Below are positions 1 through 64,000 of a DNA stretch of 64,000 nt, in pieces. The DNA is from Bdellovibrionales bacterium. Lineage in GTDB: Bacteria > Bdellovibrionota > Bdellovibrionia > Bdellovibrionales > JAUICD01. Within the stretch, counting starts at the first letter, position 1, and each line of letters begins with the position of its first letter. The position numbers and the translations under genes are program-made. A model generated the notes under the pieces. It was not told the origin of the DNA and did not search any database. It saw only the letters and a program-made list of their open reading frames with translations. Where the stretch lies: contig OZ253553.1 in NCBI GenBank assembly GCA_965262715.1, positions 1,504,001-1,568,000 on the forward strand, read 5' to 3'.

Positions 1-294
1 TCAAGTATTTTTACACAATTTATATAGAAAGGCCCCTATTTTATCAGCTTCTTTTATTAACTTTTGATGGTTAACAAGAGTTAGTATTGCTTGTACTTCC
101 CTCAGAGAACCTAAACTAATCTCATAGAACTTCTTACGTTCCTTATGACTAGACTTAGCAGATCCTTCAGCTAGATTGAGTACAATGCTAAGCGTAGCTC
201 TTTGAAACTGATTCTTCATAGGCCCTCTTAAACTTAAGCTGTTAGATTTATGATAGAATTGAATTGCTAATTGATAAGTTTTAAATTTTTTCAT
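1..294 (-). CDS. four-helix-bundle protein (23S rRNA IVP / S23 / Avd-like family)
   Basis: Motif pattern 'QFQRATLSIVLNLAEG...RKKFYEISLGSLREVQ'. Likely start is ATG at 294 (MKKFKTYQLA) after an AAGGAG RBS, rather than the 414 start in the ORF track. Confidence 0.85.
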   Translation of the reverse strand: MKKFKTYQLAIQFYHKSNSLSLRGPMKNQFQRATLSIVLNLAEGSAKSSHKERKKFYEISLGSLREVQAILTLVNHQKLIKEADKIGAFLYKLCKNT

Positions 295-354
295 AATTTT
301 TTTCTCCTTTACCCTTTGGTGGGAGAAAAAAATTAAGGAAAAGTTCAAAACAAA

Positions 355-487
355 CAGATTGCCAGTTTCCCGGGATTCCCGGTTTCCCGGACTACAGAGA
401 TAGCAATTAAGCAAGGTTTAACTTAGGTAAATCAGTAAACAACAACAAACCTCTTAAAATTACAAAAGTTGCATAAGATGAGTTATC
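355..487. repeat. dispersed repeat family B, copy 1 (leader plus octamer array upstream of the four-helix-bundle gene)
   Basis: Aligns by eye with the reverse complement of 63763-63894 and partly with 8185-8240. The minus strand reads GGGAAACC GGGAATCCC GGGAAACT GGCAATCT. Confidence 0.85.
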
Positions 488-557
488 ACCTCCCCCTCCC
501 TTTTTTTTATAAGTAGAATCAAAACAATAACCCTATGATATATGGCTTGCTATCATG

Positions 558-2084
558 CTAATGAGCTTGATGATCATTACTGTTAAAGATAGCTTTGAAC
601 TCATCTAAAGCAAGTTCTAACTTCTTTTTCAAATCATCTGTTAATTGTTTTTTGGATTTGATCCCTGGTAAAACATCCGAATGCTTCTGCTTTAAAAAAT
701 CTAATAATTCTATCTCGTATTTTTGAACCTCATCATTGCGAATATCATCCATATATCCATTTATCCCTGCAAAAATCACAGCTACCTGTTCTTCCACATG
801 CCACGGGGCATATTGAGCCTGCTTGAGCATCTCCACTAGCTTTTCACCACGGTTCAGCTGTGCCTGAGTGGTCTTGTCCAAGTCAGATCCAAAAGCAGCA
901 AATGCCTCAAGCTCCCTAAACTGAGCAAGGTCAAGCTTGAGAGTTCCTGCTACCTGCTTCATAGCCTTGATCTGTGCATTTCCACCCACACGAGAAACTG
1001 AAATACCCACATTCACAGCAGGACGAATACCTTTATAAAACAAATTGGATTCTAAGAAGATCTGTCCATCCGTAATAGAAATCACATTCGTAGGAATATA
1101 GGCTGAGACATCATCCGCTTGAGTCTCTATAATAGGCAGTGCTGTAAGAGATCCACCTCCATCCTTATCACTCATCTTGGCTGCGCGCTCTAAAAGCCGA
1201 GAGTGCAAATAAAAAACATCACCAGGATAAGCTTCACGCCCAGGAGGACGCCTTAATAACAAAGACACTTGTCTATATGCCTGAGCCTGCTTGGTGAGAT
1301 CATCATAAATGATCAAAGCATGCATGCCATTATCCCTAAACCACTCTCCAATAGCACACCCTGAATACGCAGATAAAAACTGCATCGGAGCAGAAATAGA
1401 GGCACTTGCAGAAACTACAACTGTATACTCTAATGCACCTGATGCTTTCAACTTCTCTACCACTTGCGCTACAGTTGATTGCTTTTGTCCTATTGCCACA
1501 TAAACACAAAAAACATCCTGACCCTTCTGATTGATAATTGTGTCAATAGCTACTGCTGTCTTGCCTGTCTGTCGGTCACCAATAATTAACTCCCTCTGAC
1601 CTCGACCAATAGGGATCATCGCATCAATAGCCTTAATACCTGTCTGAAGAGGCTCGTTAACAGGCTGCCTTTTAACAATACCTGGAGCTTTAAGCTCTAC
1701 TAAACGAAACTCAGAAGATGAAATAGCACCTAAACCATCTAAAGGATTTCCAAGCGGATCAACCACTCGACCACAAAGAGATTTTCCAACAGGCACTTGA
1801 ACAATTCTTTGAGTTCTTTTAACAGTGTCACCCTCTTTGATATGATAATCATCACCAAAAATCACAACCCCTACACAGCTGCTCTCTAAATTCAAGGCCA
1901 TGCCATAAATATCGCCCGGAAACTCAACGATCTCTCCAGCCATAACATTATCTAATCCATAAACAGTGGCCACACCATCTCCCACAGATAAAACACTACC
2001 TGTTTCAGTCACCTCTAACTTCGCACTGTATTTTTGGATCTGCTCTTTTAAAATATTTGTCATTTCGTCAGCTTGAATTTTCAC
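558..2084 (-). CDS. atpA: F1 ATP synthase subunit alpha
   Basis: GDRQTGKT Walker [14 protein letters not shown]. Confidence 0.99.
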
Positions 2085-2164
2085 AAAATATCTCCCTTTT
2101 TTGTTTCACTAAAATGCATCTGATTTTTCGAGGTCAACCTTTAGCACATTCTTAATTTTACACC

Positions 2165-2761
2165 TTACACCTTCTTTAAATGTTCTTTTAGCATTACTAA
2201 TTGATTTGCAATTGTTCCATCAAATAACAATCCATCTAATTTTATCAAGATACCTCCTAAAAGAGATGGACGTTTAAAATATTTAAAATCAACTTGTTTT
2301 TTTAACCTGTCAACCATAGCTTTTTCAACCTGAACCCTCTCCTCTGTGCTCAAGTCATAGTAAGAGAAAACCTGACCTCTTATAAGATTTTTCTGCCTAT
2401 CATGTCTATCCCTAAAAGCAGTTATAATTTCTAAAATATTGTCTATTCGATTTTTATGAAGTAAAAATTTTAAAAAATCCACGGAAATAGCTGATACCAA
2501 ACCCTGTTGCACCCCAAAAACATCGTCAATAAGTCTTCTTTTTTGCTCTATAGTCAGTAAAGGCCCAGAAAGTAAAGTAAACATTTTACTTTTTTGATAC
2601 CTATCAGATACCCCATCCGTTTCTTGCTCCATCGAAGACTCTGTTAAAACTTGTAAAAACATTTTAAAATCTTTTAAAACAATGTCTACTTGATCCTTGC
2701 TGGCCACAAGTTCGTAAAAAGCCTTTGCATATCTTTGAGAAACTTCTGTCAACCACATCAC
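2165..2761 (-). CDS. atpH: ATP synthase subunit delta
   Basis: 'SQRYAKAF' N-terminus, 'LLGGILIK...DGTIANQL' C-terminus, position before atpA. Confidence 0.92.
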   Translation of the reverse strand: MMWLTEVSQRYAKAFYELVASKDQVDIVLKDFKMFLQVLTESSMEQETDGVSDRYQKSKMFTLLSGPLLTIEQKRRLIDDVFGVQQGLVSAISVDFLKFLLHKNRIDNILEIITAFRDRHDRQKNLIRGQVFSYYDLSTEERVQVEKAMVDRLKKQVDFKYFKRPSLLGGILIKLDGLLFDGTIANQLVMLKEHLKKV

Positions 2762-3432
2762 TTTAGAGATACCTCAAACTTTCTGATCAAAGCCTTTTTA
2801 TCTTCATCTGTTACGCTCCTTGATATCTCACTTTGAATCCTATCTATGATTTTCTCTACAAACCCTGCTTGTATAAGCCTCTTTGTCCTCTTGTGCTCTA
2901 AGTCTAAAAGAGTTTGAGCCGACTGCTGAATCCTTTCAGCCTCTAGGTGAGCTTCATCCAACATACGAGCTTTTGTTGCGCTAGCCTCCTGCCTTGCTTT
3001 TTTAATTTGATCTTCTGTCGTCAAATTAATCTGCTCAAGCTTTTGCTGGTAATCCTTATAAGATGATTCTATTTCCTCCCGCTCTCTTCTAGCTGCCTTA
3101 AATTGCTTTTGAAATAAATCAAATCTGCTCTGGTAAAAACTCTTTACCTTATCTTTCAACAAGTAAAATAAAAGACCCGCAAAAAGTAAAAAATTCAAAA
3201 CTTGGTAAAAAACAACCTTTGGTGGACCTCCATGATCTCCTTCCTCATGAGCAGTTTCCGCAGCCGCCAAAGCGGTACTTGCCAAATCATCGGATTGCCG
3301 GACTGCCTGACTGCCTGACTGCCCGATTGCCTGAAGAGAGGCATCTCCATATATAGAAACACCCAAAACAATCAGCACAAAAAAGATATGGCTAAAAGTT
3401 TGTAAAGATAAGATGCTTTTTAAATTTACCAT
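2758..3432 (-). CDS. atpF: ATP synthase F0 subunit b, with N-terminal extension
   Basis: 'QVLNFLLFAGLLFYLLK' TM helix followed by coiled coil; operon position. Confidence 0.88.
   Translation of the reverse strand: MVNLKSILSLQTFSHIFFVLIVLGVSIYGDASLQAIGQSGSQAVRQSDDLASTALAAAETAHEEGDHGGPPKVVFYQVLNFLLFAGLLFYLLKDKVKSFYQSRFDLFQKQFKAARREREEIESSYKDYQQKLEQINLTTEDQIKKARQEASATKARMLDEAHLEAERIQQSAQTLLDLEHKRTKRLIQAGFVEKIIDRIQSEISRSVTDEDKKALIRKFEVSLK
3292..3331 (-). repeat. tandem octamer array (GGCARTCN x5) inside atpF
   Basis: GGCAATCG GGCAGTCA GGCAGTCA GGCAGTCC GGCAATCC on the minus strand. Confidence 0.9.
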
Positions 3433-3442
3433 AAACCCTACT

Positions 3443-3877
3443 CTATCTATTTAATATTTTGTCAATAGCCATACTGGCCAATTGAGGAATGCCTTTTTCT
3501 AATTTTTCTTTAGTGTCTTGCTGTTCTAATTGCCTTTGTTTTCTTGTTTCAGTTATAGTGTTTTTCACTTGCCTTTTCGCTTCTAATAATTTTTCACTAC
3601 AATCTTCAGTCGCTTCACTTTTAACTTCAATAAAGATACCTTGAATTTGACCATGCAGTTTGCGAAGTTTAGATTCATATTCATCTTTTATTTTTTTTAT
3701 CTCTGCAAGTTTTTGCTCTTTATCCTCTTGATTTCCAAGTACGAGTGTTTCCCGATGTTTATAAAGCTCAAACAAAGGCTTGAATACAAGAAAGTGCATG
3801 ATTGAATACACAACTAAAAAAATGGCTATCTGGATAAATAATGTAGAATCAATACCTAACTTTGTAAATATTTCCAT
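3443..3877 (-). CDS. atpF: ATP synthase F0 subunit b' (second b subunit)
   Basis: 'LGIDSTLFIQIAIFLVVY...LVFKP' followed by coiled coil. Start probably ATG at 3877. Confidence 0.85.
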   Translation of the reverse strand: MEIFTKLGIDSTLFIQIAIFLVVYSIMHFLVFKPLFELYKHRETLVLGNQEDKEQKLAEIKKIKDEYESKLRKLHGQIQGIFIEVKSEATEDCSEKLLEAKRQVKNTITETRKQRQLEQQDTKEKLEKGIPQLASMAIDKILNR

Positions 3878-3965
3878 ATCTTTATACTCTTTAGATTTTT
3901 TTATAAGATACTTGTAAACACTCATCTATACAAATAAAGTGTCTATATATAAAGGTCAATGATTA

Positions 3966-5387
3966 ATGAGAAATAACAAGACGCACCCTTTATTACAACC
4001 TCAAAAAATAGCACAAGCTATGGCAGCTCACCTCCATACTTATCCCAAAAAACCCATACAAAGCATTACAACTGATTCAAGACAAAATTGCCAAAACAAA
4101 TTATTTTTTCCACTTAAAGGCGAAAATTTCGATGGGCACAATTACCTTAAAGATGCAATAAAAGCAGGGGCAAGTGCTATTATCTGCCAAAAAAACCAAC
4201 AGATACCAAAAAATATTCCTCAATCTATAGGAGTCTTTTATGTAGATGATTGTCTTTTAGCTTATCAAGACCTAGCTAAATATTTTCGCCAAGAATTTCA
4301 TCCCACTGTTGTAGCCATTACAGGCTCAAATGGAAAAACCAGCACAAAAGAGTTTCTTGCCACAATTATAAAAGAGTCACACAAACCTTTAGTATCTAAA
4401 GGCAATTTTAATAATCATATTGGTGTGCCACACACTCTCTTGCAAATAACACCAGAAACAAAAACAGTTATACTAGAAATAGGCATGAACCATCTTGATG
4501 AAATCAAAAATCTTACACTTCTATCAGACCCAAATATAGCTCTTATCACAAATGTGGGTAGAGCTCACTTGCAAGGGCTTCAAAAAATAGAAAATATAGC
4601 AACTGCTAAAGAGGAGATCTACAAATATTCTAAAAAAGAAACTATTAAAATTTTTAATTTAGATAATGACTGGACACAAAAAATGTATGAACACTATCAA
4701 TCCCTATCTCCTACTTTAACTTTTTCCTTTTCTGATAACAAAAAAGCAGATGTATGCTTTCAAATAAAAACCATAGCTCTTGAACATCTTGAACTTTCAG
4801 GAAGGATCCAAGATGTCAAAGGAGAAGCTACTGTACCTGTTGCAGGAGAACACCATCTCCATAATTTAATGGCAGCAACATGCGCTAGCCTCGCCTTAGA
4901 AGTTTCACCTTCACAAATCTGGGAGAGGTTGCCAAAGTGCCATGGAGTATGGGGCCGCACTCAAGTCGTTACTCTAAAAAACAAAGTAAAGGTTATCTTT
5001 GATGCCTATAATGCCAATCCTGATAGTATGAAAGCTCTTTTAAATCATATCATGAAATGCAAAATTTCAGGAAAACTTCATATCTGCTTGGGAGATATGT
5101 TAGAGCTGGGGCCCAAATCAGACATTTTTCATAGATTATTAGGACAACAAGTTGCACAGGTTGTATCTTCAACAACTGTGGGTGTTATTGCCTTTATAGG
5201 TCAATTTGGAAGAGCTTTCCATGAAGGACTTGAGGCAGGAGGAGTGAAAAAACCTATTTTTCTTTTAGATAAGTACAACTCTTCTCTTGCCGATGATATA
5301 GATTCACAACTTCAATCTAGAGATACTTTAATAATGAAAGCTTCTAGAGGCATTCAACTTGAAAAACTATTAGAAGATTTATCTTAA
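3966..5387 (+). CDS. murF: UDP-MurNAc-tripeptide--D-Ala-D-Ala ligase
   Basis: TDSR, ITGSNGKTSTKE, NFNNHIGVP, DAYNANP, LGDMLELG, KASRG. Confidence 0.97.
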   Translation: MRNNKTHPLLQPQKIAQAMAAHLHTYPKKPIQSITTDSRQNCQNKLFFPLKGENFDGHNYLKDAIKAGASAIICQKNQQIPKNIPQSIGVFYVDDCLLAYQDLAKYFRQEFHPTVVAITGSNGKTSTKEFLATIIKESHKPLVSKGNFNNHIGVPHTLLQITPETKTVILEIGMNHLDEIKNLTLLSDPNIALITNVGRAHLQGLQKIENIATAKEEIYKYSKKETIKIFNLDNDWTQKMYEHYQSLSPTLTFSFSDNKKADVCFQIKTIALEHLELSGRIQDVKGEATVPVAGEHHLHNLMAATCASLALEVSPSQIWERLPKCHGVWGRTQVVTLKNKVKVIFDAYNANPDSMKALLNHIMKCKISGKLHICLGDMLELGPKSDIFHRLLGQQVAQVVSSTTVGVIAFIGQFGRAFHEGLEAGGVKKPIFLLDKYNSSLADDIDSQLQSRDTLIMKASRGIQLEKLLEDLS

Positions 5388-5438
5388 ATTAAAAACCAAA
5401 ACCTCAATTGTATAAAAATAAAAGCTTAAAATAAAACT

Positions 5439-6704
5439 TTAGGGTTGTTGTGCTTGATTCCTTAAGGCCTCTAGGTCATAGTTGCATGACAAAGCATGAA
5501 GAGTGTAACGATCAATATCCAAAAGATTATCAAAGTAAGATGCAGGATTATTAGGATCCATTCCTTCAGCAATATTATACCACATTAAAGGTATTTGAGT
5601 TTGATCCGTAACATCTATGTCATCTTTAAAAAGATTCGCTAAACCTAAGGTATGCCCCATCTCATGTTTTAAGACATTTTTAAAATAAATGATAAAGTTC
5701 TCCCCATTATCTGCTAAAAGCTCAAAATTAAATCGTGTAGAACCTTGTTCAATCACTGAAATAACTATGAGACGTATATTATTAAAATATTCTGCTGAAG
5801 GAGATTCAACATTTGCAAGCAACTGACTATATATATCATCATCCAATATATTATGCTGTTTTTGGAATTCAAATAGTTCTATAGCAATTTCTCGAAATTC
5901 TGCATCAGTCACATTTTGAACTTCAGCCACTAACAGCTTATTTGTACTTGTAAAAACTTCAAAATCAGTTTGATAATTTGAGGGCATTACTATATCGAAA
6001 AGTTCCATGGTCTTTTCTCGATTCTTTTTAGACAACTGGCTATCAGGAAAAATAAGTCCATTCATAAATACATTTGTCTCATCAAAAGGCAGACGATTAG
6101 ACTCATCAATGGAATTTATTAGAGAAGGCAACACACAACTTACAACTCCAACTGTACCTCCAAATATACTTTGATCTGTAGGCATCACCCAATAAATAAC
6201 ATTTTTTTGATCGCTTTCATCTATTTGGCTCTTAGAAGTAATGATACCTTGAGAGTCATAAATGCCCTTGTTCGTAAAAACTTCAAATCCAGCTTCTCTA
6301 TTCCAATCTGAAAACACCTCATTAATAGGTTCTATAAGTTTCTCAGGCATATTGCTATCAATATAAAATTCTACAGGAAACTTTCTTTGATACAAGCGCA
6401 AATCACGAACTTCTTTAGGTATACCTTCTATAATTTCTATAATTTCTGTAGGTTCTATAATTGTGTCCATAAGCATTCCTGCAAGATGAGATCCTTTTTG
6501 TACAAATTGACATGCATCTTTTTCAAAATATCCTTGTACTTCCTGGCTTGCCTTCTGTGAATCTACTTTATCCGAAGCACCATTGTTTCCTGAAGCCCGA
6601 CCAGGCACAGTGGGAACTTTAGGTTGAGTTTCCCTACTAGAACAACCTTGTAAAAATAAAACTAAAGTGACAATTAAAATATATATTGAAAATATTCCTC
6701 TCAT
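5439..6704 (-). CDS. putative lipoprotein, zincin/matrixin-like metalloprotease
   Basis: Lipobox LQGC after a hydrophobic stretch (start ~6704); HEMGHTLGL and downstream 'PLMW' Met-turn-like motif. Confidence 0.65.
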   Translation of the reverse strand: MRGIFSIYILIVTLVLFLQGCSSRETQPKVPTVPGRASGNNGASDKVDSQKASQEVQGYFEKDACQFVQKGSHLAGMLMDTIIEPTEIIEIIEGIPKEVRDLRLYQRKFPVEFYIDSNMPEKLIEPINEVFSDWNREAGFEVFTNKGIYDSQGIITSKSQIDESDQKNVIYWVMPTDQSIFGGTVGVVSCVLPSLINSIDESNRLPFDETNVFMNGLIFPDSQLSKKNREKTMELFDIVMPSNYQTDFEVFTSTNKLLVAEVQNVTDAEFREIAIELFEFQKQHNILDDDIYSQLLANVESPSAEYFNNIRLIVISVIEQGSTRFNFELLADNGENFIIYFKNVLKHEMGHTLGLANLFKDDIDVTDQTQIPLMWYNIAEGMDPNNPASYFDNLLDIDRYTLHALSCNYDLEALRNQAQQP

Positions 6705-7160
6705 AAAACGAGGCTTAACAAAATCTAAAGCAAAGTCAAGTTGAATTAAGATTCTTATAAACAATCATACTCATCATCCAATAATAACTTAGCAAATTCA
6801 AATGTTATACTGTTACTTATGTACTTGGTAATACAATAACGGTGGCTTACTATTTTAACTCACAAAAGTAAAATGCAAAACTTACTTTTGAGGCTACTTC
6901 TATAAACTTTTTAACCCTACATATCTTAACTACACCTATTTAATACAATTAGCCCACAAACACAAGGACTAAATACAAATGGTCATACCTCATAAGGTCA
7001 CTACATAATAATGCCTTATCAGTTCTTGGACAAACCATTTTATATCAATAAAATTATGCGTAATATAATATAAACCAATTTAATACCTTATTTAAGTTTT
7101 ATCTTACTTGACGAGCATCTTTTAACTTCTTAGCCTTAATTAAGGTCAATACTTGAAAAT

Positions 7161-8174
7161 GTGAGCACAGGAAGTAATTTTGAGATGAGTTCTAAAAAAT
7201 CACTACTTACTTTATCAGTTTTGTTATTTCTAAATACCTCTGCTTATTCTCAAAGAATTCGTAATGTATTTTCAGAGATCTTTTTGAGAGACCTTCATCA
7301 AGTTAGATCATTTATAAATAACGGAGGAGATGTTAATACAACAAGATATACAGGTGAAACACTTCTTCATTATTCAATTTTTTTTGGATATAATCAAACC
7401 GCAATGGCACTTATAGAAGCAGGAGCTGATATAAATCAACAAGATGCTGCTGGACGAACTGCTCTTTATTGGACCATCTTTTTAAGAAACCAAGAAGTAA
7501 CAAAAATCCTAATAGAAAGAAATGCAGAGCTTATACCTAATTCAGATGGTTCTAAAAAGTTTCATCCTATTAGCCTTACCTATATTGTACCAGGTCACTG
7601 TATTGCTGATCCTTATCAAACATGGATAAATGCAGAAACGCATCCTGAATTTTTACCTTATATTGAAAGATACCTATCTGCTAAAAAAGAAACAATAGGT
7701 CAAGAAGAATTTGATTATCCTATTAAAATTCTTTTTTACCGATCAGATAGTGAAGTTTGGAGACACATTAGCTCTTTAGCAGAAAGATACAATTTTCGAG
7801 GTAACGCTTTATGCATTCCTAATACTAGGCATATTCTTGTAAACTATGATGCATGGATCACTCTTTCTGAAAGCGCAAAAGAAACAAGTATCTTTCATGA
7901 ACTAGGACATTGTGATTTAGATCGAAATCATGAACCACTAAAGGAAACAGAATCAATAATGAGTATTTTTTATAAACAACAATTGTCTTTACAAGGAGGG
8001 ATTGACATAAATGAAGACTTAGCTCTTAAAAAAGAAATTTATGAGGAATTCTTTTCAGCTCGAGGTGATCTTGGAGAAAAATATATTGAAGGTCAACTTT
8101 ATCCTATCGGTTTAACACCTGAAGATGCTGAAGCTTGTCCTGTAAAGACAAGACTCTATTTAGACAAAATATAA
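7161..8174 (+). CDS. secreted ankyrin-repeat protein with C-terminal HExxH metallopeptidase-like domain
   Basis: Signal peptide; 'GETLLH...LIEAGADINQQDAAGRTAL' ankyrin repeats; 'FHELGHC...H...SIM'. Confidence 0.7.
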   Translation: MSTGSNFEMSSKKSLLTLSVLLFLNTSAYSQRIRNVFSEIFLRDLHQVRSFINNGGDVNTTRYTGETLLHYSIFFGYNQTAMALIEAGADINQQDAAGRTALYWTIFLRNQEVTKILIERNAELIPNSDGSKKFHPISLTYIVPGHCIADPYQTWINAETHPEFLPYIERYLSAKKETIGQEEFDYPIKILFYRSDSEVWRHISSLAERYNFRGNALCIPNTRHILVNYDAWITLSESAKETSIFHELGHCDLDRNHEPLKETESIMSIFYKQQLSLQGGIDINEDLALKKEIYEEFFSARGDLGEKYIEGQLYPIGLTPEDAEACPVKTRLYLDKI

Positions 8175-8184
8175 GTTATGAACC

Positions 8185-8240
8185 TAAATCAATAAACAAC
8201 AAAACTCTTAAAATTATAAAAGTTGCGTAAGGTCAATTAT
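8185..8240. repeat. dispersed repeat family B, partial copy
   Basis: taaatcaataaacaacaaaactcttaaaattataaaagttgcgtaag matches about 428-477 and the reverse complement of 63770-63821. Confidence 0.75.
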
Positions 8241-8629
8241 TGTATTCACTTCTTAAAGACCTCACAATCGGTCCAGATTTTTTAAAAGTGTTTTTTTGTG
8301 GCAATTCATGCAAAAAACATATTTCTAACACACTGTGTTATTTTAAGTTAAAGCATTATTGTAAAACACCAAAGAAGTATCGAAGTTCAAGATCAAGAGA
8401 TGATAGTTAATGTTATAGAAGTAGCAACGATGAATGGTAAATTGATTTGAGTAGAGTTTTTATGCTTGATCAAATCAGTTATTAGAAATAAAAAAGAAGT
8501 GATTCATAAATGGTTGTCAAATTTTAACTTCTTCTTTAAATTGTAGTTTAAAGAAGAATGAGTTGAACATTACAAGTGATCAATAAAAACCACAATCATA
8601 CATAAAGGTTTAGAAACGAGGATACATAA

Positions 8630-9121
8630 ATGAACAATCCGCCATCTCATCAAATGAGGAATGTATCCAATAGCATAGATAGCTTTATATTTATATTTGT
8701 ATTTGTCTTTGTCATTTTATTTTTCTTTTTAACCTTATGGCTTTTTAACAGAGGACCAATAGATGAAGCTGTTGAATCACAAGCTTCTATCTTTACATCA
8801 GAGGAAAGAACACAAAGAGATCAAACATGGTATACATCTTCTCCTGCTGTTATTGAAAAAGGGGGACAGCTTTTTGAGATTATGGTACTTGATGACTTGC
8901 GGCCCATCTTTGATCTGATAAAAGCTGGAGAGTATGGTAGTACAGAGGTAGAGTTATATCGAGTTTTAACTCATGGACTACCAGGTACAATATTCCGTAG
9001 ATGGGATTATTTACCACGTGATGTTCGTTGGCAAATGGTACATTATATACGCTCTGAAATGTCAGAACCTCAAATGGCCACAGCTGATGAGTGGGAAGCA
9101 CTTAAAGAAGAAGGTATTTAG
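8630..9121 (+). CDS. membrane-anchored cytochrome c-like protein lacking CxxCH
   Basis: One TM helix; 'GGQLF...GST..ELYRVLTHGLPGT....YLPRDVRWQMVHYIRS' resembles class I cytochrome c; the protein has no Cys. Confidence 0.5.
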   Translation: MNNPPSHQMRNVSNSIDSFIFIFVFVFVILFFFLTLWLFNRGPIDEAVESQASIFTSEERTQRDQTWYTSSPAVIEKGGQLFEIMVLDDLRPIFDLIKAGEYGSTEVELYRVLTHGLPGTIFRRWDYLPRDVRWQMVHYIRSEMSEPQMATADEWEALKEEGI

Positions 9122-9455
9122 AACTCATCTCAAAATTACTTCCCGTGCTCACATTTTCAAAACAACCTGTTTCCCTAAAAATGAACTGGCCTCTCGAGGC
9201 GAGCCTCTTGAGGCAAGCCTCTTGAAGCGAGCTTCTTGAGGCGAGCCTCTGGTTGTTTTTGGGTAACCAGCCTGACGGTTCACACTACGGGATGTATCCC
9301 TACGGGATGTATCCCCGTCAGTAAAATGCTGGCTACCTCAAAAATCTGTTTATTTTGAGTAGGGTAGATATCTCTCATTTTTTTACGCAATGTTAAGGGA
9401 AATGCTTTTATTTCTCAACGGATGATATAAAACTTTGTTTTTGAGATGGCTTCTA
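9119..9455 (+). mobile_element. MITE-like palindromic element, family A copy 1 (longest; imperfect 17-bp terminal inverted repeats)
   Basis: Ends TAGAACTCATCTCAAAA ... TTTTGAGATGGCTTCTA; nested hairpin; 4x 14-bp CCTCTYGAGGCRAG-like unit; 2x TACGGGATGTATCCC. Confidence 0.75.
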
Positions 9456-9761
9456 ATAACAAATACCCAAGTATCTTTTAATAAGAATACAGAACAACCT
9501 TTGCCATAAATTGTTTCAAATTGAGTCAATTGAAAATTGACTAGATGATATTTCTAAAGATATTCACCTTATTGTTGTGTTGTTCTACATAGCAAATTTT
9601 ATCGTTCTAAGGTTATGGACATCGAAAAGACAGCATATGAGAATATTTTTTTTTATTAAAATAAAAATTCCGAAAAAAGTAACTCAAGTTGATATACAAC
9701 TCTACCGAAGTCTTATTTAGAAACTAAAAATAATAGAGGTCTATATAATAGAGGTGTATAT

Positions 9762-12700
9762 ATGAGTGAAGAAAAAGAAAATAATACTAATACAAAGAAA
9801 AAGAACCTGTATTCCTGTTTAAAGCCGTATAAAAGCTTATTTCTCTCTAAAAATCAAAAGCTGAATCAAATTGGCTATTCTGTATTTATTGCCCTATTCT
9901 TCGTCATTTTTTCATTCCAAAACTGTAAAGAAGGCAATATTGATAACGGAAATAACGTAGAATCAAGCGAAACACCTGATACTACTCAACCGATTACACC
10001 AACAGACCCAACCTTCGAGCCTGTAAAGCCAAATTCTCCTCCTCTAGGCAGTCTGATAGCTTATTTGTCTGATGATACAGAAAAAACACCCCAAGATGAA
10101 TTTGATTCACAACAACAAGTCATCTTGGAATTTATAGAGTTTCACCGAAGTTCTAATAGTTTTCAGTGGACTATCTCTAGGGGTTTTGAAACCATTACAG
10201 AACCTCAAGTTACAACTCAGTCAAATTACGAAACTTCTTTTTCTCAAAAAGGGGCTTATGATGCCTTTTCTACATCTCATATAGCTGGAGATCCCAAAAT
10301 ATTAAGTCGTGCAAGCAAAAGATTAACTATCGGCGAAGAGTGCGATCCTTCAGAGATTTTAGAGATAAAAGTTGGAAGCGGCTCTTTAGTGAAAGGAGGG
10401 ACAGTTACTCTTGAATTAGAAAACTCCCAGCTATTTAATAATGTTAGTTGGAAAATTCAACAAGATTCACAAAGCCTATTAGCAGAAACTCAACAAACTG
10501 CGACAGTGAGTTTACCAGAGCAAGGGGGGTCTTCGCTCATTGTTGAAGTGACTGCTGTAAGTAATGATTCAACTAGAGACCAATGTATGATTTACAGAAA
10601 AAAGGAGCTTCAAGTCAATGAAAATGCTAAGCCCCATTTTAATATTGTCAGACCTGTTGATGATACTCATCCTGTTACTTTAGAAAATAATGAGGTCTAT
10701 AAATATAAAAGAACAAGTCAGTCAAAATACATTGAAATTTTAATCACAGGTGCAAGCGAATGCCGTTGGGATGGAAATGTTATTGCTTGTAATAACGGGC
10801 AGTGGGATATCACTCGAGAGGACCTGGTCATCTCAGAATGCAGTCAAGCTGTGAACACTCTTGATGTCTCTTACCTTGATGGCAACAATGATTCACAAGA
10901 GGAACAAAGAAGCTACTATAAATTTTGTCCACAAGATCAGGATATTTGCTATTTTGGTCCTTTAAATGCACGGCCAGTCCATCATGATTGCGGTAATAGT
11001 AGAACAATACAAACTGTAACTACGACTACAACGACTACACCAACTACAACGACTGCAACGACTGCAACGACTGCAACGACTACAACGACTACAACAACTC
11101 CACAATCAGCTTGCTCATCAGTGCAGAAAGCACCAGGTTACAGAGATGTCAATGGGCAATGCTTGAAATCTTGCCAGACTGCAGGTGGGACTCATACAGG
11201 ATCCGACTGTGACCCAGGTGAAGGATATGACCTTGTATTGATAGTAGGGACTTATGAAGATCCTTGTTGCAGACAAATACCCAGACAGGCTGTTAATGGT
11301 CAATGCAATAACAATAATCAAAATACTTGTCTTGCAGGTACACCTACTCCTCAAGCATCTAGTGGTGGGTTTTATAGATGGCATTGTAATGGTAGCAGTG
11401 GAGGCACAAATGCCGCTAATTGTCAGAAGGCTCAACCAAACAATCGAATAAACGGAGTTTGTAATAATAACCTTATAAATGGTTGTAGTCCAGGAAATGC
11501 TGTCGCTAAGACACCTAGTGGTGGATTTTATAGATGGGATTGTCAAGGAATAAATGCGGGCACAATTGCTACTGGTTGTCAAAAAGCTATTTCAGTTAGT
11601 GGTATATGTAGCACCTCTAATCATTTTGAATGTACCTCAGGTAGAGCTGACAATAAAATCGAGTTGACAGAAGCTTATACATGGCATTGTGTTGGATCGA
11701 ATGGAGGTGTAACTGCTGGAAATTGTCGAAAAAGTAAACCCATCAATGGCCAGTGCAATAATGACACTAAAAATGCTTGTCTTGCAGGCACATCTGTTCC
11801 TCAAACAGCCAGTGGTGGATTTGATAAATGGCACTGTAATGGCTCTAATACAGGTGCAAACGCCACTAATTGTCAGAAGGCTCAAGCCGTTAATGGCCAA
11901 TGTGATAGCACTCAAAAGGATGGTTGTCTCACAGGCCAATCTGATCCTCAAGCTGAAAGTAATGGATTTTATAATTGGTATTGTAGAGGTGAGCATGACG
12001 GTAGCGATGCAACTTGTAAACTCAGTGCAGGATCTAGATGCAATTACCCTGATACAATTGCAGACTACATCAACAGCTGCAAAAGTGGAACTACTTCCTC
12101 AGACAGAATAGATGACAATAACTATTATAGATGGGCATGTGGTGATGAAGAGTGTCAGAGACTTAAACCATTTCATGGCGAATGTAGTCCTACGCAAAAG
12201 GGTCAATGCGCTCGTGGTATAGCAGGTACAGTAGAGAAGCAAGTGGAAAGTTATGTGAACTCTGGTTATTACATTCTACCAGAGGTTCCTAATCCAAAAG
12301 CTACATCTAAAGCAATTAATGAAAATGAAAAGTATGACCTTAGCACCCTTGATGAAATTTGGTCATGTGAAGGAGGGGCAAGTAAAGTTTATTGTAGACA
12401 AACTCAAACTTTTGATGGTGAATGTCCTACTGATCCTCCTACATACAATGCAAAAAATGATTTTATTAATTATTGCAAACAAGGTTATGTAGCAAATATA
12501 AGAGGGGATGATACGGATGAGTACACATGGAGTTGTTACTATAGTTACGGCGGAAGAATTAGAGATGCATGTACAAGACAGAAACTTGGTGCTCCACCAG
12601 CTTCTCAAATAAAATCTCAAGGAGAATGCAGTGCTACAAGAAGACAGTGCCGAGGAGGAACTGTAGGTAACTATAAGACAAAACGGATTGCAACTAAGTA

Positions 12701-13022
12701 CAATAATGGAGGAAGAATTTCTGACAGGACTCTTACTCTTTATACTTGGGAGTGTGTAGGATCAGGATCATCTGCAACAACTCAGAAATGTAAAGATGTA
12801 AGTAGTGTATTTGTTGGTGAATGTGATAACACTGAAGTAGATCAGTGTGCTGGAGGAATCTTATATGATCTTGATGATTCAGACACACATTACAGATGGC
12901 TGTGTTTTGGTTCTACTCCAAAAAGTGATCAAAGAAATAAGGGTAACATTGCTTATTGTAGTAAGCCTAAATTTCAAGTTATTGAAGACAGTAGTGGAGT
13001 ACAGGTCATACGTCCTTTCTAA
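9762..13022 (+). CDS. large Cys-rich repeat surface lipoprotein
   Basis: Lipobox 'FSFQNC'; Thr-rich linker; about ten ~50-aa G-x-C...C..G......W.C.G...C repeats. Confidence 0.8.
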   Translation: MSEEKENNTNTKKKNLYSCLKPYKSLFLSKNQKLNQIGYSVFIALFFVIFSFQNCKEGNIDNGNNVESSETPDTTQPITPTDPTFEPVKPNSPPLGSLIAYLSDDTEKTPQDEFDSQQQVILEFIEFHRSSNSFQWTISRGFETITEPQVTTQSNYETSFSQKGAYDAFSTSHIAGDPKILSRASKRLTIGEECDPSEILEIKVGSGSLVKGGTVTLELENSQLFNNVSWKIQQDSQSLLAETQQTATVSLPEQGGSSLIVEVTAVSNDSTRDQCMIYRKKELQVNENAKPHFNIVRPVDDTHPVTLENNEVYKYKRTSQSKYIEILITGASECRWDGNVIACNNGQWDITREDLVISECSQAVNTLDVSYLDGNNDSQEEQRSYYKFCPQDQDICYFGPLNARPVHHDCGNSRTIQTVTTTTTTTPTTTTATTATTATTTTTTTTPQSACSSVQKAPGYRDVNGQCLKSCQTAGGTHTGSDCDPGEGYDLVLIVGTYEDPCCRQIPRQAVNGQCNNNNQNTCLAGTPTPQASSGGFYRWHCNGSSGGTNAANCQKAQPNNRINGVCNNNLINGCSPGNAVAKTPSGGFYRWDCQGINAGTIATGCQKAISVSGICSTSNHFECTSGRADNKIELTEAYTWHCVGSNGGVTAGNCRKSKPINGQCNNDTKNACLAGTSVPQTASGGFDKWHCNGSNTGANATNCQKAQAVNGQCDSTQKDGCLTGQSDPQAESNGFYNWYCRGEHDGSDATCKLSAGSRCNYPDTIADYINSCKSGTTSSDRIDDNNYYRWACGDEECQRLKPFHGECSPTQKGQCARGIAGTVEKQVESYVNSGYYILPEVPNPKATSKAINENEKYDLSTLDEIWSCEGGASKVYCRQTQTFDGECPTDPPTYNAKNDFINYCKQGYVANIRGDDTDEYTWSCYYSYGGRIRDACTRQKLGAPPASQIKSQGECSATRRQCRGGTVGNYKTKRIATKYNNGGRISDRTLTLYTWECVGSGSSATTQKCKDVSSVFVGECDNTEVDQCAGGILYDLDDSDTHYRWLCFGSTPKSDQRNKGNIAYCSKPKFQVIEDSSGVQVIRPF
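11013..11100 (+). repeat. ACN-rich tandem repeat encoding a poly-Thr linker
   Basis: (ACGACTRCA)n tract; protein TTTTTTTPTTTTATTATTATTTTTTTT. Confidence 0.9.
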
Positions 13023-13077
13023 ACACACTACTTATCAGGGATGCATGATCTGAAGTAAGAAGTTTATAGTAAAGACA

Positions 13078-13158
13078 GGCCTTGTGTTGCACAAACATCA
13101 CTTTAGTTAATATGCCAGAGACTTGTAACAGGCTTCTTCCATAAGCAGCAGGCGACCC
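13078..13158 (+). repeat. dispersed repeat family C, partial copy
   Basis: Matches the reverse complement of about 34828-34908 (ggccttg..ttgcacaaacatca..ctttagtt..tatgccagaga...ggcttcttccataagca.caggc.accc). Confidence 0.8.
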
Positions 13159-13286
13159 TCTCGAGGCAAGCCTCTCGAGGCGAGCCTCTGGCTGTTTTTT
13201 GGCAATCAGCTTGGAGGTTTGCACCTTCAAAAAATGCTGTTACACATCCTCAAAAACCCATTCATCTTTAGTAGAAACTATTCTAG
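13157..13286 (+). repeat. palindromic element family A, copy 2 (fused to a family C copy)
   Basis: cctctcgaggcaagcctctcgaggcgagcctctggctgtttttt...ttcatctttagtag. Confidence 0.8.
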
Positions 13287-13483
13287 GGGCTATTATCATT
13301 GCTTAGATAGCAAATACCCTCAATAATGTCATTTTCACAACTTTTCATAAAACATGATATTGATGAAATACATTCTAATTATTTTAACTTTATAATTAGG
13401 ATATATTGACAGCTTTTCTTAACTTGTGTCAATCTAGCTTTGTTGGTTAAACATAAATAAAAAAACTTAAAGTTTAAAAGATT

Positions 13484-14332
13484 ATGGGCTTTGTTTTTCA
13501 TCTCTTTATTATATTTCAAGTGTTATTTTTATTTGCACCCTTAAAGGCAGATAATAAATTGCCATGGAAAACACAGAGACCAGCAAGTGAAAAAGTAGAA
13601 GCTTTGAAAAACGTCACTGTTGAAGAAAAGCTTGGCGAGACGGTTGATCTCAATTTATCTTTTGTTGATGAACAAAGTGAACAAGTGCACTTAAAAGATT
13701 TTTTCAAACCTGAAAAACCTGTCCTTCTCACACTCGTTTATTATACATGTCCTGGACTTTGCAACTTTCACCTCAATGGTGTGATGGATGCTTTGAAAGA
13801 AATGGATTTAGAGGCTGGTCAGGATTTTGAGTTCGTCGCTGTTAGTTTTGAACCAAAAGACACTCCTGAGACAGCACTTGCCAAAAAGAACGAATTTAAA
13901 GAAAGATTTTTAAGTGGTGGTACAGTAAATGAACAAAATCCTGATAAAGGATGGCATTTTTTAACAGGCACAAAAGAAAATACAAAAACACTAGCAAATC
14001 AAGTAGGTTTTTCTTATGAGTGGAATGAAGCAAGTAGTCAATGGTCTCATCCTGCTGTGGCTTATGTCCTAACTCCTCAAGGGAAGATTTCACGTTATCT
14101 TTATGGCATTCAGATACCAGATAAAACACTTAGGTTGTCTCTTGTGGAGGCGAGTAACGGTCAAATTGGCAATGTTTTAGATCGTTTTATTTTGTACTGT
14201 TTTAATTACAATCCTCAAGAGCGCAAATATAGCTTAATGGCACTTAATGCTGTGCGTGCTGGTGCTGGGTTTACTTTGATTATTTTGGGATTTCTTTTAA
14301 TTCCTTTTTGGATTCGGTCTTATAAAACTTAA
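13484..14332 (+). CDS. SCO1/SenC family copper chaperone
   Basis: YYTCPGLC motif, WHFLTG, conserved His; adjacent to oxidase genes. Confidence 0.93.
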   Translation: MGFVFHLFIIFQVLFLFAPLKADNKLPWKTQRPASEKVEALKNVTVEEKLGETVDLNLSFVDEQSEQVHLKDFFKPEKPVLLTLVYYTCPGLCNFHLNGVMDALKEMDLEAGQDFEFVAVSFEPKDTPETALAKKNEFKERFLSGGTVNEQNPDKGWHFLTGTKENTKTLANQVGFSYEWNEASSQWSHPAVAYVLTPQGKISRYLYGIQIPDKTLRLSLVEASNGQIGNVLDRFILYCFNYNPQERKYSLMALNAVRAGAGFTLIILGFLLIPFWIRSYKT

Positions 14333-14342
14333 AACCATTTAT

Positions 14343-15338
14343 TTGAGGGGTATAATCATTAAACTTTCTTTTGCATTTGGGTTTTCTTTTTTAATTTCTC
14401 AGGTAGCCTTTGGCCAGAGCAGCTATCTTCCTATACAAGCATCTAAAATTTCAAGGTCTGTAGATTCTCTCTATAACTTTCTAACCTTTACGAGTTTGAT
14501 TGTTTTTGCGATCTTGATGGGAGCTGTTTTATTTTTTATCTTAAAGTATAGCCGCAAGACAGAAGATCAAAAAACACCTTATATCACAGAAAATTACACT
14601 TTAGAGTTTATCTGGAGTTTTGTACCTTTAGTGATTTTCTTGTTAGTGTTTTATTGGGGATGGATTGTTTATAAGGATACCCGGCAATTTCCAGAAGATG
14701 CTATCACTATACAAGTGACAGGTTTTCAATGGGCTTGGAGTATGCAATATGCTAACGGCAAAAAAACATCTAATGAAATAACAGTTCCATTAGGCAAGAG
14801 AGTTGTTTTAAACATGCGCTCATTAGATGTACTGCATAGCTTTTTTGTTCCTAGTTTTCGTATTAAACAAGATGTCGTGCCAGGCTACATCTCTAAACTA
14901 TCTTTTATTCCAATCAAGGTAGGAAGATACCACATTTTTTGCGCTGAATATTGTGGGACAGAGCATTCAGGTATGATGGGTTGGGTGAATGTGGTAGAAT
15001 CCTATGAATATGAGGAGTTTTTAAACAGAGATGATGCAGAGGGAATACCACTTACCCAGCTAGGTGAGACAACATACAAAAACCTTTGCATAGTTTGTCA
15101 CTCAATTGATGGTTCTCAAATCATAGGTCCTTCCTTTAAGGGCATTTATGGCCGTCGTCAGACTCTTGCTGATGGGGCTGTGGTGGAAAGTGATGATAAT
15201 TATATACGTAACTCTATTTTAAACCCGGAAGGACAGATTGTCTCAGGTTATCCTACAGGTCAAATGCCAGCATTCCAAGGCCTATTAGACGAAGAGCAAA
15301 TTACACAATTGATTGAATATATGAAAACACTGAAGTAA
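14343..15338 (+). CDS. ctaC: cytochrome c oxidase subunit II with C-terminal cytochrome c domain (caa3 type)
   Basis: DVLHSF, CAEYCGTEHSGM CuA motif, CIVCH heme motif. Confidence 0.96.
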   Translation: MRGIIIKLSFAFGFSFLISQVAFGQSSYLPIQASKISRSVDSLYNFLTFTSLIVFAILMGAVLFFILKYSRKTEDQKTPYITENYTLEFIWSFVPLVIFLLVFYWGWIVYKDTRQFPEDAITIQVTGFQWAWSMQYANGKKTSNEITVPLGKRVVLNMRSLDVLHSFFVPSFRIKQDVVPGYISKLSFIPIKVGRYHIFCAEYCGTEHSGMMGWVNVVESYEYEEFLNRDDAEGIPLTQLGETTYKNLCIVCHSIDGSQIIGPSFKGIYGRRQTLADGAVVESDDNYIRNSILNPEGQIVSGYPTGQMPAFQGLLDEEQITQLIEYMKTLK

Positions 15339-15608
15339 TAAAAGAAGGAGAAGACAGGAATAAAAAAGTTTCCCTAACATGATTTGAAGAAATGAAGATA
15401 TTCTTTCTACTGAAAATGAACAAGTTTTTGAGGCAGTCAGCATTTTCTTGAAGACGTGAGTCTTCAGGCTGAGTGCCCAAAAATAGCCAGAGGCTCGCCT
15501 CGAGAGGCTAGTTCATTTTTAGTGAGACAAGACGAAGAGCAAATTACGCAATTGATTGAATATATGAAAACATTGAAGTAATAAAAAAAGGAGAAGATAG
15601 AAGAAAAA
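15288..15608 (+). repeat. ~80-bp direct duplication of the ctaC 3' end and downstream RBS (15288-15367 / 15531-15608)
   Basis: gacgaagagcaaattac[a/g]caattgattgaatatatgaaaaca[c/t]tgaagtaataaaa.aaggagaaga occurs twice. Confidence 0.9.
15368..15530 (-). repeat. palindromic element family A, copy 3
   Basis: Reverse complement reads tgtctcactaaaaatgaactagcctctcgaggcgagcctctggct...gttcattttcagtag...catgttagggaaac. Confidence 0.85.
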
Positions 15609-15703
15609 AGTTTCCCTAACATAATGTAAAGAGATGAGGAGGATCTCCTCTATAGTTTCCTTAACATTTTGTTAACTGATAAAAAGATACTTTTTAGTGA
15701 AAC
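15609..15703 (-). repeat. palindromic element family A, degenerate internally deleted copy 4
   Basis: Both ends retained (gtttccctaacat ... tttttagtgaaac), plus ggagatcctcctcat as at 17380. Confidence 0.6.
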
Positions 15704-15728
15704 AAAAGAAGGAGAAGAATAAGTAAAT

Positions 15729-17378
15729 ATGTCAAATCAAGATACACTTCCAAAAGGAAAATCAGGCAATCAGGCAGCCCGGCAATCGGGCAGTCAGGCA
15801 AGCGGGCAAACGAATTATCTTAACCATGAAAAAGGTTTATGGTCTTGGTTGACAACATTAGACCATAAACGCATTGGTTTGATGTACTTTATAGTGATAT
15901 CTTTCTTTTTCTTTTTAGGTGGTATTTTTGCTCTTTTAATACGTTTGGAGCTTATTGCACCTGGGCAGCAATTTTTTGGTGCTGATACCTACAATCAGTT
16001 CATGACATATCACGGTGCTATTATGGTCTTTTTAGTGATCATACCTGGAATACCTGCATTTTTAGGTAATTTTATTTTGCCTCTACACATAGGGGCAAAA
16101 GATGTGGCATTTCCTAGGCTGAACCTCCTTAGTTGGTATCTTTTATTGATTGGAGCAATCGTCGCTGTGTCTTCTCTATTTTTTGGTGGCGTGGATACAG
16201 GTTGGACTTTCTACACTCCATACAGTTCTTTAAAATCACAAGGAGGGGTCGCTTTTATGACCTTTGGAGCTTTTATCGCTGGTTTTTCTTCTGTTCTGAC
16301 TGGGCTTAACTTTATAGCCACCATCCACAATCTGCGAGCTCCCGGAATGACTTTTGGCCGCATGCCTTTATTTGTTTGGAGTCTCTATTCTACAGCTATT
16401 TTGCAAGTCATAGCCACACCTGTTTTAGCTATCACTCTTTTGCTTTTAGTTATGGAAAAAGCATTTGGAGTAGGGATATTTGATGCATCTTTGGGTGGAG
16501 ATCCTATTTTGTTTCAACACTTTTTTTGGTTTTACTCTCACCCAGCAGTTTATATTATGATTTTACCTGCCATGGGTATTATTAGTGAATTGATAACAAC
16601 TTTTTCTCGTAAGACAATATTTGGTTACAGAGCCATTGCTTATTCGAGTGTTACTATTGCTGGCATTAGCTTTTTTGTATGGGGACATCACATGTATGTG
16701 AGTGGTCAATCTGAGCTAGCAAATATGATTTTCTCTATATTAACTATGTTAGTAGGAGTCCCAACGGCTATAAAAACTTTTAACTGGGTAACTACTATGT
16801 ACAAAGGCTCTATTCTTTTAGCTTCTCCCATGCTTTATGCTATTGGATTTTTATTTATATTTACCATTGGAGGGCTTACAGGGATCTACCTTGCAACTAT
16901 TGCTCTTGATGTGCATTTGCACGACACCTATTTTGTGGTGGCACATTTTCACTATGTGATGGTGGGAGGAACCATCATGGCCCTTATGGGAGGCATTTTG
17001 TATTGGTATCCTAAAATGTTTGGAAAATTATATAATGAATTTATTGCAAAGCTATCATGGATTTTTGTTTTTATAGGCTTTAACGTGACTTTCTTTCCGC
17101 AGTTTATTTTAGGCAATCTAGGTATGCCTCGTAGATATCATGATTATCTTCCTGAGTTTGCCAATTTAAATCTTATTTCTACAATAGGTTCATGGATGAT
17201 TGCTATAGGGCTTTTCTTTGTACTTGCTTGTTTATTAGAAGGTTTTTTCTCTGATCGCAATGCGCCTGCAAATCCATGGGGGGCTAAAACATTAGAATGG
17301 CAAACACCATCTCCTCCTCCACATGACAACTTTAAAGAAACTCCAATTGTCAAAGGTGGTCCTTATGAATATCGTTAG
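15729..17378 (+). CDS. ctaD: cytochrome c oxidase subunit I
   Basis: [41 protein letters not shown]. Confidence 0.99.
15765..15812 (+). repeat. tandem octamer array (x6, 48 bp) in the ctaD N-terminus
   Basis: GGCAATCA GGCAGCCC GGCAATCG GGCAGTCA GGCAAGCG GGCAAACG. Confidence 0.9.
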
Positions 17379-17572
17379 AGGGAGATCCTCCTCATTTTTT
17401 AACAACATGTTGAGCTGGACCCTCAATTTATTTCTTAAATTTAAAATCATTGCCCTGAGGCCAGACTCTTTCCCCTTCTTATCATTAGCTTTTATCACCA
17501 CTTGCTTACTTAGCTTTCGATGGTTATTGTTTTTAAATAGAAGAGTTGAACGCGAATGGTAATAAGGAAATC
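17378..17572 (+). repeat. family A 3' half carrying a ~150-bp internal insert (copy 5)
   Basis: Aligns with 43435-43630; starts at the ctaD stop codon. Confidence 0.85.
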
Positions 17573-17587
17573 GTTTTATCTTTTTAA

Positions 17588-17872
17588 GAGAGGATTCTAT
17601 GGGTATTGTTAAGCCTTCCGTTGAACATCATCATGCACATTGTTTCCCTAAAGATGAACCAGCCTCTGGCTGTTTTTGGACAGTCAGCCTGAAGACTTAC
17701 GTCTTCAAGAAAAAGCTGACTGTCTCAAAAATCTGTTCATTTTTAGGAAGGAGATTCTCCTCATTTTTTAATAACATGTTAAGGAAATCTTTCCTTTGTT
17801 TAATAACCTATTTAAAGTTGAGAGAATCTTATGGCTATTGTTAAACCTGCTATTGAACATCATCATGCACAT
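17588..17872 (+). repeat. ~53-bp direct duplication of the ctaE RBS and 5' end (17588-17640 / 17820-17872)
   Basis: MGIVKPSVEHHHAH versus MAIVKPAIEHHHAH. Confidence 0.9.
17641..17789 (+). repeat. palindromic element family A, copy 6
   Basis: tgtttccctaaagatgaaccagcctctggctgtttttggacagtcagcctgaagac...gttcatttttagg...atgttaaggaaatc. Confidence 0.88.
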
Positions 17873-18481
17873 CATTTTGATTCGGCTGAGCAAGAATACC
17901 GTACATCTAAGTTTGGAGTGTGGTTATTTATGGTCACAGAAATCCTTATGTTTGGAGGTCTTTTTGTTGGCTTTGCCCTTTTTAACAATATTTATCCAGA
18001 GATTTTTGAAGAAGGTGCGACCTTTCTAGATTGGAAACTAGGAACTATTAATACTGCTGTTCTTTTAACAAGTTCTCTAACAATGGCACTTGGCATTCAT
18101 TACATTCAGGTGAACAAGAGAGATGCTGCCTTTTGGAACCTTATAGCCACAATAGCTTGTGGCGCTATTTTTATGATGATCAAATATTTTGAGTACACTC
18201 ATAAGTTTCATTTAGGCATCTTTCCTGGAGCCGAGTTTGCCTATGAAGGTGCTACACAAACAAAAAATTTAGCTTTGTATTTTAGCTTTTATTTTTGTAT
18301 GACAGGCCTACACGGTATTCACGTTTTAGCAGGGATGAGCCTGATTGCTTGGGTGACTTACCGACATTACCGTGGAGACTTTAACCCTAATTACTTTACA
18401 GCAGTTGAAGGTGTAGGGCTTTTTTGGCATATTGTAGATTTAATTTGGATCTATTTATTTCCACTTTTGTACTTGGTATAA
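17831..18481 (+). CDS. ctaE: cytochrome c oxidase subunit III
   Basis: GVWLFMVTEILMFGGLF, MTGLHGIHV, GLFWHIVDLIW. Confidence 0.97.
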   Translation: MAIVKPAIEHHHAHHFDSAEQEYRTSKFGVWLFMVTEILMFGGLFVGFALFNNIYPEIFEEGATFLDWKLGTINTAVLLTSSLTMALGIHYIQVNKRDAAFWNLIATIACGAIFMMIKYFEYTHKFHLGIFPGAEFAYEGATQTKNLALYFSFYFCMTGLHGIHVLAGMSLIAWVTYRHYRGDFNPNYFTAVEGVGLFWHIVDLIWIYLFPLLYLV

Positions 18482-18571
18482 CTAATAACCGCTGCTATTT
18501 CAATATAATTTACTGAATACAACAACGTCATGAACACTTATTAGAGTACTGACCATAAAAGGTTATAAAAT

Positions 18572-19942
18572 ATGAAGATATTAGTGACAGGTGCTACAGG
18601 GCTTATTGGTCGTCATATCTGCGAGCAGTTGTTATATTGTGGACACCAATTAACAGTTATTACTCGTTCTCAAGAGAAATACAATGAGATTGTTGGTTTA
18701 CCTGCCTGTATTTTAGAGCATGATCTTATGAAGGGACCTCTTAGGCCTTCTCCAATATTAGAATCTATAGATGCGATTATTCACTTAGCTGGAGAAAACA
18801 TTGCAGGATCCAGGTGGTCTGAAAAGTTTAAACAAAAGCTTTATGATTCAAGAGTCAAAACAACCCAGCATCTATTGGATTCTTTTATTCATCTTAAGCA
18901 AAAAAAGCTATCTTTAATCATCAGTGCATCAGGTATTGGTGTCTATAGTGCTTCTGATGAAAAATACAATGAACAAACTCCTACTGACAAAAACTCATCT
19001 TTTTTTTCTCGCCTCTGTCACGAGTGGGAAAAATATGTTGATGAAGGAGGAAGTAGGCTTTCAGCTCGTGTTATAAAAGTACGTCTAGGACCTGTCTTAG
19101 CTAGACAAGGCGGTATGTTAGCCCAAATAGAACCTTATGCCAGAGCAGGTATTTTAGGACGTATGCCAGGAAAAGACTTTTGGATCAGCTGGATACATAT
19201 CGAAGATGTAGTTAGAGGATTGATGTTTTGTATAGAAAATAGCCAAATCAACGGTGTGATTAACTTCACATCTCCAGAGCCTTGTTTGTATTCAGAGCTT
19301 ATACATGCTTTTAATCAAACTTTTAAGAAGAAAGATTTTCTATCTCCCCCAAAGTTTCTACTATCTATGTTACATGGAGAGATGATAAATGTTCTTACAA
19401 AAAGTCACCGTATTTTACCTCAAAGATTAATAGATCAAGGCTTTTCTTTTCATTTCCCAAAAGTGCAGCCTGTATTCACAGATTTGTATAAAGACTTTCT
19501 ATTACCATTGCGATATGAAGGTTCACAGTGGGTGCCAAAAGATAAAAATACTGTCTTTGATTTTTATTCTTCAGTTCAAAATATAGAGAAAATCACACCT
19601 CCTTGGCTCAAATTTCAAGTAAATACACCTTCTTTAAGAATAAAAGATAATTTAGAAATAGATTATAAAATAGGTATTTATGGATTAAATATCAAGGCCA
19701 AAACAAAAGTTGTGATATGCAAACCTCCTGATTTATTTGTAGATGAGGAAATTAAGGGATTATTTCATAAATGGAGACATTCACACAAATTTATATCTCT
19801 TGCTGGTGGCACATTGATTCAAGACTCTGTCAACTACCAGTTACCTTATGGATTAAGTTTGTTAGGTAGCCGTATTGCTAAAAATCATATCAAAAAAATG
19901 TTTGATCATCGTCATAAGATGATCTTCCGTCTGCTTAAATAA
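18572..19942 (+). CDS. TIGR01777-type NAD-dependent epimerase fused to an SRPBCC domain
   Basis: VTGATGLIG, HLAGENIA, SWIHIED; C-terminal 'NIEKITPPWL...FVDE...WRHSHKF'. Confidence 0.85.
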   Translation: MKILVTGATGLIGRHICEQLLYCGHQLTVITRSQEKYNEIVGLPACILEHDLMKGPLRPSPILESIDAIIHLAGENIAGSRWSEKFKQKLYDSRVKTTQHLLDSFIHLKQKKLSLIISASGIGVYSASDEKYNEQTPTDKNSSFFSRLCHEWEKYVDEGGSRLSARVIKVRLGPVLARQGGMLAQIEPYARAGILGRMPGKDFWISWIHIEDVVRGLMFCIENSQINGVINFTSPEPCLYSELIHAFNQTFKKKDFLSPPKFLLSMLHGEMINVLTKSHRILPQRLIDQGFSFHFPKVQPVFTDLYKDFLLPLRYEGSQWVPKDKNTVFDFYSSVQNIEKITPPWLKFQVNTPSLRIKDNLEIDYKIGIYGLNIKAKTKVVICKPPDLFVDEEIKGLFHKWRHSHKFISLAGGTLIQDSVNYQLPYGLSLLGSRIAKNHIKKMFDHRHKMIFRLLK

Positions 19943-20113
19943 ATTTTTATCAGAGAATATTAGAGATCAATATGATACCATCACACTCTATTAAACTGCT
20001 TACCAGATGCAAAAATGTTTAAATACTCTTGTGGCTTGGTACTCATATTACCTTGATAAAGTATTTGACAATTAATAAATAAGTATAAAAAATACTTCAT
20101 GTAAGAGGGTTTT

Positions 20114-20434
20114 ATGACAGCAGAAACATCACATCACATAACATCTTTTAAGACTTATGCTGTAGTGTATATTTCTCTCCTTGTACTTACAATCATTACA
20201 GTCGCAGTTTCAAGAGTTGACTTAGGTATGAGTTTTATGAATGTTATTGTTGCCATGCTCATTGCCTCTATTAAAGCTATGATTGTTGTTTTATGGTTTA
20301 TGCATCAAAAATATGAATCAACACTAAATAGAGTCACCTTCTTTTTAGCCTTCTTTTTCGTATTTATATTCTTTATTTTTAGCGCGATAGACGTCTTCAC
20401 AAGAGACTTTTTGATCAATACTTTTAAAAACTAG
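20114..20434 (+). CDS. ctaF: cytochrome c oxidase subunit IV
   Basis: Three TM helices, 'IASIKA..V.LWFMH' motif. Confidence 0.88.
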   Translation: MTAETSHHITSFKTYAVVYISLLVLTIITVAVSRVDLGMSFMNVIVAMLIASIKAMIVVLWFMHQKYESTLNRVTFFLAFFFVFIFFIFSAIDVFTRDFLINTFKN

Positions 20435-20541
20435 CTTCAGATTTAATTTTTACAAAGCCTCAAAAGGTCATTGCCAAAAGTTCACATCATTTGACCTTCA
20501 TTTAAAACCAATGTTAAAAAAATAAGAGAAAGGAATTATAG

Positions 20542-22685
20542 ATGTCCTACAGATTTTATATTCTAGCCACTATAGCTGTATGGCTACAACCTTTCTATTT
20601 GCAAGGGCAAATTAGGCAGCATTCCAATCCAGATTATTTAGAAATTCTCCTTGGAAATAAAGATGTACCTCTTTTTGTTTTAGGACAAGAAATCCTATCC
20701 TCTCAAGATGTGCAAGCATGTTCCTTAGAAGATGTAAATCAACTCAACACTTTTCAACCTAATGTTCTGCATCAAAACCAAACAAAAAAACAGCCAACAA
20801 CACCATCAAGACAAAGATTTGAAAATCTTTTATTAGGTTTCCACTAAAAGCCTTAAACAAGCCTATGGCCATAGGTGCTTCTGTTATTGATTTTTCAGAC
20901 AATGACAACCCCTATTTTCAAACTCCTCTTTTTAAAGAAATGATGGGAAGATACAAACTTTCAGTCCTCTCAACAATAGAGATTCGATCCAAAATTATAT
21001 CCTCTAGTGATGGAGGATGCCTGTTAGTTTTTGTTTACTGTCCAGAAAGATTCAACTGTTCTCATTATATTATATCACAGGCCTCTGTTCTTGGCTTATC
21101 TGTAAAACATCAAGCACTGATTATTGATCCCAATGAAATTGGAATTCATTTAAAAGACGATATTTATTCAATAAGACCTTACTCAACCACTTTTTTTCCC
21201 TCAACACTATATTTAACTTCAAAAGACCATAAAACTTATCTCATTGACTTTGATGAATCCACTTTGATTTTTGATGTGGTTGCAACAAGTGGATGGCGAG
21301 GTCCTGATCCTCGTCCAGAGGTTACAACACGCTGGTTTTTAAAATTCAATCTTGTAGAGTCAGAAAAAGGCTTTCAAAGCAGACCCCCAACAGAAGGTAT
21401 TGGATACCTACTAAATATTCCAAGATTTCAGCAAGCTAGATCAAACATTCCTTTACGGATACTTCGACAGAGAATATTTAAAGATGGCAAGATAAGACCT
21501 ATCAAATATTATGTGAAAAATTTCCCATTAGAATTCCAGGAAAGTGTACAGAGAGGCTTTGAATATTGGAGGTCTTTTTTTACCTCTTTTATAGGTCATC
21601 CTCTTCTATTCTATGATTTTATTCAAGGAGATTTTGATGGACAACAAGAGATTATAGCAGGAGATATACGATTTAATGTACTGGAATGGGTTTTCTTTAA
21701 ACAAAACTATGAGGGATCTAACAATTATATTCACAATCGCTATACAGGTGAAATTTGGTCATCCAATATTATCATTCCAGGACATCAGTTAGTAGAATTG
21801 CATCAAAAATGGTTTGAATACAGTCAATTTGTAAGAACTCTTATGTCGACACCTATTTCAGAACTTACAAACTCGACTATTCCTCTCAGAAGTTTATTTG
21901 GAGAATCTTTCCAAGCACCTTATAATGAAAAAAGACCTTTATATAGAAATATTCATCTGCCTTTATCTCCACCCAAAGAAACTTTTAACAGCTATATGTC
22001 AGGTTCTATTAAAAACTTGGTGGCTCATGAAGTAGGGCACAGCCTAGGATTAGGCCATAACACCAAAGCAAGCCTTTTTGCAAAAGGGATTTACGCAGGA
22101 AATTCACAAATGGATGATTTTATGGCACAAGATAACCACAAACCTATTTCAGGTGAATATGATAGAATGGCACTAGCTTATGGCTATTTAGGGACCCCGC
22201 CAGAAAGGACAGATATGTTTTGTGACCTAAGCAACCCATCACCTGAATGTCAAGCAGATGATCAAGGTGCTCACCCACTTCAAAATGCAGGAGCGCAATT
22301 ACAACAAATTATCCACCTGCTCACAACTAGAAGTCATCCTCAATCCCCTCCCTATCTAAGATGGAATATAGAGGTTCAAGATCGTTTCCAAGACGAGTTA
22401 AATATTATTTTATCATTTTATCTCTCAGCAGACACTCATTACGATCAGCTTCAAAGTGTTTTAATAGATGGTCGCAAACCAAGAAATCCACAAGAAGTCA
22501 AAGATTTAGTTAGAGATGTTTTATCTGATACTTTTTGTGATCTAGGGCCTAACAATGCCTTAAATTTAAAAGGAACTTATCAATATTCCAACCCTTATGA
22601 TCGTCAACTTCAAAATAATGTAAGGTCTTTTTTTCAATGGTCTCTTCAGTCTATTAGACGTTACATAAAAGACTTTCGATGTTAA
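20542..22685 (+). pseudogene. secreted zinc metalloprotease (HExxHxxGLxH), frameshifted near 20828
   Basis: Signal-peptide ORF 20542-20847 and ORF 20865-22685 (HEVGHSLGLGHN) join if one T is added to the T run at 20828-20831. Could be a sequencing error. Confidence 0.6.
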
Positions 22686-22824
22686 AAATTACAATGTTAG
22701 AAGCTATTTCAAAAATATTTTTGTCAATAGTTAAAAAACTAGCTTTAAAGAATTATTTTTAAGATAGTAGAAGCATCTCACGCATTATTCATATTTATTT
22801 CTTTAAAAACACAGTTTTTATATT

Positions 22825-23742
22825 TTACAATAAAAGTTCAGATGCTTTTGAAAGGGACAATTCATCCTTTTTTTCTGATTCTGATAGCACTTCTCTTATC
22901 TCTTGATATTCTATTTCTTTAGATTGCAACCTGATTTTTAAGCGATCTCTTTCTTTTTGAACTTTTTCTAATTCAGCTTGATATGTCTTCAGCTGAGAGG
23001 CTTGAGTTTCTAACTGAATAATTTTTGCATCTTTCTCTTGAATTTGTTTTTGATGATGCGCCACTGTGTCTAAAGTGTGTTTAAGCTTACCAGAAAATTC
23101 TTCATGGAGTGATTTTACACTCTGCTTACATGATTGGACTTGACTTTGACTTAAAGAAAGCTGTTTGTAAGCTTCCATCTTTTGAGATTCTATGTCTGAT
23201 ATTTTTTGTTTTTGCATTTGTGATTTCTCATTTAAGTCTTTCCAAGACTTATGAAGCTCTGTGTATCTTTTTTCATGGTAATCTACAAGGGAGATGAGAT
23301 CTTCTTGGGATTGTGTTCGCAGATTTGTAGAAAGACCTTTAAAGTGTTCTATTTGTTTTTGATAATATTTAAGATTTTCTTTTTCTTTTAAATAAATTTG
23401 ATATAGGGAAGCATATTTTTTTTCTGATTCTATAAGTTTAGCTGACATTTTTTTTAATTGAGAATGAACCTGATTTTGATTAGAACGCAAAATTTGTATT
23501 TCATCATCTAGAACACCTAGTTTTTCTTTTCTTTGATGATTGTTTCTTTCAGAGAAGTTCAATCTAGCTTCTAGATGAGCTGTTCGTTTTAAAGCTAATG
23601 ACAACCGGTTCATTAAATCTGTATTTTGAACAACAGCCATTTCAACAGCTTGAGAACCATCCATTTTATCTAAAGACTCCGGTATAAGTTTGGGTGGCAA
23701 CTCATTTGGAAGAGGGATATCTTTTGTTGTATTTCCTGTCAC
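22825..23742 (-). CDS. coiled-coil hypothetical protein
   Basis: 305-aa ORF, heptad-rich, GGAG RBS before GTG. Confidence 0.7.
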   Translation of the reverse strand: MTGNTTKDIPLPNELPPKLIPESLDKMDGSQAVEMAVVQNTDLMNRLSLALKRTAHLEARLNFSERNNHQRKEKLGVLDDEIQILRSNQNQVHSQLKKMSAKLIESEKKYASLYQIYLKEKENLKYYQKQIEHFKGLSTNLRTQSQEDLISLVDYHEKRYTELHKSWKDLNEKSQMQKQKISDIESQKMEAYKQLSLSQSQVQSCKQSVKSLHEEFSGKLKHTLDTVAHHQKQIQEKDAKIIQLETQASQLKTYQAELEKVQKERDRLKIRLQSKEIEYQEIREVLSESEKKDELSLSKASELLL

Positions 23743-23930
23743 TATTTACTTTCTCCCTTTATTTCATTATTTCTTGTTTTATCACACCTGGTCAAATCTC
23801 TTATCCTAAGATTTTAACAACTTAAAAGATTTAAGATCTTGCGCTTCTTTAATATATATTGTAATGATTAGCTCTCTTTATGGAATTTATAAGAATAAAT
23901 ATGAAATAATTGTTAGAATAGGAGGTTCAT

Positions 23931-25010
23931 TTGGAGATTTTTAAGGTCATTGAAAAATATGGAGAGCATGAACAGATAGTCTTTTGTCGTAATAAAGAGG
24001 CAAATTTAAAAGCAATTATAGCAATCCATAGTACAGCATTAGGTCCAGCTTTAGGGGGTACCCGTATGTGGAACTATGACTGTGAAGAAGATGCCCTTAT
24101 TGACGCTCTTCGTCTTTCAAAAGGTATGACTTATAAGGCAGCAGCTTTAGGGTTAAATATAGGAGGAGGAAAAGCTGTTATTATTGGCGATTCCAAAACA
24201 ATGAAATCTGAAGCTCTTTTTCGCGCTTTTGGCCAATACGTGAACAGTCTAGATGGTCGTTATATCACTGCAGAAGACGTCGGGATATGTGTTGAAGATA
24301 TGGAATATGTGGCTATGGAAACACCTTGGGTGACAGGTACAGCAAAGGAATTGGGTGGCTCTGGAGACCCTAGCCTTCACACAGCCTCTGGCGTGCTTTT
24401 TGGTATAAAAGCTGCCATTCAACATAAGTATAAAGCAGAAAGCTTAGAAGGAATGACCATTGCCATTCAAGGCCTGGGTCATGTGGGCGCAAATTTGGCT
24501 CTTCAGCTTTATAAAAGCGGGGCAAAGTTGATTCTAGCGGATATTGATACTGCTCAAGTGAAAAAGGTTGCAAAAAGGACTCAAGCTCAAATTATAGACC
24601 CTCAGGAAATTCTCTTTGCAGATTGTGACGTTTTGGCTCCTTGTGCTTTAGGTGGAATTCTTAATGAAGAAACTATACCAAAGTTAAAGACAAAGGTGAT
24701 TGCGGGAGCAGCTAACAACCAATTAACCCATGAAAAGGATGGACAGTTGCTCTATGATAGAGGTATTTTGTATGCTCCTGATTATGTGATCAATGCAGGA
24801 GGCTTGATCAGTTGTACTGCAGAATATGAAGGATACTCTGCTGAAAAATCTAAAACCTATCTTAAGAAAATCTACAATAATTTATTACATATTTTTCAAA
24901 TATCAGAGGAACAAAAAATAGCCTGTAACTTAGCTGTTAATAAGGTTGCTGAAGACCGTATAAAAAGCATAAGAAACCTCAACCATTTTTATAAAGATTC
25001 AACACTTTAG
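23931..25010 (+). CDS. Glu/Leu/Phe/Val dehydrogenase (leucine dehydrogenase-like)
   Basis: GPALGGTRM, GGGKAVI, ITAEDVG, GAANNQL, PDYVINAGG. Confidence 0.95.
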   Translation: MEIFKVIEKYGEHEQIVFCRNKEANLKAIIAIHSTALGPALGGTRMWNYDCEEDALIDALRLSKGMTYKAAALGLNIGGGKAVIIGDSKTMKSEALFRAFGQYVNSLDGRYITAEDVGICVEDMEYVAMETPWVTGTAKELGGSGDPSLHTASGVLFGIKAAIQHKYKAESLEGMTIAIQGLGHVGANLALQLYKSGAKLILADIDTAQVKKVAKRTQAQIIDPQEILFADCDVLAPCALGGILNEETIPKLKTKVIAGAANNQLTHEKDGQLLYDRGILYAPDYVINAGGLISCTAEYEGYSAEKSKTYLKKIYNNLLHIFQISEEQKIACNLAVNKVAEDRIKSIRNLNHFYKDSTL

Positions 25011-25198
25011 ATGATGAACTTTTATTGTAGGTATTGTTCTAAGAAGACTCTTACTTGCATAAAAGCCATTTTTATGTTTATGTATATGAAGGCTGAAAAA
25101 TAACAAACTAAGTTATATAGAATGTGTTTAATTCAATTCTTGAAAATATTTAAAATTAAGTATAATTAAGTATAGAAGTCTAGGGGAGATATTTTGTT

Positions 25199-25396
25199 AT
25201 GCCAAAAGCTAAAAGTCATTCAGGTGCTTCCAAGAGATTTAGCCTATTAAAGAGCGGAAAAATTAAACGTAAGCAGAAAGGCAAACGTCATATTCTTTCT
25301 AAGAGATCTTCTAAACTCAAACGTCAACTCACACGTACAAAATATATCCATGCTTCTGATATGGATCGTGTCTCTCGTATGTTAAGAGGTGCTTAA
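25199..25396 (+). CDS. rpmI: 50S ribosomal protein L35
   Basis: MPKAKSHSGASKRF. Confidence 0.97.
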   Translation: MPKAKSHSGASKRFSLLKSGKIKRKQKGKRHILSKRSSKLKRQLTRTKYIHASDMDRVSRMLRGA

Positions 25397-25741
25397 ATGA
25401 GGGTAAAAACGGGAATCACTCGAAGAAAACGCCATAAAAAAATTCTTAACCGAGCAAGTGGTTATTACAGTGCCAATAGCCGGTCTTATAAGATTGCTGT
25501 AGAGAAAAACGATCGCGCGCTTGCTTATGCCTACAGAGATCGTAAAACCAAAAAACGGAACATGAGATCCTTATGGATTCTTCGTATTTCAGCTGCCGCA
25601 AAGAACAATTCAATAAGCTACTCAAAATTAATGCACCGTTTAAAATTATCTTCTATAGCTTTAGACCGCAAGTCATTAGCAGATATAGCAGCAAGAGACC
25701 CAAAGGCTTTTTCTCTCTTAGTTCAAAAGGTTATGACTTGA
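25397..25741 (+). CDS. rplT: 50S ribosomal protein L20
   Basis: MRVKTG...AYRDRK.KKR..RSLWI.RI. Confidence 0.98.
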   Translation: MRVKTGITRRKRHKKILNRASGYYSANSRSYKIAVEKNDRALAYAYRDRKTKKRNMRSLWILRISAAAKNNSISYSKLMHRLKLSSIALDRKSLADIAARDPKAFSLLVQKVMT

Positions 25742-25742
25742 A

Positions 25743-26801
25743 GTGAATGATGGATCTGACACATCCTTTCTTAAGTTTGAACAGCGTAAATCTCAACACA
25801 TTCAGCTTGCCTTAGAATCTAAGAACCAAGCTATTGGACTTTCAGATTTCGATAAGATCACTCTTCCGCACAATGCTCTTCCTGATATAGACTTTCAAGA
25901 TATCTCTTTAGAAACCTCTATTTTAGGAGAAATAAGACCTACACCTTTTTATATTTCTGGTATGACAGCTGGTCATAAAGATGCTAATAGCTTAAACCAA
26001 GTTTTTGCAGAGGCTTGTAGAAAAAAAGGTTGGATTTTAGGTGTGGGCAGTCAACGTCGTCAGCTTTCAGATCCAGCAGCTCATAAGGAATGGGAACATT
26101 TAAAAGATTCATCTAACAATCTGACTTTGCTCGCAAATATTGGCATTACTCAACTCATCCCTCTTGTAATAACAGACCAAATATCCAAACTTTTAAATTT
26201 AGTTGAGAGTTTAAATGCTAAGGCTCTTGTCATACATACCAACCCTCTTCAAGAGGTTTTGCAGCCCGAGGGGACCCCTTATTTTAAGAAGGGTTTGGAA
26301 GCTATCAAAACACTATGTGAAAAAGTATCTGTACCTATCATTCTTAAAGAGACAGGTTGTGGATTTGCAAGACACACTTTAGAAAAACTCAAAGGCATTG
26401 GTCTGGCAGCAGTGGATATTAGTGGTCTTGGCGGCACTCACTGGGGCCGTATTGAGGGACACCGCTGTCCTAAAGATTCTTTGCATTTTAGGGCTGCTCA
26501 GACTTTCTCTTCATGGGGACATTCAACGGTGGCATCTATCCATTGTGCAAATCTTATCCAACCAGATTATGAAATTTGGGCCTCAGGAGGTGTCAGATCA
26601 GGTCTTGATGCTGCCAAGTCTCTTGCACTTGGAGCAGATGCTGTAGGATTTGCTATGCCAGCACTTCAAAAAGCTCTTTTAGGAGTAGAGTTCTTGATAG
26701 ATTGGATGTCTCAAATAGAATATGAGTTAAAGATTGCCTTATTTTGTTTGGGTTTGTTAAAGATTAAGAATATAAAGGGTATAAAAAATGATCTGTCTTG
26801 A
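25743..26801 (+). CDS. fni: type 2 isopentenyl-diphosphate isomerase
   Basis: RKSQHI, GMTAG, GVGSQR, HTNPLQE..QPEG, KETGCG, GGTHW. Confidence 0.96.
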   Translation: MNDGSDTSFLKFEQRKSQHIQLALESKNQAIGLSDFDKITLPHNALPDIDFQDISLETSILGEIRPTPFYISGMTAGHKDANSLNQVFAEACRKKGWILGVGSQRRQLSDPAAHKEWEHLKDSSNNLTLLANIGITQLIPLVITDQISKLLNLVESLNAKALVIHTNPLQEVLQPEGTPYFKKGLEAIKTLCEKVSVPIILKETGCGFARHTLEKLKGIGLAAVDISGLGGTHWGRIEGHRCPKDSLHFRAAQTFSSWGHSTVASIHCANLIQPDYEIWASGGVRSGLDAAKSLALGADAVGFAMPALQKALLGVEFLIDWMSQIEYELKIALFCLGLLKIKNIKGIKNDLS

Positions 26802-28116
26802 AGAAATAAAAGGATTTTCTAAACTCACACGCAAGGAAAGATATCAAAAGCTTTTAGACTGGAAACTTCTATCACCTGATGATATCAAACATTTAAAACA
26901 AGATTCACCTGTATCTTCTGATCTTGCTGAATACCTTATTGAGAATGTCATAGGTTTCTTTCAAATACCATTGGGAATTGTTCCTTATTTTGTTATTGAC
27001 GGCAGGTCTTACGTTGTCCCTATGGCTGTAGAGGAAACATCTATCATTGCAGCAGCCAGTAAGACGGCTAAATGGGTTAGAGAAAATGGTTTCATCACTA
27101 CAAAGTGTATAGGACAAGGAGCTATTGGCCAAATACAAATTGCAAAAGTGACTAATATTGATCATCTTCAAAAAGCCATAAAAAAACATAAGAATATCAT
27201 TCTGAAAAAAGCCAACCAATTGGCCTTACGTTTATGGCAGAGAGGTGGCGGCTTTTACGATGTCACTCTACGCACAATTCCTAGAGATCGGGATGGCAAG
27301 CAGATGGGAGTGATTCATCTTTATGTGAATACAAAAGATGCAATGGGCGCAAACATTATCAATCAAGTGTGTGAAGGATTAAAGGACTATATAGAAGAAA
27401 TCACAAATGAAAAAGTTACAATGTGTATTGTCTCTAATTTATCAGATACTAAATGTATTGAAGCCACAGTCACTTTAGAAAAAATCGATCCTGATTTAGG
27501 CTACAAGATAGAAGAAGCTTCTTATTTTGCACAGATGGATCCTTATAGGGCAGCTACAAATAATAAAGGAGTTTTAAATGGAATAGATCCCGTATTAGTT
27601 GCAACGGGTAATGATTGGAGGGCTGTAGAAGCAGGTGTGCATGCTTATGCTCATCGAGATGGCCGTTACACTTCTATCACAGAGTGGAAAATGCAATCAG
27701 GATGTTTAAAAGGTATTTTAAAAATTCCTATGTCTATTGGGATTATTGGAGGAGTGACTCGCCTGCATCCAACTGCACAGTTGTGTTTAAAGATGTTAAA
27801 AGTTACTTCTGCCGGGGAGCTTGCTCGTGTCGTGACAGCAGTTGGTTTAGTGCAAAACTTAGGAGCCTTAAGAGCCTTATCTACTGTGGGTGTGGTAAAA
27901 GGTCATATGAACCTCCATATTGCTAACTTGGCCATGACAGCAGGAGCGACAGAAAGTGAGCTTCCTACTGTCCAAAGACAATTGCAACATCAACTTTATC
28001 ATCAAAAAAAAATTTCCGTCTCTGAAGTAGAATCTATTTTAAAGACCCTAAGAACCTACAATCAGCAAAAGATGCAAAATCAACAAACCTCAAAAGTAGA
28101 AACTTCTTTAAGATAA
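26788..28116 (+). CDS. mvaA: class II HMG-CoA reductase
   Basis: ENVIG, EETSIIAA, DAMGAN, TNNKG..NG, GNDWRA, GHMNLH. Confidence 0.96.
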   Translation: MICLEEIKGFSKLTRKERYQKLLDWKLLSPDDIKHLKQDSPVSSDLAEYLIENVIGFFQIPLGIVPYFVIDGRSYVVPMAVEETSIIAAASKTAKWVRENGFITTKCIGQGAIGQIQIAKVTNIDHLQKAIKKHKNIILKKANQLALRLWQRGGGFYDVTLRTIPRDRDGKQMGVIHLYVNTKDAMGANIINQVCEGLKDYIEEITNEKVTMCIVSNLSDTKCIEATVTLEKIDPDLGYKIEEASYFAQMDPYRAATNNKGVLNGIDPVLVATGNDWRAVEAGVHAYAHRDGRYTSITEWKMQSGCLKGILKIPMSIGIIGGVTRLHPTAQLCLKMLKVTSAGELARVVTAVGLVQNLGALRALSTVGVVKGHMNLHIANLAMTAGATESELPTVQRQLQHQLYHQKKISVSEVESILKTLRTYNQQKMQNQQTSKVETSLR

Positions 28117-28435
28117 GTCATTCATTCTTGACCTTTTCTGACTAGTACTACATTGGCAAGTTAATTAGGAACTTATCTGACAAAATGAGTTTTGCACTTT
28201 ATAATTTTTCGATGCTGAACACAATGTTTATATAAGATTTTCTTATAATAAACCAGGTCTAAAAAGGGATAATTACAAGGTGTTTTAATGCAATTTGACT
28301 TAACTATTTTGATAACGAAAAGACCTCTCAACTAGTTATGAACCAAAAATATTAAGTAACAATCTTACTTAAAAAATAAACGTAACTTCAAATCGCAAGT
28401 GCAACAAGGCCATGGAAATATAAAAAATAACACTG

Positions 28436-29800
28436 ATGAAAAAAACTTTTAATTTCGTAAATCTCACTTTAATATCCCTTCTACTAACTCTTGTTTTTCA
28501 AAAAGCCCAAGCGATAACTGAATGCCCAGAGGCCTTAACACCTCCTCATCTTGTGATTGGTATAGATGGTGTTAGTTATGACACTTTTAGAAAGAGTCGT
28601 GAAGATGGCCATTTCAGTTATCTTAATTCTGTCGTTCCAATGATTTCTAGTTTTCCCTCTATTAGTGATCACAACTGGAACCGTATGCTAGGCACAGATC
28701 TTATCGAAAGTTACACTATGGAACACTTTAATCCAAATATACGAACAAGAAGAGGTATGGGGAGAAGAGTAGGTGGTCTCTATCTTCAACTCAACCACCC
28801 TCTTGTAGGTTACTTTACAGCTTTTGATGATGTCTATCCTACTGTAAGAGATCGATTAACATTAACTATTTTTGCATTTTTAAAAACGGCAGCCAAATAT
28901 TTTGTGAGAAGGATTGTCAGAAACTATCATCGTTTACCTCATTCTACACCTTCTTACAAAGTCCTTTTTGAAAACCCTGATATGATAGCACACCTTCATG
29001 GTGAAGAAGGAGCTTTAAGATTTTTAGAATATCTTGATGGTCAGTTGGTTCAGTTGATTGATCAAATTCAAGGTAGATATAACATGAGCCCTCCAATCAC
29101 TCTTCTAAGTGATCATGGTAATGCTTTTGTTGATACCAAATACATTCAATATGAAAGACATTTAGAAAATAAAGGTTGGCATTTGGCAAACACTATTGCC
29201 TCAAGTAGTGATGTGGCTATTGTGCTTTCTGAGATTCTTTCTTTTGGAGCTTTTTATACAAAACCTCATGTTGCCCGTAAGCTAGCAAATGACATGAGAG
29301 ATATGAGAGGTGTAGATATTGTGGCACACTCTCCTGCTGATAATTTTATTGTTATTTACAAGCAAGGTCAAGAAGCTCATATACGAATTGACCCTTCAAC
29401 TTCAAAGGTAATCTATTTGAGTATAAATGGTGATCCTCTAGAACAAAGACACTTATTCCAAAATAGCTGGCTTGATTTTAAAGATTATTTATTTAAATCC
29501 TATGACACAGATTATCCTTATGCAGCAGTAACCTTATGGGAAGCCTTTTATAGAAATACTTTACAACCAGCTAATGTCTTAGTGAGTACTGAGCCTGATT
29601 GGGCACTGGCAGGTGGAACCATCTATTGGTTATCTAAGTTGTACGGAAAAGTTAAAAGCTTACATGGAGCACTTCACAGAGATGCAGCAACAGGGATATT
29701 TGCTACCACAGAACACCTGCCAAATCCTGTAGTCAGTATCGATGGTGTCAGAGATTTTTTAAGAGAAGTAGACTCTTCTATTGAATCTTCTTCTCATTAA
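28436..29800 (+). CDS. secreted alkaline-phosphatase-superfamily protein (NPP-like)
   Basis: IGIDG, FPSIS, PDMIAH, LSDHG, SLHG motifs; signal peptide. Confidence 0.8.
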   Translation: MKKTFNFVNLTLISLLLTLVFQKAQAITECPEALTPPHLVIGIDGVSYDTFRKSREDGHFSYLNSVVPMISSFPSISDHNWNRMLGTDLIESYTMEHFNPNIRTRRGMGRRVGGLYLQLNHPLVGYFTAFDDVYPTVRDRLTLTIFAFLKTAAKYFVRRIVRNYHRLPHSTPSYKVLFENPDMIAHLHGEEGALRFLEYLDGQLVQLIDQIQGRYNMSPPITLLSDHGNAFVDTKYIQYERHLENKGWHLANTIASSSDVAIVLSEILSFGAFYTKPHVARKLANDMRDMRGVDIVAHSPADNFIVIYKQGQEAHIRIDPSTSKVIYLSINGDPLEQRHLFQNSWLDFKDYLFKSYDTDYPYAAVTLWEAFYRNTLQPANVLVSTEPDWALAGGTIYWLSKLYGKVKSLHGALHRDAATGIFATTEHLPNPVVSIDGVRDFLREVDSSIESSSH

Positions 29801-29854
29801 TCTAAAGACATATTTTGTTGACATTATATTTTTTTTTAAATAATATAATGTCTT

Positions 29855-31048
29855 ATGGTTTTTATAAGCTTCTTCAAAAGTATTTTTATCTGTGTAGATT
29901 TGAAGTTACAATTAATTATATTTATCAATTTGATTTTTATCAGTTCAGTCTCATATTCTGAGCCTTCATATTGTCAAAGAGCTTTAGTCTTAGAAGGACA
30001 AAATTTCAACACTGCTATTCATGTAGGTATTTTTGATGGTTTCATGGAAAATGGATGGAATCCAGATTTTGTTATTGCTAGTTGTGGTGGTGCTATTGGT
30101 GCAGCTCTCATCCATGCTATCCCGGATCCTGAAAAAAGAAAAGCCTTCCTGTTGTCAGGAGATTTTTTTAATCTTATTAACACTGTTGAATACTGTAATT
30201 TTAAGTTGCTTACCAACCTTGGTCATTTAATGGCAATAACAATTGGTATGACAGCGAGAGAGTACAGTATGCAAAGAGGTAGAATATTCATACCTCCTTT
30301 ATTTGATAATTATCTCCTAGAAGTTCCAAATAATTTTAATTCAATACCTTTACATCAAGGATTTAGTTCATTAGGAACTCGTGTTGTTATTATTGGAGCA
30401 AAGTTAAATTTTACCCCAGAAGATGTAGGACAAGAAAGTGAAGATAAAAAAATCTATCAAGAGGTTTTTTTCACTGATATTGAAACATCTGATCTACTAA
30501 GAGATATGTCATCGCCGATTGCTGTTTCTTTTCCAAACAGTGCTATTTCCTTTGATACTCAAGTTATTACAAATCAATCACTTGGAACAGCTGTAAGAGT
30601 ATCTATTTCTGATCCTTATTTAATGAATCCAGCACAAATAGACGAAATATATTTTTTAGGAGGAGCTATTAACTTGTACCCAATAGAAATAGCCTATAGA
30701 TTAGCAAATACAGTAGCAATGGTCTACCCAAATGCTCTAGACTTTCTAGGACAGAGGACTTTGGCATCTACTTTTGGTTTTGATAATAATACTAGATTAC
30801 GTAAAGTGACAAATATGTACGCCGACTATTGGTTTGATTTTTTAAATTTTGAAGCATTAGGAGATCATCGGTTTAATGTAATTGAAGTAGACATTATGAG
30901 AAACGAATTGAGGCTCAAGTTGCCAAAAGATATAGAAACCTTTAGAGCAGATATACAAGCTCAATACGAATTTGGGTATAATAGAGCGGTAGAAGCCTTA
31001 CAACAATCGCCTAACTCTAAAAATCATATAAGAGGTATAAATAAATAA
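29855..31048 (+). CDS. divergent patatin-like protein
   Basis: 'RALVLEG', 'IASCGGAIGA', 'AVRVSIS.P.L..P', 'FLGGAINLYPIE' follow the patatin layout, but the motifs are altered. Confidence 0.6.
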   Translation: MVFISFFKSIFICVDLKLQLIIFINLIFISSVSYSEPSYCQRALVLEGQNFNTAIHVGIFDGFMENGWNPDFVIASCGGAIGAALIHAIPDPEKRKAFLLSGDFFNLINTVEYCNFKLLTNLGHLMAITIGMTAREYSMQRGRIFIPPLFDNYLLEVPNNFNSIPLHQGFSSLGTRVVIIGAKLNFTPEDVGQESEDKKIYQEVFFTDIETSDLLRDMSSPIAVSFPNSAISFDTQVITNQSLGTAVRVSISDPYLMNPAQIDEIYFLGGAINLYPIEIAYRLANTVAMVYPNALDFLGQRTLASTFGFDNNTRLRKVTNMYADYWFDFLNFEALGDHRFNVIEVDIMRNELRLKLPKDIETFRADIQAQYEFGYNRAVEALQQSPNSKNHIRGINK

Positions 31049-31073
31049 CACTTCAAAAGAAACTTATAATCAA

Positions 31074-31347
31074 GGGTGGATTCAAGTTGCAAGTGCAACT
31101 CCTTGCATAGTTATTTAAAGCGGGTTAGAGGAATACTCTAATCAATCTCTTTAAATAATGAAAGGAGTATTCCATGAGCAATTACACTCATCTAACCCAA
31201 TATGAGAGATATCAGATTTCAATTCTTTTGCGAAGTGGAAAATCAATAAGAGCAATTTCAAAGCAGTTAGGTCGAGATAAAAGCACCTTATATAGGGAAG
31301 TGAACCGTAATAAAGGTTCGAGGCTATCGCCTTCAACAAGCCCATGA
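31074..31347 (+). mobile_element. IS30-family remnant (left end plus truncated, frameshifted transposase HTH)
   Basis: From ATG 31174: MSNYTHLTQYERYQI...SIRAISKQLGRDKSTLYREVNRN; another frame continues GYRLQQAHEKA. IR-like gtggattcaagttgcaagtgcaac lies upstream. Confidence 0.85.
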
Positions 31348-31466
31348 GAAGGCATTATATCGTCTGCAAAATTTACAGGGTTAAGGACTTTCATTGATGT
31401 TTATCAAAAGTTATGATAAATAATCAAAATCAATTCTAATCTAATATAGGTAAGGATCTTATTAAA

Positions 31467-32834
31467 ATGCGAATACTATTGAGCTTAATTTGTTTATTTA
31501 TATTTAAAACTTCTATTGTAGAAGCTGATGATATCTCTCTTTCTGAGGATGGAGATAGAGAAAGATCAAATACATATTCTCCTGAAAGTTGTGGAAATGC
31601 CCTTATAGAGCTACATGATAATATAGATGGCAGGCATCTTCAAGAGAAAGAATTCTTACATTATTTTTCAGAGCAAGGACCATCTAGATCATTCATACAA
31701 TTAATGATGAGTGAAATAATGACGAATAAACAAAAATATAAAGAGTATACAGGCATTAAATTCAGAGAAGATCCATTACTAAACAGAATCCGTTTAATGG
31801 AAAACCAGCAAGATCTTGAAAGTCAGGGATATGGACCAGAATATATTGCAAATTTTGATTATATAAAAAATGGCCTGCAAATAGCTTATCACTTACGTCA
31901 ACGATTCAAAAACTCTAACACCAATCCTGAAGAAGCTCATATCCCAGAATTTGCTGATCTTATCGACTCACACATAGACTTTATAGAAAGAGCTATACGT
32001 AATCAAAACTCACCTGATAGATATCTCAGATTACAAAAATTGATGGAACTAAGACATAATGCGCAACTTGCTAAAAACACAAGAAAAGTAACTTATAGAT
32101 ACTATTTAGCACTTAACTTCCAACTTATAATTCTTACAAACCCTCGAGAAGATCCCTATTCCTTCTATTTAAGAAAATCTTCTGATCCTAATCACTTCCA
32201 TCCAGAAAGTATAATAACACCAGACATGGATTATGATGATATATCTATAGCAATAATAGAAAAATTATTTAGTGACTTCATCGATCGATACTCATTTCCA
32301 GAAGTGATTATAATGCCCACAATAGAAAGCTCAGGAAATATAGGAATTATATCTGAAAATAGAACATCCGGAACTGACGTGCACTTTATTGCTTTAAATG
32401 ATAAACCTACTTATGCACATGGTTGGAACATGTCACCACTCATGTATCTTAGTCACGATTTAGCTCATACTTTTGTAAAACCAACTTATGATATGAATCT
32501 ATTTATTGAACTTTTCTTTTATAACTTGAGATCTCTCCCAAAATCTCAAAGACAAAGAATTGAGCTTGTTTTTTATGAACTCACCCATGAATCTGGGTAC
32601 AGACTTTCAACAATAACAGAACCTATTCAAGAAGTAGTAGCAAGACATCTTCGCGTTGACCCTAAAGATCCTTATGATATTAGTGACTTTTCACAATTTA
32701 TACCTGGGCATAATCATACTCTCTCTGATGTTAACGCATTTCTTCAACAAGCCCGAGATGATTTTGTCAGATTCTTCCATAAAACCCGTGCTAAGCTTAC
32801 CTTTGTACAACAACTAATCCTTAAAAATCAATAA
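31467..32834 (+). CDS. secreted hypothetical protein
   Basis: 455-aa ORF with signal peptide; HDLAH and HESG His motifs; no family recognised. Confidence 0.7.
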   Translation: MRILLSLICLFIFKTSIVEADDISLSEDGDRERSNTYSPESCGNALIELHDNIDGRHLQEKEFLHYFSEQGPSRSFIQLMMSEIMTNKQKYKEYTGIKFREDPLLNRIRLMENQQDLESQGYGPEYIANFDYIKNGLQIAYHLRQRFKNSNTNPEEAHIPEFADLIDSHIDFIERAIRNQNSPDRYLRLQKLMELRHNAQLAKNTRKVTYRYYLALNFQLIILTNPREDPYSFYLRKSSDPNHFHPESIITPDMDYDDISIAIIEKLFSDFIDRYSFPEVIIMPTIESSGNIGIISENRTSGTDVHFIALNDKPTYAHGWNMSPLMYLSHDLAHTFVKPTYDMNLFIELFFYNLRSLPKSQRQRIELVFYELTHESGYRLSTITEPIQEVVARHLRVDPKDPYDISDFSQFIPGHNHTLSDVNAFLQQARDDFVRFFHKTRAKLTFVQQLILKNQ

Positions 32835-33020
32835 AATTGTTTGGAAAAACCATACTCGATTCAATGATAAATAAAAGTCAGGTATATGCTGTGATTTTAT
32901 GTCTATAAAAGCCCAAACTTTTTACCTAAATCTAGATGATCTTTAACTAGAAAATATTCATTTTTAATTGAATGAAGACAGTTATTTTATTGAAATAACT
33001 TGTAAAATACTATATACTTA

Positions 33021-33098
33021 GTAATATATTGACTACATAAAAATTTTGTGATATATTGAATACAAAAAATATTTGTAGTATATTGAGCACATAAAAAC
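33021..33098 (+). promoter_or_regulatory. three 27-bp-period direct repeats, putative operator
   Basis: gtaatatattgactacataaaaa / gtgatatattgaatacaaaaaat / gtagtatattgagcacataaaaa at 33021, 33048 and 33075. Confidence 0.6.
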
Positions 33099-33134
33099 AA
33101 TACTATCAGTATAAAATAATAGGATGGATTCTTA

Positions 33135-34046
33135 ATGGAAAACAAATGTATAAAATGTAAAAAATCTTTACCTCGACTGATTTACTATGGTCTTCACAAA
33201 TCTTGCTTTTTGGAATGGTTTGGCCTTTCAGAAACTCAAGAGTTTCAAAACCTAGACCCCAAAAAATCAAGCACCTCTTCTAATAATTTGCAAGTAGAAA
33301 AAAAGAAAGACACTTTTTATCATGGACGTTATTTAAAGTATTCAGCTTCCTTAAATGGAATCGACTATATTTTAAAAGTTCAAGAGGAAAAATACCCTGA
33401 CTTGCCAGGTATGGAATACCTATGTAATCGTATCGCTAATTTATTGTCTTTAGAAGTACCAAAATATTACCTTATTATTTTCAATAAAAAACTAACATTT
33501 GTGACCTATAATTTTATGCAAGACTATCAAAAATCTACATTACATCATATCTATAAGTTTCTACTACCTGAAGGAGAAGAAAACCATAACTGTTCTAAGC
33601 TGATTGAAGTTATCGGAGAGCAAACAAATCAATTAGCAGATGTCACTAAATTTATAAAAATATGTCTATTTGATGCTTTGATTGGAAATAATGATAGACA
33701 TGGGAGAAATTTAGGAATCATAGATACACAAGATAGAAAAAAACTAGCACCTATGTATGATAATCCTTCATATTTTGGGATTGAAGAGGAATCTATGTTA
33801 GAAGCTGATTTAAATCCAAGTTGTTGTATTTGGACTGATTCTTCTAAAGAACCTAAGTTTTTAGACTATATAAGAGAATTTGAAAGGCTAGGGTTTCAAA
33901 AAGTATGTAGAGAATTTAAAAGAAATTTTTTAAATCAATTTAAATCTATCAAACAAGAAGTGCATTTAGCATGTATTTCTAAAAAAAGAAAAAAAGCTTT
34001 TTTAAAATTCTTGCAAAAAAAGGTACAAGACTGTGAAAAATGTTAA
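33135..34046 (+). CDS. HipA C-terminal-domain kinase (HipT-like toxin)
   Basis: YILK, EYLC, LIGNNDRHGRN, LAPMYD; N-terminal CxxC...HxxC. Confidence 0.88.
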   Translation: MENKCIKCKKSLPRLIYYGLHKSCFLEWFGLSETQEFQNLDPKKSSTSSNNLQVEKKKDTFYHGRYLKYSASLNGIDYILKVQEEKYPDLPGMEYLCNRIANLLSLEVPKYYLIIFNKKLTFVTYNFMQDYQKSTLHHIYKFLLPEGEENHNCSKLIEVIGEQTNQLADVTKFIKICLFDALIGNNDRHGRNLGIIDTQDRKKLAPMYDNPSYFGIEEESMLEADLNPSCCIWTDSSKEPKFLDYIREFERLGFQKVCREFKRNFLNQFKSIKQEVHLACISKKRKKAFLKFLQKKVQDCEKC

Positions 34047-34677
34047 AAAGAAAACCGTAGCTGTAGATGTTTACTTTGAAAAATACACTTCAAGGCAGTA
34101 TGTAGGTCGTTTGATATATAAAAAAAATCAATTTGTATTTTGTTATGATGATGCCTATCTTTACTCTGGTAAAGCAATTGCCTTAGGACCTGATCTACCT
34201 TGTCTAAAAAAAGAACACAAATCTAAAAAGTTATTTATCTCCTTTGAAGACCGTATACCCTCAAGACAAAATCCTGCCTATAAAGAATATTGTCAAATGA
34301 CAGGTATTTCACCACAAGAAAAGGACCCTCTGGTATTGCTTTCAACTATTGGACAAAAGGGACCTTCCTCGTTTGTTTTTGCCCCTGTTTATGATGATGA
34401 ATTTACAAAAGAAGATTTAAACGCATTTCGCAAAAGCTTAAGTCTTTCTATTAGAGATTTTGCAAAATTATTTGATTTTGCTCCTGCTACCATCCATCGA
34501 ATTGAGCAAGGTAAATCAAGTGGAAAGGACACTTTAAAAAGGGTCGAGTTATATAATCTCTTCCCCGAAGTTGCTTTATATGAAGTAAATCGATTTAGCC
34601 ATAGAGTTGGTAGTAAGATAGGCCAACATGTTAAAAAAATACTTGAATTTAAGCTATCTAAAGATGATAAGAAATAA
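34033..34677 (+). CDS. HipA N-terminal (HipS-like) domain fused to an XRE HTH
   Basis: 'VGRL....FVFCYD..YL...LGPDLP...LF..FEDRIP' then 'FRKSLSLSIRDFAKLFDFAPATIHRIEQG'. Confidence 0.78.
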   Translation: MKNVKKKTVAVDVYFEKYTSRQYVGRLIYKKNQFVFCYDDAYLYSGKAIALGPDLPCLKKEHKSKKLFISFEDRIPSRQNPAYKEYCQMTGISPQEKDPLVLLSTIGQKGPSSFVFAPVYDDEFTKEDLNAFRKSLSLSIRDFAKLFDFAPATIHRIEQGKSSGKDTLKRVELYNLFPEVALYEVNRFSHRVGSKIGQHVKKILEFKLSKDDKK

Positions 34678-34692
34678 TAGTTTTGTATGGAT

Positions 34693-34908
34693 TTGTTGCA
34701 CAAAGATTTAAGGATGAGATTTGTGAAAGGCTCGAAGTAAGCGTAAGGCCAGCGTCTTTGGAGATAAAGATTTCATAAAATACTTTATTCTATAATAAAT
34801 CTTAAAATAACAGAAATACAAGGCGCGGGGGTTGCCTGTTGCTTATGGAAGAAGCCTTTCACAAATCTCTGGCATATAAACTAAAGTTGATGTTTGTGCA
34901 ACAAGGCC
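34693..34908. mobile_element. MITE-like element, family C (nested inverted repeats)
   Basis: Perfect 17-bp IR GAGATTTGTGAAAGGCT (34716 / ending 34869) inside a 12-bp IR TTGTTGCACAAA (34693 / ending 34904); homologs at 13078 and 38731. Confidence 0.75.
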
Positions 34909-34932
34909 ATTTTGTATACTAATAAGAATTTT

Positions 34933-35805
34933 ATGAAAAAAAACAAAGAGTGGCTTTGGAGTTTTCCAAGCAAAACATTTCTAGTAGGAGAATATAGTGC
35001 ACTCGTAAGCGGAGGGTGTTTGCTTTTAAATACATATCCTAGATTTGTTCAATTAAAAAATGGACAGTTTTTAGATCCTCATCAACAAAAAGGAGGATTT
35101 GGAGCTTCTAGCGCGCAATGGCTTTGCAGTTACCTCTCTAGTAATCATCTCACTAAAGATGAAAAAGAACATCTTTTCAATTCAAATAAAAACGAATTAG
35201 ATGCTAATCTAGCTATTAAATTAAAAAATGCTTATCAAAAAGAAATTAAAAAGTCTGAACCTGCACTGAAGATAACTCCTAGTGGAGTAGATATCTTATC
35301 ACAATGTATAGGTCAAGTTGCTTATATTAATGTACAAAAAAATATTTTTAAGTCCTTAAAATGGCCATTTAAGGATCTTAGTTTTTTGATTTTTCCTACA
35401 GGAAATAAAGCCTTTACACTTGAGCATTTAAAAGAAGATATTCAGATTCAAAATTGCAAGCTGCTCTCTGAAAAAAGCCAAGATGTTATTGATGCTTTTT
35501 TAAATCACAAAGAAACTGAGTTTTTAAGTACCCTAAAGGAGTTTGATCTCCATTTAGAACACTTAGGTTTTTGTTGCACGCAAACTCTAGCTCTCAAAAA
35601 AAAGATAAGAAACCATTTTCCACAAGTTATTGTTAAAGGCTGTGGTGCTCTTGGAATGGACACCTTATTACTTATTTGCAAGTCTGATGTTCTTTCTGAT
35701 GTAAAAGATTTTATTCAAAAAGATATCCTAATTCAACAAAATGATCAGATCATCACAACTCAGGACCTCACAGATGGTATTCTCCTCCTCAATGACCTAA
35801 AATGA
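34933..35805 (+). CDS. GHMP kinase, probable phosphomevalonate kinase-like
   Basis: PSKTFLVGEY, GGFGASSA, PSGVD, KGCGALG.D; mevalonate context. Start probably ATG at 34933. Confidence 0.75.
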   Translation: MKKNKEWLWSFPSKTFLVGEYSALVSGGCLLLNTYPRFVQLKNGQFLDPHQQKGGFGASSAQWLCSYLSSNHLTKDEKEHLFNSNKNELDANLAIKLKNAYQKEIKKSEPALKITPSGVDILSQCIGQVAYINVQKNIFKSLKWPFKDLSFLIFPTGNKAFTLEHLKEDIQIQNCKLLSEKSQDVIDAFLNHKETEFLSTLKEFDLHLEHLGFCCTQTLALKKKIRNHFPQVIVKGCGALGMDTLLLICKSDVLSDVKDFIQKDILIQQNDQIITTQDLTDGILLLNDLK

Positions 35806-35901
35806 GGAAGAAAGCCTGCATAACTCTAAATCACTATATTAAAGTACGTTCAGATGAGACATAGTGTTTTTAAGATAGCTTCCAAACATTATCTCATTTA
35901 C

Positions 35902-36174
35902 TTAAGCAACATTTTGCTTTTGACGAGCCTCCCAAAGATCATATTCTGCTTGCATACGGACCCACATTTCCGCTGTTGTTCCAAGAACCTTTTCAAGCAC
36001 AATAGCAAAATCTGGAGAGATACTCCTTTTGCAATTAACAATTTCATTGATCTTACGATGATGACATCGACATAATTTAGACAAAGCTGTCTGTGTCAAA
36101 TTAAGCTCATCCATATAAACATTAAGTAAAACTTCACCTGGATGCATAGGCTTAACATTTTTAATCATAATCAA
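35902..36174 (-). CDS. higA: HigA family antitoxin
   Basis: PMHPGEVL...LGTTAEMWVRMQAEYDL. Confidence 0.93.
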   Translation of the reverse strand: MIMIKNVKPMHPGEVLLNVYMDELNLTQTALSKLCRCHHRKINEIVNCKRSISPDFAIVLEKVLGTTAEMWVRMQAEYDLWEARQKQNVA

Positions 36175-36464
36175 CCTCTATGATAATTTTCAATCTTAAC
36201 ATCCACAAATTTATTATCCTTAAACTTAACTGTGATACACCAAGGCAACTGAATTGTCACACTCCAATCATCCCTTCTATTTCCTTTTAATTTGTGAAGA
36301 CGTAAGTTTGAAGGGTTTTTAATCTTTAAATCATTTAAACTCTCTGTCGAATGCATAATGGCCATTATGGCTTTAGCCTTTTTCCAAAGAACCTGTGGTA
36401 GAGTCTTTGATCTATCTGTCTCCCAAATATCTTTGGCAATTTTATTACCTAAACTAACAATCAT
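36171..36464 (-). CDS. higB: HigB (RelE/ParE family) toxin
   Basis: P.NLRLHKLKGNR...WSV.I...W.I, C-terminal NYH; upstream of higA with a 4-bp overlap. Confidence 0.92.
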   Translation of the reverse strand: MIVSLGNKIAKDIWETDRSKTLPQVLWKKAKAIMAIMHSTESLNDLKIKNPSNLRLHKLKGNRRDDWSVTIQLPWCITVKFKDNKFVDVKIENYHRG

Positions 36465-36655
36465 TCTGGTATTACACTATACCTAATTATGTAATATGTC
36501 AACCCTAAAAGCCAAAAATACCTTAATAAGTACAAAAAATGATCTTAAAAGACAAGGTTTGTATAAAAGGCTCTATAATAAAATCCAAAATGAAAGCAAG
36601 TATATCTAAAATTGATGTTTGTACAACAAAGCCCCTTAAAGCTTATATAATATAA

Positions 36656-37603
36656 TCATCCTTTACTTCCAGAAATAGATTGAATCATCTGCTCAATAGG
36701 AAACTTCGTGATTGAAAAACCACAAAGTAACATAATAAGATAAAATAGAAAATCATTTGAGATGGGTATGTTCTCATACCATATACTAATAAAAACAGCA
36801 AGAGCAGGTACAATGATAAACATAAAAGATAAAATAACGAGATTCATTTGTTTTAAAAGAAAGAAGTAGAGCGTTGATACTACCACTAAAATAAAAACAA
36901 GATAAACCAATGCTAAAATTGAATCTTTTGAAAACTCAATAAAGTTTGGTTGCTCTAATATTAAGCCCATAACCATTAGAAGAATTCCACCAATACCCAT
37001 TGGCAAAATATGAAGAGTAATAACACTTATACCTCCACATTTTTTCTTAATATATATATATGAAAAAGCATGTATAATTGCCGATATAAGGATTGCAACA
37101 ATACCTGTCAGGCTAGAATAATTTAGACTTAAGTGTAACTTCACAATCATCATCAAACTTAGAAAGCCAATCACTATTCCTGCGATTTGTGAGAAAAACA
37201 CTCGCTCTTTTAACATTATTGCTGAAAAAATAAGTGTGAAAACTGGCATTGTGCTAAACAACAAAGCCATCAACCCTGAAGATACAAATTGTGCACCAAA
37301 ATTGATTAACCAAAAAGGAATAGTGAAGTAAAAAATTGTAAGGTACATAAAAGAAAACAAAGTGCCTTTTGGAAACCAAATAGTTTCACCTCGCGCCATA
37401 GCAAAAACAAAAAGCATCGGAGAAGCGCCCAAAAAACGTAAGCCCGTAGCTGTAAATGGTGGTATGGTTTCAACAGCAATTCTGGTAGCCAGCCATACAG
37501 TTGCCCAAACTAGACAAATAAAGATAAACAAAATAGATATAACTGTATTGGTAGTGTACCATGTAGATTTCCTATTGTTTTTATAAGATAATATTTCAGA
37601 CAT
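36656..37603 (-). CDS. EamA/DMT family transporter
   Basis: Ten TM helices, 'LVWATVW...PPF...LRF', SSGL. Confidence 0.92.
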   Translation of the reverse strand: MSEILSYKNNRKSTWYTTNTVISILFIFICLVWATVWLATRIAVETIPPFTATGLRFLGASPMLFVFAMARGETIWFPKGTLFSFMYLTIFYFTIPFWLINFGAQFVSSGLMALLFSTMPVFTLIFSAIMLKERVFFSQIAGIVIGFLSLMMIVKLHLSLNYSSLTGIVAILISAIIHAFSYIYIKKKCGGISVITLHILPMGIGGILLMVMGLILEQPNFIEFSKDSILALVYLVFILVVVSTLYFFLLKQMNLVILSFMFIIVPALAVFISIWYENIPISNDFLFYLIMLLCGFSITKFPIEQMIQSISGSKG

Positions 37604-37782
37604 AAATACCTTTTATTAAAACAAACTAAGATAATGATTCACTTAAAACACTGAAACATAGTCTTCAAGTAGGATTTCATAAATTGATTTATAATGTTAG
37701 AGTTTTCTTGTGTTTTAACATATTTTATCAATACTTTAATAGTTACACCGATATTCAAGTGATATAAAATGGATTTCTTACT

Positions 37783-38664
37783 ATGGAACTAAAAAATACA
37801 ACTCAACAAAAAATAATAAAAATCTACGGGAAGGTTATCATTACTGGAGAACATAGTGTCCTTAGAGGAGGACTTGCCATAGCTTATCCTCTCTACAATA
37901 AATCCTTAGAAATGGCCATTTTACCTCAAGAACACATCAAAGATGATAAAAACTTTCAACCTATTGACCAAAAGCTGCTTCAAAAAGCACTAGAAGCTTG
38001 TGGAAAATCATTATCAGATCTAGAAGAATCCATTTTTATTAAAAACCCTTTAGATGGAGGAGGATTAGGCAGTAGTGCAGCCTTATGTGTGGCATTGGGT
38101 CGTTTGATGGTAAGCCAAGGATGGCTTTCATCTTCTGATCTCTTTAAATACTGCCATACCCTTGAACACTTTTTTCATGGAGAAAGTAGCGGCCTGGATA
38201 TTGCTGTCATTTTAAAAGAAAAACCCATCTCCTATCAAAGAGAAGAAGGAGCAAAAGATCTATTAATCAATTGGTCTCCTTGTTTTTGTGTGTCTTTCTC
38301 TGGTCAAAAAAGCCTGACCGCTCAAAATATAAAATTTGTTCAAAACCAAAAAATAAAAAATACAGACCAAAAGATGTCTTATGCCTCTCAGTTGACCATT
38401 AAAGCACTACAAAAAAATCCAACAAATGGACTGCCTCTCTTAATAGAAGCTCTCCAAACAGCCTATTTATGCTTTCAACAGTGGTCTTTGGTCCCAGATA
38501 CTGTAAAAAAACATATAGATCAATGTCAGAAAGAGAAAGCTATTGCCAGTAAACCTACAGGTTCAGGTGGTGGAGGTCATGTTTTAAGTCTTTTTAATCA
38601 TCTACCCTCGCAAGTCATCTATACTGCCGCCCCCCTAAACCCTCCTAATCATCAATCTTTATAG
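37783..38664 (+). CDS. mvk: mevalonate kinase (GHMP family)
   Basis: GKVIITGEHSVLRG, GGGLGSSAA, FHGESSGLD, KPTGSGGGG. Confidence 0.85.
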   Translation: MELKNTTQQKIIKIYGKVIITGEHSVLRGGLAIAYPLYNKSLEMAILPQEHIKDDKNFQPIDQKLLQKALEACGKSLSDLEESIFIKNPLDGGGLGSSAALCVALGRLMVSQGWLSSSDLFKYCHTLEHFFHGESSGLDIAVILKEKPISYQREEGAKDLLINWSPCFCVSFSGQKSLTAQNIKFVQNQKIKNTDQKMSYASQLTIKALQKNPTNGLPLLIEALQTAYLCFQQWSLVPDTVKKHIDQCQKEKAIASKPTGSGGGGHVLSLFNHLPSQVIYTAAPLNPPNHQSL

Positions 38665-38730
38665 AAGTGGTCTCAAAAATGCTAAGTCTAATTTAAACTT
38701 ACCTAAATGTAATGATTTAGAGTTATGGCA

Positions 38731-38800
38731 AGCCCCTTTCATAGGCAGCAGGCATCCTGTCTTGCATTTTTGTTATTTTATGATTTTATTATAGAATAGT
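38731..38800 (+). repeat. dispersed repeat family C, degenerate partial copy
   Basis: Matches the reverse complement of 34781-34856. Confidence 0.65.
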
Positions 38801-39106
38801 GTACGTTACATTCTATTGCAGTTTTTTTGTTCTTAAATAATAAGAAGTATTTGAAATGTATTAGCTTCAACTCAAAAAATGCTTCCAGCTCTAAATGAAA
38901 AAGGTATTTTTTGGCTTATTAAGGTCAGGCAAAGGCCTAGCTCAAAGAAAATTTAAGTTTGTTATCTTTTGTGGTCTTTTTTAGAAAGATTATCAGATTA
39001 AATTGTTAAAGCTAAAGGGACTTTTTCCCGATCTTTTATATTGAAATAAACTAAACAATCCAGACCTTAGTATTTAACAGGTATAATAAAAATATAGGAA
39101 AATAAA

Positions 39107-39766
39107 ATGAGCTTAAAGCTTTGGGGAAACTTTCTCTTATTTTTATTAATAGTAGAGAGTTTTCAAGGGACAGTGTTTGCCAAATCTCCTTTAGTTCTTC
39201 AAATGAAAGTTTCTCATCCCAGAAATGTTGATCAAGTCTCTCTTATTTTTAAAGAAAATACAGTAAATCTTGTGAACAATGTTCATCAAATCTCTTCTAA
39301 TTCAAAACATAGAAAACCAATACAGTTAGGTCAGTTTCAAACAGGTTTAACACGTGATTTTAAATTGTTTAGAAGGCAGATTCAGGCTTACAAAAAGCTT
39401 TTGGATAAAAGTCAAACTCGTATAAATAAATCCCAAATTTTAAGAGCTATTGGTTCTGTCAAAAAGGTCACACCTCACGTGCCTAGTATATATATTGGTG
39501 GTGATGGAAGGGTTCGTGAAGTCAAAAAAGGCCATCCTTATTTTCAACCTTTGAAAAGAATTTTGATGAAATCCATGCAGAAAAAGTACAAATGTGTCTC
39601 TTGCGCTACGTATGACAAAAAAGGGAAATCTATTATCAGGACTGTCAAGGAGCAAGGTAAATCTATACAGAAGAGAACATTTTCAAGGAAAAACCTCCAA
39701 TGCTTTCAAGTGGACAAGAAAAAAATGGAATGTGTGGATGAGACCTATGGCATATTTGAAATTTAA
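39107..39766 (+). CDS. secreted basic hypothetical protein
   Basis: Signal peptide, Lys-rich, four Cys near the C-terminus. Confidence 0.7.
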   Translation: MSLKLWGNFLLFLLIVESFQGTVFAKSPLVLQMKVSHPRNVDQVSLIFKENTVNLVNNVHQISSNSKHRKPIQLGQFQTGLTRDFKLFRRQIQAYKKLLDKSQTRINKSQILRAIGSVKKVTPHVPSIYIGGDGRVREVKKGHPYFQPLKRILMKSMQKKYKCVSCATYDKKGKSIIRTVKEQGKSIQKRTFSRKNLQCFQVDKKKMECVDETYGIFEI

Positions 39767-41765
39767 GGCTTATAGGCTTCTGCTTATACAAATAAGCCTT
39801 TTAGGGGCTTTGTATTTAAGCTTTCCGGTTATTGCGCAAGAAAGCTTGATTCAGTTTGATGTAGCCTATGAACTAAGATCTATAAAAGGGGTAACAGATC
39901 AAAATAAACCAGAATCTTTTTTTATAAGGTTGGAAAATGGTCAAGTGGATTTAAATCCTTTTTTTGTGCGTGCAAATAGTTTATTAGAACAATCCAATAG
40001 AGAAAATGCATCTTTTATTGAAAGAGATTTGGGTTCTATTTTAGACTACTCTAACGAGCTTTGTGGAGAGCTTCCAGAGCGAAGTCAAATCCAGGCTTGT
40101 CAAAGCAATGTAGGATTGAGAATTGAAAGTCAAAAAGCTCAAATGTTAGAAAGACAGGCTGAAAGAGTTTTGTTCTCGAGATTTTATGATAGAGTTACAG
40201 TTCCTTCTCAAAACGAAGTTGATAAAGTAGCCAATAGAATACACGATTATTATATCAATAGAGGAGGGTGTAGAGCAAATTATTGTCTAAATAACGATAT
40301 TATGGATACATTGCTTTATGGATCTTCTATGCATTACAATCAAGTTCTGGACGTCCTTAATGAAGCAGGATTTACAAAAGAATGTTTAAAACATGTTTTA
40401 GAAGAGATTGCAGCAGATTATTGGATTGATCCATTTTCCGGAATGCCTAAAACTTGTGGAGGCTTGAACGGATCAGATCAAAGAGTTTGTCGTCAAATGC
40501 AATCTGATTTTAGGCGTGTGACAAATCGTATTGAAAATATGGTCAAAGAAATCCAGCCTACCAAAGAAGCAGATGTCAATGTTTCTTTATCCTGTTCGAC
40601 AAGCAATGATTTGATGCAAAATCTTACCAATGTGTTATCAGAAATAGAAGAAAGATCCTGTACAAATTATTCTGAAGGAGAGCAAAGGCTGCCTCAACAG
40701 ACAGCTTCATACAGTGGTTTTTATAGTGTAGAGAAAGAATCAAATGGCAATTACACAGTCACTATCCCCATTATTTTTTCTCCTGCCGATGATTATGATG
40801 GAGATGTTCCTGAAGATCAAATCAATGCTCACTATTTAGAAAGAACACGAACATGTATGGATGAGGCTAGTCCTCACATGCTAGGCCCTAATGGAGAAAG
40901 ATTGAACTTTAATATTGTAGATGGTTCATCATTAGATGCAAGTTCTTGTCAGCAGCCAAACAAAATTTCTATTCAAAGCACTGGCACAAGATCAAATGCT
41001 GACAGCTATGCCGCTGATATAAGTTGTTCAAGCACTACACATGAATTAGGACATGAAATGGGATTGGCGGATGAATATGCAGAAATCACTAAAGGAAGAA
41101 ATGTGATTGTCCTTAACGGAAGTATTGAGCAAGAAGGACAATCCATAACAGAGACATTTCTTCCTAACTATAATTGTCGTGTTATACAGAACAACAGTTT
41201 GATGGCAAATCATAGGGAAAGATTTGGAAGTGTGCAAGATGAACACAATGATTCTTTGTTAGATCCTACACATTTTCAAGTGATTTTATATGGAACAGCC
41301 TGTCAGTCAAGAGGTGATATTAACCTTTATCAGAAGTGCGCTTCATTAGCCTATGAAACACTCTACAAACCTAACAGTGAAGAAGATAATTGTCCAGAGA
41401 TAAAACAGCAATGTGAAAGATCAAATATATTAGGTAGAGACCTTGAAAGGGACATTGAAAAACTAGAAGCTCAACTTAAAGAAAAACTTGATCAAATATT
41501 TTTCATGAATAACCAAGGTCTTTCTAATTTTCTTGGAAATGAATCCTTGTCGCATATTTTAAGAAGAGCTACAGAAAAAACGAGAGCTAATCCAGGTATA
41601 CTTACAAGAAACCTCTTTACTATACAAGAATTAAGAGATATCGAGAACACCTTGGACCCTGGTCTTTATAATGGTTTTAAGATGTTTTTAAATCAAAGAG
41701 ATCGAAGTTTAATCGAAGTTAAGCATTTAAGACTAGATCTAAGGCGTTCAAGATCGCTGCCATAA
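39747..41765 (+). CDS. secreted Cys-rich zinc metalloprotease-like protein
   Basis: Signal peptide from ATG 39747; THELGHEMGLADEY and 'SLM' motif. Confidence 0.72.
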   Translation: MAYLKFKAYRLLLIQISLLGALYLSFPVIAQESLIQFDVAYELRSIKGVTDQNKPESFFIRLENGQVDLNPFFVRANSLLEQSNRENASFIERDLGSILDYSNELCGELPERSQIQACQSNVGLRIESQKAQMLERQAERVLFSRFYDRVTVPSQNEVDKVANRIHDYYINRGGCRANYCLNNDIMDTLLYGSSMHYNQVLDVLNEAGFTKECLKHVLEEIAADYWIDPFSGMPKTCGGLNGSDQRVCRQMQSDFRRVTNRIENMVKEIQPTKEADVNVSLSCSTSNDLMQNLTNVLSEIEERSCTNYSEGEQRLPQQTASYSGFYSVEKESNGNYTVTIPIIFSPADDYDGDVPEDQINAHYLERTRTCMDEASPHMLGPNGERLNFNIVDGSSLDASSCQQPNKISIQSTGTRSNADSYAADISCSSTTHELGHEMGLADEYAEITKGRNVIVLNGSIEQEGQSITETFLPNYNCRVIQNNSLMANHRERFGSVQDEHNDSLLDPTHFQVILYGTACQSRGDINLYQKCASLAYETLYKPNSEEDNCPEIKQQCERSNILGRDLERDIEKLEAQLKEKLDQIFFMNNQGLSNFLGNESLSHILRRATEKTRANPGILTRNLFTIQELRDIENTLDPGLYNGFKMFLNQRDRSLIEVKHLRLDLRRSRSLP

Positions 41766-41975
41766 CTCTTTCTTCAAGATTATTCTTCAAGTGAAGATCA
41801 TGTCTCTACATTAAAACCTATCATAGAAAACCTAAATGAGAAGTTGGAAACCAACCCTGAAATATCCAATGATGATTTATTGACTCCTCAACAGATAACT
41901 GACATCCAACGCCTTCATATTATTTCACCTGATTACCGTAAGACCAAACTAGCTTAATGAAAAATCTTAGGTTAT

Positions 41976-42461
41976 TTACTTTGCTTCTTCTGTTGAAGGT
42001 GGAGTGTCATCTGCTTTTTTTGAATCAGATTTGATATTATCAGTACTGTTAGACACTGCTTTATCCTGAGTATCATCTACTGATTCTTGATTTACATTCT
42101 TGTCCGTAGATTTGTCCTCTTGAACAGGAGCTTTACTCTCTACTTTTTTTGTGCCTTCCGGTACAGTCTTAGCCGGTGTCTCAACTGGCACAGCCTCGGT
42201 TGGTCTATAACCTTCAGTATCAAGTACACTATCTTTATTTTCCGAAGATAGACGTGTCAGTAAAATACAAGTCATTGCAAAAAAAATGACAACGACCTTT
42301 GTAGATTTTGTAAGGATATTTTCAACACCAGTTGCGCCAAATAAAGTATTAGACCCCCCGCCTCCAAAAGTAGAACCCATCGCTCCCTTAGAATCCTGGA
42401 CTAATACTAAAAGAATCAATATAATAGCTATTGCAATATGCACTATCACTAAAAAGTCCAC
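41976..42461 (-). CDS. secG: preprotein translocase subunit SecG
   Basis: LVLVQDSKG...FGGGGSNTLFG...ILTK.T; follows tpiA. Confidence 0.95.
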   Translation of the reverse strand: MDFLVIVHIAIAIILILLVLVQDSKGAMGSTFGGGGSNTLFGATGVENILTKSTKVVVIFFAMTCILLTRLSSENKDSVLDTEGYRPTEAVPVETPAKTVPEGTKKVESKAPVQEDKSTDKNVNQESVDDTQDKAVSNSTDNIKSDSKKADDTPPSTEEAK

Positions 42462-42496
42462 TATATACCTCTAAGACCTTTCTATCTTAAAAACAC

Positions 42497-43276
42497 TTAA
42501 GGGTCAACGGCTTTTAATTTGCTCTTATGTAAGGTTCTTGCAATAGCAAGAAAGCTTTCTAACTTAAGAGAAGCCCCACCAATTAGAAAGCCATCAATAC
42601 TTTCTAGCATAGATAAAGACTGAGCATTTTCTGGGTTTACACTGCCACCATAAAGTAAAGGAACTCTTTCCTTAAAATCATTAATAGATGATAAAACTTG
42701 CCTAATATACAAACATGCTTCTTCGATCATTTCTAAACTTGGTATCTGTCCTGTCGCAATAGCCCATAGAGGCTCATAAGCAATGATAAAAAAGGCAGAA
42801 GAATCAACATCCTTTAAAGCTTTCTTGACCTGATCTGTTATAACTTCTTTAGTCCTTCCCGTTTTACGTTCTTTTTGACTTTCTCCAACACAAAGAAGAG
42901 GGATCAACCCCGCTTGCCAAGCTGCTAGCATTTTTTGAGAAATCAATTCATTGCTCTCCCCAAAAAGTCCTCTTCTCTCACTATGTCCTACTAAGACAGT
43001 ACTTGCTCCCATAGATTTTAAGATAGAAGGAGAGTTCTCTCCCGTATAAGCACCAGAAGATTTTGTGTAGCAATTTTGAGCTCCCCACATTAAAGAAGTA
43101 TCTCTAGTCTTCTCCGCAATAATATCACAAGAGAAATTTTGTGGATAAAAAACCAATTGACAACAAGAAGAAGGTAAAAAATCTTGAGCTTTTTGTAAAA
43201 GCAAATCAATAAACTCTCCAGCTTCCCTTGGAGTCTTATTAAGCTTCCAGTTAGCAGCACACCAATACTTTTTCAT
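42497..43276 (-). CDS. tpiA: triosephosphate isomerase
   Basis: ANWK, GHSERR, AYEPLWAI, LYGGSV, LIGGASL. Confidence 0.98.
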   Translation of the reverse strand: MKKYWCAANWKLNKTPREAGEFIDLLLQKAQDFLPSSCCQLVFYPQNFSCDIIAEKTRDTSLMWGAQNCYTKSSGAYTGENSPSILKSMGASTVLVGHSERRGLFGESNELISQKMLAAWQAGLIPLLCVGESQKERKTGRTKEVITDQVKKALKDVDSSAFFIIAYEPLWAIATGQIPSLEMIEEACLYIRQVLSSINDFKERVPLLYGGSVNPENAQSLSMLESIDGFLIGGASLKLESFLAIARTLHKSKLKAVDP

Positions 43277-43299
43277 GACTGACCTCTTTCACTAAGAGC

Positions 43300-43630
43300 T
43301 GTCCTCACTAAAAATAGACCAGCCTCTCGAGGTGAGCCTCTCGAGGCGAGCCTCTGGCTGTTTTTTGGCAATGACCACGACGATTAGCATCCTCGCAAAA
43401 TAGTCATTGCCTAAAAAATCCGTCTATTTTTAGTAGGGAGACTCCCTTCGTTTTGTAACATAATGTTGAGCTGGACCCTCAATTTATCCAGCTAATTTCA
43501 AAATCATTGCCCTAAGGCCAGACTCTTTCTCATTTTTATCATTAGCTCTTATCACTTCTTATTCTTTTGGCCTTCAATATTTAGTTTTCTCAAATAGAGG
43601 AATTGAACGCAAATGATAATAAGGAAATCG
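43300..43630 (+). repeat. palindromic element family A, copy 7, with ~150-bp insert
   Basis: Stems ctaaaaatagac/gtctatttttag and ggcaatgac/gtcattgcc; insert shared with 17412-17563. Confidence 0.88.
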
Positions 43631-43644
43631 TTCTTATTCTTATA

Positions 43645-44859
43645 TTAAGAACTATAACTACTTAATACATCCAACCCAATTAGACTTTGACCTTGTAGGT
43701 ATTTCAAACTTGCACCACCTCCTGTTGATAAGTGTTGAGCTGTATAGCCACTCTTTTTTATGGCAGCAACAGAATCTCCCCCTCCTACAATACTTAAAGC
43801 GTCTGTCTGACTAATAGCCTTAGCAATTTCAAAAGTTCCTTTATCAAAAGGAGGTGTTTCAAAAAGTCCCATAGGCCCGTTCCAAAAAATGGTTTGGCTT
43901 TTTTCAATGACTTCTTTGTATTTTTGTAGCGTTTGAGGGCCAATATCACAACCAACATAACCTGCCTTAATCGAAGGACCATCCGTGATCTCAAAGTCTT
44001 CTGGTGAAATATTAAATAAATCTTTAGAAGATCTTGGACAAATCACATGATCAATAGGCAGTAAACAAGACTTGTCTCTTACAGCCAGACTTTTAAGCAA
44101 CTCCTTGATGGCTTGAACTTGATCTTTTTGAACAAGACTATCTCCTATATCTACACCTTGAGCCTTTAGAAAAGTATAAGCCATAGCACCACCAACTATA
44201 ACAGTATCTACCCTTTCCATAAGATTCTGCATCATACCTATCTTATCATTGACCTTAGCACCACCTAAAATAAGCACAAAAGGAGATTTTGCCTGAAAGA
44301 GAGAATCCAATATGTTCAACTCTTTTTGAACCAAAAAACCAATACCTTTGTTTTTAACCATTTGAGGTAAAGCCACAATACTCGCATGAGCCCTGTGACT
44401 AACAGAAAAGGCATCATTAATATAAATATCTGTGTAACTTGCAAAATGAGAAGCTAGAGTATGAGAGTTTTGCTCCTCACCTAAATCAAACCGTAAGTTC
44501 TCTAACATAATAATTTGAGAAGGGTTTAAACTAGTGATTAAATGTTTTGGCGCATCTCCCTTAACAGCTTCTATTAATAGAACCTCTATATTTAATTTTT
44601 CTGAAAGATAATCCGCTATAGGCATAAGACTGTAATGTGATTTGTTTTCTGGACGAGGACGACCAAGATGTGAGGCTACAATGAGCCTTGCTCCCTGATC
44701 TAATGCGTACTGAATTGTAGGTAAAACCAATGAAATACGCGTTTCATCAACAATTTGCTGATTCTTCATAGGGACATTTAAATCCAAACGTAGAAAGACT
44801 TTTTTCATGTCCATCTGAAAATCAGTGATACATTTTGTGACTTTGTTTTTATCAAACAA
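43645..44859 (-). CDS. pgk: phosphoglycerate kinase
   Basis: RLDLNVP, SHLGRP, LENLRF, WNGPMG, STGGGASL. Confidence 0.98.
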   Translation of the reverse strand: MFDKNKVTKCITDFQMDMKKVFLRLDLNVPMKNQQIVDETRISLVLPTIQYALDQGARLIVASHLGRPRPENKSHYSLMPIADYLSEKLNIEVLLIEAVKGDAPKHLITSLNPSQIIMLENLRFDLGEEQNSHTLASHFASYTDIYINDAFSVSHRAHASIVALPQMVKNKGIGFLVQKELNILDSLFQAKSPFVLILGGAKVNDKIGMMQNLMERVDTVIVGGAMAYTFLKAQGVDIGDSLVQKDQVQAIKELLKSLAVRDKSCLLPIDHVICPRSSKDLFNISPEDFEITDGPSIKAGYVGCDIGPQTLQKYKEVIEKSQTIFWNGPMGLFETPPFDKGTFEIAKAISQTDALSIVGGGDSVAAIKKSGYTAQHLSTGGGASLKYLQGQSLIGLDVLSSYSS

Positions 44860-44870
44860 GTTTAAAAACC

Positions 44871-45890
44871 CTATAAAATTTCAAGTAAATCCACCATGCG
44901 ATGAGAAAATCCCACCTCATTGTCATACCAAGCAAGTACCTTCACCATGTTATTTTCTAAAACCATGGTTGAAGGTAAATCCACAATGCAACTTGCTGTA
45001 TGACCTAAAAAATCTCTACTGACAAGAGGTAATTTTTCTACAGCAAGAATGCCATTTAAATCTCCGCTTGCAGCCTCTATAATGGCCTTATTGATCACTT
45101 CTACTGACACCTTGTGTTTAAGATGAGCCACCAAATCAACTAAACTCACGTTAGGAGTAGGCACTCGCACTGAAATGCCATCTATCTTACCCTCTAAATG
45201 AGGAAGGATCTTTCCAACTGTTTGAGCAGCGCCTGTACTTGTAGGGATAATCGACTGAGTAGCAGCACGCATACGGCGAAAATCCTTGTGATGATTATCT
45301 AATAACCTTTGATCATTTGTATAAGCATGTACCGTTGTCATAAATCCAGAAACAATTCCAAATTGCTCATCTAAAACTTTAACAAGAGGGGCAAGACAAT
45401 TCGTAGTGCAAGAAGCATTGCTTATCAGTTTATGCAATTTTGGATTGTATGTTCGATGATTCACTCCATAACAAATAGTCACATCAGAGCCTTCTGCAGG
45501 TGCTGATATCAAAACTTTCTTAACAGAACTTCTAAGATGTTCACACAAAGATTCCTTTGTTTTAAAAGCCCCTGTGCACTCTATCACTGTATCAACTTTC
45601 CATTGATCCCAAGGTATTTTGGAAGGATTTCTAGTTATAGAAACTGGAACATGAATACCATCTATAATAAGATGTTTATCGTCATAAAGAATATCCCTGT
45701 TCCAAGTGCCGTGCGAAGAGTCAAACTTCAGAAGGTGAGCCATCGCTTCTGTTGAAGAGCTATCATTAATGCCCACTACACAAAGCTTATTTGACTGTAT
45801 ATTTTCATGAGAATGAGACATGAACCGATCATAAATAGCTTTGAAAGTCATACGACCAATTCTACCAAAACCATTAATTCCCAGGCGCAT
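44871..45890 (-). CDS. gap: type I glyceraldehyde-3-phosphate dehydrogenase
   Basis: GINGFGRIGR, SNASCTTNCL, WYDNE. Start ATG at 45890 after GGAGG. Confidence 0.98.
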   Translation of the reverse strand: MRLGINGFGRIGRMTFKAIYDRFMSHSHENIQSNKLCVVGINDSSSTEAMAHLLKFDSSHGTWNRDILYDDKHLIIDGIHVPVSITRNPSKIPWDQWKVDTVIECTGAFKTKESLCEHLRSSVKKVLISAPAEGSDVTICYGVNHRTYNPKLHKLISNASCTTNCLAPLVKVLDEQFGIVSGFMTTVHAYTNDQRLLDNHHKDFRRMRAATQSIIPTSTGAAQTVGKILPHLEGKIDGISVRVPTPNVSLVDLVAHLKHKVSVEVINKAIIEAASGDLNGILAVEKLPLVSRDFLGHTASCIVDLPSTMVLENNMVKVLAWYDNEVGFSHRMVDLLEIL

Positions 45891-46319
45891 AGACACCTCC
45901 TTATTATAGAACCTTATTGCAAAGATAAGCAGAAAATGACACAAACATAACAAAAAGTCTATTTCATAAGTGGCATTTCTAACACCTTATTTAAATAACT
46001 CTTCATTTACCAGACGGCGAAAACTTTTATGCAAAGTAGATAGTCTGTAAAGGTCATGGCTATTTTGTCAATAAACTCCTAGAAAAAAGTCTAAAAAGTG
46101 TATTTCATCAAATATTTCATAAAGAAAGTATGAATTTGCTCCATAGAAGCTTTAATCAATTCTTGTAGGATTTACAAATTCTGACTTTAGACTTGCTCTT
46201 AAAAGCGAAAACCCATGAAAAAAGCTGTTTTCAAAGAATGGAGTTTGCTTCATGGCCTCATAGATGTTATGTGTTAATAGATTTTAACGAAGTAGTTCTT
46301 GAGTGTGACAAGGAGCGTA

Positions 46320-46817
46320 ATGATGCAAACAGAATTTCAAATAGGAGAACATGTTGTTTATCCAGGTTATGGCGTAGCTAAAGTAACAAACATTGATACC
46401 AAAAAAATTATGGGCAATCCTCAAAGTTTCTACTGTCTAGAAATTCTAGATGGTGGAATGACAATTATGGTACCTCAGAGCAACACCCATAATGTAGGTT
46501 TGCGGTCAGTTATTGATCAGGGTGAGGCAGGTCGAGTGTTAGGTGTTTTAAAAAAACGAACTATGATAAAAATTGATCATCAGACATGGAATCGTCGTTA
46601 TAGAGAATATATGGAAAAAATTAAAACAGGTAATGTTTATGAAATAGCCAAAGTACTTAGAGATTTATTTTTATTAAAAACAGATAAAGAATTAAGTTTC
46701 GGTGAGAAAAAGATGTTAGATAAAGCAAGAGGGCTTTTGATTAAGGAGTTAGCTTTAGCCACACAAAGTAAAGAATCCGACATTGAAAATAAAATACAGA
46801 AAACCTTTAATAGTTAA
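46320..46817 (+). CDS. carD: CarD/CdnL family transcription factor
   Basis: FQIGEHVVYPGYGV, WNRRYRE..EKIKTG, LSFGEKKML. Confidence 0.95.
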   Translation: MMQTEFQIGEHVVYPGYGVAKVTNIDTKKIMGNPQSFYCLEILDGGMTIMVPQSNTHNVGLRSVIDQGEAGRVLGVLKKRTMIKIDHQTWNRRYREYMEKIKTGNVYEIAKVLRDLFLLKTDKELSFGEKKMLDKARGLLIKELALATQSKESDIENKIQKTFNS

Positions 46818-46893
46818 GCTAAAAGCAGCATTAAACAAAAAATCAAAACATAAATAACTAGACAAAAAGATGAGTTCCTACTAAAATAATAGC

Positions 46894-47241
46894 ATGTCAA
46901 ATATAGAAATCACTCGTCACACCTCTGTAAAAGCAGATGTAGCCTTTGAAAGAGTCAAAAGCATCATGTCAAGTAATTCTCAGATGAAAAAATGGGACCC
47001 TAACTACCACTGTGAGTTTGAAGAGAATGCCATCCATATTAAAGGAAAACACTTAAATGCTACCATCACAATCTCCCCATGTAGTGACACAGAAGCTGTT
47101 ACAAATCAAAATAAGGCTCAAACCGTTAGTATTATTCATATTAATATCTCCTTACCTTTAATGTTATCTCCATTTAAGAAGTTAGTAAAAACAAACTTAG
47201 AAAAACAATTAGATAAGACTTTTGGCAAAAAGTTATTCTGA
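46894..47241 (+). CDS. small protein, possibly polyhydroxyalkanoic-acid-system family
   Basis: 'IEITRH' start and 'LPLMLSPFK..V...LEKQL' end resemble that family. Confidence 0.5.
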   Translation: MSNIEITRHTSVKADVAFERVKSIMSSNSQMKKWDPNYHCEFEENAIHIKGKHLNATITISPCSDTEAVTNQNKAQTVSIIHINISLPLMLSPFKKLVKTNLEKQLDKTFGKKLF

Positions 47242-48268
47242 TAAAACACCCACAAAAACAGTGAAAAAATCAAAAAAGCCTTCCTTTCAATCAAACCCTC
47301 AACTCTTATCAAATACATCTAAAGTTTCCTTAGATAAGCAAATTAAAAGATCTAGCAAAATGAAAGAAGCAAATCCAAAAACTATTAAAAATAAATACCA
47401 CCTGCCATCTCATACAAAGAGTTTACCTCCTGTTCAACAAGATACTTTAAAAGCTTATTTGATGGAGGTGAAAAAATACCCTTTATTAACTCCTGAGGAA
47501 GAAAAACGCCTTGCTATCAAATATTTTGAAGAAGGAGATACAGACGCTGCCAGCAGCTTGGTGAAAGCAAACTTGCGTTTTGTGATTAAAATTGCTGCTG
47601 AGTATTTTAAGTTTGGACCCAAACTTATTGATCTGATTCAAGAAGGAAATATAGGTTTAATCCATGCTGTTAAGGAGTATAACCCCTACAAAGGAGTTCG
47701 TTTAATAAGTTATGCCGTTTGGTGGATTAGAGGTTATATTAAAGAATATTTATTAAGAAACTACTCCCCAGTTAAAATAGCCACAACACAATCTCAAAGA
47801 AAGATTTTTTATAACCTTCAAAAGGAAACAAAAAAGCTAGAGTTAGAAGGATTTCAACCCACAACAAAGCTGCTAAGTCAAAGATTGGATGTTCCAGAAA
47901 AGGATGTAGAGACAATGAAAGCTCGTATGGCATCAAAGCCTGTTTCTCTAGATGCCACCTTAGATAAAAGTGGAGGTTCTCATGTTCGTCTTATAGACAT
48001 GCAAGTAGGTGAAAGATCAGAAGACTCCCTTGAAGAATTCTTGTCTTCAAAAGAAGAGTTAGCGTCATTGACAAAACATGTGCGTCAAATACGCCCTTTT
48101 CTTAATGAAAAAGAGCTTTATATTTTGGACAACCGTCTTTTATCTGATCCACCATTAACTTTAAAAAAAGTTGGTGATGAATATGGTATCACAAGAGAGC
48201 GTGTCCGTCAGATAGAAACCCGCTTGATTCAAAAACTCCGTCAATCATTTGATGAATCATCTTCATAG
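47222..48268 (+). CDS. rpoH: RNA polymerase sigma-32 factor
   Basis: DLIQEGNIGL, RpoH-box-like 'VKIATTQSQRKIFYNL', ITRERVRQIE; true start uncertain. Confidence 0.9.
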   Translation: MAKSYSDKTPTKTVKKSKKPSFQSNPQLLSNTSKVSLDKQIKRSSKMKEANPKTIKNKYHLPSHTKSLPPVQQDTLKAYLMEVKKYPLLTPEEEKRLAIKYFEEGDTDAASSLVKANLRFVIKIAAEYFKFGPKLIDLIQEGNIGLIHAVKEYNPYKGVRLISYAVWWIRGYIKEYLLRNYSPVKIATTQSQRKIFYNLQKETKKLELEGFQPTTKLLSQRLDVPEKDVETMKARMASKPVSLDATLDKSGGSHVRLIDMQVGERSEDSLEEFLSSKEELASLTKHVRQIRPFLNEKELYILDNRLLSDPPLTLKKVGDEYGITRERVRQIETRLIQKLRQSFDESSS

Positions 48269-48419
48269 ATAAAGTAGATTAAAGTAACCAATTTTTTTGC
48301 TCCTATATTTTTTATCTTAAAAATTAAAACATAAGATTTTCTCTTTTAAAATAAATTTTCAAATATTGATTTTCAATGAAGTTTCGTTTATAGCCAAATA
48401 CTAAGAAGAGATAAGAGAA

Positions 48420-49628
48420 ATGAAGATACTCAATGATTACAATGATATTAAAAATATTAAAGTCAAAAAAATATCTGCCAAGCAGTTTATATCTACTTGG
48501 ATATCTATAAAACAAGGATATTGTAATGATAAAGTTCTATTAGACGTACGTTCTGAAAAAGAATTCTTATCTAAAAATCTACCTTCATTTATCTCTGCTC
48601 CTCTTTTAAAAGATGAGGAACATTCTTTAATTGGTACTCTTTATAAACAAAAAGGACCTTCTATTGCAATGAAAGAAGGTTTAAAACTATCTGAATTATA
48701 TTTAAAGGAGAGGCTGTCCACGTGGAAAAATATTACAGATTCAAAAGAAGTTTTTATAACTTGTTTAAGAGGAGGTCTACGCTCTCGAATTGTAGCCCAT
48801 TATGTACAATTTTTTACCAAAAGTTGCTACCAAATTGAGGGAGGCTATAAGGCTCTACGCTCTATTTTACTTGAACAGTTAAAGTATTTAGAAAAATACA
48901 ACTTTTATATTTTAACTGGAAAAACAGGTAGTGGAAAGACCCAATTATTAAATAAGCTTTCTATTGATATTGATGGCATTATTGATTTAGAAAAGCTAGC
49001 AAATCACAAAGGCAGTGCTTTTGGATATCCTATTTATCAAAACCAGCCGACTCAATCTAGTTTTGAAAATGCCCTACTCTTTGAACTCTTACAAAAAAAA
49101 TCACATTGTATTTTATTAGAAGATGAAAGTCGTCTCATTGGACAAAATCTCATACCTCCTCAAATAAAAGAAAAAATGAATAACTCCCCAGTAGTATATT
49201 TAGATGTAGATATTGATACAAGGGCAAAGCATATTTTCAAAGAGTATATTATTGATCTTATGCAGCAAGATATTTCTAAAGATACACTTTTTCAACATGC
49301 ACTAGAAGGGCTTAAGAGAATTTCAAAACGCCTAGGCGGAAATATGTTCCAATCTTTAAAGAAATCTATGAATCACGCATTCTCACAAGATCAAGGCATG
49401 AATGAAAAAGCCCATTTAGAATATATTCGTACACTATTAGAGACATATTATGATAAGAGGTATGATCATGCCTTTAATAAGAATAAAAGAAAAGTTTTAT
49501 TTCAAGGAAACTTTAAGGAGTGCAGAAAGTGGTTAACAGTAAGTCTCAAACTATCAAGCTCACACAAACAGTTAAGAAAGGAGGATGTGCCGCAAAACTC
49601 CCTCCAAAAAAACTCCAATCTATTTTAG
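48420..49628 (+). CDS. mnmH: tRNA 2-selenouridine synthase
   Basis: Rhodanese domain DVRS..EF, IGTLYKQ, CLRGGLRS; P-loop GKTGSGKT; DLE.LANHKGSAFG; EDESR. Confidence 0.95.
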   Translation: MKILNDYNDIKNIKVKKISAKQFISTWISIKQGYCNDKVLLDVRSEKEFLSKNLPSFISAPLLKDEEHSLIGTLYKQKGPSIAMKEGLKLSELYLKERLSTWKNITDSKEVFITCLRGGLRSRIVAHYVQFFTKSCYQIEGGYKALRSILLEQLKYLEKYNFYILTGKTGSGKTQLLNKLSIDIDGIIDLEKLANHKGSAFGYPIYQNQPTQSSFENALLFELLQKKSHCILLEDESRLIGQNLIPPQIKEKMNNSPVVYLDVDIDTRAKHIFKEYIIDLMQQDISKDTLFQHALEGLKRISKRLGGNMFQSLKKSMNHAFSQDQGMNEKAHLEYIRTLLETYYDKRYDHAFNKNKRKVLFQGNFKECRKWLTVSLKLSSSHKQLRKEDVPQNSLQKNSNLF

Positions 49629-50590
49629 GAGATCTTAATTTCCATTCTTCTTCTCAACTTCTAACAAAATCAGAGTCATGGGATGACGCAGCTATATGGG
49701 ATATATCCTCAGAGCCAAACGCTCTTATACAAACCTTAGATTTTTTCACCCCTATAGTTGATGATCCTTATCAATTTGGACAGATTGCAGCTGCAAATGC
49801 TATGAGCGATGTGTATGCTATGGGAGGTCACCCTAAACTTGCCCTTTCTATTTTAGCTTTTCCTGCAAGCATTTTAGATGTAGAGGTTATAAAACCTTTA
49901 ATGGAAGGAGCTTTAGATAGAATACATAAAGCAGGTGCGCTTTTAGTGGGAGGACATACGATAGATGATGACACATTGAAATTAGGATTTGCAGTAAGTG
50001 GTTTTGTTTCTAAAGATAAGTTTTGGAGTAATGCAAAAGCCCAAGTAGATGACAGTCTTGTTTTAACAAAACCTTTGGGGGTAGCAACTCTTATCGCCGC
50101 TTTTAAAAGAGAAAATACACAGCAAACAAGCAACTGGCTTGTCAGTGCCATTTCAAACATGATCCAATTGAACAATGTTATTGATTTTTGCGCTTTAGAT
50201 GATATTCACTGCGCAACTGATGTAACAGGTTTTGGCCTTTTAGGACATGCTTATCAAATGGCAAAAGCTAGCGGAGTATCTTTTGAACTCGAAAGTAGTG
50301 AAATTCCAAAACTACCAGGAGTCTCAACTGCATTAAAACAAGAGTGCTTTGTCAAAGCTCACTTTACAAATGCAGAGTATGTAAGAGATCATGTAGATTA
50401 TGGGGCAGTCACAGAAGATACAAAGCACTTGCTGAATGACCCTCAAACATCAGGAGGCCTGTTGCTTTCTATCTCAAAACGCCTTGTCTCCCAAGTGCTC
50501 CCGTGCCTTCATAGAGAATTTCCACAATCAAAAGTAATTGGAAAAGTTATCAAAAAACAAAAAAATAAATTTATTTTTATAAAAGGTTAA
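49520..50590 (+). CDS. selD: selenide, water dikinase (Cys form)
   Basis: LTQ....GGCAAK, DFFTPIVDDP, GGHT, TDVTGFGLLGH, DPQTSGGLL. Confidence 0.97.
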   Translation: MQKVVNSKSQTIKLTQTVKKGGCAAKLPPKKLQSILGDLNFHSSSQLLTKSESWDDAAIWDISSEPNALIQTLDFFTPIVDDPYQFGQIAAANAMSDVYAMGGHPKLALSILAFPASILDVEVIKPLMEGALDRIHKAGALLVGGHTIDDDTLKLGFAVSGFVSKDKFWSNAKAQVDDSLVLTKPLGVATLIAAFKRENTQQTSNWLVSAISNMIQLNNVIDFCALDDIHCATDVTGFGLLGHAYQMAKASGVSFELESSEIPKLPGVSTALKQECFVKAHFTNAEYVRDHVDYGAVTEDTKHLLNDPQTSGGLLLSISKRLVSQVLPCLHREFPQSKVIGKVIKKQKNKFIFIKG

Positions 50591-50679
50591 ATATTATTTT
50601 TGATTTTAATTTATCCTTGGAAAAGAATAAACGAAACCATTATAGAAATAAAAACTGTGTACAAGGACTTTAATTCTAC

Positions 50680-51650
50680 CTAGTTGTTATGACCTCTACC
50701 AGGGGGGTATGGTTTTATTGGTCGTCTTTGCAACTGGCGAAGTAAGTCAGCAACACGACCTTGTCTTATGCCCTCTTGACATAAAGATTGCGCTCTTCGC
50801 GACATATCTCTGGTGAAATAGTTATAGCTTCCTGCACCGCTTTTAATACTTGCATGATGTCTGGCAATAGGCGTATCTCTTTCTCTAAGAGAGATGACCT
50901 GTTGTGTATCAGTTCTGTTATTATTATCGATAACATTATATTCATGATAGCTTTCAGGAGCATAATAACTCTCTCCATCATAAATAATCTGAGTATTAAA
51001 TAAGTCTACTAGTGAGGTAAGTTGGGAATGGATATTATTTCTAAACCTAGGGTCATTAGTGCGTTTTAAAAATTGTTCAACACTTGAAGCTATTTTTCCA
51101 CAATGTGTCATTATATTTATATTTGGTAACCTTTCTCTTCCATGAAACTCTGTATGAGATGAATTATTACATATATTTTCACGACACTCATCTCTTAAAG
51201 CTTCTGCACGCTGTTTAAGAAATGATACTATAGTCCTTCTGTCCCTTGAACTAACTGTCGAATTATCACATTGAGCCTCTCTTCTCATTTCAGATAAAAC
51301 AGCTACAATAGAAGCCAATCCATCATCATCAATTAGATTAGATGTACAAGAATTATTTTCTGATGGCCTCTGATGATCATCAGGACGAGGAGCAATAGGA
51401 GCAAGACTCCTATAATGACTATTATTATTATTACAAGCAAATGTAAATTCTAATGCAATATTGCCATCTGCCTCAGTTCTGAAACCAGTGATCCCTTCAA
51501 GGTTTCTAGTAGGAGCAGGAGTAGGGGTAGAGGTAGAAAAATAGCCTGACTGCCTTGTAGTCCTCGTGTTGATCGCTGACCTTCAGCTATCTGATTGATT
51601 GTAAGAATGAATAAGAATGCCGCCAAAGATAAATAAATAGATATTTTCAT
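50680..51650 (-). pseudogene. secreted hypothetical protein, frameshifted near 51550
   Basis: Signal-peptide ORF 51450-51650. The 50680-51318 frame stays open upstream to about 51580 (STSTPTPAPTRNLEG...). Confidence 0.65.
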
Positions 51651-52015
51651 CGCCTAAACTCCCTTTTTAATATATTTTTCTTATTATTATTGTAATAAGT
51701 CCTTATCGATAAAGATGAACAAAAACTTAAACAAAAAATTATCCATTTTTATACTATTGTTTATATTTGATACACGTCTATAAAGTTTTTCTTAAGGTGT
51801 ACCAAAAAGAGTTATAAGCCTTTGAAATAAACATCAAAGTAGAACCTTTTTCTAAAAAACAATTCTCTATCTCCGTCAATCAGATTTCAGGCAAAGCTGG
51901 TAAACTGGATCTGGCAACAATTGATAGGAATCCATTATCGGTGTATCTATTTTTCAGAGAAAATAAATAAAGTTCATAGCTAAAAGCTGCTTACCTTTTA
52001 ATAAGCTATAAAAGG

Positions 52016-52109
52016 TTGATATTGATGGCAAAGGATTGTTCTTCCACAGATGAGATCACTTGAAAGAGTGATCTCATCGAGGACTACAAGGCTTTGCCAT
52101 CAATATCAA
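52016..52109. repeat. nested inverted repeat (18-bp outer stem, 12-bp inner stem) downstream of lpdA
   Basis: ttgatattgatggcaaag/ctttgccatcaatatcaa; gatgagatcact/agtgatctcatc. Confidence 0.85.
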
Positions 52110-52138
52110 AATAAAAAGTTCTAGATTTTTAGTATTTC

Positions 52139-53533
52139 TTAAAATTGACGGGCTTGGTTTTTGACATCAAGCGCTGCCTCTCTCATCACTTCACTGAGTG
52201 TGGGATGAGCATGAAAAGAACGACCAATATCTTCACTTGTTGCAGAAAACTCCATAGCAACAACTGCCTCGGCTAAAATATCAGAGGCTCTTGGACCTAT
52301 AACATGACAGCCTAATATTTGATCTGTTTGCTTATCTGCTAAAAATTTAACAAAGCCGCTAACCTCACCAATAGCTTTAGCTCTGCCGTTAGCTACAAAT
52401 GGAAATTTACCTTTGTTATAATCTATGTTATTTTCCTTTAAATATTTTTCTGTATATCCTACACTTGCTACCTCTGGCCAAGTATAAATAACAGACGGTA
52501 GAGTAAAGTAATTCACATAAGCTTTTTGATGAGCGATGATCTCTGCAACAGCCACTCCTTCTTCCTCCGCCTTATGTGCTAACATAGGGCCCTCAATGAC
52601 ATCTCCAATGGCATAGATTCCATGAACATTTGTTTCAAAGTTTTTATTGATCTGAATTTGCCCTCGATTAGAACACTGAATACCTAACTTATCTAAACCT
52701 AAACCCTCATTATAAGGTTTTCTACCAATAGCAACTAAACAGATATCACCTTTTAAAGAACTAGCTTGCTTATCATGATCCTCTACTTTTAAAGTCACTT
52801 CTTTCTTACCTATATTAGCAGAAATCACTTTCGTATTGATCAAAATATCCATACCTTGCTTAGTTAAAACTTTTTTAAGCTCACTACTTAGAGACTCATC
52901 CATTCCTGCGCAAATATGAGGTGCAGCCTCAATCACTGTGACTTTAGCTCCCAAACGTAACCAGACAGAGGCCATTTCTAAACCAACAGCTCCTCCGCCA
53001 ATAACTAAGAGATGTTTTGGCACATGAGATAAGCTCAGCGCTTCAGTAGAGCTAATGACTCTTTCGCCATCAAATTTTAAAAAAGGAAGCTCTATAGGAA
53101 CACTACCTGATGCAATCACAATAGAGTTGGTATTTATCTTTTGAGTTTTTTCATTTTCTTGAATTATTTCTACACTCTTGGTCGAAGTGATTCTTCCAAA
53201 TCCATAAAATAATTGAACCTTGTTTTTTTTAAGTAAAAAACTAATACCTTTTGTTAAATCTTGAACAATGTTTTCTTTCCTTTTCATCATAGTAGATAAG
53301 TCAAGCTCGTAATTCACTTTGATGCCATGCTTTGCTGCATCTTCTTTCATAAAAGCAAAGTGTTCAGAAGAATCAAGTAAGGCCTTACTAGGAATACATC
53401 CTATATTTAAACATGTTCCTCCTACACTAGATTCCTTTTCTACCACAGCTGTTTTTAAACCAAGTTGAGCTGCTTTAATAGCTCCTGTATATCCTCCAGG
53501 TCCTGCGCCAATAAACACCACATCAAAGTCCAT
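52139..53533 (-). CDS. lpdA: dihydrolipoyl dehydrogenase
   Basis: GAGPGG, GGTCLNIGCIPSK, HAHPTLSE. Start probably 53533. Confidence 0.98.
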   Translation of the reverse strand: MDFDVVFIGAGPGGYTGAIKAAQLGLKTAVVEKESSVGGTCLNIGCIPSKALLDSSEHFAFMKEDAAKHGIKVNYELDLSTMMKRKENIVQDLTKGISFLLKKNKVQLFYGFGRITSTKSVEIIQENEKTQKINTNSIVIASGSVPIELPFLKFDGERVISSTEALSLSHVPKHLLVIGGGAVGLEMASVWLRLGAKVTVIEAAPHICAGMDESLSSELKKVLTKQGMDILINTKVISANIGKKEVTLKVEDHDKQASSLKGDICLVAIGRKPYNEGLGLDKLGIQCSNRGQIQINKNFETNVHGIYAIGDVIEGPMLAHKAEEEGVAVAEIIAHQKAYVNYFTLPSVIYTWPEVASVGYTEKYLKENNIDYNKGKFPFVANGRAKAIGEVSGFVKFLADKQTDQILGCHVIGPRASDILAEAVVAMEFSATSEDIGRSFHAHPTLSEVMREAALDVKNQARQF

Positions 53534-53579
53534 CTTTATCATCTCCTTGCTTATCAACTTGAATCACAATAAATATTTC

Positions 53580-54869
53580 TTAAATCTGAAGTAACATCCT
53601 ACGTATATCCTGCATGCTTTCCTTGACCTTCACTAGAAACCCTACAGCCTCACGTCCATCTATAATACGGTGATCATAAGAAAGTGCTACATACATAACT
53701 TTTCGAATTTTAATCTGACCATCTATGACCATAGCGCGGTCATTGATAGCATGCATACCAAGAATACCACTTTGTGGAGGATTTAAAATAGGCGTAGATA
53801 ATAAAGACCCAAAAGTTCCACCATTTGTAATAGAAAAAGTTCCACCACTTAAATCGTCTATAGAAATTTTCCCGCCTTTTGCATTTTGCGCAAATTCTTT
53901 AATCTCTATTTCAATTTTGGCTAAACTTTTAAGATCAACATCTCTTAAAACAGGGACCATCAACCCTCGAGGTGTACTGACAGCTACTCCTATGTTATAA
54001 AAATGATTGTAAACAAGATGATCATCTTTAATAAAACCATTCAATAAAGGATAAGTCTTTAATCCTTCAATACAAGCCTTGATAAATAAGCTCATTAAAC
54101 CTAACTTAACTCCATGCTTTTTGATGAACTCTTCTTGATACTGCTGTCTTAACTGCATGGTATCAGTTAAATCTATTTCATTAAATGTTGTTAATATAGC
54201 TGCTGTGTTCTGCACCTCTTTTAGGCGACGAGCAATAACACGTCGAATAGTTGAAAGAGGTTTTGTTTCTGTCCTTTGCCCAGTAACCTGTGTTTGTTTA
54301 ATAGTTGTTAACTCTAAGGCAGGTGTTTTTTGTGTTGATTCTTGATGTTGCATCTTCCCTTTTAAGTTCTGTTTTGTGATTTTGTTATCTTGAGCTAACT
54401 TCTCTACAAGCTCACTATCAACCTCTGGATCATTAATGATAAGGTGTCGAGCTGCTGGAGAGAATTTTTTAAGTGCATCTAAGTTTTCAATAGGCTTTTG
54501 ACCTGAGGAAGCACCTGATGACCTCTGAGCTTGTTGACTTATTTGCGGTTCTGGTTTTTCATCCACTGACTCTATGATTGGTGGTTTTGAACTGATTTTT
54601 TGAGCCTTATCAGCAGCTTTTTCATCACTAGTAGGTTCTAAGGCACCTACAGAACTTCCTACGGGTATGGTGCTACCTTTAGGTTTCAGAATTTTAAGTA
54701 TGCCTGGTTTTTCAGCTTCTATCTCAACAGAGGCCTTATCTGTTTCTAAAACTAATAAGACATCACCCACTTGAATAAAGTCTCCATCTTTTTTACACCA
54801 TTCAGCGATAGTGACTTCTAAGACAGACTCTCCGACTGAAGGAATTTTAATATCATAACTCACTTGCAA
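53580..54869 (-). CDS. sucB: 2-oxoglutarate dehydrogenase E2
   Basis: Lipoyl motif ETDKA, LTTFNE, YDHRIIDG. Confidence 0.97.
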   Translation of the reverse strand: MQVSYDIKIPSVGESVLEVTIAEWCKKDGDFIQVGDVLLVLETDKASVEIEAEKPGILKILKPKGSTIPVGSSVGALEPTSDEKAADKAQKISSKPPIIESVDEKPEPQISQQAQRSSGASSGQKPIENLDALKKFSPAARHLIINDPEVDSELVEKLAQDNKITKQNLKGKMQHQESTQKTPALELTTIKQTQVTGQRTETKPLSTIRRVIARRLKEVQNTAAILTTFNEIDLTDTMQLRQQYQEEFIKKHGVKLGLMSLFIKACIEGLKTYPLLNGFIKDDHLVYNHFYNIGVAVSTPRGLMVPVLRDVDLKSLAKIEIEIKEFAQNAKGGKISIDDLSGGTFSITNGGTFGSLLSTPILNPPQSGILGMHAINDRAMVIDGQIKIRKVMYVALSYDHRIIDGREAVGFLVKVKESMQDIRRMLLQI

Positions 54870-54965
54870 TCTCCTTTGATTTTCACCTCTTTATAGTCTT
54901 TAAAACATCACTGAAAGTAGGATTCAATCATTTTTAAAAACTCCACTAATCTCCACTTAATATTT

Positions 54966-57743
54966 TCATTGCATTTGATTTAGTGCAATCTGAATGATTT
55001 TTTGTTGTTCTAGTTTATGTCTTTGGCTGGAACCCGTTGCTGGGCTTGAACTAGGAGGTCGCCCTATGTATTTAAACTCTTTTTCTAAATTAAGGGACCT
55101 TAGCAAAGAATACATGTAAAAGCTTACAAAATGAAAGGCTCCCATATTTTGAGATTCTTCCTGAACCCAACGGATTTGCTGTAAATGAGGATAATTTGCC
55201 AAAATGTCTCTTAACTTATGGTACGGAAAAGGATAAATTTGCTCTAAGCGCAAAACAGCTTGATGTTGTTCTGATTTTTGCAAGGCTTGTTTTTCTCTTT
55301 CAGCCATCAACTCATAATAAATCTTACCTGAACAAAGAAGAACTTCCCTGACTTTATTGGGATCAATGGTGTTATCAAGTAAAATTTCCTTAAACCCTAT
55401 ATCTTCAGTACAAATCTCATCAACATGAGAAATCACTTTTGGATGTCTTAAGAGAGACTTAGGTGACATGACAATAAGAGGCTTCCTAAAGTCTCTTATC
55501 TGTTGCCTTCTCAATAAATGGAAAATTTGGGCTGGTGTTGTAGGGTAACACACTTGGATATTGTTATTAATGCACTGAGTTAGATAACGCTCCAGCCTTG
55601 CACTGGAATGCTCTGGTCCCTGTCCTTCATAACCATGAGGTAAAAGCAGCACAATGCCACTCATGCGATTCCATTTTTCTTCTGCAGACACAATAAATTG
55701 ATCAATAATCACTTGAGCTCCATTGGCAAAATCTCCAAATTGAGCTTCCCAAATTGTGAGCATCCAAGGATTAGCTGTTGAAGCTCCATAGTCAAAACCT
55801 AAAACAGCAACTTCCGACAATAAGCTGTTGTGAATAAAAAAGTCAGCCTTTCCGGGGTTTAGTCCACTCAAAGGAGAATATTCTTTTTCTGTTTGAGTAT
55901 CAAAAAACTTAGCATGTCTATGAGAAAACGTTCCTCTTACGACATCTTGACCTGTAAGACGAACACTCGTTCCTTCTAAAATGAGAGCGCCATAAGCAGC
56001 CATCTCCGCAAAAGACCAATTGATAAGTTTATTATCAACATAATTTTGATAGGCTCTTTTGTATTGCTTTTCTAATTTAGGGTGCCAATGAAACCCTTTA
56101 GGAGGATGGGTCATCGCTTCAAATGTCTTATCAACATCTGTTTTAAGAGCTGCTGTCTCTACAAATAAAAACTGAGATTGATCATCATTGACTTTTTTTA
56201 AACCCTTCCAAGCTCCTCCAATAACTTCTATTTGTTTTTTTTGTGGCTCTGATCTAACAGTCTCTAGTATTTCCTGTAGTTGTGTTATTTTATTTTTATA
56301 ATATGTTTGCACTTCATCTGCAGTCACTACACCTTCATTAATAAGCTGTTTTGACCATATTTGATAAACCGAAGGATGGTTCTTGATCACCTGGTACAAA
56401 CGAGGCTGTGTGTACATAGGCTCGTCTCCTTCATTGTGTCCATATCGACGATATCCTAAGTGTCGAATCACAATATCTGACTTAAAAGCTTTGCGGTAGG
56501 CCACTGCTATCTGCGCAACCCGCACGACAGATTCAACGGCATCAGCATTGACATGTATCACAGGAATATCACAAACCTTAGTAATATCAGAAGAATAAGG
56601 AGTTGATCTTGCCTCTTCAGGATTAGTGGTAAATCCAATTTGGTTATCAAATATAATATGGATAATACCTCCAACTTCATACCCTTTCAACTTTCCCATT
56701 TGAAATAACTCGTAAACCACCCCTTGACCTGAAAAAGCAGCATCTCCGTGCATAATAATAGGTAGAATTTGATCTTTCTTGCTATCATTTTGCAATAGCT
56801 GCTTGGCCCAAGTGCTGCCTGCAACGACAGGGGTTACTGATTCTAAATGTGAAGGATTAAATGCTAAAGAAATATGTACAGAGCCTTTTTCAGTCTTTCG
56901 ATCTGCGGAAAATCCTAAGTGATATTTGACATCACCACCTGGATTAGTGAGATGAGCCTCTACCCTACCATCAAATTCAGCTAAGACATTCTTGACAGCC
57001 TTCCCCATAAAGTTAGTGAGCACATTGATTCTTCCTCTGTGAGCCATGCCAATAATAAGCTCTTTGATAGAAGCTTGCTGTAAGATCATCTCTAGAAGTG
57101 TGATACCTGTATCATTGCCTTCTATAGAAAAACGCTTCATTCCTACAAAACGTGAATGTAGAAACTTTTCCATAGCTTCCACAGATATAAGTTCATAAAG
57201 CAGTCTCTTTTTTTGCTCTGCACTGAGACGAGGAGAAATACCCTTATTTTCAAATTCATCGATCAAGAATTTCCTCTTATCTTCAGAACAATTATTAAAC
57301 TGCACACTAAGGGTAGAACAATAAGTTTTGATTAAAGAAGAAACATCATTAAGGTTTTGAGAATTAACACTACTACTGCTTGATGAAGCATGACTATTTG
57401 TTTGAGAGGCTTCTTGCTGCTCAGGTAAGCCTAACTTTTTGTAAAGCTCTTTTGGGTCTTTGTTGATTAAGTTTAAAGGATCAAGCCTGGCATAAATATG
57501 CGCCTGATTGCGTAAGTTCTCTATAACAGACTGGCCTTCAAAAGAAGGTTGTTTTTTAGGGGCTGCACTTTGATTTAAACCAAACTCAAAACCTTCAAAA
57601 AATTTTTGCCACTGTTGATCTACAGAATCTGGCTTTTCTAGATAGTCATTGTAGAGAGATTCTATGTATTCCTTATTGCTATTTGTAAAATAATCCGCCT
57701 TATTTTTTGTTACCACCCTCTGTGTTTTTAAAAAACCACTCAT
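54966..57743 (-). CDS. sucA: 2-oxoglutarate dehydrogenase E1
   Basis: GMAHRGR, GDVKYH, HGDAAFSGQG, WEAQFGDF, GPEHSSARLER. Confidence 0.99.
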   Translation of the reverse strand: MSGFLKTQRVVTKNKADYFTNSNKEYIESLYNDYLEKPDSVDQQWQKFFEGFEFGLNQSAAPKKQPSFEGQSVIENLRNQAHIYARLDPLNLINKDPKELYKKLGLPEQQEASQTNSHASSSSSSVNSQNLNDVSSLIKTYCSTLSVQFNNCSEDKRKFLIDEFENKGISPRLSAEQKKRLLYELISVEAMEKFLHSRFVGMKRFSIEGNDTGITLLEMILQQASIKELIIGMAHRGRINVLTNFMGKAVKNVLAEFDGRVEAHLTNPGGDVKYHLGFSADRKTEKGSVHISLAFNPSHLESVTPVVAGSTWAKQLLQNDSKKDQILPIIMHGDAAFSGQGVVYELFQMGKLKGYEVGGIIHIIFDNQIGFTTNPEEARSTPYSSDITKVCDIPVIHVNADAVESVVRVAQIAVAYRKAFKSDIVIRHLGYRRYGHNEGDEPMYTQPRLYQVIKNHPSVYQIWSKQLINEGVVTADEVQTYYKNKITQLQEILETVRSEPQKKQIEVIGGAWKGLKKVNDDQSQFLFVETAALKTDVDKTFEAMTHPPKGFHWHPKLEKQYKRAYQNYVDNKLINWSFAEMAAYGALILEGTSVRLTGQDVVRGTFSHRHAKFFDTQTEKEYSPLSGLNPGKADFFIHNSLLSEVAVLGFDYGASTANPWMLTIWEAQFGDFANGAQVIIDQFIVSAEEKWNRMSGIVLLLPHGYEGQGPEHSSARLERYLTQCINNNIQVCYPTTPAQIFHLLRRQQIRDFRKPLIVMSPKSLLRHPKVISHVDEICTEDIGFKEILLDNTIDPNKVREVLLCSGKIYYELMAEREKQALQKSEQHQAVLRLEQIYPFPYHKLRDILANYPHLQQIRWVQEESQNMGAFHFVSFYMYSLLRSLNLEKEFKYIGRPPSSSPATGSSQRHKLEQQKIIQIALNQMQ

Positions 57744-57852
57744 TTTTAACCTTTCTTCTATTTACAAATGCCACCTAAAGTTTTTACAGCCAGCTTAGAT
57801 ATTAATATAAAGATGAAATAACAAGCAATAGTAAAGAGAATGTATTTTACAT

Positions 57853-58539
57853 CTAAAGCTTCATTTTACCATCATCTGTATAGATATACTCCATTTTAAT
57901 GTGTGGAAATTGATGTAATTTAAAATACATTCTTGCCAGCTTTCTGAAAACTTCTTTTTGTTCGTATTCACCAGACTTTCTAACACTGTTGATTTGACTT
58001 AGAATAAACTTTCTAGCTTCTATAGGATGAACACAAATGCCATTAAGTACTTGATATAATTTGCCTATTAGCACAAGCCGTCCTTCAAAACATTCTTTTT
58101 TTTTCAAATAAGAGATTTTTGAAATCTTATCAACTTGAGTCTTCTTATTGGTTATTAAATCTTTAATGATCACACTATCTTTATTTACCTTTATCAACTC
58201 AAACAAACTATGTTGATGATGAGAAAGAGTTTCTAATAAAGAAAGTTCATCCTTGTCTATTTTTAGACTTTCCTGAATCTTTTTTGACTCCATAACCTCT
58301 TCTATCGATGTTAGACCCGTTTGTTCAAGATGATAATCAAACAAGTACCAATCTAGAAATTGAGACATTTTGATATCAAATTGATGTGAATCTTCCTCTG
58401 AAGGCAGCAAATAGCCAAAAAAATCTTTTTTAGCAAACTCCACATCCTGTCTATAAACAGCTGCTGTGAAATATGTCACAACTTTGTCTAAGGGCTTATA
58501 ATATTTCATATAGTTTTTTTCTTCTCTATCTAAAAACAA
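57853..58539 (-). CDS. conserved hypothetical protein
   Basis: 228-aa ORF abutting rluD; 'FLDWYLFDY', 'SLFE' motifs. Confidence 0.7.
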   Translation of the reverse strand: MFLDREEKNYMKYYKPLDKVVTYFTAAVYRQDVEFAKKDFFGYLLPSEEDSHQFDIKMSQFLDWYLFDYHLEQTGLTSIEEVMESKKIQESLKIDKDELSLLETLSHHQHSLFELIKVNKDSVIIKDLITNKKTQVDKISKISYLKKKECFEGRLVLIGKLYQVLNGICVHPIEARKFILSQINSVRKSGEYEQKEVFRKLARMYFKLHQFPHIKMEYIYTDDGKMKL

Positions 58540-59553
58540 TTATTTATTTTCAATTCCACTAGCAAAGAGAATATTCAATAGATCATCTGGCCAACCCACT
58601 TCAAATTCTAAATATCGATGGTCATAAGGATGTCGAAAGCCTAATTTAGAAGCGTGCAAAGCAAGTCTTGGTAAATTTCTTATAGATTGTTGTAACTCAG
58701 GGGGTTTTAGCAAATGAATACGCTTTTTTTTACCATAAACCCAATCTCCCACAATAGGATGGTTTTGCTGTGCAAGATGTACACGAATTTGATGTGTTCT
58801 TCCTGTTCCTAATGTTAAATGTAATAGAGATACTCCATTATAAGACCGTATAACATTGTAATATGTGATAGCTTCCTTACCTTTCTGGCTCTCTTTTTGA
58901 GGCACACTATAAAAACGTTTCCTGTCTCTAGGATGTCTGGCAATTCTTGATTTAATTTGACCAGAAGATTTTTGAGGCACTCCAAAGACCAAAGCCCAAT
59001 AGCAACGTGTCACTAAGCGAGATGCAAATTGTTTGACGAGTTCTAAATGAGCAAAATTACTTTTGGCAATGACAAGTAGCCCGCTGGTGTCTTTATCAAT
59101 ACGATGGACAATACCAGGTCTATATCGATTTATTTGGTCACTTTCTAATAAACTTGTTGTTGATTTAAAAAAAGAAAGATTTTTTGTATAGCCAATCAGA
59201 GCATTCACAAGTGTGTCTTGAAAATGCCCAGCCCCTGGATGCACAACAAGGTGGGCTGGTTTATTGACCACAAGAACCCAGTGATCTTCAAAAATAATGT
59301 TGAGCTCTTGAGAAGAAGGCATAATCTGTGTCATGTTATTTTGATTTTGAGAAAGGTAAAGTGTCAGAGTATCACCTTCTTTACATTTGTAAGAAGGTTT
59401 ACAAGGTATATTATTTGCAAAAATTGAATGCTCCTGAAAAACTTTTAAAGTATTTGACCTGGACAAGAAAGGTACTTGCCTAGACACTACAATATCTGCC
59501 CTTTGACCCTTGAGCTTTTGGTCTATAAAAATAGCGATTTTTTTCTTAGACAT
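58540..59553 (-). CDS. rluD: RluA-family pseudouridine synthase
   Basis: S4-like N-terminus, NKPA.LVVHPG, RPGIVHRIDKDTSG, TGRTHQIRVH. Confidence 0.92.
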   Translation of the reverse strand: MSKKKIAIFIDQKLKGQRADIVVSRQVPFLSRSNTLKVFQEHSIFANNIPCKPSYKCKEGDTLTLYLSQNQNNMTQIMPSSQELNIIFEDHWVLVVNKPAHLVVHPGAGHFQDTLVNALIGYTKNLSFFKSTTSLLESDQINRYRPGIVHRIDKDTSGLLVIAKSNFAHLELVKQFASRLVTRCYWALVFGVPQKSSGQIKSRIARHPRDRKRFYSVPQKESQKGKEAITYYNVIRSYNGVSLLHLTLGTGRTHQIRVHLAQQNHPIVGDWVYGKKKRIHLLKPPELQQSIRNLPRLALHASKLGFRHPYDHRYLEFEVGWPDDLLNILFASGIENK

Positions 59554-60154
59554 AAAGAGCTTTGTACAAGGACATATACGAATCTACAACTCTCTTGGTA
59601 TCTAATGAGAGACATTTAGCATATTGTGAAATAAATCCTCTGACAAATACAGGAGCTGGGAGTAATTGATATTCGTTATTCTCAATAGCTATAAGATAAG
59701 GTTTTCCAATGCGTGTTATGAGAGATATCTGACTTATTGAGATATTTTTGTAATTGCGGATACTTTGTAAAAAAGGACCATCAAAAACATCTCGCTCTTC
59801 TATTTGTTTTTCAAATATGGGGTTTTTCTTATAATGACTTTTAATTGCCATATTTCTACTTAATAGCCGTTGTTTTTCTTTATGAATATTCACAGACTTT
59901 GAGATTTCTTTATCATAGGCCTTACGCCTCATAGGATGGCTCAAAATAAAATAGGCTTGATCTATAAGCTTGCGAAGGTCTTCTATTTCCTGTTTAGAAA
60001 ATACAGATAGGACATTGCGATTATGAGACGAATATGTGTTTTTAGCTCTAATATAAGCTGTGTGGATCTCTGTATTAGAAGATGAATTAGGTATTTCTAA
60101 TGTGTCATAGTATGTTCTTGTTGCTTGACTTACTTTGATCATAGGACCCATCAC
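59546..60154 (-). CDS. J-domain-like plus RodZ-type HTH protein
   Basis: 'YYDTLEI...EIHTAY' and 'AYFILSHP.RRKAYD' (no HPD motif); 'YLIAIE....LP..VFVRGF...YAK.L'. Confidence 0.8.
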   Translation of the reverse strand: MMGPMIKVSQATRTYYDTLEIPNSSSNTEIHTAYIRAKNTYSSHNRNVLSVFSKQEIEDLRKLIDQAYFILSHPMRRKAYDKEISKSVNIHKEKQRLLSRNMAIKSHYKKNPIFEKQIEERDVFDGPFLQSIRNYKNISISQISLITRIGKPYLIAIENNEYQLLPAPVFVRGFISQYAKCLSLDTKRVVDSYMSLYKALYV

Positions 60155-60342
60155 TTATTTAGTTATCAAGTGGTAAAAAATTTACATTTACATACAATTT
60201 TAACAATATAAATTCATTTTGTTAAAGAAAAAATGCACCTCATATTTTATTAGAAAAGAAGGTTGCCTTACTTACCTTAAAGGCTAATGCTATTTTTTGA
60301 TCTTGTCTACTGACATTTACTGAAACGATCTATCATAAACCA

Positions 60343-61134
60343 TCATAAAAAATATATCAACCAAGAGAAAATTGGAGTTGCAAATAAGATACTATCGATA
60401 CGATCTAAGGCACCTCCATGGCCTGGCATAAAATAGCCAGAATTTTTAACACGAGCATTACGTTTTAAAAGGGATTCAAAAAAATCTCCAATTTGCCCTG
60501 CAAAAGCAGTGATTATGCAAGTGGAGATGAAAAACATAGCAGATAAATTTGTATACCAAAGAAAATAGCAAATATAACCTGCCAACCCTGATCCGCAAAG
60601 GCCACTTAAAGAGCCAATCCATGTCTTCTGAGGGGATAAATGAGGGAGTACCTTTTTCTTTCCCCAAAGATAACCAAAGATATAAGCCATAGTATCTCCA
60701 ACAAATATGATAGCACAAAGGGTAATAAGCAGCCTTATATCAAGTTTAAGCATTTCTATGATTAAAGACGGAATATACCCTAAATAAACCACCCCAAAAG
60801 CCATAGCAAAAATAAACCATTGATGTGTTTTTTGAGAGGATTTTAACAGTTCATTGAAAATCAGAATGAGAGATAAAGAGGGTATTAAAATATATAGATA
60901 GGGCAAATCTGCTCTATGCAAGCAAATTTGACAAAGCAGGATAAAACAAATCCCTGTTATGACATTTTTTTTTTGTTTTTTGTCAATTATAAGATGCATA
61001 TATTCCCATGTAGCTATTAAGCATACAAGAGTTACGTAGATCTGAATGCCTTTGATATTCCAAAAGATATATGCACCTACGAGAAGTGTAAGTGCTATAA
61101 TCGCTGAAAGACATCTTAAATAAAAGTTTTTCAT
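60343..61134 (-). CDS. cdsA: phosphatidate cytidylyltransferase
   Basis: DTMAY..G, SPQKTWIG, GDFFESLLKR...VK.SG..MPGHGGALDRIDS. Confidence 0.96.
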   Translation of the reverse strand: MKNFYLRCLSAIIALTLLVGAYIFWNIKGIQIYVTLVCLIATWEYMHLIIDKKQKKNVITGICFILLCQICLHRADLPYLYILIPSLSLILIFNELLKSSQKTHQWFIFAMAFGVVYLGYIPSLIIEMLKLDIRLLITLCAIIFVGDTMAYIFGYLWGKKKVLPHLSPQKTWIGSLSGLCGSGLAGYICYFLWYTNLSAMFFISTCIITAFAGQIGDFFESLLKRNARVKNSGYFMPGHGGALDRIDSILFATPIFSWLIYFL

Positions 61135-61164
61135 CTTTGTGAATATTTAATGTTCTTAGATTCC

Positions 61165-61866
61165 CTAAGAAATAGCACCAAATCTCCGCTTTCTTTTGTG
61201 ATAAAGGTTAATAATACGGTTTAAATCTCTTATAGAAAAGCTAGGCCAGTTTTTTTTAAGAAAAAATAGCTCAGCATAAGAGGCCTTCCAAAGCAAGAAA
61301 TTAGAAAGACGTTTTTCACCACTGGTTCGAATAATAATATCTGGATGAGGTAAAAAGTATGTTTCTAAATAGCGATGAATAAGCTCCTCTGTTATATCTT
61401 TTACTTTTATTTTCTCTAATAAAACATCCTTTGCAATATTTTGCATTGCCAGCTGGATTTCTTGTTTGCCTCCATAATTTAAAGCAATGGTTAAGGTCAT
61501 TCCTGTATTTGTTTTTGTCTTTTCTATAGATTTTTTAATTTTTTGCTGTATATCAAGAGAAAGTTTTTTTGTATATCCAATTGAGCAAAACCTTACATTG
61601 TTTTTCATCATTGTGTGGATTTCACTATCTAAGTATTTACTTAGAAGCCTCATAAGAATATCTAATTCTTTTTGTGGTCGTTTCCAATTTTCCGTGCTAA
61701 ATGCAAAAAGAGTGAGATATTTAAGCCTCTTTTTGACAGAAGCTGTAACAATGTTATGGACAGTTTCGGCTCCCATATTATGGCCATAAGTACGAGCATA
61801 CCCTTGTGTTTTTGCCCAACGGCCATTCCCATCCATAATAATTGCAATATGTTGCGGAGTATTCAC
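61165..61866 (-). CDS. uppS: undecaprenyl diphosphate synthase
   Basis: HIAIIMDGNGRWA, FSTENWKRP, RTSGE.RLSNFLLW. Confidence 0.98.
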   Translation of the reverse strand: MNTPQHIAIIMDGNGRWAKTQGYARTYGHNMGAETVHNIVTASVKKRLKYLTLFAFSTENWKRPQKELDILMRLLSKYLDSEIHTMMKNNVRFCSIGYTKKLSLDIQQKIKKSIEKTKTNTGMTLTIALNYGGKQEIQLAMQNIAKDVLLEKIKVKDITEELIHRYLETYFLPHPDIIIRTSGEKRLSNFLLWKASYAELFFLKKNWPSFSIRDLNRIINLYHKRKRRFGAIS

Positions 61867-61874
61867 TTAAACCT

Positions 61875-62052
61875 CGTTTCACTCAAAATAAACCAGCCTT
61901 TCAAGGCGAGCCTCTGGCTGTTTTTGGACAGTCAGCCTGAAGACTTACGTTACGGGATATATCCCCTTCAAGAAAATGCTGACTGCCTCAAAAATCCATT
62001 TATTTTGAGTAGAGAAAATCTCTTCATTTTTTTATAACATGTTAAGGAAATC
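61875..62052 (+). repeat. palindromic element family A, copy 8
   Basis: Stem actcaaaataaa/tttattttgagt; loop module tacgggatatatccc; tail atgttaaggaaatc. Confidence 0.88.
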
Positions 62053-62354
62053 CTGCATAAACACCATTATAAATAAAATACAATTTTATAAACATTTTGT
62101 AATTTAATCATCTGTTTGTGAATTACACAATAATTCTTTAAAGTTGCCTTATAGTATTTCTGTTTGTAAGACTTTACTACTTGTTTGCTAAAACGGCAAA
62201 TCACTTACTGATAACAGACACAGGCTGTCTGTTTCCTTGATTGCCCGATCACCGTATTAAAATAAAGACTTAATAAGATATAGTTTACAACTTCAATATC
62301 TTACCTCGAAATGGCAACACCACCTTAGTTATAAGCCTAAATCATTATTGATAT

Positions 62355-63575
62355 TTACACACCACCACCAATATTAGATAGTTCAAAGATAGGGATCATA
62401 ATGGACATAACGATGATACCAATAACCGCTCCTATGAAGATAATGAATAGAGGTTCCAATAAACTCGTTAACCCATCTACTCTTGTTTTAACTTGAAAGT
62501 CAAAGGCATCAGCCACTTGCGTGAGCATGTTTTCTAAATCCCCTGTTCTTTCACCAATTTTGATCATATGAATGACAATCGGAGGAAATTGGTTTGATTT
62601 TTTCAGAGGCGCAGCAATCGACTCACCTTCACTGATATTATCTCTTGCATTTTCAATAGCTATTGCTAGTACAGAATTGTTAACTACATTTTTCACAATA
62701 TCTAAAGCCTGCAACATAGGGACACCTCCAGTAAGAAGAGTGGCTAAAGTTCTTGTAAAGCGGCTGACAGCAATCATTCGAGATAAACTCCCCATAAGAG
62801 GTATTTTAAGGAATATTTTATCCCAAGCTGCAGAGCCAGCTGGAGTTTTTTTCCAAAAGTGAAACAAAAAGTAACATCCCATAGACCCTATAAGCACAAT
62901 GAACCAATAATTAACTAAAAATCCACTAAAGCTAATGACCACTGCAGAATACCAAGGAAGAGTTAACTCTGGTGATTGGTCAAAAATAGTTGTAATTTTA
63001 GGGATCACATAAACAAAAAGGCCCATCAACATGATCATTGAAAAACCCAACATAATGATAGGGTAGAGCATAGCTGATTTGACTTTTTTATTAAGTTGGT
63101 CTTCTGCCTCTGTAAACTCAGCTAACCTCAAAAGAATCACATCCAATGTTCCTGACATTTCACCGGCTTCACACATAGACACATAAATTTTACTGAAGAG
63201 TTGTGGGTATTTCTTAAGAGATTTGTGCAATGGCTGACCTTCTGTAACTTGATTTTTAATTTCAGAAAGTGCCTCTTTAAGTGAAGGATTGTCTACTTGA
63301 TCACTTACAGCGCCTAATGTTTCAACAAGTGGAATATCTGCCTTCAAAAGGGTGGCTAACTGACGTGTCATTAATGACATATCTTCCGTAGATGCTTTAC
63401 CTCGATGATTTTTTTTTGATTTACTGCCTACAGGCTGCCTCTTGCTTTTGATATCAATGACAAAGATACCCTCTCGTTTTAACTTACCCTGAGCTACTCT
63501 AAGGCTATCTGCATCAATTGTTCCATGTGTGTTCTTCCCTGCCTTAGTCAGCCCTTTGTATTCAAATCTAGCCAT
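62355..63575 (-). CDS. gspF: type II secretion system inner membrane protein F (GspF/PilC family)
   Basis: TRQLATLL, AGE.SG.LD..L.RLA, RF.RTLATLL..GVP, GE.TG.LE.ML. Confidence 0.92.
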   Translation of the reverse strand: MARFEYKGLTKAGKNTHGTIDADSLRVAQGKLKREGIFVIDIKSKRQPVGSKSKKNHRGKASTEDMSLMTRQLATLLKADIPLVETLGAVSDQVDNPSLKEALSEIKNQVTEGQPLHKSLKKYPQLFSKIYVSMCEAGEMSGTLDVILLRLAEFTEAEDQLNKKVKSAMLYPIIMLGFSMIMLMGLFVYVIPKITTIFDQSPELTLPWYSAVVISFSGFLVNYWFIVLIGSMGCYFLFHFWKKTPAGSAAWDKIFLKIPLMGSLSRMIAVSRFTRTLATLLTGGVPMLQALDIVKNVVNNSVLAIAIENARDNISEGESIAAPLKKSNQFPPIVIHMIKIGERTGDLENMLTQVADAFDFQVKTRVDGLTSLLEPLFIIFIGAVIGIIVMSIMIPIFELSNIGGGV

Positions 63576-63762
63576 TATGTATAAATTCCTTATAAATTAT
63601 TTTTGAGAATTTAAAATTTCTAGTATAAATAACTCTTAGAAACTTTCTCTATTTTATTAATTCATTCTTTATTTATTCAATCAAGAAAATCAATGATGAG
63701 CAATGGCCTTGTTGTACAAAGCGGAGATTTAATGAATGAATTTATATGCTATATGTTGTTGA

Positions 63763-63894
63763 ATCACTGATCTTACGCAACTTTTATAATTTTAAGAGGT
63801 TTGTTGTTGTTTATTGATTTATCTAAGTCAAATCTTGATGAATTGCCATCTTTTGAAATCTGGGAACATGGGAACACGGAAAACTGGCAATCTG
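63763..63894. repeat. dispersed repeat family B, copy 3 (inverted relative to copy 1)
   Basis: Reverse complement aligns with 355-487; octamers GGGAACAT GGGAACAC GGAAAACT GGCAATCT. Confidence 0.85.
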
Positions 63895-64000
63895 GCCTTC
63901 AAGAACTGAGAAGAAATATCGATTCTTATATAAAAATGTAACTTATGTGTCCAGAATGAACCTCTAAGGTCCTAGTTATCAGATACAGATTGCCTGCCTG

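Follow-up and report, generated by a model that had tools for sequence, protein, structure and literature searches.

Family A appears to be a non-autonomous mobile repeat with a three-way-junction fold kept by covariation, mobilised in its folded DNA form by an enzyme acting in trans; a probability of about 0.55 is assigned to this reading. The unit, ~150 bp long, combines outer, inner and apical stems with a side hairpin and an unpaired tail. It was studied in the window, a 64-kb stretch from the 2.94-Mb genome of an uncultured bacterium (G000), and in the genome of another species of the same genus (G001), which is 90% complete by marker genes and whose assembly may lack plasmids. The median ortholog identity between the two is 65%. 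Profile matches number 484 in G000 (60,096 bp, 2.04% of the genome) and 1359 in G001 (152,552 bp, 5.94%), almost equally divided between the strands (231/253 and 670/689, respectively). When 185,579 species genomes were scanned for an exact pattern, Family A turned up in just two further records, each with a Bdellovibrionales MAG title, and a BLAST search of 31 genomes from the order gave no match in 28 of them. A genome of another genus (G004) contains 12 copies, confined to three contigs. The earlier note had not recognised the family as a described one; consistent with this, an Rfam search of the window at gathering thresholds gave no match, and matches at E ≤ 10 around the best copy were at chance level (E 0.49–9).

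Scanning the whole window, filters off, with a covariance model derived from 54 copies revealed seven copies at E ≤ 0.003, five complete and two degenerate, as well as a tail fragment with E 0.17 (Table 1). Two further matches (51991, E 0.43; 3093, E 0.59) are regarded as chance. Eight copies had been listed in the earlier note; five proved complete, the one at 13157 is degenerate and lacks the left outer arm, and those at 15609(-) and 17378 are fragments of the tail. For the copy placed there at 9119, the start is in fact 9169 (GTTTCCCTAAAAATGAAC). The gene positions given for the copies, at the ctaC/ctaD, ctaD/ctaE and pgk/tpiA junctions and upstream of uppS, were found to be right.

Table 1. 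Family A copies in the 64-kb window and their covariance model (CM) matches.
Feature	Positions	Strand	Location or state	Evidence
Family A, complete	9169..9402	+	downstream of ORF 8630-9121	CM 9233-9401, 76.8 bits; nhmmer 9242-9402
Family A, degenerate	13157..13310	+	without left outer arm	CM 13172-13310, 32.5 bits, E 1.3e-4
Family A, complete	15368..15529	-	between ctaC and ctaD	CM 15369-15524, 127.1 bits
Family A, degenerate	15610..15731	-	second unit of ~241-bp duplication	CM 15611-15731, 26 bits, E 0.003
Family A, tail-only fragment	17379..17410	+		sequence; CM 17361-17418, 17.7 bits, E 0.17 (weak)
Family A, complete, top family-model match	17641..17790	+		CM 17646-17787, 145.9 bits; fold
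Family A, complete	43300..43474	+	between tpiA and pgk (both - strand)	CM 43306-43474, 107.1 bits
Family A, complete	61876..62053	+	10 nt upstream of uppS start (uppS on - strand)	CM 61880-62050, 117.7 bits

The copies differ in the expansion of their hairpins. The 9169 copy carries a 14-nt unit repeated 4.4 times in the side hairpin (9189-9250) and a 15-nt unit repeated 2.1 times in the apical loop (9285-9315), and both parts are also expanded in the 61876 copy. The 13157 copy starts within an expanded side hairpin (14-nt unit, 2.4 times, 13157-13189), and its profile match, 13181-13277, corresponds to model positions 20-113. In the 43300 copy, 14-nt units enlarge the side hairpin (43318-43350), and the tail continues into a unit of another repeat, Family B. 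The 15368 copy lies within a local duplication of ~241 bp, which repeats the 3′ end of ctaC too; in the second unit, the tail alone (15610-15649) is well preserved, with a profile match at model positions 110-149. The 17379 fragment stands immediately 3′ of the ctaD stop codon and is broken at ATGTT by Family B. Bordering the 17641 copy is a flanking repeat of 49-52 nt, in which the ctaE ribosome-binding site and first 14 codons are duplicated in diverged form.

A constraint keeps the fold of Family A rather than its sequence, by selection or by the copying process. The earlier note had claimed that the secondary structure is maintained, and stem covariation indeed lies far above that of shuffled alignments; every stem pair quoted there can be read in the window copies. 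In a sequence-only profile alignment of 182 copies with less than 88% mutual identity, canonical pairing at the 24 inner pairs reaches 94.0%, as against 75.0% in column shuffles (maximum 76.2%, 200 shuffles) and 24–47% in slid registers, and double changes occur in 22 of the 24. For the 13 pairs of the outer stem the canonical share is 91.2% (77.6% in shuffles). A second, independent alignment (MAFFT/RNAalifold, 54 copies) has 41 pairs, at which 98.1% of cells pair; shuffles give 83.8 ± 0.5%, and none of 500 comes as high. Both-sided changes were found in 26 pairs, the covariation score was 0.412 (0.157 when shuffled), and covariation is strong in every stem, whether outer, side, inner or apical. 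What had been described as a conserved side bulge, agcctctggctg, is really a covarying 5-bp hairpin (CAGCC-TCT-GGCTG), with 14-nt expansions in three window copies.

Folded as DNA, the top strand of the 17643-17790 copy reaches -34.4 kcal/mol (z -8.2, none of 200 shuffles as good) and the bottom strand -36.5 kcal/mol (z -7.7). In stem pairs, G:T is not commoner than A:C (GT/TG 138, AC/CA 199). Because of this lack of a G:T excess and the equal folding of both strands, the constraint looks to act at the level of DNA and not RNA. Family A covariation lies mostly between discrete subfamilies. Related copies can exceed shuffles without ongoing selection. A palindrome arm templating the other arm could be another source of matched changes.

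It is likely that Family A is a mobile element. Among 330 conserved adjacent ortholog pairs, a copy is present only in G000 in 12 cases, only in G001 in 13 and in both in none. Identical complete copies lie far apart in unique DNA and their ends are sharply conserved; of the 698 full G001 copies, 92 are 100% identical to another that lies over 10 kb distant, and for 179 such a partner is at least 98% identical. In a contig from a related population, the end of ctaD (17378) is joined straight to the copy at 17641. Truncation in G001 affects the 5′ side of 287 copies and the 3′ side of 254; tandem arrays are numerous, as are pieces that keep just the 5′ part or the tail, and chimeric copies combine left and right outer arms of different subfamilies (e.g., L010 and L016:461-605). 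None of the collapsed loci lies within a conserved ORF, which is read as selection against harm. There is no replication-strand bias, with 83/161 copies on the leading strand in G000 and 212/441 in G001.

A search for a fixed target duplication (k = 2–9, left registers -20 to +10, right registers -10 to +20) was negative, the best result being 24/148 with 15.5 expected, and a separate check agreed. Insertions frequently fall in the side-hairpin loop of a copy already present, at ..CCTC|TGTTTCAC.., where the host copy loses about 8–18 model positions. A 5′ fragment of another copy, ending in this loop, precedes 98 of the 698 full G001 copies and 26 of the 80 with an identical distant twin. In nested cases the host sequence restarts at model positions 35-59 in 45/57, and the host outer arms match 6/6 in 22/79 (28%) versus 10.9% in random pairings; many of these joints may be recombination products and not insertions. 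The left end also lies 0–6 nt from the end of a tRNA gene at seven sites in G000 (six full copies and one partial; about 0.03 expected by chance, by our own arithmetic for random ends) and 3–8 nt from it at four sites in G001. No extra hairpin propensity was found in the 40 nt upstream of isolated copies compared with those downstream (mean MFE -1.43 vs -1.45 in G000, n = 88; -1.67 vs -2.82 in G001, n = 132). Since the upstream flanks are not hairpin-rich, folded-DNA targeting holds for nested and tRNA-adjacent copies and not for all. No conserved short target was found 5′ of the left end, the top base at 12 upstream positions in G000 reaching 30–45%.

The ends of Family A, TTTCAC..GGAAA, form an imperfect inverted repeat, TTTCMYTAA...TTARKGAAA, with a match of 9–12 nt. 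In G001 arrays, a perfect inverted right end occurs upstream of 72/711 copies but belongs to a spacer module. Among isolated copies, 8 of 89 (G000) and 5 of 132 (G001) are flanked by direct repeats that exceed the 99th percentile of the controls, and several of these repeats abut the copy. At genome position 937539, for instance, 28 nt from the 3′ end of a tRNA are repeated, and at 1012675 the repeat is 25 nt of a ribosome-binding site with its start codon.

As 150 bp hold no gene, Family A would have to be moved in trans, an argument by elimination, because no mobilising enzyme was found. The proposal of a trans-mobilised REP/RPE-like repeat, made in the earlier note, agrees with the interspersed, gene-less character of the 150-bp unit, but the enzymes suggested there for checking (HUH/RAYT, IS200, IS110, reverse transcriptase) were not found in G001, the genome with the most and the youngest copies. 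The Y1_Tnp profile (PF01797) has no match in G001, G003 and G004, one in G000 and three in G002, which is without Family A; the one in G000 is single-copy and encodes an ordinary IS200 TnpA, with hairpins of its own and not Family A on its flanks. DEDD_Tnp_IS110 has no match in G000, G001 and G004, RVT_1 has none in G001 and G004 and three in G000, and Phage_integrase has only two each in G000 and G001. An IS with the same ends was sought too; no multi-copy IS of G000 shares them, the ends of 10 inspected repeat families do not resemble TTTCACTAAAAAT or ATGTTAAGGAAA, and no recurrent long spacing from left to right end was found. In the preferred reading, the mobilising activity would recognise the fold, and lineages keeping it would consequently multiply. 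Integration would proceed by break-and-join or strand transfer at folded or single-stranded target DNA rather than by staggered-cut transposition, and recombination between copies may then shuffle modules and build arrays.

It is possible, though rather doubtful, that no dedicated enzyme is involved and the palindromes spread via host replication and repair (hairpin stalling, template switching, illegitimate and homologous recombination). The absent target duplication, the host bases lost at nested joints, the many fragments and tandem arrays, the chimeric copies and a search of G001 in which no classical structured-end recombinase was found are all consistent with such a spread, but identical complete distant copies with sharp ends are hard to obtain from microhomology-driven switching alone, and the left flank of isolated copies is not hairpin-rich. 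Comparably tentative is the idea that Family A is a bacterial counterpart of organellar selfish palindromes, defined by its fold and without a transposase of a known family, which would enter hairpin loops and sites beside tRNA genes and replace a few host bases rather than duplicate them. Its driver would then be a new class of enzyme, with the multi-copy Rpn-like PD-(D/E)XK nucleases (16–19 genes per genome) as one candidate.

It is improbable that Family A is a MITE of a DDE transposase, for which the best candidates would be IS1634-family elements, whose target duplications are long and vary in length. ISs of the IS1634 type occur in G000, G001 and G004 and were not found in the search of G003; their abutting direct repeats of 38–337 bp agree with the 8–514 bp reported for the family (PMC2266710). 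The imperfect inverted ends of Family A and the flanking repeats of some isolated copies fit this explanation; about 91–96% of isolated copies, though, have no flanking repeat, whereas most IS copies have one (10/19 ISd, 7/8 ISf, 3/3 ISg). The IS ends (CCTGAGTTTGACA, CCTGACTTCG..) do not match those of Family A, and no register yields a fixed duplication of 2–9 bp. Co-occurrence in G004 is weak evidence, since the three-contig confinement of its copies and the 94% identity of its IS1634-like transposase to that of G000, despite the different genus, make contamination or recent transfer likely.

A REP/REPIN or IS200/IS605-derived element moved single-stranded by a Y1 HUH transposase (RAYT/TnpA) would likewise be hairpin-rich and without target duplication or long inverted ends, and G000 has its one Y1_Tnp gene; this origin is very unlikely and largely refuted by the distribution and flanks of the Y1 genes, the lack of a conserved 5′ target and of strand bias, and a 150-nt three-way junction far larger than REP. 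Least credible is a structured RNA, one half of the inference in the earlier note, whether a small RNA or an element for processing, stabilisation or termination that is selected for function in host transcripts: the positions at gene junctions inside operons, the strong fold and a mild excess in antisense orientation relative to co-directional neighbours (28 vs 18 in G000, 45 vs 26 in G001) are outweighed by the lack of wobble excess, the like folding of both strands, the weakness of the orientation bias, hundreds of copies including nested and truncated forms, no insertion site common to G000 and G001 and no Rfam match.

Tests of membership in several described classes came out negative: REP/REPIN-RAYT (a unit of ~150 nt and not a 20–40-nt palindrome; no Y1 gene in G001, G003 and G004), IS200/IS605-derived elements or PATEs (without a conserved 5′ target or replication-strand orientation bias), DDE MITEs (without fixed-length target duplication; no shared ends in 10 G000 families), retroelement derivatives such as SINE-like elements or group II intron fragments (RVT_1 not found in G001 and G004; truncations on both sides), and IS110-type elements or integron attC sites (no DEDD_Tnp_IS110 and two Phage_integrase matches per genome in G000 and G001; strands near-equal).

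Family A is a new family among a familiar kind of bacterial repeat, the Rickettsia palindromic elements (RPEs) being compared by description only. RPEs, reportedly described by Ogata et al. in 2000, are noted for inserting in frame within protein-coding genes. By description, both are imperfect palindromes of 100–150 bp, present in many copies in a small AT-rich genome of one clade only, without a gene of their own and with no transposase found; Family A is set apart, again by description, by its absence from conserved ORFs. We know of no report of a three-way junction in RPEs or of their insertion into the family's own hairpin loop. Correia/NEMIS, RUP and ERIC are bacterial MITEs, which Family A resembles in size, in intergenic and intra-operon sites and, probably, in imperfect inverted ends and trans mobilisation; unlike them, it has no fixed target duplication and no IS with matching ends among 10 families. 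REP/REPIN-RAYT repeats are likewise intergenic hairpins with a fold kept by matched changes and without target duplication, but they are 20–40-nt REPs or REP doublets, in contrast to the 150 nt and three helices of Family A, and no RAYT/Y1 gene was found in G001. The GTAG/CGTC-type head of REP elements (PMC3733652) is not seen in the Family A consensus. IS elements are reported to target REP hairpins (PMC1525189); there too mobile DNA enters the hairpin of a resident palindromic repeat, but the incomer is an IS with its own transposase and here it is another gene-less copy. The palindromes of Volvox carteri mtDNA and ptDNA (PMC2670323) also swell the non-coding DNA and frequently nest one inside another, and Allomyces double-hairpin elements are cited there as related organelle repeats; the Volvox repeats are single hairpins of ~50 nt on average, located in organelles. 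For organelle palindromic repeats, a spread of the host replication/recombination type has been discussed. Family A, unlike these, is 150 nt long, carries a tail and conserved ends that are not palindromic, and resides in a bacterial chromosome.

Gene-less palindromic repeats (REP, RPE, ERIC, organelle palindromes) are common, and, to our knowledge, among most such repeats movement has been explained only for REP-RAYT and MITEs. Family A offers an unusually clean case, with two complete chromosomes of one genus, one of them nearly 6% very young copies, the usual mobilising enzymes apparently absent from G001, and an insertion site that recurs in the hairpin loop of the element itself. Its copies break short-read assemblies and sit inside essential operons, e.g., cta and pgk/tpiA. 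Finding the mover, if achieved, would explain a mechanistically opaque class of repeats.

Reading of the sequence revealed one common architecture at all eight places where the earlier note had put copies of Family A, a folded interspersed repeat of about 150 bp. The element starts with the left end (C)TGTTTCAC and possesses an outer stem of 13 bp (CACTAAAAATRAAC / GTTYATTTTTAGT), on its 5' arm a side hairpin of 5 bp (CAGCC-TCT-GGCTG), a T-run, a long inner stem capped by an apical stem, and an unpaired tail ending in ATGTTAAGGAAA(TC). The side element had been described earlier as a bulge; its presence was confirmed, but it is a hairpin. The ends of Family A were set from a consensus drawn from 138 near-complete copies in the genome, and the right end may resemble the XerD arm of dif. 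When a covariance model based on 54 copies was run over the window without filters, seven copies scored E <= 0.003 and a further tail fragment E 0.17. The side hairpin is extended by 14-nt units in three window copies. The positions of the copies relative to genes, at gene junctions including those within operons, had been read correctly in the earlier note.

Family A copies and other features in the window (bare coordinates) and elsewhere in G000, the genome whose contig C1 holds the window at 1504001-1568000, and G001, a relative of the same genus
Feature	Position	Strand	Remark
Complete Family A copy	9169-9402	+	
Complete Family A copy	15368-15529	-	
Complete Family A copy	17641-17790	+	
Complete Family A copy	43300-43474	+	
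Complete Family A copy	61876-62053	+	
Doubled 15-nt unit	9285-9315		in the apical loop of one window copy
About 17 tandem 15-nt units (CCGTAGGGATACAGT-like)	G000:C1:1892747-1893034		in one copy's apical loop; same unit as at 9285-9315
Family B, a second, different repeat (..GAGCTGGACCCTCAATTTAT...AAAATCATTGCCCTRAGGCCAGACTCTTTC..)	17411-17510; 43455-43540		after ATGTT of a Family A tail
Doubled ctaE ribosome-binding site and first 14 codons	17582-17640; 17817-17875		about 80% alike, bracketing the 17641 copy
Spurious 81-aa ORF	17599-17844		begins at the first ctaE start, crosses the 17641 element
Tandem duplication of about 241 bp	15300-15600		last ctaC codons, spacer and the element's right end
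Ankyrin-repeat protein	7161-8174		weak matches to Legionella Dot/Icm Ank effectors, best E 3.9e-10, far below model cut-offs
Other small repeat, clustered, with hairpin CGCCCACGCATGGGCG	G000:C1:482000-482392, near 476742 and 490459		Family A copies 3 nt behind it
ISs, of which the genome is full (examples)	G000:C1:477449-479438; 111138-113075; 440057-442016		IS30-, IS3-, IS5-, IS256- and IS1634-like by protein reading
Multi-copy secreted-looking proteins of 630-830 aa	G001:C1:774965-777800; 2082684-2084756; 1874130-1876349		often edged by Family A; many ~60-aa repeats (..GLTFKQIK..EFANISD.TIRRRLKENGYEAQG..)

At both of its places in the window, Family B looks as if it had been inserted into a Family A tail. 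In metagenome contigs of a related population, placed at 88% likeness, the end of ctaD is joined straight to the 17641 copy, whose end leads back to the first ctaE start. This direct junction gives a hint, and only a hint, that the 262 bp at 17379-17640 result from a later rearrangement.

The fold of Family A is strongly conserved. In a first alignment of 182 copies from two species, made with a sequence-only profile and thinned to <88% identity, the 24 pairs of the side, inner and apical stems were canonical in 94.0% of cases, compared with 75.0% in shuffles (maximum 76.2%), above which kinship alone can lift related sequences without selection, and 24-47% in slid registers. The outer stem was canonical in 91.2% versus 77.6% after shuffling. 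In a MAFFT/RNAalifold alignment of 54 copies, 41 pairs were 98.1% paired versus 83.8 +/- 0.5%, a level attained in none of 500 shuffles; 26 pairs were altered on both sides, and the covariation score was 0.412 versus 0.157, with much of the variation falling between a few discrete subfamilies. The covarying stems claimed in the earlier note are thus borne out by this pairing excess and by double changes in 22 of the 24 side, inner and apical pairs. A candidate tail hairpin (GGAGA..TCTCC) was rejected as lacking covariation support (74.6% versus 74.0% in shuffles).

A structured RNA, one of the options raised earlier, is disfavoured as the object of this conservation. With one conserved G:T pair excluded, G:T/T:G cells (138) were not commoner than A:C/C:A cells (199), which argues against an RNA read from one strand, where a clear G:U excess would be expected. 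DNA folding gave -34.4 kcal/mol (z -8.2) for one strand and -36.5 kcal/mol (z -7.7) for the other. Relative to co-directional neighbours, the copies show only a mild orientation bias (G000, 18 same against 28 opposite; G001, 26 against 45), and no Rfam family matches Family A. Because of the missing G:T excess, the equal folding of the strands, the mild skew and the Rfam result, the constraint looks to lie at the DNA level, or to bear equally on the two strands. The Rfam result is also in keeping with the earlier impression that this is no described family, and literature searches turned up no account of Family A or of repeats in these bacteria.

The genome profile (106 distinct copies) gave 484 matches, or 2.04% of the genome, in G000 (a single contig of 2.94 Mb with 33.6% G+C) and 1359 matches, or 5.94%, in G001, with balanced strands. 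Full copies with distinct sequences number about 850. Scanning 185,579 species genomes for the pattern yielded matches in two records only, both Bdellovibrionales MAGs, and a BLAST search of 31 genomes of the order detected Family A in G000, G001 and G004. As for the further genomes of the family, the covariance model found no copy in G002 and G003, and 12 copies in G004, confined to three contigs. One of these (C11) also carries a transposase 94% identical to that of G000, whereas the housekeeping proteins of G000 and G001 are only 65% identical; the G004 copies may therefore derive from contamination or recent transfer. Plasmid and phage collections contained no match, and JGI metagenome contigs none to the full pattern. 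The right-half pattern gave single matches in 17 metagenome and 2 viral sequences, whose model scores, 23.5 bits at best, mark them as chance matches.

The claim that the element is mobilised was supported. Both flanks could be aligned at DNA level at only 23 of 350 loci examined for empty sites in G001, so protein synteny was used for the comparison; the two genomes share about 1100 ortholog pairs. Of the 330 gene adjacencies that G000 and G001 have in common, a copy was present only in G000 at 12, only in G001 at 13 and in both at none. Opposite several G000 insertions the matching G001 spacers measure just 14-39 bp, and orthologous spacers are too diverged for base-level placement of junctions. 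Of the 698 full copies in G001, 92 are matched by an identical twin at a distance above 10 kb and 179 by one of >= 98% identity; the median best identity between copies is 96.5% in G001 versus 89.5% in G000. No clean junction could be read from filled and empty pairs inside the genome, owing to divergence between the paralogous repeats. No collapsed Family A loci were found inside conserved ORFs.

No target duplication of fixed length was found: 4-10-nt windows at the model ends matched no better than permuted flanks, and over every register with k = 2-9 the best result was 24 of 148 versus 15.5 expected. Long flanking direct repeats are the exception: they exceed the 99th percentile of controls at 8 of the 89 isolated G000 copies and at 5 of the 132 in G001. 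Two cases are clean: at genome position 937539, the element is flanked on each side by the same 28 nt of a tRNA 3' end without mismatch, and at 1012675, 25 nt of a ribosome-binding site and start codon are repeated beside it.

The commonest recognisable target is Family A itself. Among the full copies of G001, 98 of 698 come after a 5' fragment of another copy ending in the side-hairpin loop (..CCTC followed directly by TGTTTCAC..), as do 26 of the 80 with an identical distant twin. Where one copy is nested in another, the host copy picks up again about 14 nt past the end of the incoming one. In 45 of 57 cases it does so within model positions 35-59, which means a loss of some 8-18 host positions; the two arms of the host are a perfect match in 22 of 79 nested cases versus 10.9% in random pairings. 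Left ends also adjoin tRNA gene ends, with gaps of 0-6 nt at seven G000 sites and 3-8 nt at four G001 sites. A hairpin-rich left flank was rejected as a general target, since isolated copies have no excess of upstream hairpins; nor do they share a conserved left-flank motif. No replication-strand bias was seen. Local amplification of element and flank as tandem units is common, and in tandem arrays of G001 a spacer module, delimited by an inverted right end, alternates with the copies.

Protein-family searches covering the five genomes of the family (G000-G004) identified no mover among the families searched, and the RAYT/IS200 (Y1_Tnp), IS110 and reverse transcriptase candidates proposed earlier gave no hit in G001. 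Y1_Tnp occurs once in G000, three times in G002 and not in G001, G003 or G004; the G000 protein was rejected because it is a typical IS200 TnpA accompanied by hairpins of its own. IS110 gave no hit in G000 and G004 either, and reverse transcriptases number three in G000 and none in G004. TnpB gave no credible match, the only hits (PF07282) lying in ORFs of 1343-1365 aa at model positions 18-49 and being taken as false. Y2_Tnp was found nowhere, with its control silent in every genome too. There are two tyrosine recombinases each in G000 and G001 and 2 and 8 serine recombinases; rve matches number 26 in G000 and 0 in G001, and DDE_Tnp_1 matches 54 in G000, 3 in G001, 2 in G002, 0 in G003 and 1 in G004. 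Rpn-like Transposase_31 genes (19 in G000, 16 in G001, 0 in G002, 1 in G004) are insufficient as movers, since G003 has 16, yet no Family A copy. Many of these PD-(D/E)XK proteins in G000, G001 and G003 bear a C-terminal (E/K)KG(M/I)EKG repeat.

The IS1634-like copies found here have abutting direct repeats of 38-337 bp, and such long duplications are described for the IS1634 family in a published account (PMC2266710). These elements could account for the long repeats occasionally seen next to Family A, although their ends differ from those of Family A and a flanking repeat is lacking at most of its copies.

The main rival explanation is host-driven spread purely by template switching at hairpins. 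At least one direct test contradicts each of the readings as a RAYT/IS200 element, a retroelement or a functional RNA. The best-supported reading is that Family A is gene-less selfish DNA, known by its fold, moved in trans and later shuffled by recombination. It would be recognised through its fold and moved by an activity supplied in trans, integrating without staggered cuts and landing preferentially in its own side-hairpin loop and at tRNA gene ends; recombination would afterwards multiply and shuffle the copies.
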